DNA from: a virus
Lineage: Duplodnaviria; Heunggongvirae; Uroviricota; Caudoviricetes
Virus record (IMG/VR): IMGVR_UViG_3300042894_003937
Reading direction: 5' to 3' (one strand)
Length of the DNA: 25,074 nucleotides
Under the pieces are notes generated by a model that saw nothing but the letters and a program-made list of their open reading frames with translations, ran no database searches and was not told the DNA's origin. A program made the translations under genes and the position numbers. Shown here one piece after another: positions 1 through 25,074 of the stretch; within the stretch, counting starts at the first letter, position 1; each line of letters opens with the position of its first letter.

Positions 1-444
1 AACAATGACATCTTTATTAGCATTTATTACTGGTGATAATTGTTGTATATGTGCTAGAATTTGATTTTTGGTTGGTTGATATACTGTAGCTGAACTAGAC
101 GTATATGTAAATCTAACAATCACTTTAGCACCCGCTGCTCTGATTCTATTAAAATCAGTTTGCATGTTAGCTAGGTATGTAGAAGTAATTGGAGTACCAG
201 TAATGAAAGGTCTCAAAAAGAATTGTCTTTGTATTACGGTTATGTTTTCGGTAGTTCGGTAACCTTCTAAAGTTGATTGGTTTATTAGGTTATATCCACC
301 AGATGAACCAGTAGATGTGTAATGGTAGAATCCTACTTCAGGATTGTTGATTACTAGATTTGATGTAAGATAAGTTACATTTTGTGAGTTGATTACATTG
401 AATGTAATTAGGAATAATATTATTCCAAAGATTTTAGATTTCAT
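1..444 (-). CDS. Secreted DUF4874(-DUF4832)-like protein, possibly glycoside-hydrolase-like; runs off the window start
   Basis: Manual translation (not in ORF track): MKSKIFGIILFLITFNVINSQ signal peptide, then NNPEVGFY...MQTDFNRIRAAGAKVIVRFTY...ILAHIQQLSPVINANKDVI. This matches my recollection of the DUF4874 pattern NPERGFY/DF..R.AG.K.I.RF.Y/HI.QL.P...N.DVI. Confidence 0.8.
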   Translation of the reverse strand, partial: MKSKIFGIILFLITFNVINSQNVTYLTSNLVINNPEVGFYHYTSTGSSGGYNLINQSTLEGYRTTENITVIQRQFFLRPFITGTPITSTYLANMQTDFNRIRAAGAKVIVRFTYTSSSATVYQPTKNQILAHIQQLSPVINANKDVIV

Positions 445-477
445 TTTTATTGGATATTTTTATAATTGTTTAACAAT

Positions 478-490
478 CAAATATATATTA
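478..490 (-). promoter_or_regulatory. Overlapping TAATATATA and TAnnTTTG motifs (TAATATATATTTG)
   Basis: The minus strand reads TAATATATATTTG, 33 nt upstream of the ATG at 444. Confidence 0.5.
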
Positions 491-871
491 TTTTTCTATC
501 AGTTTCAATTCAATGAAATCTATTGGCTCGGTAATTGATGTCTTACTGAATGACTTTAAATCAAAGTAAAGTGTTTTTACTAAACTACCTTGTTTGTGTG
601 AGTAGATTGTTATTAAAACCGGTTCAGTTTCTACTTCAAATTCTACTATAAAATTTTGAAGGAAACTAACCAATCTATCTTTATAAGTATTTAAGTTATA
701 TGGTTTATAAACATAGGTTTCCGTACCAGGACTATTATCAATAATACGTATAAGGTGTTGTGTGTATGGCTCGGGATTTGTATAACGATTTGAATTATTA
801 GTCATAGTTAGATCGTTCAGATCATAATAATCTAAAAATTCTTTACTAAACGAAATTATTTCTTTTAACAT
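488..871 (-). CDS. Hypothetical protein
   Basis: 127-aa ORF, overlapping the upstream gene stop. Confidence 0.75.
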   Translation of the reverse strand: MLKEIISFSKEFLDYYDLNDLTMTNNSNRYTNPEPYTQHLIRIIDNSPGTETYVYKPYNLNTYKDRLVSFLQNFIVEFEVETEPVLITIYSHKQGSLVKTLYFDLKSFSKTSITEPIDFIELKLIEK

Positions 872-1074
872 ATTTTCTTTTTATCTAACATTTTTCTAAG
901 ATTGGTCTTCCATTGTTCTACTGTAATAAATCTATTTGTACTATACATATAAAATTCACCAGTATCATCTTTGACCTTCAAAAGATTATATGAATGTTCA
1001 TTAATAAAGGGTTTTGCCTCATACTTCTTACCTTTGGTAAGTCTATCTGATGGATTTATACAAACGAGTATCAT
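865..1074 (-). CDS. Small SH3-like family protein with degenerate C-terminal tag; start moved to 1074
   Basis: MILVCINPSDRLTKGKKYE...RFITVEQWK. The ATG at 1074 overlaps the TAA of the upstream ORF. Confidence 0.75.
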   Translation of the reverse strand: MILVCINPSDRLTKGKKYEAKPFINEHSYNLLKVKDDTGEFYMYSTNRFITVEQWKTNLRKMLDKKKIC

Positions 1075-1205
1075 TATAATAGTGTACATAATAAGATAAA
1101 TACTAACCAACCCCAACCGTCCAAGTCATTACAAGCCAATATTACTATACCTGCAACTAATGCAATTTGTAGTAAAGTTTTATTATCGTAGTTTTTATTT
1201 GACAT
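1074..1205 (-). CDS. 43-aa small membrane protein
   Basis: Manual translation: MSNKNYDNKTLLQIALVAGIVILACNDLDGWGWLVFILLCTLL, with a TAnnTTTG promoter 17 nt upstream. Confidence 0.7.
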   Translation of the reverse strand: MSNKNYDNKTLLQIALVAGIVILACNDLDGWGWLVFILLCTLL

Positions 1206-1222
1206 AGTTTATTTATTTTTTA

Positions 1223-1230
1223 CAAAGATA
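1223..1230 (-). promoter_or_regulatory. Bacteroidota -7 promoter element TATCTTTG
   Basis: Intergenic, upstream of the ATG at 1205. Confidence 0.65.
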
Positions 1231-1243
1231 GAAATTTAATTTA

Positions 1244-1426
1244 TTAAAACCAATAATCTTGTTTCATTTTTATAAGTCCGGTAGAGTGAGTGAGTTCTAT
1301 TCTGCCGAGTAATCGATTTATTTTTCTCATACGGTCATAGGTCTTTAAGTTCATACTTGCTCTAACAAGTTGTCCTTTTCTTAATCCTCCACTAAATTCA
1401 GTATTTCTAAACGGATTTCTAAACAT
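1244..1426 (-). CDS. Hypothetical protein with an internal tag-like helix
   Basis: 60 aa; contains DRMRKINRLLG. Confidence 0.6.
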   Translation of the reverse strand: MFRNPFRNTEFSGGLRKGQLVRASMNLKTYDRMRKINRLLGRIELTHSTGLIKMKQDYWF

Positions 1427-1634
1427 CTTTGATTACTTTTTTTATTTTTGTTCTACGAGTTGCAGATCTCCATTGTGATTTTACTTGGTTATAATCTGAT
1501 TCTGTAATTTCCATAGATATAGAACCGCCACATATACCAGAAGTTCTATATGATGCAGGTAAAGTACACATTGCACTATCCCAATTTACTGCGACTGATC
1601 CACCACATCTACTACATTGATAGTATTTATCCAT
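1419..1634 (-). CDS. Small Cys-rich (possible Zn-ribbon) protein with C-terminal tag
   Basis: CSRC...C...C; ends RRTKIKKVIKDV. Confidence 0.7.
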   Translation of the reverse strand: MDKYYQCSRCGGSVAVNWDSAMCTLPASYRTSGICGGSISMEITESDYNQVKSQWRSATRRTKIKKVIKDV

Positions 1635-1896
1635 TTAATATATTCTCTAAATTATAATCTCTCCATTGTTGTTTTGTCATAAATACTTTCGTTTGGTATA
1701 CATCTTTATTACCACCTCTATCATTAGATAAGTTACTGTAAAAGTAATTGTCTATTTTTAATGTATGTAGATAACTATGTGATACTTCACCTTTATACCA
1801 TTTATGTAAGGTTAGAAATCCTTCATATCCAGTATTATCAACACATATTAAATCTATCCTCTTTTGATCCATCTTAACCATATAAAGGTTGTCCAC
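1627..1896 (-). CDS. SH3-like family protein with C-terminal tag
   Basis: LICVDN...LTLHKWY...VFMTKQQWRDYNLENILNG. Confidence 0.75.
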   Translation of the reverse strand: MDNLYMVKMDQKRIDLICVDNTGYEGFLTLHKWYKGEVSHSYLHTLKIDNYFYSNLSNDRGGNKDVYQTKVFMTKQQWRDYNLENILNG

Positions 1897-1935
1897 GTTA
1901 GTAACCAGGTAATGAATTGTTTTTTAATTGACATA

Positions 1936-2607
1936 TTATCTTAAATCAAATAATATAATTTCGGATTCAGTTGAGGTAACAATTTCTATTTTATCTTCTT
2001 CGATAAAGCTTAGTCCATCACCTTCAATCAAAGGTATGTTATTTATTATTACTTCACCTGAAATAACATATAGGTAATACTTACGAGTATTATTAAGTTC
2101 AAATGAAAAGTCTTGTGTGAATATACCTGATAAAAATCTTGCGTCTTGTTTTATAGGTAATTTTTCGGTAACATCACAAAACTTATTAAGTTTATCTTCT
2201 CTGGTAAACTGATACCATTCGTGTATTGGTTCGGTATCAAGTTGATTAGGTCTAACCCATAATTGAAGATACCTATTAGGTTTATCTGATGCGTTTCCTT
2301 CGGTATGTTTTATTCCACTACCTGTGCTCATTCTTTGTATAGAACCCGCTGGTATATCTAAAGTATTTCCATGACTATCAGTATGACGACAAACACCTTC
2401 TACTACATAACCGAATATTTCCATATTCTTATGTTCGTGTATTGGAACGTGACCACCGGGTTGTACTCGATCATCATTGATTGTTTGTAAGTCACTAAAG
2501 TTCATATAACGAGCATCGTAGTAAGCAGGGAAACTGAATGTTCTATACGAATTGATCCAATCTGCTTTACGATTTCCTCTTGTATGTGCAGGTCTATGTA
2601 TTATCAT
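1936..2607 (-). CDS. yhhW: Pirin-family bicupin protein (YhhW/quercetin 2,3-dioxygenase-like)
   Basis: SYRTFSF..YYD..YMNF..L.TINDD.V.PG...HEH.NMEI...H.DS.GN...QRMS.GSGI.HTE.N...LQLW. The metal-binding His and Glu residues appear intact. Confidence 0.95.
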   Translation of the reverse strand: MIIHRPAHTRGNRKADWINSYRTFSFPAYYDARYMNFSDLQTINDDRVQPGGHVPIHEHKNMEIFGYVVEGVCRHTDSHGNTLDIPAGSIQRMSTGSGIKHTEGNASDKPNRYLQLWVRPNQLDTEPIHEWYQFTREDKLNKFCDVTEKLPIKQDARFLSGIFTQDFSFELNNTRKYYLYVISGEVIINNIPLIEGDGLSFIEEDKIEIVTSTESEIILFDLR

Positions 2608-2822
2608 TATAGAATTGGGAAGCTACCATTAGCTTCAGTCATTTGTTTTTTTAATTGGTTGAATGATTCTACCAATTCGTTTTTGATAAAAACATCACCT
2701 AGTCCAGAAAATTGAGATTCATTTCTAAATTCTGAATCTGGAAATTGATCAAGGAATCCTTGTTCTGAAATTTGTTGAAATGTTGATTTCATTGTTTTAC
2801 CTACTTTTACTAACTCGCTCAT
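2607..2822 (-). CDS. Hypothetical protein
   Basis: 71-aa ORF with a TAATG overlap to the pirin start. Confidence 0.65.
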   Translation of the reverse strand: MSELVKVGKTMKSTFQQISEQGFLDQFPDSEFRNESQFSGLGDVFIKNELVESFNQLKKQMTEANGSFPIL

Positions 2823-2828
2823 AATTTT

Positions 2829-3098
2829 TTATTTAGTTATTATATTTAATTTTATCTCTCTTGTTTCCTGTAATGAAATGTTTATATAAGCCCACCCATC
2901 AATTATATCTACCGGAACTTTTGTACCCATTGATTTAATTGCTTTATCAACTTTAAATTCTATGATAACATCTTGTTTATCTGCGTTTATATATATAAAT
3001 TCTTTTACTACTATTTCATATAAACGTATGTTATCAGATGAGTATACACCATAGTATTTACCATCTGGAACATCTAATTTATTTAATGATTTAGTCAT
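2829..3098 (-). CDS. Hypothetical protein with C-terminal tag
   Basis: Ends QETREIKLNIITK. Confidence 0.7.
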   Translation of the reverse strand: MTKSLNKLDVPDGKYYGVYSSDNIRLYEIVVKEFIYINADKQDVIIEFKVDKAIKSMGTKVPVDIIDGWAYINISLQETREIKLNIITK

Positions 3099-3313
3099 TA
3101 TTGTTTAAAGTATTTACTACGTGCCAAAATATTTCCACTAATTGCTGATACAAAACCTATTGTATAGATAAACCAATTAGGATATCTAAATCCATAGTAA
3201 TGACCTGTATCGATGTCATACGTCATAATACTTAAAAGTAATGGTGATGTTAGTATAATATAGATACCAACTGTTAGTGCAAAAACTAACTTTAATGTTT
3301 TAAAATTTGTCAT
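3098..3313 (-). CDS. Two-TM small membrane protein; start moved to 3313
   Basis: Two hydrophobic segments. The track start at 3343 lies in the promoter motif. Confidence 0.65.
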   Translation of the reverse strand: MTNFKTLKLVFALTVGIYIILTSPLLLSIMTYDIDTGHYYGFRYPNWFIYTIGFVSAISGNILARSKYFKQ

Positions 3314-3333
3314 ATTAAATAATTTAATCCTCC

Positions 3334-3341
3334 AAAGATAC
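3334..3341 (-). promoter_or_regulatory. Bacteroidota -7 element TATCTTTG
   Basis: 20 nt upstream of the ATG at 3313; heads the 3313-1244 unit. Confidence 0.65.
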
Positions 3342-3390
3342 AATAAATATTTATTTTATTTAAAAAATATAGTTTTATATTTTATAATAA

Positions 3391-3399
3391 TAATATATA
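3391..3399 (+). promoter_or_regulatory. Putative phage late promoter TAATATATA
   Basis: 21 nt upstream of the ATG at 3421; motif recurs before tagged genes. Confidence 0.6.
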
Positions 3400-3420
3400 A
3401 TAAAAAAATAAGTAATTTTT

Positions 3421-5820
3421 ATGAACATTGTAAAATACTCAGAGTTTCAATATATCAATGAAGAAGGTGGATGGGAAACTATAAAATATGGTTTATCCAA
3501 ACTTGGTCGTTATAAAGCCAATGGTAAAATACGTGGTAAAGGTGAAACTGATAGAAAAGCTAAAGAAGAAATAGATGAAATAATGAAAGATACTGCAAAT
3601 GCAGTTATAAAATCTACTTTTGAACAAGTAAAAAAAGTAGCACCGGAATTTCCTAATGATAGAAAGAGAGCTGTTTTTTTAGAAGGTATTATATTATATG
3701 GTCAATTATATGATTCTATTGTTGCTGGTGCTAATAAAAAGCCAGATGAGAAGGGGTATTTAGATCCAAATATTGCAAATAAACTTATCGAAAATCTAAG
3801 AGTAGTTGTTAAAAAAGCGTTAGATACTGATTTAAAAGCTGTTTATTCAGTTATGGATTCTAAAGAAAATATTGATTTAGAAAAAGAGGAATTGATTTTT
3901 GAAAGATTATTTGCACAACAAGATGAAGAAGTAAATGAAGAGTTTCTTAAAGGTATTACTAAGTTTAAGGATAAGATGATGGATAAGATGTTTGGTAAAA
4001 AAGATGGTGATTCTGAAAAAAGAGTTTCTGGAACTAGACAATCTGCTAAATTTCAAACTGCTGGTGATGATAAGACTGTTGATAGTGAAAGAATGAAAAC
4101 TCTAGCATCTAACAAGTTACCTTTAATATTGGCTGGTGCTGGTGCTGCATTAGGAGCATTAGGTTGGATGGCTCAAACAGAATGGTTTAAAGTTTGGTTA
4201 CAAAGTATAATAGGTACTACTAAAATTGTACAAACCGCTGCGATAACTAAAGATATTGCAGGTAATGCCCCTAAAGAAGGATTTGTTCATTGGGCTAGTC
4301 AGCTTGGTGGTCAGGAAATTAAAACGGGTGCTGATATGCAAGGATTTATCAACAAATTTGGAGCAGAAAATGTTAGTCACATGTTTGATAATAATGGTGG
4401 AGGAGATGCTATGGGTCAAGTACAGAAACTACAACAAATGGTTAGTTCTGATCCACAGGCTAGTATGGGAGACATATTCAACAAAGCGGATCAAACTTTT
4501 GGTGATGCAACAGGTGGACAAAATTTATTTAGTGTAGATGCGTCAGCAAAATTCTTCGCAACTATTATTGTAAAACAAGGAGTAAAATTTGCAGTAAAAA
4601 CTGGTGCAGGAGTTGTTGCTGCGGCTGTAGGATTAGGTCCTATTTTAGCAGCAGTTGGTGTTGGACTAATTACTGGTGGTTTAGTTGTTAAACTTTTGAG
4701 AGAAAAAGGATTGAGACAATCAAGAGCAAAAACTCTTAATGATTTACTTCAATCTTTAAAATTGGTTAAGATTACTTCTGTTAATAGTGATGATGTAAAT
4801 AAAGGTGATGATGCAAGTAAAGATGATGATGCAAGTAAAGATGATGCAAATAAAGGTGATGATAAGGTAGTTGATAGTTCTTCAATTTATAAAATAATGA
4901 TTAAAAACTTAACAGCACTTAATAGTATGCTTATAACATATAAAGGAGTTACTCTTGAAGGTGAAGATGATGGTACTAGAAAAGGTGGAGATAATATACC
5001 TAAAAGTGATGAAACTGGACTTAAAGTTGGAAAAGAATATATTTATACTAACAAAGATGGTCAAAAGAAAAGAGTTAAGTTGATTTCTTTGAAAACAAAT
5101 ACACGTCCTGGTGGAGATAAGAAATGGTTAACAAGAGACGATGAGAATATAGGACCATTGGCAGATGATAAAGTAGCTGTTTTATTTAAAGATAAACAAG
5201 GTGAATTTACAGTTTCGTCTCCAAAGATGGCTGTTCCTACAAAAAGTTTACAACCAGTTAAGGTTGCTACAACAGAGAGTTTCTTATTTGAAAAACAGTT
5301 TACTAAGGGACCAAGAAGATCAGTTGTTAATAAAGATGAAGCTTATTTAACACAAGCGGTTCAAAACGTAAGAAAATCTATAAAATCTATTACAGATGAA
5401 AAAGATAAAGGTATTGCGATAACAGCAAACTTTATTCAAGATATATTAGATGTTAAGATGTCTTCTGATTCAAAAAAACCAATTAAAGATTTATACAAAG
5501 AGATATATGAATATCTTTATGGTAAAAAATCTCAAACTTTAGGAGAATTTGGTCCTCTTTATAAGGAAAGTATAAATTACTTATTACCTAAAACTTCTCA
5601 AAATACACAAGGTGGAAAATTACAAGTTGTTGCAGAGAAGATTGCTAGACTTTCAAAAAGAACATTACAATTTGAAGGACAAGGATTCTATAGTGGAATA
5701 GGAGAGTTTGGTGAAGATCTAAGAGATTTTAATGAAACACTTAAACAGATTATGGATTATTATAAAAATAATGGAAACACAAATGAAAGTAGAATAGTTT
5801 CATTTACAAACTTTAAATAA
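3421..5820 (+). CDS. 799-aa putative virion-internal/ejection protein with two Gly/Ala-rich hydrophobic segments
   Basis: N-terminus MNIVKYSEFQYINEE. Hydrophobic segments LPLILAGAGAALGALGW and GAGVVAAAVGLGPILAAVGVGLITGGLVVKLL. Asp-rich linker. Function is inferred. Confidence 0.6.
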   Translation: MNIVKYSEFQYINEEGGWETIKYGLSKLGRYKANGKIRGKGETDRKAKEEIDEIMKDTANAVIKSTFEQVKKVAPEFPNDRKRAVFLEGIILYGQLYDSIVAGANKKPDEKGYLDPNIANKLIENLRVVVKKALDTDLKAVYSVMDSKENIDLEKEELIFERLFAQQDEEVNEEFLKGITKFKDKMMDKMFGKKDGDSEKRVSGTRQSAKFQTAGDDKTVDSERMKTLASNKLPLILAGAGAALGALGWMAQTEWFKVWLQSIIGTTKIVQTAAITKDIAGNAPKEGFVHWASQLGGQEIKTGADMQGFINKFGAENVSHMFDNNGGGDAMGQVQKLQQMVSSDPQASMGDIFNKADQTFGDATGGQNLFSVDASAKFFATIIVKQGVKFAVKTGAGVVAAAVGLGPILAAVGVGLITGGLVVKLLREKGLRQSRAKTLNDLLQSLKLVKITSVNSDDVNKGDDASKDDDASKDDANKGDDKVVDSSSIYKIMIKNLTALNSMLITYKGVTLEGEDDGTRKGGDNIPKSDETGLKVGKEYIYTNKDGQKKRVKLISLKTNTRPGGDKKWLTRDDENIGPLADDKVAVLFKDKQGEFTVSSPKMAVPTKSLQPVKVATTESFLFEKQFTKGPRRSVVNKDEAYLTQAVQNVRKSIKSITDEKDKGIAITANFIQDILDVKMSSDSKKPIKDLYKEIYEYLYGKKSQTLGEFGPLYKESINYLLPKTSQNTQGGKLQVVAEKIARLSKRTLQFEGQGFYSGIGEFGEDLRDFNETLKQIMDYYKNNGNTNESRIVSFTNFK
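4798..4863 (+). repeat. In-frame Asp-rich repeat (GATGATGCAAGTAAAGAT x2 at 4807-4842, flanked by AATAAAGGTGATGAT copies)
   Basis: Read directly; encodes NKGDDASKDDDASKDDANKGDD. Confidence 0.85.
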
Positions 5821-5821
5821 T

Positions 5822-5852
5822 AAAAAAGCCTCGAAATATCGAGGCTTTTTTT
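5822..5852. terminator. Bidirectional intrinsic terminator
   Basis: A6-GCCTCGA-AATA-TCGAGGC-T7 between convergent genes. Confidence 0.9.
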
Positions 5853-6213
5853 ATTGTATATAATGTATTCTTGTTATTTTTATTGTTACATCGGTTGCTC
5901 CTTTAACTAAACAACCCATTGTAACTTGTACTTCTTTACCGGGTTCAATTGGTTTACTTGTATCTATTGTAAATGTATTACCTGAACTCCACTGCTCATC
6001 TTTTTTTATTTCTTTAACATCACCAAACTTATCAACAAAAGTTGCAGTCCATTCGATTGCATCAATTGTTTTATTAGAGTTATTCTTCATTGTGGCATGA
6101 TAACCAATTACTCTACCGAAACTTCTTTGAGTAGAGATTTTAATTACTTCAATCTGTGCGAATGATGTAAGCGAAAATAATAATGTGAATAGTAAGTATT
6201 TAATTGATTTCAT
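5851..6213 (-). CDS. Secreted beta-sandwich (FxLYD-like) protein
   Basis: Signal peptide MKSIKYLLFTLLFSLTSFA|Q; MKNNSNKTI..IEWTATFVDKFGDV...IEPGKE pattern. Confidence 0.65.
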   Translation of the reverse strand: MKSIKYLLFTLLFSLTSFAQIEVIKISTQRSFGRVIGYHATMKNNSNKTIDAIEWTATFVDKFGDVKEIKKDEQWSSGNTFTIDTSKPIEPGKEVQVTMGCLVKGATDVTIKITRIHYIQ

Positions 6214-6233
6214 ATTTGTTAGTTTTTAGATTA

Positions 6234-6241
6234 CAAAGATA
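6234..6241 (-). promoter_or_regulatory. Bacteroidota -7 element TATCTTTG
   Basis: 20 nt upstream of the ATG at 6213. Confidence 0.65.
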
Positions 6242-6268
6242 AGTAAATAATTTATATAAAAAAAATTA

Positions 6269-6526
6269 TTATTGAATTCTTATAAAATCTCCTTCTTGTA
6301 AACTCTGATCTTGTATATCATCAACATGTATCATTTTATCTTTTTTAAAGACTACTACTCTGTCACTATCTGGATTTATTGGATTTACCATATCACCTTT
6401 TAGCTTAACAACTATACCTGTATTTTCTTCAAGTATAAGTGAGAGTGTTCTTCCAAAAATTAAAGCAGAGTTTAACCAATCTTTTGGTGTATCTGGTTCA
6501 TCACTATTTGGTCTTGTATAATTCAT
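6269..6526 (-). CDS. Hypothetical protein
   Basis: 85-aa ORF in a co-oriented run. Confidence 0.75.
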   Translation of the reverse strand: MNYTRPNSDEPDTPKDWLNSALIFGRTLSLILEENTGIVVKLKGDMVNPINPDSDRVVVFKKDKMIHVDDIQDQSLQEGDFIRIQ

Positions 6527-6533
6527 TTTATAT

Positions 6534-6695
6534 TTATATTATTGTTCCCATTCCTAACCATTGTTCTTTATCACAATGTTTACACTTATGTAAGTTAGTG
6601 AAGCTGATCTGTTCTCCTTTTCCCGGAATTGGAGTTATTGGACGTATGTTCTTCCAATTATGAAATCCAAAAAAACATTTTATTTTATTTATCAT
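6534..6695 (-). CDS. 53-aa putative Zn-binding protein (C-x2-G-x-H...C-x2-C; DUF1660-like)
   Basis: Manual translation: MINKIKCFFGFHNWKNIRP...LHKCKHCDKEQWLGMGTII. Confidence 0.7.
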   Translation of the reverse strand: MINKIKCFFGFHNWKNIRPITPIPGKGEQISFTNLHKCKHCDKEQWLGMGTII

Positions 6696-6696
6696 A

Positions 6697-6867
6697 TTAT
6701 TTTTTTTTATTGGTTAAAGGTATTAAAATTTCGTAATAATGGTAAAATATGTCATTATCTACTGCATAATGTGATAGTTTTATCTCACCACGAACTATTC
6801 TATTACTTATTTCTATACGTTTTTCTATGTTAGCACTACTTTCTAATCTTATATACTTCAATACCAT
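6697..6867 (-). CDS. Hypothetical protein; start moved to 6867
   Basis: MVLKYIRLESS... The track extension crosses both promoters and the start of the 6951 gene. Confidence 0.65.
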   Translation of the reverse strand: MVLKYIRLESSANIEKRIEISNRIVRGEIKLSHYAVDNDIFYHYYEILIPLTNKKK

Positions 6868-6893
6868 ATTAGTTGATTTTATATTTATAAATG

Positions 6894-6901
6894 CAAATAT
6901 A
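6894..6901 (-). promoter_or_regulatory. Bacteroidota -7 element TATATTTG
   Basis: Upstream of 6867; divergent from TAATATATA at 6921. Confidence 0.65.
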
Positions 6902-6920
6902 CAAAAAATAATATTTTTTT

Positions 6921-6929
6921 TAATATATA
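6921..6929 (+). promoter_or_regulatory. Putative late promoter TAATATATA
   Basis: Preceded by a T-run; 21 nt upstream of the ATG at 6951. Confidence 0.65.
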
Positions 6930-6950
6930 CATTATAAAAAAAAGTAAAAA

Positions 6951-8432
6951 ATGATATACCCAGGAACCTTCTCTTTAACACTTAGAGAAACAGAAGAAAC
7001 AAGATTATCCGTTAAGCAAATGGATGACAATTTAAAATTTTTAAACAACTTAGCTGATTCAGGTGGAAGTGGAACATCTGGTTCTTCTGGAACATCTGGT
7101 TCTTCTGGAACATCTGGTTCTTCTGGAACATCTGGAGAACAAGGAATTCAAGGAGTTCAAGGTAATCAAGGTGGGCAAGGTATTGAAGGTCCAGTTGGTG
7201 TTTCGGGTTTAACTTGGCAAGGTTCTTGGAGTAATAACTCTTTATATGATATGAATGATGCTGTCGGTTATGCGTCAGCTTCTTGGTGGTGTGTTGCGAC
7301 AGTTAGTTCAACAGCATCTGTAATAGCACCAGATTTAGATATAACAAATATAAATTGGACATTATTGGCCGCTCAAGGATCTCAAGGCCCAATGGGTGCA
7401 CAAGGTGTTCAAGGACCAACAGGACCTCAAGGTATTCAAGGACCAACAGGACCTGGAGGATCTTCTACACAAACTTATGGTATAATGTCTCTTAATACAA
7501 ACAATCCGAATGGAGAAACACTTGCGTATGATATAAATAGAATTACTGCATTGGTAACTTGTCCAGTACGTTTACCAGCTTCAGCTCCAATAGGAAAAGA
7601 AATAAGTGTTTTTTCAGAAGTAAGTAGTGCTAGTGTAACAATATTCGGTGATAGTGTATTAAGTCTACCATTTCCATTCTTAATGGGTTCTGCAAATCAA
7701 CAAACAGGTGCATTTTCAATTTTTGCTGGGGAGTCCTACGTATTTACTAGTTTGGGAAATGGTTTATGGAAAGTTAATAGCATATCTAAAACTATAATGT
7801 CTGGCTCTTCTGCTAGAACAAATGCCACAAGTACCACGATAAATGCAACAAATGTGTCTGTTTTGAATATAAATAATTCAGAAGGAAATATATTATCTAA
7901 AGATTCACTGAGATTTAGAAGAGACAATGGCTCTGGAACTAATAAATATATTGATTTATTAGTTCCTACTAACATTACTAATGATAGAACTATTACATTT
8001 CCAGACGCTACAGGTACTGTTGCTTTGACAAGTGCTATAGTTACTAAATCTGTGAAAGTAACGTTATCTTCTGCTGATTTATTAGGTTTAAATACAACTC
8101 CAAAAGTAATAATACCTGCGGTCTCAGGAAAGATTATAATTCCAACTCATATGTATCAAAATTATACATACAATAGTGCAAGTTATAATGTAAGTTCAAA
8201 CGCTACTATTGGTTACCAAGGATTCAGTCCTCTATCACAAGTCGCATATGCACAAGTTGGTCTTACAATTACACCGTCTACAGATTCTTTTGCTATTAAT
8301 GCACTATTTATGAGTTGGGTAACTTCTCAATCATTAGTTAACACAAACATAACATTAGTATCTTCTACTGCAATAACATCCGGTAATGGTACACTGGATG
8401 TTTATGTGACATATTTTGAAATCGATGCATAA
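6951..8432 (+). CDS. Collagen-like virion fibre/decoration protein
   Basis: N-terminal LTLRE...MDDNLKFL, GTSGSS repeats, two G-X-Y collagen tracts flanking a Trp-rich WQGSW..Y..DAV.Y..SWWC module (CBM5/12-like), and a Ser/Thr-rich beta C-terminus. Confidence 0.8.
   Translation: MIYPGTFSLTLRETEETRLSVKQMDDNLKFLNNLADSGGSGTSGSSGTSGSSGTSGSSGTSGEQGIQGVQGNQGGQGIEGPVGVSGLTWQGSWSNNSLYDMNDAVGYASASWWCVATVSSTASVIAPDLDITNINWTLLAAQGSQGPMGAQGVQGPTGPQGIQGPTGPGGSSTQTYGIMSLNTNNPNGETLAYDINRITALVTCPVRLPASAPIGKEISVFSEVSSASVTIFGDSVLSLPFPFLMGSANQQTGAFSIFAGESYVFTSLGNGLWKVNSISKTIMSGSSARTNATSTTINATNVSVLNINNSEGNILSKDSLRFRRDNGSGTNKYIDLLVPTNITNDRTITFPDATGTVALTSAIVTKSVKVTLSSADLLGLNTTPKVIIPAVSGKIIIPTHMYQNYTYNSASYNVSSNATIGYQGFSPLSQVAYAQVGLTITPSTDSFAINALFMSWVTSQSLVNTNITLVSSTAITSGNGTLDVYVTYFEIDA
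7071..7135 (+). repeat. 18-bp tandem repeat GGAACATCTGGTTCTTCT x3.6 (GTSGSS)
   Basis: Perfect copies at 7071, 7089 and 7107, partial copy at 7125. Confidence 0.95.
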
Positions 8433-8452
8433 TTTCCAACATCATAATAAAT

Positions 8453-8480
8453 AAAAAAGAGACTTAAAAGTCTCTTTTTT
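8453..8480. terminator. Bidirectional intrinsic terminator
   Basis: A6-GAGACT-TAAA-AGTCTC-T6 between convergent genes. Confidence 0.9.
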
Positions 8481-8742
8481 ATTTTATAAATTGTACTAGT
8501 AATGTTGGTACACAACCTAACATTGTCCAAACCCAATCCATAAAATCTGGAGTTGAACCTGGTGTATATTTATCATGTAGTTCTTTTAATGCAGCAATCA
8601 CTGCTACTACAATCAAAGAGTATAAAACTGGTTCGATATGTAGTAATGTAAATAAAACACATGATAGTGAATAAATTACCGCACCATATGCAAAATGGTT
8701 TGCTTTGTCTTCTACGATAACCGGTAATGGTAGTCTTTTCAT
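8479..8742 (-). CDS. VanZ/YfiM-like small membrane protein
   Basis: DKANHFAYG...KELHDKY...PDFMDW..TMLG with hydrophobic helices. Confidence 0.65.
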   Translation of the reverse strand: MKRLPLPVIVEDKANHFAYGAVIYSLSCVLFTLLHIEPVLYSLIVVAVIAALKELHDKYTPGSTPDFMDWVWTMLGCVPTLLVQFIK

Positions 8743-8759
8743 ATTTTTGATTTGATTTA

Positions 8760-8767
8760 CAAAGATA
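8760..8767 (-). promoter_or_regulatory. Bacteroidota -7 element TATCTTTG
   Basis: 17 nt upstream of the ATG at 8742. Confidence 0.65.
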
Positions 8768-8794
8768 CTAATTAAGATTTATAAAATCTATTTT

Positions 8795-8803
8795 TAATAT
8801 ATA
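8795..8803 (+). promoter_or_regulatory. Putative late promoter TAATATATA
   Basis: 5 nt before the ATG at 8809. Confidence 0.65.
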
Positions 8804-8808
8804 ATTTT

Positions 8809-9249
8809 ATGAAATATTTAAAACCATTTAATGAATCACTTAAAGAAGAAACTGAATTGTTACAGGAGTTCTGTGATCTTAACTTGGCTTATCTTGTTGA
8901 TGACGGTTTTAAAACTACAATAGAATCTGATAATTATTCAAAAAGTCTTTACTTTACTAAAAACTATGATGGTAGGTTGTATTATAGTGATACATTCGAG
9001 TGGGATGAAATCAAGAATACGTTTATTCCTTTTCTGACATTATTAGAAAGAAGATATGGTGAGTACTATAAATTAGGTGAAAGTAGATTTAGATTACTTA
9101 CGATAACGTATATTGAGTTTAATGATGCCGGTGAGAGAAATGGATTAAACACTGACAATATTTCATTAGATGATATAATAGATGTCAATGATGGTAATGT
9201 AGGTATTGATTCAATCGTATGTATAAAAATTACATTAAGAAAGAAATGA
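8809..9249 (+). CDS. N-tagged 'FCE..LAYL.D.GF' family paralog 1
   Basis: MKYLKPFNES; FCDLNLAYLVDDGF; FEWDEIKNTFIPFL. Confidence 0.85.
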   Translation: MKYLKPFNESLKEETELLQEFCDLNLAYLVDDGFKTTIESDNYSKSLYFTKNYDGRLYYSDTFEWDEIKNTFIPFLTLLERRYGEYYKLGESRFRLLTITYIEFNDAGERNGLNTDNISLDDIIDVNDGNVGIDSIVCIKITLRKK

Positions 9250-9668
9250 TGTATTTAAAACGTTTTAATGAAGCTTCTTTCTTACCAAAAGACATAAGTG
9301 AACTGCAATATTTTTGTGAGAATTATTTAGCTTATTTACTGGATGAAGGATTTGGTATTCGTGTTAGACATGGTTCTCGTGAAGATAGAGCTCGTATAGA
9401 GTTTTATAAAGATGATGTACACTTTCCAGTTCCTTTTAACTGGAATGATGTTAAAGATCATTATATTCCTTTTTATCAAATGCTATCTAAAGAATATGAG
9501 ATTAGTACAATGAGAAATTGTTCTGTTAAGTTTGAATATAGAAAACCTGCTAAACAATTATGGGAAACAGAAGCAAAATGGTTCACAGAAGAAGAAATAA
9601 TAAATGATGAAGTAGGTGACTTGGGTAGTTATGTTGGAGTCATTTCAATTTTCTTAGACAATAATTAA
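9246..9668 (+). CDS. Family paralog 2; start moved to 9246
   Basis: MMYLKRFNEAS; FCENYLAYLLDEGF; FNWNDVKDHYIPFY. ATGA overlap with the upstream gene. Confidence 0.85.
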   Translation: MMYLKRFNEASFLPKDISELQYFCENYLAYLLDEGFGIRVRHGSREDRARIEFYKDDVHFPVPFNWNDVKDHYIPFYQMLSKEYEISTMRNCSVKFEYRKPAKQLWETEAKWFTEEEIINDEVGDLGSYVGVISIFLDNN

Positions 9669-9677
9669 ATATAGATT

Positions 9678-9851
9678 ATGAAATACTTAAAAAGTTTTAA
9701 TGAAATGATTGAAGTACCAATCAAAGTTGGTGACACTGTTCTTTCGGGAAAATTCAAGAACAAGAAAGTCGTTGTTAAAAAGATTTCTAAAAATAAAAAA
9801 GGTGACATCACTATAAATGATAAACCATTATTAAGATTTAGAATAATATAA
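9678..9851 (+). CDS. 57-aa basic N-tagged protein
   Basis: Manual translation: MKYLKSFNEMIEVPIKVGDTVLSGKFKNKKVVVKKISKNKKGDITINDKPLLRFRII. TTAAATATA lies 4 nt upstream. Confidence 0.8.
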   Translation: MKYLKSFNEMIEVPIKVGDTVLSGKFKNKKVVVKKISKNKKGDITINDKPLLRFRII

Positions 9852-10040
9852 TTATAAACTTAGTAACTTATCTATTTGTTTCTTTCTAAACTCTGAAATT
9901 GATATAAATTGTTCACGTCTTCCGATTACACGTGGTCTTGAATCCCAACCATAAACATAAACATGAGTAGTGTACTCAGATGAGGCAGCATCGTATTTTT
10001 TACCGGTTCTTATATCAACTACTTTAAATGTTTGTCTCAT
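9852..10040 (-). CDS. Small beta protein with C-terminal tag; likely start 10040
   Basis: Ends QFISISEFRKKQIDKLLSL. Confidence 0.7.
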   Translation of the reverse strand: MRQTFKVVDIRTGKKYDAASSEYTTHVYVYGWDSRPRVIGRREQFISISEFRKKQIDKLLSL

Positions 10041-10041
10041 A

Positions 10042-10263
10042 TTACTCATCAAGTATTATATTTAATTTATCCTCTCTTGCTTGTTGTATTGATATAAATC
10101 TCTGTGGTCCATAAAGACCAGGGTTTCCAACATCATTTTTAATAGTTATCACACCATCATACTTAACCGCAAAAACTTCATATTGTTTTCCGATGGTTAG
10201 TGCTGGTTGATAATGAGTATCAGTGTTATTGATACAAACTATAAAATCTCCTTTATTGAACAT
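10042..10263 (-). CDS. SH3-like family protein with C-terminal tag; likely start 10263
   Basis: IVCINN...LTIGKQYEV...TIKNDVG...RFISIQQAREDKLNIILDE. Confidence 0.8.
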   Translation of the reverse strand: MFNKGDFIVCINNTDTHYQPALTIGKQYEVFAVKYDGVITIKNDVGNPGLYGPQRFISIQQAREDKLNIILDE

Positions 10264-10266
10264 ATA

Positions 10267-10274
10267 CAAATATA
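10267..10274 (-). promoter_or_regulatory. Bacteroidota -7 element TATATTTG
   Basis: Intergenic, only 3 nt before the ATG at 10263. Confidence 0.5.
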
Positions 10275-10278
10275 CAAA

Positions 10279-10518
10279 TTAAATTCCTAATTCATTTAAT
10301 TTTTTTTCACGTACTTCTTGTAAATCCTGGAATTGACTTGTATTTAAAGAAGCTGGATAATCATTTACTTTTCTATATTTATCATCATCACATTTCATGA
10401 TAAAAGATTTATGTGGTTTAAAATATGAATCATAAATAGTAGGACCTGCTTCTAGATCATAAATTTGACCAGCCGTTATAAAGTATCCGGGTAAAGTTTC
10501 TATAGCGACTAGTCTCAT
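10279..10518 (-). CDS. SH3-like family protein with C-terminal tag
   Basis: ITAGQIYDL...KCDDD...QFQDLQEVREKKLNELGI. Confidence 0.8.
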   Translation of the reverse strand: MRLVAIETLPGYFITAGQIYDLEAGPTIYDSYFKPHKSFIMKCDDDKYRKVNDYPASLNTSQFQDLQEVREKKLNELGI

Positions 10519-10522
10519 TTAT

Positions 10523-10687
10523 TTATTTTTTAGATGGTGTTACATGTAATTTGTACATACTTCCGTTGTAAACGATATAGCTTTGTTCAACTACATTAGT
10601 TTTTACCCATACTTGGGTTGTTCCTTCTTGACCTTCAAATGGTTTTGTTGTCAATTTTTCGTCTGTGATTTTAATAGTTCCTTTCAT
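10523..10687 (-). CDS. Hypothetical protein; start moved to 10687
   Basis: 54-aa ORF; the track start lies in the promoter. Confidence 0.6.
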   Translation of the reverse strand: MKGTIKITDEKLTTKPFEGQEGTTQVWVKTNVVEQSYIVYNGSMYKLHVTPSKK

Positions 10688-10697
10688 ATGTATTATA

Positions 10698-10705
10698 CAA
10701 AAATA
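10698..10705 (-). promoter_or_regulatory. Bacteroidota -7 element TATTTTTG
   Basis: 10 nt upstream of 10687; divergent from 10735. Confidence 0.5.
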
Positions 10706-10734
10706 CGACAATTAGTTTTACTAAAAAATATTTT

Positions 10735-10743
10735 TTATATATA
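10735..10743 (+). promoter_or_regulatory. Putative late promoter TTATATATA
   Basis: 4 nt before the ATG at 10748. Confidence 0.6.
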
Positions 10744-10747
10744 CTAA

Positions 10748-11167
10748 ATGAAGTACTTGAAAACATTTAACGAAGGTTTATCCGATTTAACTTATTTAGA
10801 GATTTTAGATTTTTGTGAAGAAAACTTAGCTTATTTAATGGATGATGGTTTTAATGTTAGTGTACAGTCTGATAGATTTATGGATGAAATAGATTGGGAA
10901 GTAAGATTGAGAAATGATGAGAATCTTAAATGGGATTATATTGAAAATCATTTAGTTCCGTTTTTTATACATTTAGATAAAGAATTTGAACTATGTAATA
11001 TATCCAGTACTCATTCAGAATTAGAATTTTTTGTACGAGAATATGGTATAAATCACGGTTATAAGTGGCTTTCTATAAAAGATTTACTAAATCATGAAGG
11101 TGATTATGATAAATTAGTCGGTAATGTAGTAGAAAGTATAACATTTTATATAAAAAGTAGAAAATAA
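10748..11167 (+). CDS. Family paralog 3
   Basis: MKYLKTFNEG; FCEENLAYLMDDGF; LKWDYIENHLVPFF. Confidence 0.85.
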   Translation: MKYLKTFNEGLSDLTYLEILDFCEENLAYLMDDGFNVSVQSDRFMDEIDWEVRLRNDENLKWDYIENHLVPFFIHLDKEFELCNISSTHSELEFFVREYGINHGYKWLSIKDLLNHEGDYDKLVGNVVESITFYIKSRK

Positions 11168-11592
11168 TGAGATATATTAAGACATTTGAAGCAGATAATT
11201 GGTGGGTTGATAAGGTTGATAAAACTGAATTAAAATCATTTGCGGAGTCATATTTAGCATATTTAATGGACGAAGGTTTTGTAATAGGTATAAATTTAGA
11301 TCGTCATGAAGATGATGCTGCGGTTGATTTACATTTAACTAATCCAGATAATACGATATATGAGAACGATATACCTTTTTTATGGGAAGATATAAAAGAT
11401 CATTTTATTCCGTTTATGACAATGTTTAGTAAGAAATATAGTTTTTCTGTTTTGAAGTTATATGCTTCTCCTGGTTCTGAGGTTAGATCATTTAGATCGG
11501 GAACTGATAGTTTATTCCGTTTATTATCCGATAGATTTGAAGTTGAAGAAGAGTTAAGAGAAATAGAAATAAGTAATATAAGAAGAGTATAA
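11167..11592 (+). CDS. Family paralog 4
   Basis: MRYIKTFEAD; FAESYLAYLMDEGF; FLWEDIKDHFIPFM. Confidence 0.85.
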   Translation: MRYIKTFEADNWWVDKVDKTELKSFAESYLAYLMDEGFVIGINLDRHEDDAAVDLHLTNPDNTIYENDIPFLWEDIKDHFIPFMTMFSKKYSFSVLKLYASPGSEVRSFRSGTDSLFRLLSDRFEVEEELREIEISNIRRV

Positions 11593-12053
11593 TGAAATAT
11601 TTAAAAAGATTTAACGAGTCTCGTCATGAAATACTTACCAATCCTAAAAGATTTACTTTTGAATTTCAGGAAGGGTTAAAAGATTTCTGTGAAACACATT
11701 TAGCTTATTTAGTTGATGATGGTTATTCAATTAAGGTTGCTACTAATACTATGTCATTAAAAAGATTTGATGAACAAAATGATAATCAAATTTATGCTAG
11801 TTTAGTTGATTGTGGTGAAGAGATTGTTGATACTATAGATGATCCACGTAACTTTAATTGGGATAATATAAAAAATAGTTTCATACCATTTATCCAACAC
11901 TTATCTAAACAATATAATATAGGTAAAATTTATGTGTATGGATATTCACAGAATGGTGAGGAAATGTTATCTTATACTTATACACTACAACAAGTATTAG
12001 ATGATGATAATATTGCACCAGTAATTTACTCTATATTTTTAAGGATTGACTAA
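11592..12053 (+). CDS. Family paralog 5
   Basis: MKYLKRFNES; FCETHLAYLVDDGY; FNWDNIKNSFIPFI. Confidence 0.85.
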   Translation: MKYLKRFNESRHEILTNPKRFTFEFQEGLKDFCETHLAYLVDDGYSIKVATNTMSLKRFDEQNDNQIYASLVDCGEEIVDTIDDPRNFNWDNIKNSFIPFIQHLSKQYNIGKIYVYGYSQNGEEMLSYTYTLQQVLDDDNIAPVIYSIFLRID

Positions 12054-12067
12054 CAATCCTTTTTTTA
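12041..12067 (+). terminator. Intrinsic terminator overlapping the paralog 5 stop
   Basis: AGGATTG-ACTAA-CAATCCT followed by a T-run. Confidence 0.75.
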
Positions 12068-12082
12068 TTTATATAATTTATG

Positions 12083-12090
12083 TATATTTG
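12083..12090 (+). promoter_or_regulatory. Bacteroidota -7 element TATATTTG
   Basis: Follows the terminator; 6 nt before the ATG at 12097; heads five tagged genes. Confidence 0.65.
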
Positions 12091-12096
12091 TAAATT

Positions 12097-12225
12097 ATGA
12101 AAGAAGAAAGTAAAACTTGGATAGAAGTAAAGCAATCACAACTTGATCTATTAAATAAAAAATTTGGTATTGCATTAAAGTTAGTTAAAAGAAAACAAGC
12201 TATTAGAAAATTATTTGGAATATGA
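12097..12225 (+). CDS. 42-aa protein, largely C-terminal tag
   Basis: Manual translation: MKEESKTWIEVKQSQLDLLNKKFGIALKLVKRKQAIRKLFGI. ATGA overlap with the next gene. Confidence 0.7.
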   Translation: MKEESKTWIEVKQSQLDLLNKKFGIALKLVKRKQAIRKLFGI

Positions 12226-12437
12226 AGTATGTAAAGTGTTTATATGTTGAAATTGGTTCAAGACTAACGGTAAATAAAATCTATGAAGTATTTAATCACC
12301 TTGTAATTGGTGATGATAGTTATGTTGAAATTATAGATAATACTGGTGATAGATCTACGTATTTAGTAAATAAAGATTGGTTTGAAGATGCGAGTGCAGA
12401 AATAAGAGATAAGAAATTAAATGATTTAGGAATATGA
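12222..12437 (+). CDS. SH3-like family protein with C-terminal tag
   Basis: VKCL...LTVNKIYEV...EIIDNTG...WFEDASAEIRDKKLNDLGI. Confidence 0.8.
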   Translation: MKYVKCLYVEIGSRLTVNKIYEVFNHLVIGDDSYVEIIDNTGDRSTYLVNKDWFEDASAEIRDKKLNDLGI

Positions 12438-12751
12438 AATTAAGTACTACAAACCAAACAATCAAAGATGATTTACAATCATTTGTAGATGGAACTTATG
12501 ATGGTATTTTAACACCAGAACAATTAAAAATGGCACTTGAATTATCATTCTTATTTAATCATATTACTACTGATATAGATACAATTATATTCGAGTATGA
12601 TACTTTTAAAGTAAAGGTTTCTGGTGTTCATGACTTACCTTTTGAGTACTCAGAGGAAACGGTTATACATACTATAATAAAAGAAGAAGGTTTTAAATCC
12701 GCATTAAAACAATTTATTAGAGATAATAGAATTACAAAATTATTACAATGA
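12434..12751 (+). CDS. Hypothetical protein with C-terminal tag
   Basis: Ends QFIRDNRITKLLQ. Confidence 0.75.
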   Translation: MKLSTTNQTIKDDLQSFVDGTYDGILTPEQLKMALELSFLFNHITTDIDTIIFEYDTFKVKVSGVHDLPFEYSEETVIHTIIKEEGFKSALKQFIRDNRITKLLQ

Positions 12752-13008
12752 TATTATCAAGAGATCAAAATTATAAAGTAGGAGACTTAGTAAATAACAC
12801 TAGTGTTCATATGAATGAGCAAGCAATTGTTTTAAAAGTTCATGAGAATGAAGGTTTCTATAGTAGATGTTTAATTGAGTATCAACATTCACTAACAGTT
12901 CAAGGAAGAAAAGTTCAAAGTTGGGTCAGTGCTAAAGATTTAAGATATGATTTACAATTTTTAAGAGATAAAAAGTTAGAAGTAATTTTACAATCTACAT
13001 CCTTATGA
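12748..13008 (+). CDS. KOW/Tudor-like small protein with C-terminal tag
   Basis: YKVGDLV...SWVSAKDL...FLRDKKLEVILQSTSL. Confidence 0.75.
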   Translation: MILSRDQNYKVGDLVNNTSVHMNEQAIVLKVHENEGFYSRCLIEYQHSLTVQGRKVQSWVSAKDLRYDLQFLRDKKLEVILQSTSL

Positions 13009-13184
13009 AACTATGTAAGATAACTGGACACTTTTGGAAACACAACTATGAACTTATAAAAAAGGATGATCCTATTTTAACAGAGGTTAGAATTTGTAGC
13101 TTTTGTAAAAGAAAAGATATTATAGTTGAACCAACTCTAGCAGATAAACGAGATATGAAGTTAAGACAATTAGGAATAAAGTAA
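13005..13184 (+). CDS. 59-aa putative Zn-binding (DUF1660-like) protein with C-terminal tag
   Basis: Manual translation: MKLCKITGHFWKHNYE...RICSFCKR...DKRDMKLRQLGIK. Confidence 0.75.
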   Translation: MKLCKITGHFWKHNYELIKKDDPILTEVRICSFCKRKDIIVEPTLADKRDMKLRQLGIK

Positions 13185-13211
13185 TTGGTTTACTATTTTA
13201 CCAACTCGTAT

Positions 13212-13562
13212 TTAATAGAAGAAGTCGTTAAAACTTGATTTTTTATTATAGTACTCTTTCTCTAATCTTTGTTGTTCTATCAACTGTTTTATTTTTTTCT
13301 CTTCAACTATAGCAGCAACTTTCTTATCACGTGCCAATACGGTCGTCGTATAACAATCTTTACTAATGTTATGACTTCTTGATACAACTGAATAAGATTC
13401 TTCACCTAAAGTGATTATTTCGTCTTTATTAGGTGTAGGTATTGGATAATCTGATTCAATTTCGGTAGTTATATCTTTAGAGACTAAATCTAATTTATAA
13501 TCTCTAATTTCATCTTTCTCAAGACCTTCATAATCAAACTCTATTTTTAATTTATACTTCAT
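13212..13562 (-). CDS. Hypothetical protein
   Basis: 116-aa ORF. Confidence 0.75.
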   Translation of the reverse strand: MKYKLKIEFDYEGLEKDEIRDYKLDLVSKDITTEIESDYPIPTPNKDEIITLGEESYSVVSRSHNISKDCYTTTVLARDKKVAAIVEEKKIKQLIEQQRLEKEYYNKKSSFNDFFY

Positions 13563-14067
13563 ATAGTAGTTGTCTTAATTTTAATTCTCTTAATAGTTTT
13601 GTATCTCCTTTTCTTTTGATGTAAGAAACTATTTGTTTATTTATTTCTTGTTCAGTTTTTTCAACCTTAAGCCAATCAGATTCTCTTTCATATCCGATAC
13701 TTGTTTTAAATATATCATCATGAAAACAATTTAGATTTACTCTAATAGATGGTAAGCCATCACCATTAAATTTATAGTCATTATGAAGATTGTTATATCT
13801 TTTACTATCATAGTAGTTTTCATCGATTTCATATCCCCATCCTTGTAGAAATGAAAATACTCTTTCAAAGAATTGTGATTTTGTTCGGTTGTATTGTTTA
13901 CTTACTTTTACTTCACCATTTAAAAATTCCATACCATAGGTACGACATTTATCAAACTTAGAGAAACGGACATTTGGATCCTCTGCGGATACTGATTTAT
14001 CAATCATATTTTTTATCCCCAGTTTATCATACATTTCTTTGATAGTAAGTATTCCTTTATCTTCCAT
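13552..14067 (-). CDS. Hypothetical protein with C-terminal tag
   Basis: Ends KLLRELKLRQLLYEV. Confidence 0.8.
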   Translation of the reverse strand: MEDKGILTIKEMYDKLGIKNMIDKSVSAEDPNVRFSKFDKCRTYGMEFLNGEVKVSKQYNRTKSQFFERVFSFLQGWGYEIDENYYDSKRYNNLHNDYKFNGDGLPSIRVNLNCFHDDIFKTSIGYERESDWLKVEKTEQEINKQIVSYIKRKGDTKLLRELKLRQLLYEV

Positions 14068-14513
14068 TATCCTAATAGTTCTTTTAATTTTTCATTACGT
14101 TCGATCATTGTTTTAAATTGTGGATCATTGAAAACCCATTCTCCAAAAACTTTTGAAGGTACACGTCTTACTCTACAATTATCATTTTCCTGATAGGTGT
14201 AGGTTGCAGTAGTTCTATCCCAAGATTTACTGAATACTTTTACGGTAACTGATTTTTTATTTTTTCTAATAACTCTAACTTTATCTTTTGGATGTAGACC
14301 ACCTTGGTATCCAGTTTTACTATCAAACTGAATTACTTCATCTTTGTTTATATGGTCAACAACTATTTCAAAAACTGCTTGTTTCTTTTCTAACTCAATA
14401 GATTTATTTTGTTCTTGAAGTTGAAAAATTTCACTTTGTAGTTTTCTAATCTGTTTAAAATTAGATTTAATTTTTGCTTGTGTTTCGTTATACCTAACAA
14501 TTATCTCGTTCAT
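14067..14513 (-). CDS. Coiled-coil plus beta-domain protein with C-terminal tag
   Basis: N-terminal heptad-like helix; ends IERNEKLKELLG. Confidence 0.8.
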   Translation of the reverse strand: MNEIIVRYNETQAKIKSNFKQIRKLQSEIFQLQEQNKSIELEKKQAVFEIVVDHINKDEVIQFDSKTGYQGGLHPKDKVRVIRKNKKSVTVKVFSKSWDRTTATYTYQENDNCRVRRVPSKVFGEWVFNDPQFKTMIERNEKLKELLG

Positions 14514-14576
14514 ATTTTAATTTTTATGGTTAAATTCATGTAACATCATGATATATACTAATATAATGTCGCGGTT

Positions 14577-14807
14577 TTAATCTTCGTCAATACATTTAGG
14601 TTGTAAATACTTATCTACGATTTTACCAATTAAGTCTGGTGCATCGATTAGTGTATTATCATTTTGAGCTATACCTTCCCAACAACTAGAAGCATAGTGG
14701 TCTGGATGTTCCATCCACTTAATAATTTCATTAAGAATTGCGTCTGCCACTTCGGGAGTGTACTGAATAACGTATTCATTACTTCCTATTTTAATTTGTT
14801 TTGTCAT
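14577..14807 (-). CDS. Hypothetical protein
   Basis: 76-aa ORF with ATGA overlap. Confidence 0.7.
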   Translation of the reverse strand: MTKQIKIGSNEYVIQYTPEVADAILNEIIKWMEHPDHYASSCWEGIAQNDNTLIDAPDLIGKIVDKYLQPKCIDED

Positions 14808-15100
14808 ATAATTTTATTTAATTGTTGTTCTCTCCAATCTTCTATGTTCATAAATAGGTTTGCAGGTAGCCACCCTTGTTTTGAGGGTCCACCATCGGCA
14901 CGAAAGTTTTTTAAGATAACTGCATCTATAAGTTCGCTACTTTCAACATCAATAAAAACTTTACCTACCATATTTTCCACTTCATATATCTTACCAACTT
15001 CTAGCCAGTCAAAAGTTACCGGTTCGTGTTCACCTGTTAAAGCCACTCCTTTAGAGTGGAATTCAACGGTGGTTGTATTAGAAATACAAATTAGGTTCAT
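14804..15100 (-). CDS. SH3-like family protein (with insertion) with C-terminal tag
   Basis: LICISN...LEVGKIYEV...LFMNIEDWREQQLNKII. Confidence 0.75.
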   Translation of the reverse strand: MNLICISNTTTVEFHSKGVALTGEHEPVTFDWLEVGKIYEVENMVGKVFIDVESSELIDAVILKNFRADGGPSKQGWLPANLFMNIEDWREQQLNKII

Positions 15101-15315
15101 TAGTAAGTATCTAAAAGTTCTACTTCACCATAAGTTTGGTAAATATAATCTTGTGCTTCTTGTACATTTTTAAATTCTGCTTCATAGGTCCAGTCGTCTT
15201 GATAAGCTTCACCACCCTCAAATTCGTCTAACCATAAAGTTACTTCACCTTTAACCTCTTGAATAGAGAATCCTAGGTCTGTATTTGTTTTTGATTTGTA
15301 AATTGTAATTTTCAT
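15100..15315 (-). CDS. Acidic hypothetical protein
   Basis: 71-aa ORF with TAATG overlap. Confidence 0.7.
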   Translation of the reverse strand: MKITIYKSKTNTDLGFSIQEVKGEVTLWLDEFEGGEAYQDDWTYEAEFKNVQEAQDYIYQTYGEVELLDTY

Positions 15316-15316
15316 A

Positions 15317-15529
15317 TTATTTAGTATTTAGATTTAATGCAAATGTTTTATCAAAGGAGTATTTTCTAATTGGAGTATAGTAGAAAGTACCTACTTCTCC
15401 TTGAATAGGGATATAGTATTTTATTTCATAGAAAAATCTACTTCTAGGATCAAAAAATATATCATTTTTTACTGATGGATTATAAATCTTACAAAAGTCA
15501 ATTAATTTTTGATTGGTAATCTTTATCAT
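15317..15529 (-). CDS. Hypothetical protein; start moved to 15529
   Basis: MIKITNQK...; the track TTG start lies in the promoter. Confidence 0.65.
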   Translation of the reverse strand: MIKITNQKLIDFCKIYNPSVKNDIFFDPRSRFFYEIKYYIPIQGEVGTFYYTPIRKYSFDKTFALNLNTK

Positions 15530-15547
15530 ATTTTTAGTTTTGAATAA

Positions 15548-15555
15548 CAAATATA
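15548..15555 (-). promoter_or_regulatory. Bacteroidota -7 element TATATTTG (TTTG 18 nt further upstream)
   Basis: 18 nt upstream of 15529. Confidence 0.7.
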
Positions 15556-15584
15556 CAAATTATTTTTTAGAAACAAATAAATTT

Positions 15585-15593
15585 TTATATATA
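15585..15593 (+). promoter_or_regulatory. Putative late promoter TTATATATA
   Basis: 4 nt before the ATG at 15598. Confidence 0.6.
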
Positions 15594-15597
15594 TGTT

Positions 15598-17064
15598 ATG
15601 AGAAAAAAGAAGATACTAATAGGTATTACGACATTCAATGAATCGTATCAACCGACCAGTTTTCATTTTAAGGTAGATGAAACTGGAGAAAGAATCTATG
15701 ATGATCATAGATTAAATATAGTTCAAGAGAACTTAAAAACCATTTATAATATGATTGATGATGTTAGAATAATGTCAAATATAAACATATTAGACATTCA
15801 GAATAATATAAATGTTAAAACTGTTCCTAATCCTACTACTGAAATAATTGGATTATTTGCATCAAAAATGTTTGAATCAATTGGTGTATTTTTTATGGCA
15901 GGAACTCCAGCTGGTATTATCGCAACAATTGTAGGTAAACTAGTAAGTGCAATAATTACAACAGCTTGTAGAGCAGCATCTGGTGATGCAACAAATGATA
16001 TTCAGAGAGCGGTTAATGATATTAAAAATTGTATGAATGCGATCTTTAATGAAATACAAGTAAGGGTTACACATTGGTTACAAAATATGGAATTAGAGTG
16101 GAATAAAGTTTATCATTGTAATGGTGATTTAGTTCCTGAAATGAAAGGTGATGTAACACTTAGTGATTTAGGTAATTGTGATTGGTTTTTCCCAAAGAAA
16201 GGAGAGTCAGAAGATTATATTACTATTCGTAACTTTCTAACTAAAAAATGTAACTATTTAATTACTCGTGATTTACTTCCAGTTAAATGGAAAATAAAAC
16301 AATGTTACAGAGCATTTCCATCGGATGGATTTGGAAATTTATTATCTGGATGGAATACTTGTTGGTATAAAGTACGTAATAGAAGTACTTGGGATAGTTG
16401 GTGTTCACATTCTGATTTTCCTAATGCCATACCTAATAATTTAAGAGGTGATATAGAAGGTCCATTTGAAGACATCGAAAAAGGAAGTAATTATGATACA
16501 GATGCAAATGGTAACATTTATTATTATCAATGGTGGCCAAAGTGGAATGGTTTAGATGGACCTCGTTATAATTGGGCTAATGAAACGCCTCGTTGGACGA
16601 ATTGGTCTGGTAAGAGTGATAGAGTTGAGAAACCAAATCAGGATATAGTATCAGGTACTTCATTCTTAGATTTTATTAAAGATATATTAGATGGACATTA
16701 TTTTGCAGATACATTGGTATCAGGTTCATTCCCAAATGAACCATCATACTTTTTATGGTATGAAACAAAAAGACCTAATGAGAATGTAAAAATTATAAAT
16801 GATAAAAGAAAATGGACATTACTAAGTAATGAAGCTTGTAAAGACATTGTTTATGATAGTAATAGTATATTCACTTGGGGTAGAGCTTATAGAGGAATTA
16901 AACTAAATCATTATTACTTAGTTGATGAAAAAGGCGATTATGCACCAAGTGTTTTTTGTGATTGGTTATTCTCGGATGATGGTCATGGTAATATAAAAAA
17001 TGAAAATGGTATAGCTGGTAAAATTGATGTTTATATGAATTGGGGATTATCAAAAGTAAATTAA
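15598..17064 (+). CDS. 488-aa protein: helical N-domain with hydrophobic hairpin plus Trp/Tyr-rich C-domain
   Basis: IGVFFMAGTPAGIIATIVGKLVSAIITTA flanked by amphipathic helices; Trp-rich second half. No family recognised. Confidence 0.85.
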   Translation: MRKKKILIGITTFNESYQPTSFHFKVDETGERIYDDHRLNIVQENLKTIYNMIDDVRIMSNINILDIQNNINVKTVPNPTTEIIGLFASKMFESIGVFFMAGTPAGIIATIVGKLVSAIITTACRAASGDATNDIQRAVNDIKNCMNAIFNEIQVRVTHWLQNMELEWNKVYHCNGDLVPEMKGDVTLSDLGNCDWFFPKKGESEDYITIRNFLTKKCNYLITRDLLPVKWKIKQCYRAFPSDGFGNLLSGWNTCWYKVRNRSTWDSWCSHSDFPNAIPNNLRGDIEGPFEDIEKGSNYDTDANGNIYYYQWWPKWNGLDGPRYNWANETPRWTNWSGKSDRVEKPNQDIVSGTSFLDFIKDILDGHYFADTLVSGSFPNEPSYFLWYETKRPNENVKIINDKRKWTLLSNEACKDIVYDSNSIFTWGRAYRGIKLNHYYLVDEKGDYAPSVFCDWLFSDDGHGNIKNENGIAGKIDVYMNWGLSKVN

Positions 17065-17067
17065 ATT

Positions 17068-17096
17068 AAAGTGTCGAATTTGTCGACACTTTTTTT
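17068..17096 (+). terminator. Intrinsic terminator abutting the next late promoter
   Basis: AAAGTGTCGA-ATTTG-TCGACACTTT followed by a T-run. Confidence 0.85.
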
Positions 17097-17104
17097 AATA
17101 TATA
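17096..17104 (+). promoter_or_regulatory. Putative late promoter TAATATATA
   Basis: 4 nt before the ATG at 17109. Confidence 0.65.
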
Positions 17105-17108
17105 AGTT

Positions 17109-17558
17109 ATGAGAACAATTAAATTATTTGAGGATTTTAATACTCCACAAGATTTCATAAAGGAGTTAAAAGATTTCTGTGAAATGTATTTAGCTTACTT
17201 AATAGATGAAGGATTTGAGGTAAACGTAATAAATATGATGCATGATGCTGATTTAGTATTAAGTATAGAAAAGATTTCATCATTTACTAATTATACTGAT
17301 GGCCCACATGGAACACGTATTATTGATAATAGTTTTAAATGGAGTGAAGTTTCGGATCATTTTATACCATTTTTTCAAATGTTATCAAAAGAATATTATT
17401 TAGTAAAAAATAGATATACATTTGGAACTATTAATCTTAGAGAAGAAATGACTGTCGGTAGAAGAACAGGTTGGACTTGGAAAAATTATGATAATATAGA
17501 AGGTTTAGATCCTGATAAAAAGATTGATAAAATACAAATAACAATAAAAGTAGAATGA
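17109..17558 (+). CDS. Family paralog 6
   Basis: MRTIKLFEDF; FCEMYLAYLIDEGF; FKWSEVSDHFIPFF. Confidence 0.85.
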   Translation: MRTIKLFEDFNTPQDFIKELKDFCEMYLAYLIDEGFEVNVINMMHDADLVLSIEKISSFTNYTDGPHGTRIIDNSFKWSEVSDHFIPFFQMLSKEYYLVKNRYTFGTINLREEMTVGRRTGWTWKNYDNIEGLDPDKKIDKIQITIKVE

Positions 17559-18244
17559 CATTAAACGAAAAGGATAAAATAAGAGTTATTTCTTTCTTAG
17601 AAGATAATGAATTAGATTATACACCTATTGATAATGGTATAATCCGTTTTCACCTTATTGCTGAGGATGGTATGACTTTTTATGTAATAAACAATGAAAA
17701 TGAGTATTTAGTAACTAAATATAACAAGGATAGAGACCGTCCAGGATCAGTTCCTTATGAAAACTATCAATTTAAGACACTTTCAGAGGTTTTAGAGCAA
17801 TTAAAGTTCTATGATAGTAATTTACCTAAGGTATACTGGCAACCTATCTTAGAAACGATAGAAATAGGTTTCGATAAAGATAATCATATAGATAACTGGT
17901 ATGAACCATTTATTAAAGATGATTTCTATAAAGTAGAAGAAGATAATCAATATAAATACTTTTCTTATACAAATGAAGGTTATAAACCAGAATTGATTTC
18001 ACCTTTTAATACTTTACACGAAGTAAGTGCATTTAATGACTTACAATTAGAAAAAGTTGAAAAGTTATATTTTGAAGTACATCCAATTTCGTGTGCTAAG
18101 AAACGTGAAATGTATTTAGTAAAGTTGTTATGTAATAATGATAACATTTTCAAAGAGTATATAAACTATAAAGTTTATAAAGAAAAAGGATTAAAAATAA
18201 TGTTGGATAGTTTATTCAATGATATGGAAAAATATAAACTGTAA
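17555..18244 (+). CDS. Acidic, Tyr-rich hypothetical protein
   Basis: 229-aa ORF translationally coupled on both sides; carries neither tag. Confidence 0.8.
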   Translation: MTLNEKDKIRVISFLEDNELDYTPIDNGIIRFHLIAEDGMTFYVINNENEYLVTKYNKDRDRPGSVPYENYQFKTLSEVLEQLKFYDSNLPKVYWQPILETIEIGFDKDNHIDNWYEPFIKDDFYKVEEDNQYKYFSYTNEGYKPELISPFNTLHEVSAFNDLQLEKVEKLYFEVHPISCAKKREMYLVKLLCNNDNIFKEYINYKVYKEKGLKIMLDSLFNDMEKYKL

Positions 18245-18738
18245 TGAAGTATTTAAAAACATTTGAAATGATTGACTTTAATGACATTTTTAGTTTAAAT
18301 GGATCACGAGCTAAAAGAGAAGAACTTACAGATTTTTGTGAGACATATTTAGCTTACCTTATGGATGATTCTATAAAAGAATTAAAAGTTAGTAAACCTC
18401 AATTATTACAAACAGAGAAATATGTTTGTTATAATGTAGAAATATACTTTAATAAAAGTGTACACTGGAACCAAATCAAAGATCATTTTCTACCATTTCT
18501 TCAAATGGTTCAAAAAGAATATGATTTTAGAGAAGATAATATAGGAAGAATGTGTTCAATTGGTTGGAGGATAAAAGATACTTTAACTACAGCTAAACAA
18601 TACACTTTAAAACAATTATTAGATGATAAAATAGAAACTAATTTTACTTTAGAATTGGGATATGGTCATAAAGTATCTATACAAGGTAATGTTGGTTCAA
18701 TAAAATTAGAAATCTTAGAAGAAGTAGAAAAAAACTAA
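18244..18738 (+). CDS. Family paralog 7
   Basis: MKYLKTFEMI; FCETYLAYLMDD; VHWNQIKDHFLPFL. Confidence 0.85.
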   Translation: MKYLKTFEMIDFNDIFSLNGSRAKREELTDFCETYLAYLMDDSIKELKVSKPQLLQTEKYVCYNVEIYFNKSVHWNQIKDHFLPFLQMVQKEYDFREDNIGRMCSIGWRIKDTLTTAKQYTLKQLLDDKIETNFTLELGYGHKVSIQGNVGSIKLEILEEVEKN

Positions 18739-18745
18739 CTCCTTC

Positions 18746-19057
18746 TTAGATTTCTTTTAAACCATTAAAAACAATTTTCTTGTAATCACAATCGATAAAA
18801 GCTCTTTTCACTTTATCTCCTTGACCACCTCTCCATTGATTTTCATTAAACCATTGTGCAAACTTAACAAGTTGTGTTCTAGTGATAAGTCCAAACTCTT
18901 CTGGATAATCTAAAATATATTTTTGTGAAAACTCTCTTGGTTCAGGAATAAGTTCTAATGTTTGAGACCAACGAGAAACCCCGTCTTCTGTATTATACCA
19001 TCTATAACCTCTATCATACTTATGTACTTCAGGTAACTTTCCGTCTATTATATTCAT
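18746..19057 (-). CDS. Hypothetical protein; start moved to 19057
   Basis: MNIIDGKLPE...; the track start lies in the promoter. Confidence 0.7.
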   Translation of the reverse strand: MNIIDGKLPEVHKYDRGYRWYNTEDGVSRWSQTLELIPEPREFSQKYILDYPEEFGLITRTQLVKFAQWFNENQWRGGQGDKVKRAFIDCDYKKIVFNGLKEI

Positions 19058-19076
19058 ACTTTTAATTTTAGAACTA

Positions 19077-19084
19077 CAAATATA
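19077..19084 (-). promoter_or_regulatory. Bacteroidota -7 element TATATTTG
   Basis: 19 nt upstream of 19057. Confidence 0.65.
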
Positions 19085-19116
19085 CAAACTTTATTTTAAA
19101 ATAAAATATAATTTTC

Positions 19117-19434
19117 ATGACAAATTATGATTTAATTCTTAGTACAGAATATAAGTATTTAATTTACTTAGTGGAAGAACTAAATAAATTAGAAGCAACT
19201 TTTAAGAAACTAGCAGCTGATAGAGATGTTAAATTAACTTTTATTTTAAAAGAAGATGCAAGTGAAGGTTATCATAGTGCAATTGATATGTTAGATAAAA
19301 TTAAGTCACAGATAAATGATTTAGATATTTATCAATTGGCTTCTGCTGAATTAGAAGATATAGGTGATATGATAAATAAATTAGTCAATTATTATGAATA
19401 CTTTTCTAAAGCGTGTGAAGAAATAAAAGTATAA
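19117..19434 (+). CDS. All-helical hypothetical protein
   Basis: 105-aa ORF; TAAAATATA variant 6 nt upstream. Confidence 0.7.
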   Translation: MTNYDLILSTEYKYLIYLVEELNKLEATFKKLAADRDVKLTFILKEDASEGYHSAIDMLDKIKSQINDLDIYQLASAELEDIGDMINKLVNYYEYFSKACEEIKV

Positions 19435-19442
19435 TTTAATTT

Positions 19443-19451
19443 TAATATATA
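19443..19451 (+). promoter_or_regulatory. Putative late promoter TAATATATA
   Basis: 4 nt before the ATG at 19456. Confidence 0.65.
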
Positions 19452-19455
19452 CTTT

Positions 19456-19791
19456 ATGAAACACTTAAAACAATTTGAAAGTTATTTTGATAAAGATTCT
19501 CATTGGACTGAGCCAGAAGGAGATGCAATTTTAAAAGCCTTTGATGAAGGTACAATTGAAGAAGCAACTAAAGAGGTTGAAGTAAAACCTACATATCGTG
19601 CAACTGGTGATACTACTGAAACAACATTTAGATTTAAAATTAATGATAGACAAATCTTTGTTCAACTTTTAGAATACCCACATAGAGATCCAATTATCGT
19701 TATTAAAATTGATGGTTACTTTACAACTATACCAACAGATAGTGAGTATCGTACTGAGATACTAGATAGATGCTTCAAAACAATACAATAA
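19456..19791 (+). CDS. N-tagged hypothetical protein (not a family paralog)
   Basis: Starts MKHLKQFESY. Confidence 0.8.
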   Translation: MKHLKQFESYFDKDSHWTEPEGDAILKAFDEGTIEEATKEVEVKPTYRATGDTTETTFRFKINDRQIFVQLLEYPHRDPIIVIKIDGYFTTIPTDSEYRTEILDRCFKTIQ

Positions 19792-19817
19792 AAAAATCCA
19801 CTTTAAAGTGGATTTTT
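19792..19817. terminator. Bidirectional terminator (perfect 26-bp palindrome)
   Basis: AAAAATCCACTTT/AAAGTGGATTTTT between convergent genes. Confidence 0.9.
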
Positions 19818-19820
19818 CTG

Positions 19821-19940
19821 TTATACTAATTCTGCTTTTGCTTTAGCAAGAACAATTTCATTTTGTTTAATTCTTCTAAGTTTTTTAACTTGGTTAGCTC
19901 TGTTCTTTTTAGGTTTCCCTTCTTTTTTTGATTTTGACAT
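19821..19940 (-). CDS. 39-aa highly basic peptide
   Basis: Manual translation: MSKSKKEGKPKKNRANQVKKLRRIKQNEIVLAKAKAELV. Has its own promoter and terminator. Confidence 0.7.
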   Translation of the reverse strand: MSKSKKEGKPKKNRANQVKKLRRIKQNEIVLAKAKAELV

Positions 19941-19961
19941 AATAAGTGAGTAATTTTCTTT

Positions 19962-19970
19962 TATATATTA
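19962..19970 (-). promoter_or_regulatory. Putative late promoter TAATATATA (minus strand)
   Basis: 21 nt upstream of the ATG at 19940. Confidence 0.6.
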
Positions 19971-19981
19971 AAAAAATTATT

Positions 19982-19989
19982 TAATTTTG
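19982..19989 (+). promoter_or_regulatory. Bacteroidota -7 element TAATTTTG
   Basis: Upstream of the 20001/20010 starts. Confidence 0.55.
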
Positions 19990-20000
19990 CACTTAAACAA

Positions 20001-20462
20001 ATGTATAATATGATACTAAAATGTATAACTCATGACTTTCCAGGTAGAGTTACTTATGGAAAAGAATATAAAGTAATTGAGGTAAATAAAGACAATTACT
20101 ATATAGTTGGAGATGATAATAAAGTGGCTACGGTCGCACCTAATTCATTTAATAAATACTTTGTTGATTTAGTAGAATGGAGAGAAAGACAAATAGAAAA
20201 AATAACTAAACACACAATGAGCAACTTACTAACTTACAATGATTATTTAGTTTCTAATTTAGAAACTGTTTTAGATTATGTTAAAACAAACGAATGTATA
20301 TTCAATATTAAACATTTGAATGATCTAATTACTGATATTTCAGATCAAACTGATAGTTCTAAATTAGATTTCTATGGTGAACAAGTAGATATGATAATTT
20401 CAAATGTAACTCATGAGTTTGGATATAATCATCGACTTGAGCATAAAAAAAGATTATGTTAA
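20001..20462 (+). CDS. SH3-like domain with internal tag fused to a second domain (starts at 20001 or 20010; internal ATG at 20217)
   Basis: LKCIT...VTYGKEYKV...IVGDDN...YFVDLVEWRERQIEKI, then MSNLLTY... Confidence 0.75.
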   Translation: MYNMILKCITHDFPGRVTYGKEYKVIEVNKDNYYIVGDDNKVATVAPNSFNKYFVDLVEWRERQIEKITKHTMSNLLTYNDYLVSNLETVLDYVKTNECIFNIKHLNDLITDISDQTDSSKLDFYGEQVDMIISNVTHEFGYNHRLEHKKRLC

Positions 20463-20489
20463 TTGTATATAGAAATCAGTAGAAAAAAA

Positions 20490-20522
20490 TACCATTCACT
20501 TCACATAGTGGGTGGTAATTTT
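20490..20522 (+). terminator. Hairpin terminator with two G-U pairs
   Basis: TACCATTCACT-TCACAT-AGTGGGTGGTA, then A and a short T-run. Confidence 0.6.
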
Positions 20523-20564
20523 ATTACGTGGAGAACCTTTGTAAGGAAATTAAAAATCAAAAGA

Positions 20565-20573
20565 TTATATATA
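20565..20573 (+). promoter_or_regulatory. Putative late promoter TTATATATA
   Basis: 4 nt before the ATG at 20578. Confidence 0.6.
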
Positions 20574-20577
20574 GTAT

Positions 20578-21033
20578 ATGATTTATATAAAACTCTTTGA
20601 TAATTTTAATCCAAATCACTATGTTATAAGCTCTGATAAAATAGATGAAAGTTTATTGAATGGAATCGAAGCAATACTTGCACCGATAAGTGATGATGGT
20701 TACAAGTACAGTCATTATATTTATGATAGGGATAAGGTTTACAATGATAAAAAAAGGTTAGAGATAAGTATTTATGTAGAAGGTGAAGATACTTTTACGG
20801 AAAAATCTAATATTATTATCGGTTCTGAAATAAAAGAAGCGGTACTTACTTTACTTGATTTTTTGAAAAGAAGAACTGGAAATGAAGCAAGTATTTATGT
20901 TTGGGATGATAGTGAGTATCAATTCATTGATATGAAGGATACTGATACACACGGTCTTGAAGATCTTGATGATTTAAGAGAGGAATATGCAGAAACTGAC
21001 TCTATGAAAATAGTTGTCTTATTGGACTCCTAA
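20578..21033 (+). CDS. N-tagged acidic protein, possibly a distant family paralog
   Basis: MIYIKLFDNF; IEAILAPISDDGYKY resembles LAYLxDxGF. Confidence 0.8.
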   Translation: MIYIKLFDNFNPNHYVISSDKIDESLLNGIEAILAPISDDGYKYSHYIYDRDKVYNDKKRLEISIYVEGEDTFTEKSNIIIGSEIKEAVLTLLDFLKRRTGNEASIYVWDDSEYQFIDMKDTDTHGLEDLDDLREEYAETDSMKIVVLLDS

Positions 21034-21097
21034 TCCTTTAATTATCAAATAGAGTTGATTTTTTATTTTGTGTAAGAAGTAAATTAAAATAAAAATT

Positions 21098-21106
21098 TAA
21101 TATATA
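21098..21106 (+). promoter_or_regulatory. Putative late promoter TAATATATA
   Basis: 16 nt upstream of the ATG at 21123. Confidence 0.6.
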
Positions 21107-21122
21107 AAAATAAAAACTTAAT

Positions 21123-21380
21123 ATGAAATACATAAAACTATTTGAAAACTTTATGGATGGAAACAAAGTCCAGTATAAAGCTGTTAAAAATTCAGAAGGT
21201 AAGTGGGAAATTCACATGAAAAATCCTAATCAAAATGAATTTAGTCTACCAACTAGTGGTACTTTATGGACAAATGATGGTAAATACTATAACTCTGAAG
21301 GAGATGCCATTAATGTTATTAAAAGTCAAACTAATGAAGATGAGCTTGATGGAGACACCGAATTAGATACAATTGAATGA
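21123..21380 (+). CDS. N-tagged hypothetical protein
   Basis: Starts MKYIKLFENF. Confidence 0.8.
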   Translation: MKYIKLFENFMDGNKVQYKAVKNSEGKWEIHMKNPNQNEFSLPTSGTLWTNDGKYYNSEGDAINVIKSQTNEDELDGDTELDTIE

Positions 21381-21403
21381 TTTAAGAGAGATATAGTTTT
21401 TTA

Positions 21404-21679
21404 TTAGACTCCTAAATCTTCTAACTTTTCATTTCTAATTTCTTGTAAAACAAAAGCTTCTATTCCTTCCAACTCAACTAATTCTTTGGAATGTTTTATT
21501 CCGGTTTTATCAATTACAATAGTGTAAACACAATCATCTTTGGTGAAAGATATAAGTTTCATTTCACCATTATTTATACCACCGTATCTTGATTTAACTT
21601 CATATTTCATATGAAACTGATCATCAATAAACTTCAATAAAATTGGTGCAGTTTCTTCGGTAAGCCAATTATAAATCAT
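21404..21679 (-). CDS. Hypothetical protein with C-terminal tag
   Basis: Ends EIRNEKLEDLGV. Confidence 0.75.
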   Translation of the reverse strand: MIYNWLTEETAPILLKFIDDQFHMKYEVKSRYGGINNGEMKLISFTKDDCVYTIVIDKTGIKHSKELVELEGIEAFVLQEIRNEKLEDLGV

Positions 21680-21681
21680 AA

Positions 21682-22140
21682 TTAAAATTTATGTTCAACT
21701 GAAAAGGTTTGACCAGCAACTACTAAAACACTTTTCTCAAATTTTACACCATCATTATTTACAAATTTAATTTGGTGTGCACCGGGAGTAACCTTCACTT
21801 TTGTTTTTGGAGTTGAACCTAATACTTTACCATCTAAAACAACTTTTGCTGAAGGAGTACAATTTATATTTATATAACCAACAGGTTCCCTTTGAAACAT
21901 CTTACTAACTTTTCTAAATAGTGATATAAAGATTACACCTAAAATTCCAATTGCTACTAATCCAATTACGAGTGATAAATAAAGTGCGATACCACCCCAT
22001 AAAGGTGCTGTTACCCACCACCAAGACCAGTTTGCAACTTGTCCTACTCCACCAAGTTTAAGACCTAAGAATAAAAGGAAAAGTAATCCGGCAAAGCTGA
22101 TACCATTTGATTGTTGTTGTTTTGTTATAGTTTTCTTCAT
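21682..22140 (-). CDS. Membrane protein (GISF..LKL...WSWWWV.APLW family) fused to a C-terminal PEGA domain
   Basis: TM motif plus GYININCTPSAKVVLDGKVLGSTP...VTPGAHQIKFVN...V.V.AGQT. Confidence 0.75.
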   Translation of the reverse strand: MKKTITKQQQSNGISFAGLLFLLFLGLKLGGVGQVANWSWWWVTAPLWGGIALYLSLVIGLVAIGILGVIFISLFRKVSKMFQREPVGYININCTPSAKVVLDGKVLGSTPKTKVKVTPGAHQIKFVNNDGVKFEKSVLVVAGQTFSVEHKF

Positions 22141-22177
22141 TTTTATTTTATTATATTTTATTAAAAAGTTGATTTAG

Positions 22178-22185
22178 CAAATATA
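22178..22185 (-). promoter_or_regulatory. Bacteroidota -7 element TATATTTG
   Basis: Upstream of 22140; divergent from 22197. Confidence 0.6.
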
Positions 22186-22196
22186 GTAAATTATTT

Positions 22197-22205
22197 TAAT
22201 ATATA
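22197..22205 (+). promoter_or_regulatory. Putative late promoter TAATATATA
   Basis: 5 nt before the ATG at 22211. Confidence 0.65.
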
Positions 22206-22210
22206 CTAGT

Positions 22211-22672
22211 ATGAGATATTTAAAAAGATTTAATGAATCACAAGATGGTTTTAAAGAACAATTACGAGATTTTTGTGAGACTCACTTGGCTTACTTATTA
22301 GATGAAGGATTTGAAATAGTTTTAATAGATTTAGATGAATCTTATGATTGTGAGATTAGTGTTAGAAGAGAGGATAAAAGAACATTTACTTGGAATGAAG
22401 TTAAAAATCATATTGTACCTTTCATAATACATCTTAATAAAGAATATAAATTATATAAAAGTAAAGATGAACATCCACCTTATGTAAAGGTTGGTGACAT
22501 TGGTTATATTCAATCCGAACTTTCTACTTTATATGAACCATTCTCAATAGAAAAGATTTCTGATGAGAGTTATGAACCTTTCTTACGTTATAAAATTGGA
22601 CCTGATGAGTATAAAAATGATATGGGTGCAAGATTATCATCTATTGTAATTTATGCAGCTATAGCAAACTAA
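22211..22672 (+). CDS. Family paralog 8
   Basis: MRYLKRFNES; FCETHLAYLLDEGF; FTWNEVKNHIVPFI. Confidence 0.85.
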   Translation: MRYLKRFNESQDGFKEQLRDFCETHLAYLLDEGFEIVLIDLDESYDCEISVRREDKRTFTWNEVKNHIVPFIIHLNKEYKLYKSKDEHPPYVKVGDIGYIQSELSTLYEPFSIEKISDESYEPFLRYKIGPDEYKNDMGARLSSIVIYAAIAN

Positions 22673-22696
22673 TAATTTCATTTTCATATAATCTAT

Positions 22697-22909
22697 ATGA
22701 GTTACGTTATAGATTTTGGTGGTACGATAATGGAAGTTCCCTTAACATTTTTCAAAAATAATTTGAATTATAAGATTGTTAAACACGATCTTATAGGTGA
22801 TACACACTTTATAAATTATGGTGGAATAACTATTAGTGTTCACGATAATATTTGGAAGAAAGTTCAAATAGATTTAAGAGATTCAAAAATAGATAGTATA
22901 TTAGAATAA
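22697..22909 (+). CDS. Hypothetical protein with C-terminal tag
   Basis: Ends DLRDSKIDSILE. Confidence 0.7.
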   Translation: MSYVIDFGGTIMEVPLTFFKNNLNYKIVKHDLIGDTHFINYGGITISVHDNIWKKVQIDLRDSKIDSILE

Positions 22910-22916
22910 TTTTTTA

Positions 22917-22924
22917 TATCTTTG
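22917..22924 (+). promoter_or_regulatory. Bacteroidota -7 element TATCTTTG
   Basis: 5 nt before the ATG at 22930. Confidence 0.65.
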
Positions 22925-22929
22925 TATTT

Positions 22930-25074: not shown

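What the first reader, a model, noticed from the sequence alone, without database searches (positions are those of the whole stretch)
8809..22672. N-terminal MKYLKxF(N)E tag resembling the T4 capsid-targeting propeptide
Seen at 8809, 9246, 9678, 10748, 11167, 11592, 17109, 18244, 19456, 20578, 21123 and 22211. Looser variants occur at 3421 (MNIVKYSEFQYINEE) and 15598 (MRKKKILIGITTFNES). The tag sits on at least four unrelated bodies, so it is a portable module. Established: T4 internal protein IPIII has a 10-aa capsid-targeting sequence MKTYQEFIAE that is removed by the gp21 prohead protease after Glu, and T4 IPI* is an injected inhibitor of the GmrSD nuclease. Inference: these are internal head proteins injected with the DNA, possibly forming a large counter-defence arsenal.
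Basis: partly seen in the sequence, partly recalled or inferred. Interest (0 to 1): 0.75.

Follow-up and report, generated by a model that had tools for sequence, protein, structure and literature searches.

The report
Portable capsid-address tag, huge phage
Twelve genes in this stretch of a very large bacterial virus start with the same nine-residue peptide on several unrelated proteins; it most likely works like phage T4's signal for loading proteins into the virus head, but packaging and cleavage have not been shown.

Summary
All 12 ORFs start with M-[KR]-[YH]-[LI]-K-x-F-[NE]-E/N. No other window protein comes close, and the two "looser variants" (3421, 15598) score as background. Eight, probably nine, of the 12 are paralogs of one ~150-aa family; three have other bodies. 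In three related virus contigs plus the window, 57 tagged proteins fall into 41 BLAST-unrelated groups. Some families have tagged and untagged members.

Selection acts on the peptide, not the DNA. The tag occurs only at N-termini and AlphaFold2 predicts it disordered. The exact DNA form was absent from 596 Gb of prokaryote genomes.

A syntenic relative carries, on one contig, a T4-type portal, a Gp23 capsid protein and a gp21-like protease fused to a scaffold. Hydrophobic-x-Glu motifs like the tag's end (FNE|S, LFE|N) sit at the likely capsid propeptide boundary and at the column of T4 gp21's ITE-S. A promoter-like motif precedes both tagged operons and head genes.

Best reading: a T4-CTS-like capsid-targeting leader (about 0.55). 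Injection and counter-defence are unsupported, and the cargo is acidic, unlike T4's basic internal proteins.

This scan noted the same tag earlier in other windows of this genome. I found no paper describing it.

The parts
8809..9249 (+). Tagged gene, Fam-A paralog (MKYLKPFNE|S), first gene of an operon
9246..9668 (+). Tagged gene, Fam-A paralog (MMYLKRFNE|A). Start overlaps the upstream stop (ATGA). No promoter motif of its own.
9678..9851 (+). Tagged 57-aa basic protein (MKYLKSFNEM), body unrelated to Fam-A
10748..11167 (+). Tagged gene, Fam-A paralog (MKYLKTFNE|G), first gene of an operon
11167..11592 (+). Tagged gene, Fam-A paralog (MRYIKTFEAD), operon-internal
11592..12053 (+). Tagged gene, Fam-A paralog (MKYLKRFNE|S). 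In relatives its ortholog is the second domain of a 300-aa fusion whose junction keeps [LIV]NE[AS] but lacks MKYLKxF.
17109..17558 (+). Tagged gene, Fam-A paralog (MRTIKLFEDF). It lies in a segment absent from the syntenic relative.
18244..18738 (+). Tagged gene, Fam-A paralog (MKYLKTFEMI), operon-internal
19456..19791 (+). Tagged 111-aa protein (MKHLKQFESY) with a different body. Its homologs carry an FE-type tag, an FNES-type tag, or no tag.
20578..21033 (+). Tagged 151-aa protein (MIYIKLFDNF), probably a very distant Fam-A member
21123..21380 (+). Tagged 85-aa acidic protein (MKYIKLFENF) with a different body, absent from two relatives
22211..22672 (+). Tagged gene, Fam-A paralog (MRYLKRFNE|S). 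This one was modelled: residues 1-9 disordered, helix from residue 10.
8796..8803 (+). Promoter-like motif [AT]ATATATA, 13 nt upstream of the tagged operon start. The same motif occurs at 10735, 17097, 19444, 20565, 21099 and 22198 before tagged genes, and at 3392, 6922 and 15585 before untagged large genes.

Best explanation
The nine to ten N-terminal residues M-[KR]-[YH]-[LI]-K-x-F-[NE]-[EN] form a portable protein-level address label of a clade of huge phages with T4-type heads (probable Bacteroidota hosts).

Proposed mechanism:
1. Tagged genes are transcribed with the head genes from a phage-specific [AT]ATATATA promoter.
2. The basic, amphipathic leader (Y3, L4, F7) docks the protein onto the scaffolding core. 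The core is built from a gp21-like protease fused to a scaffold with 10-12 acidic 14-residue repeats.
3. The prohead protease then cuts after the Glu of F-N-E|S or L-F-E|N. The mostly small, acidic cargo stays inside the capsid and could leave with the DNA.

Shown here: the tag exists, is strictly N-terminal, is selected as a peptide, is portable and is restricted to viruses. The lineage has the T4-type portal, protease-scaffold and capsid genes. Similar hydrophobic-x-Glu motifs sit at conserved positions in the capsid protein and protease. The promoter-like motif is shared with head genes.

Inferred only: binding to the scaffold, cleavage, presence in the virion, ejection and any function of the cargo.
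For: Tag as a separable peptide module:
- Only at N-termini: 70 of 1576 N-termini against 1 of 4937 internal Met peptides.
- 57 tagged proteins fall into 41 BLAST-unrelated groups.
- An ASCH domain starts at residue 13, right after a tag.
- An LRR-like family has tagged members and members that begin just after the tag position.
- The 19456 body occurs with two tag subtypes and without a tag.
- Synonymous codons in the tag vary as much as or more than genome-wide, e.g. TAC 42% against 12%.
- Four tagged genes sit inside operons without the promoter motif.
- AlphaFold2 puts residues 1-9 below pLDDT 50 while the body averages 80.
- The exact DNA form gives 21 IMG/VR hits, all at ORF starts, and 0 in 596 Gb of prokaryote genomes.

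T4-type head machinery in the lineage:
- Loci L005 (syntenic with the window) and L090 lie on one JGI contig. L090 carries Portal_T4, a 715-aa protease-scaffold protein and a Gp23 capsid protein.
- Pfam and PHROG hits support these assignments in related genomes.
- T4 gp21 residues H85 and S140 are invariant in the alignment.

Candidate cleavage motif:
- The capsid protein has [FY]HSINE|NAY in 118 of 120 homologs. In distant relatives P2 varies while hydrophobic P3 and Glu P1 are kept.
- [LI]NE-S at the end of the protease domain aligns with T4 gp21 ITE187-S188.
- Two independent two-domain fusions keep NE[AS] at the junction while losing MKYLKxF.

Co-regulation: the promoter-like motif is enriched before tagged genes (Fisher p = 3e-4 in the window) and precedes the capsid, protease-scaffold and portal genes in related genomes.

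T4 precedent: the CTS is 10 residues; positions 4 and 7 matter for targeting and 8 and 10 for processing at L/I-X-E (PMC9026906).
Against: - There are no virion, cleavage or ejection data for any member, and no cultured phage with the tag was found. Tenacibaculum phage PTm1, which has a similar protease-scaffold, has none.
- The window's own genome is not held, so the protease was shown only in a close syntenic relative.
- The cargo is acidic (85% or so below pI 6), unlike T4's basic internal proteins.
- P3 of the FNE form is Phe and of some FE forms Thr or Gln, which is not the classic Leu/Ile.
- NES could be kept at fusion junctions as a helix cap of the Fam-A domain rather than as a cut site.
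- The 735-kb relative has the same scaffold repeats but no hit to the strict tag pattern, so scaffold repeats and tag do not strictly co-occur.
- The capsid-protein site does not align with T4's E65 site.
- The promoter motif is AT-rich and is common upstream of genes in some of the genomes (18-39% of untagged genes in three related contigs).
Confidence: 0.55

Rival explanations
1. The tag is a docking peptide for another shared partner that has nothing to do with the capsid interior. Candidates are a phage chaperone, a protease or adaptor that times degradation, a localisation factor, or an attachment site on the outside of the virion.
For: Portability, N-terminal position, predicted disorder and virus restriction fit any peptide-partner system. 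The acidic cargo is unlike T4 internal proteins. Some tagged proteins carry a hydrophobic segment after the tag (G003 93037). The tag is missing from relatives that share the same scaffold repeats.
Against: No candidate partner was identified. The match between the tag's end and the hydrophobic-x-Glu motifs of the capsid protein and protease would be a coincidence, as would the shared promoter motif with head genes.
Confidence: 0.25
2. There is no separate function. The motif is simply the conserved N-terminus of one large, fast-diverging protein superfamily whose bodies have drifted beyond recognition.
For: Nine of the 12 window examples are one family, and in that family the N-terminal half is the best-conserved part. 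Most bodies are small proteins with no known relatives.
Against: The tag is found on an ASCH domain that starts at residue 13, on an LRR-like family and on a body whose Atlas structure matches bacterial proteins from residue 13 on (a lead only). Tag-less homologs exist in two families. The linker between the tag and the first helix is variable in length, and the tag is predicted disordered.
Confidence: 0.08
3. The conservation is at the nucleic-acid level. It would be an AT-rich 5' coding signal for translation initiation on short-leader or leaderless late mRNAs in a host without Shine-Dalgarno use, or part of a mobile promoter cassette that spreads by recombination.
For: The codons are almost all A/T. 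The promoter-like motif sits only 12-13 nt before many tagged ATGs, so leaders would be very short. Cassette-like indels of tagged genes occur between relatives.
Against: Synonymous sites vary freely and are even enriched in C-ending codons, while the residues Y/H3, L/I4, K5 and F7 are fixed. Tagged genes inside operons lack the promoter. Untagged genes (15598, 3421, 6951) use the same promoter motif.
Confidence: 0.05

Closest known systems
[quoted passage not shown]
   Same: It is a roughly 10-residue N-terminal leader on otherwise unrelated small proteins. M1, K2 and F7 are shared, position 4 is hydrophobic or aromatic, and there is a Glu at the end preceded by hydrophobic-x. The genome lineage has gp20-, gp21- and gp23-type head genes. 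Tagged genes lie in plastic, indel-rich regions, like the T-even internal-protein locus (PMC3012670, PMC9026906).
   Different: The consensus is different (KYLKxFNE against KTYQEFIAE) and one residue shorter. P3 is Phe or variable rather than Leu/Ile. The cargo is acidic rather than highly basic. There are dozens of tagged genes per genome rather than three or four. Protease and scaffold are one fused 700-800-aa protein. No experimental evidence exists.
Propeptides of phiKZ, 201phi2-1 and SPN3US head and inner-body (ejection) proteins, cut by gp175/gp245-type proteases
   Same: Very large phages load many different proteins into the head. A gp21-related protease cuts after Glu at a three-residue motif (PMC9026906, PMC7411985).
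   Different: Those propeptides are long and not one shared short tag, and their motif is S/A/G-x-E. The protease here matches both Pfam S77 and S80 weakly, and the capsid protein here is Gp23-type.
PeSL mobile regulatory cassettes of T4-type phages
   Same: Small ORFan genes with their own promoter lie in plastic regions, with presence/absence differences between relatives.
   Different: The conserved element here is a peptide under amino-acid selection. It also occurs on operon-internal genes that lack the promoter.

Membership tests
T4-type capsid targeting sequence system | Short shared N-terminal peptide on otherwise unrelated proteins | tested here: met
   57 tagged proteins fall into 41 BLAST-unrelated groups. 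Tagged and tag-less homologs exist..
T4-type capsid targeting sequence system | Hydrophobic or aromatic residues at positions 4 and 7, which carry targeting in T4 (PMC9026906) | tested here: met
   Position 4 is L/I/V/M in all 57 tags and position 7 is Phe in all 57. F7 is invariant in Fam-A. Caveat: the 57 were picked with a pattern that requires these residues, so this is partly by construction.
T4-type capsid targeting sequence system | The leader ends in an L/I-X-E site for the prohead protease | tested here: inconclusive
   Glu is at position 8 or 9 in 52 of 57 tags, with Asp at 8 in 5. P3 is Phe (FNE form) or Leu/Thr/Gln (xFE form). The motif resembles the candidate capsid-protein site INE|N and the protease site LNE|S. 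Cleavage was not observed.
T4-type capsid targeting sequence system | A gp21-family prohead protease with the catalytic His and Ser, plus a scaffolding core, in the genome | tested here: met
   Shown in a syntenic relative on the same contig as the tagged array, not in the window's own genome, which is not held. H85 and S140 of T4 gp21 are invariant in the alignment. phrog_207 E = 2.6e-31 and S77/S80 Pfam hits in related genomes.
T4-type capsid targeting sequence system | Sequence similarity to MKTYQEFIAE | tested here: inconclusive
   Only M1, K2, F7 and a terminal Glu are shared. The peptide is too short for a statistical test. The CTS sequence is taken from PMC8442874.
T4-type capsid targeting sequence system | Cargo is highly basic internal protein | tested here: not met
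   Median pI of the cargo after tag removal is 4.6-4.9, and 56-91% have pI below 6. Caveat: the T4 CTS also loads acidic foreign proteins such as GFP (PMC9026906).
T4-type capsid targeting sequence system | Proteins are packaged in proheads, processed, and ejected with the DNA | not testable with these tools
   This needs virions of a tag-bearing phage. None is cultured as far as the searches show.
phiKZ-like head propeptides | Cleavage motif S/A/G-X-E and long, non-shared propeptides | tested here: not met
   P3 in the tag is F, L, T or Q, and the leader is one short shared peptide.
Sec or lipoprotein signal peptides | Hydrophobic core of about 10 or more residues after a basic N-region | tested here: not met
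   The tag is followed by polar or acidic linkers. True signal peptides in the window (1-444, 5851-6213) look different.
PeSL-type promoter cassette | The conserved element is the DNA promoter and stem-loop that travels with the ORF | tested here: not met
   Operon-internal tagged genes lack the promoter motif, and synonymous sites are not conserved.

The most novel reading that the evidence does not exclude
The tag is a readable address label that marks the whole capsid-delivered protein set of a clade of 600-kb-class phages. That would be dozens of mostly acidic, fast-evolving small proteins per genome. They would dock on the 14-residue repeats of a protease-scaffold fusion, be released by cleavage after F-N-E or L-F-E, and be injected as a very large, diversifying host-takeover or anti-defence arsenal.
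Probability: 0.3. Interest if true: 0.8.

Novelty: new variant of a known kind. Interest (0 to 1): 0.66.

Why it matters
- If the tag is a capsid-targeting leader, a simple sequence rule would list the head-loaded, and possibly injected, proteins of uncultured huge phages straight from metagenomes. At present that needs virions and mass spectrometry.
- It would show that the T4 targeting-and-trimming logic scaled up to dozens of cargo species in genomes about four times the size of T4.
- It would point to families such as Fam-A, which has no relative of known structure, as candidates for early host takeover or anti-defence.
- The tag could also serve as a handle for loading foreign proteins into phages of Bacteroidota.

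Tried and rejected
Searches that gave nothing:
- The window's own genome is not held.
- An exact 45-mer from the window is not in IMG/VR.
- Megablast of the window and tblastn of Fam-A against cultured and deposited phages found nothing.
- The search for related loci with Fam-A failed in IMG/VR.
- Metagenome loci could not be opened as whole records.

Fam-A fold:
- Foldseek against PDB and BFVD gave nothing at E <= 0.001.
- The VIA wide search gave at best Z = 6.7 to generic two-layer alpha/beta folds, within the tool's stated background. The fold remains unassigned.

Annotation of tagged bodies:
- Pfam and PHROG gave nothing for Fam-A, 19456, 3421, 15598 or 17555.
- Of ten tagged bodies from related genomes, only the ASCH domain was confident.

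Ideas rejected:
- 3421 (MNIVKYSEFQYINEE) and 15598 (MRKKKILIGITTFNES) are not tags in register. 15598 looks by eye like the start of a glycosyltransferase strand; this was not tested.
- Strict co-occurrence of scaffold repeats with the tag does not hold, because the 735-kb phage has the repeats but no hit to the strict pattern.
- The candidate capsid-protein site does not align with T4's E65 site.

Literature: two searches found no description of this tag.


Full report
**What the window is**

The window is 28% GC and densely coding. Genes on the minus strand and many small genes are preceded by TAnnTTTG-type elements. From my own knowledge, that is the promoter form of Bacteroidota. No whole genome is held for the window.

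Homologs of its proteins occur only in metagenomes, on contigs up to 648,731 bp. A gp23-type capsid protein from a syntenic relative is 72% identical to those of the published uncultured huge phages LR745206 (635 kb) and LR756502 (642 kb). It is 29% identical to the Lak phages and 28% to Tenacibaculum phage PTm1. So the window comes from a 600-kb-class phage with a T4-type head.

**Checking the observation**

- All 12 listed coordinates are ORF starts and carry M-[KRIM]-[YHT]-[LI]-K-x-F-[NED].
- 9246 starts at an ATGA stop/start overlap with the preceding gene.
- A position matrix built from 57 tags separates the window's proteins cleanly. The tagged starts score 19-27 bits and every other start scores -21 or lower. 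The two "looser variants" fall in the background: 3421 at -36.5 and 15598 at -34.6.
- In the window plus three related virus contigs, 70 of 1576 N-termini reach 10 bits, against 1 of 4937 internal Met-started peptides.
- A degenerate DNA pattern for the tag gives 6-29 hits per related genome. The reversed pattern gives none.

**How many different bodies carry the tag**

Inside the window, eight tagged proteins are clear paralogs (BLASTP E from 1e-11 to 1e-22). I call this family Fam-A. Its layout is:

- the tag;
- a linker of variable length;
- a helix with DFCExxLAYLxDDGF;
- a block with FxWxxIKxHFIPF.

20578 is probably a very distant member (hhalign probability 23% over 84 columns). 19456 and 21123 share only the tag with Fam-A, and 9678 had no BLAST hit to any Fam-A member. 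So "at least four unrelated bodies" is just met in the window, and the window overstates the diversity.

Outside the window the case is much stronger:

- 57 strictly tagged proteins from the window and from contigs G001 (640 kb, complete), G002 and G003 fall into 41 BLAST-unrelated groups once the first 12 residues are removed.
- One tagged protein is an ASCH domain whose Pfam match begins at residue 13.
- An LRR-like family in G002 has ten strictly tagged members and two that begin exactly where the tag would end.
- The 19456 body has homologs with an FE-type tag, with an FNES-type tag, and one with a different 44-residue N-terminus and no tag.
- An Atlas structure match for another tagged body aligns bacterial proteins from residue 13 onward. 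This is a lead only.

**Peptide or DNA signal?**

- Synonymous codons within the tag vary at least as much as elsewhere in these genomes. Tyr3 is TAC in 42% of tags against 12% genome-wide, and Asn9 is AAC in 61% against 16%. The residues themselves are fixed.
- Four tagged genes (9246, 11167, 11592, 18244) sit inside operons, with no promoter motif and with overlapping or abutting stop/start codons.
- AlphaFold2 on a 53-sequence Fam-A alignment gives mean pLDDT 80. Residues 1-9 are below 50 and the first helix starts at residue 10.
- The exact DNA form ATGAAATATTTAAAANNNTTTAATGAA occurs 21 times in IMG/VR, every time at an ORF start on varied bodies. It occurs 0 times in 596 Gb of bacterial and archaeal genomes.

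The tag is therefore a virus-restricted, N-terminal peptide module.

**Is there a T4-like head and protease?**

- Locus L005 is syntenic with window 10042-24978; most shared genes are 50-99% identical.
- L005 lies on JGI contig Ga0492778_0000040. The same contig holds L090, which carries Portal_T4, a 715-aa protein and a Gp23 capsid protein.
- The 715-aa protein and its homologs in G001-G003 match head maturation protease phrog_207 (E = 2.6e-31) and Pfam S77/S80.
- Aligned with T4 gp21 taken from NC_000866, H85 and S140 are invariant. These are the proposed catalytic residues (my own knowledge).
- The protease domain is fused to 9-11 copies of a 14-residue acidic repeat (NIAYSEYLAENLDK-like) and a C-terminal domain. 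It is therefore a protease-scaffold fusion, as annotated in phage PTm1.

**A candidate cleavage rule**

T4 gp21 cuts after Glu at L/I-X-E (PMC9026906). Several sites here fit that rule:

- The capsid protein carries [FY]HSINE-NAY near residue 45 in 118 of 120 homologs.
- In more distant huge phages the same position reads QMNE-N, QIHE-N or ELYE-N. P2 drifts while the hydrophobic P3 and Glu P1 stay.
- At the end of the protease domain all homologs have [LI]NE-S. That column aligns with ITE187-S188 of T4 gp21, where E187 and S188 are invariant columns. T4 gp21 is known to be processed at its C-terminus (PMC9026906).
- A further K[LI]NE-S follows the repeats.

The tag ends in F-N-E-[SGA] or in [LTQ]-F-E-[NSD].

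In two independent sets of two-domain Fam-A fusions the internal junction has lost MKYLKxF. It keeps [LIV]NE[AS] in 15 proteins and xNES in 4, at the equivalent position. This fits a split between a targeting part and a processing part, as in T4 where positions 4 and 7 target and positions 8 and 10 process. It could equally be a helix cap of the Fam-A domain.

**Co-regulation**

- An [AT]ATATATA motif lies 12-13 nt before six of the seven tagged operon starts and 24 nt before the seventh. It lies 12-29 nt before three large untagged genes, one of which looks like a collagen-repeat tail fibre.
- It is enriched before tagged genes: Fisher p = 3e-4 in the window and 0.004-0.03 in G001-G003.
- It precedes the capsid and protease-scaffold genes in all three related genomes and in L090, and also the portal gene in G002.
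- It resembles the T4 late promoter TATAAATA (my own knowledge). "Late" timing is an inference, and the motif is AT-rich and common.

**Mechanism proposed**

The tagged proteins are made together with the head proteins. They bind the scaffolding core through the basic amphipathic leader. The protease trims them after the Glu, and they remain in the capsid. I put this at about 0.55.

Points that weaken it:

- There are no experimental data.
- The cargo is acidic (median pI 4.6-4.9), while T4 internal proteins are highly basic (PMC8442874).
- P3 is often not Leu or Ile.
- The 735-kb relative has the repeats but no strict tag.
- The capsid-protein site does not align with T4's E65.

Injection and counter-defence are plausible by analogy with IPI* (PMC3012670) and with the indel-rich setting, but nothing here tests them. 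Fam-A has no convincing structural relative.

**Distribution**

- The tag is present in LR745206 (29 strict hits), LR756502 (20), LR756504 (18), G001-G005 and many IMG/VR fragments.
- It is absent, by the strict pattern, from LR756501 (735 kb), LR756500, Lak-B5 and PTm1.

**Novelty**

Two literature searches found no description of this tag. Earlier agents of this scan noted the same tag in other windows of this same genome and reached a similar partial verdict.

- the same-contig link to a T4-type head module;
- the shared hydrophobic-x-Glu motif at aligned protease and capsid-protein positions;
- the fusion-junction observation;
- the codon test;
- the acidic-cargo contrast.

I class it as a new variant of a known kind.

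Noticed in passing
window 9852-24978, C-termini of about 17 small proteins (e.g. 10279-10518, 12097-12225, 12222-12437, 13005-13184, 21404-21679, 23563-23841): Many small proteins end in a similar helix-like tail ([RK][DE]xKL[NxD]xL[GL][IVK]). None of them carries the N-terminal tag, so the two labels are mutually exclusive in this window.
   Followed up: partly
L005:1519-2421, L001:1292-2197 and proteins P0241-P0261: Two-domain fusions of Fam-A occur in relatives. The junction keeps [LIV]NE[AS] or xNES but lacks MKYLKxF. In the window the second domain is the separate gene 11592-12053.
   Followed up: yes
L090:3767-5914, and homologs in G001, G002, G003, LR745206, LR756502, LR756504 and LR756501: The prohead protease is fused to a scaffold made of 9-11 tandem 14-residue acidic repeats (consensus about NIAYSEYLAENLDK), followed by an acidic low-complexity stretch and a C-terminal domain. 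PTm1 and LR756500 lack these repeats.
   Followed up: partly
window 865-1116, 10042-10269, 22930-23142 (possibly also 14804-15100, 20001-20462, 23563-23841): A second small paralog family starts with a 'xxVCINxxxxxxxxGKxYE'-like strand pair. These genes are expressed from host-type TAnnTTTG promoters.
   Followed up: no
window 14577-17558 and 21123-21380: These segments are absent from the otherwise syntenic relative L005. They include the tagged genes 17109 and 21123 and the 488-aa gene 15598, so the tagged gene set differs between close relatives by insertion or deletion.
   Followed up: partly
window 1936-2607 (-), 6951-8432 (+), 21682-22140 (-): A pirin-like bicupin gene (Pfam Pirin, E = 1.6e-23), a collagen-repeat tail-fibre-like protein (phrog_5073), and a PEGA-domain protein with an N-terminal membrane segment.
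   Followed up: no
tagged proteins of the window, G001, G002 and G003: Tagged cargo is strongly acidic: median pI is 4.6-4.9 against 5.7-6.8 for untagged proteins. The one exception in the window is the basic 57-aa protein at 9678.
   Followed up: partly
L090:7815-8207 and G003 158465-158857 (the gene just downstream of the capsid gene): This 130-aa protein starts MRLKKYSQFNES, a shifted tag-like N-terminus ending in FNE-S. Window 3421 starts MNIVKYSEFQYINEE. A looser 'KYSxF...NE' class may exist, but it did not score with the tag matrix.
   Followed up: partly
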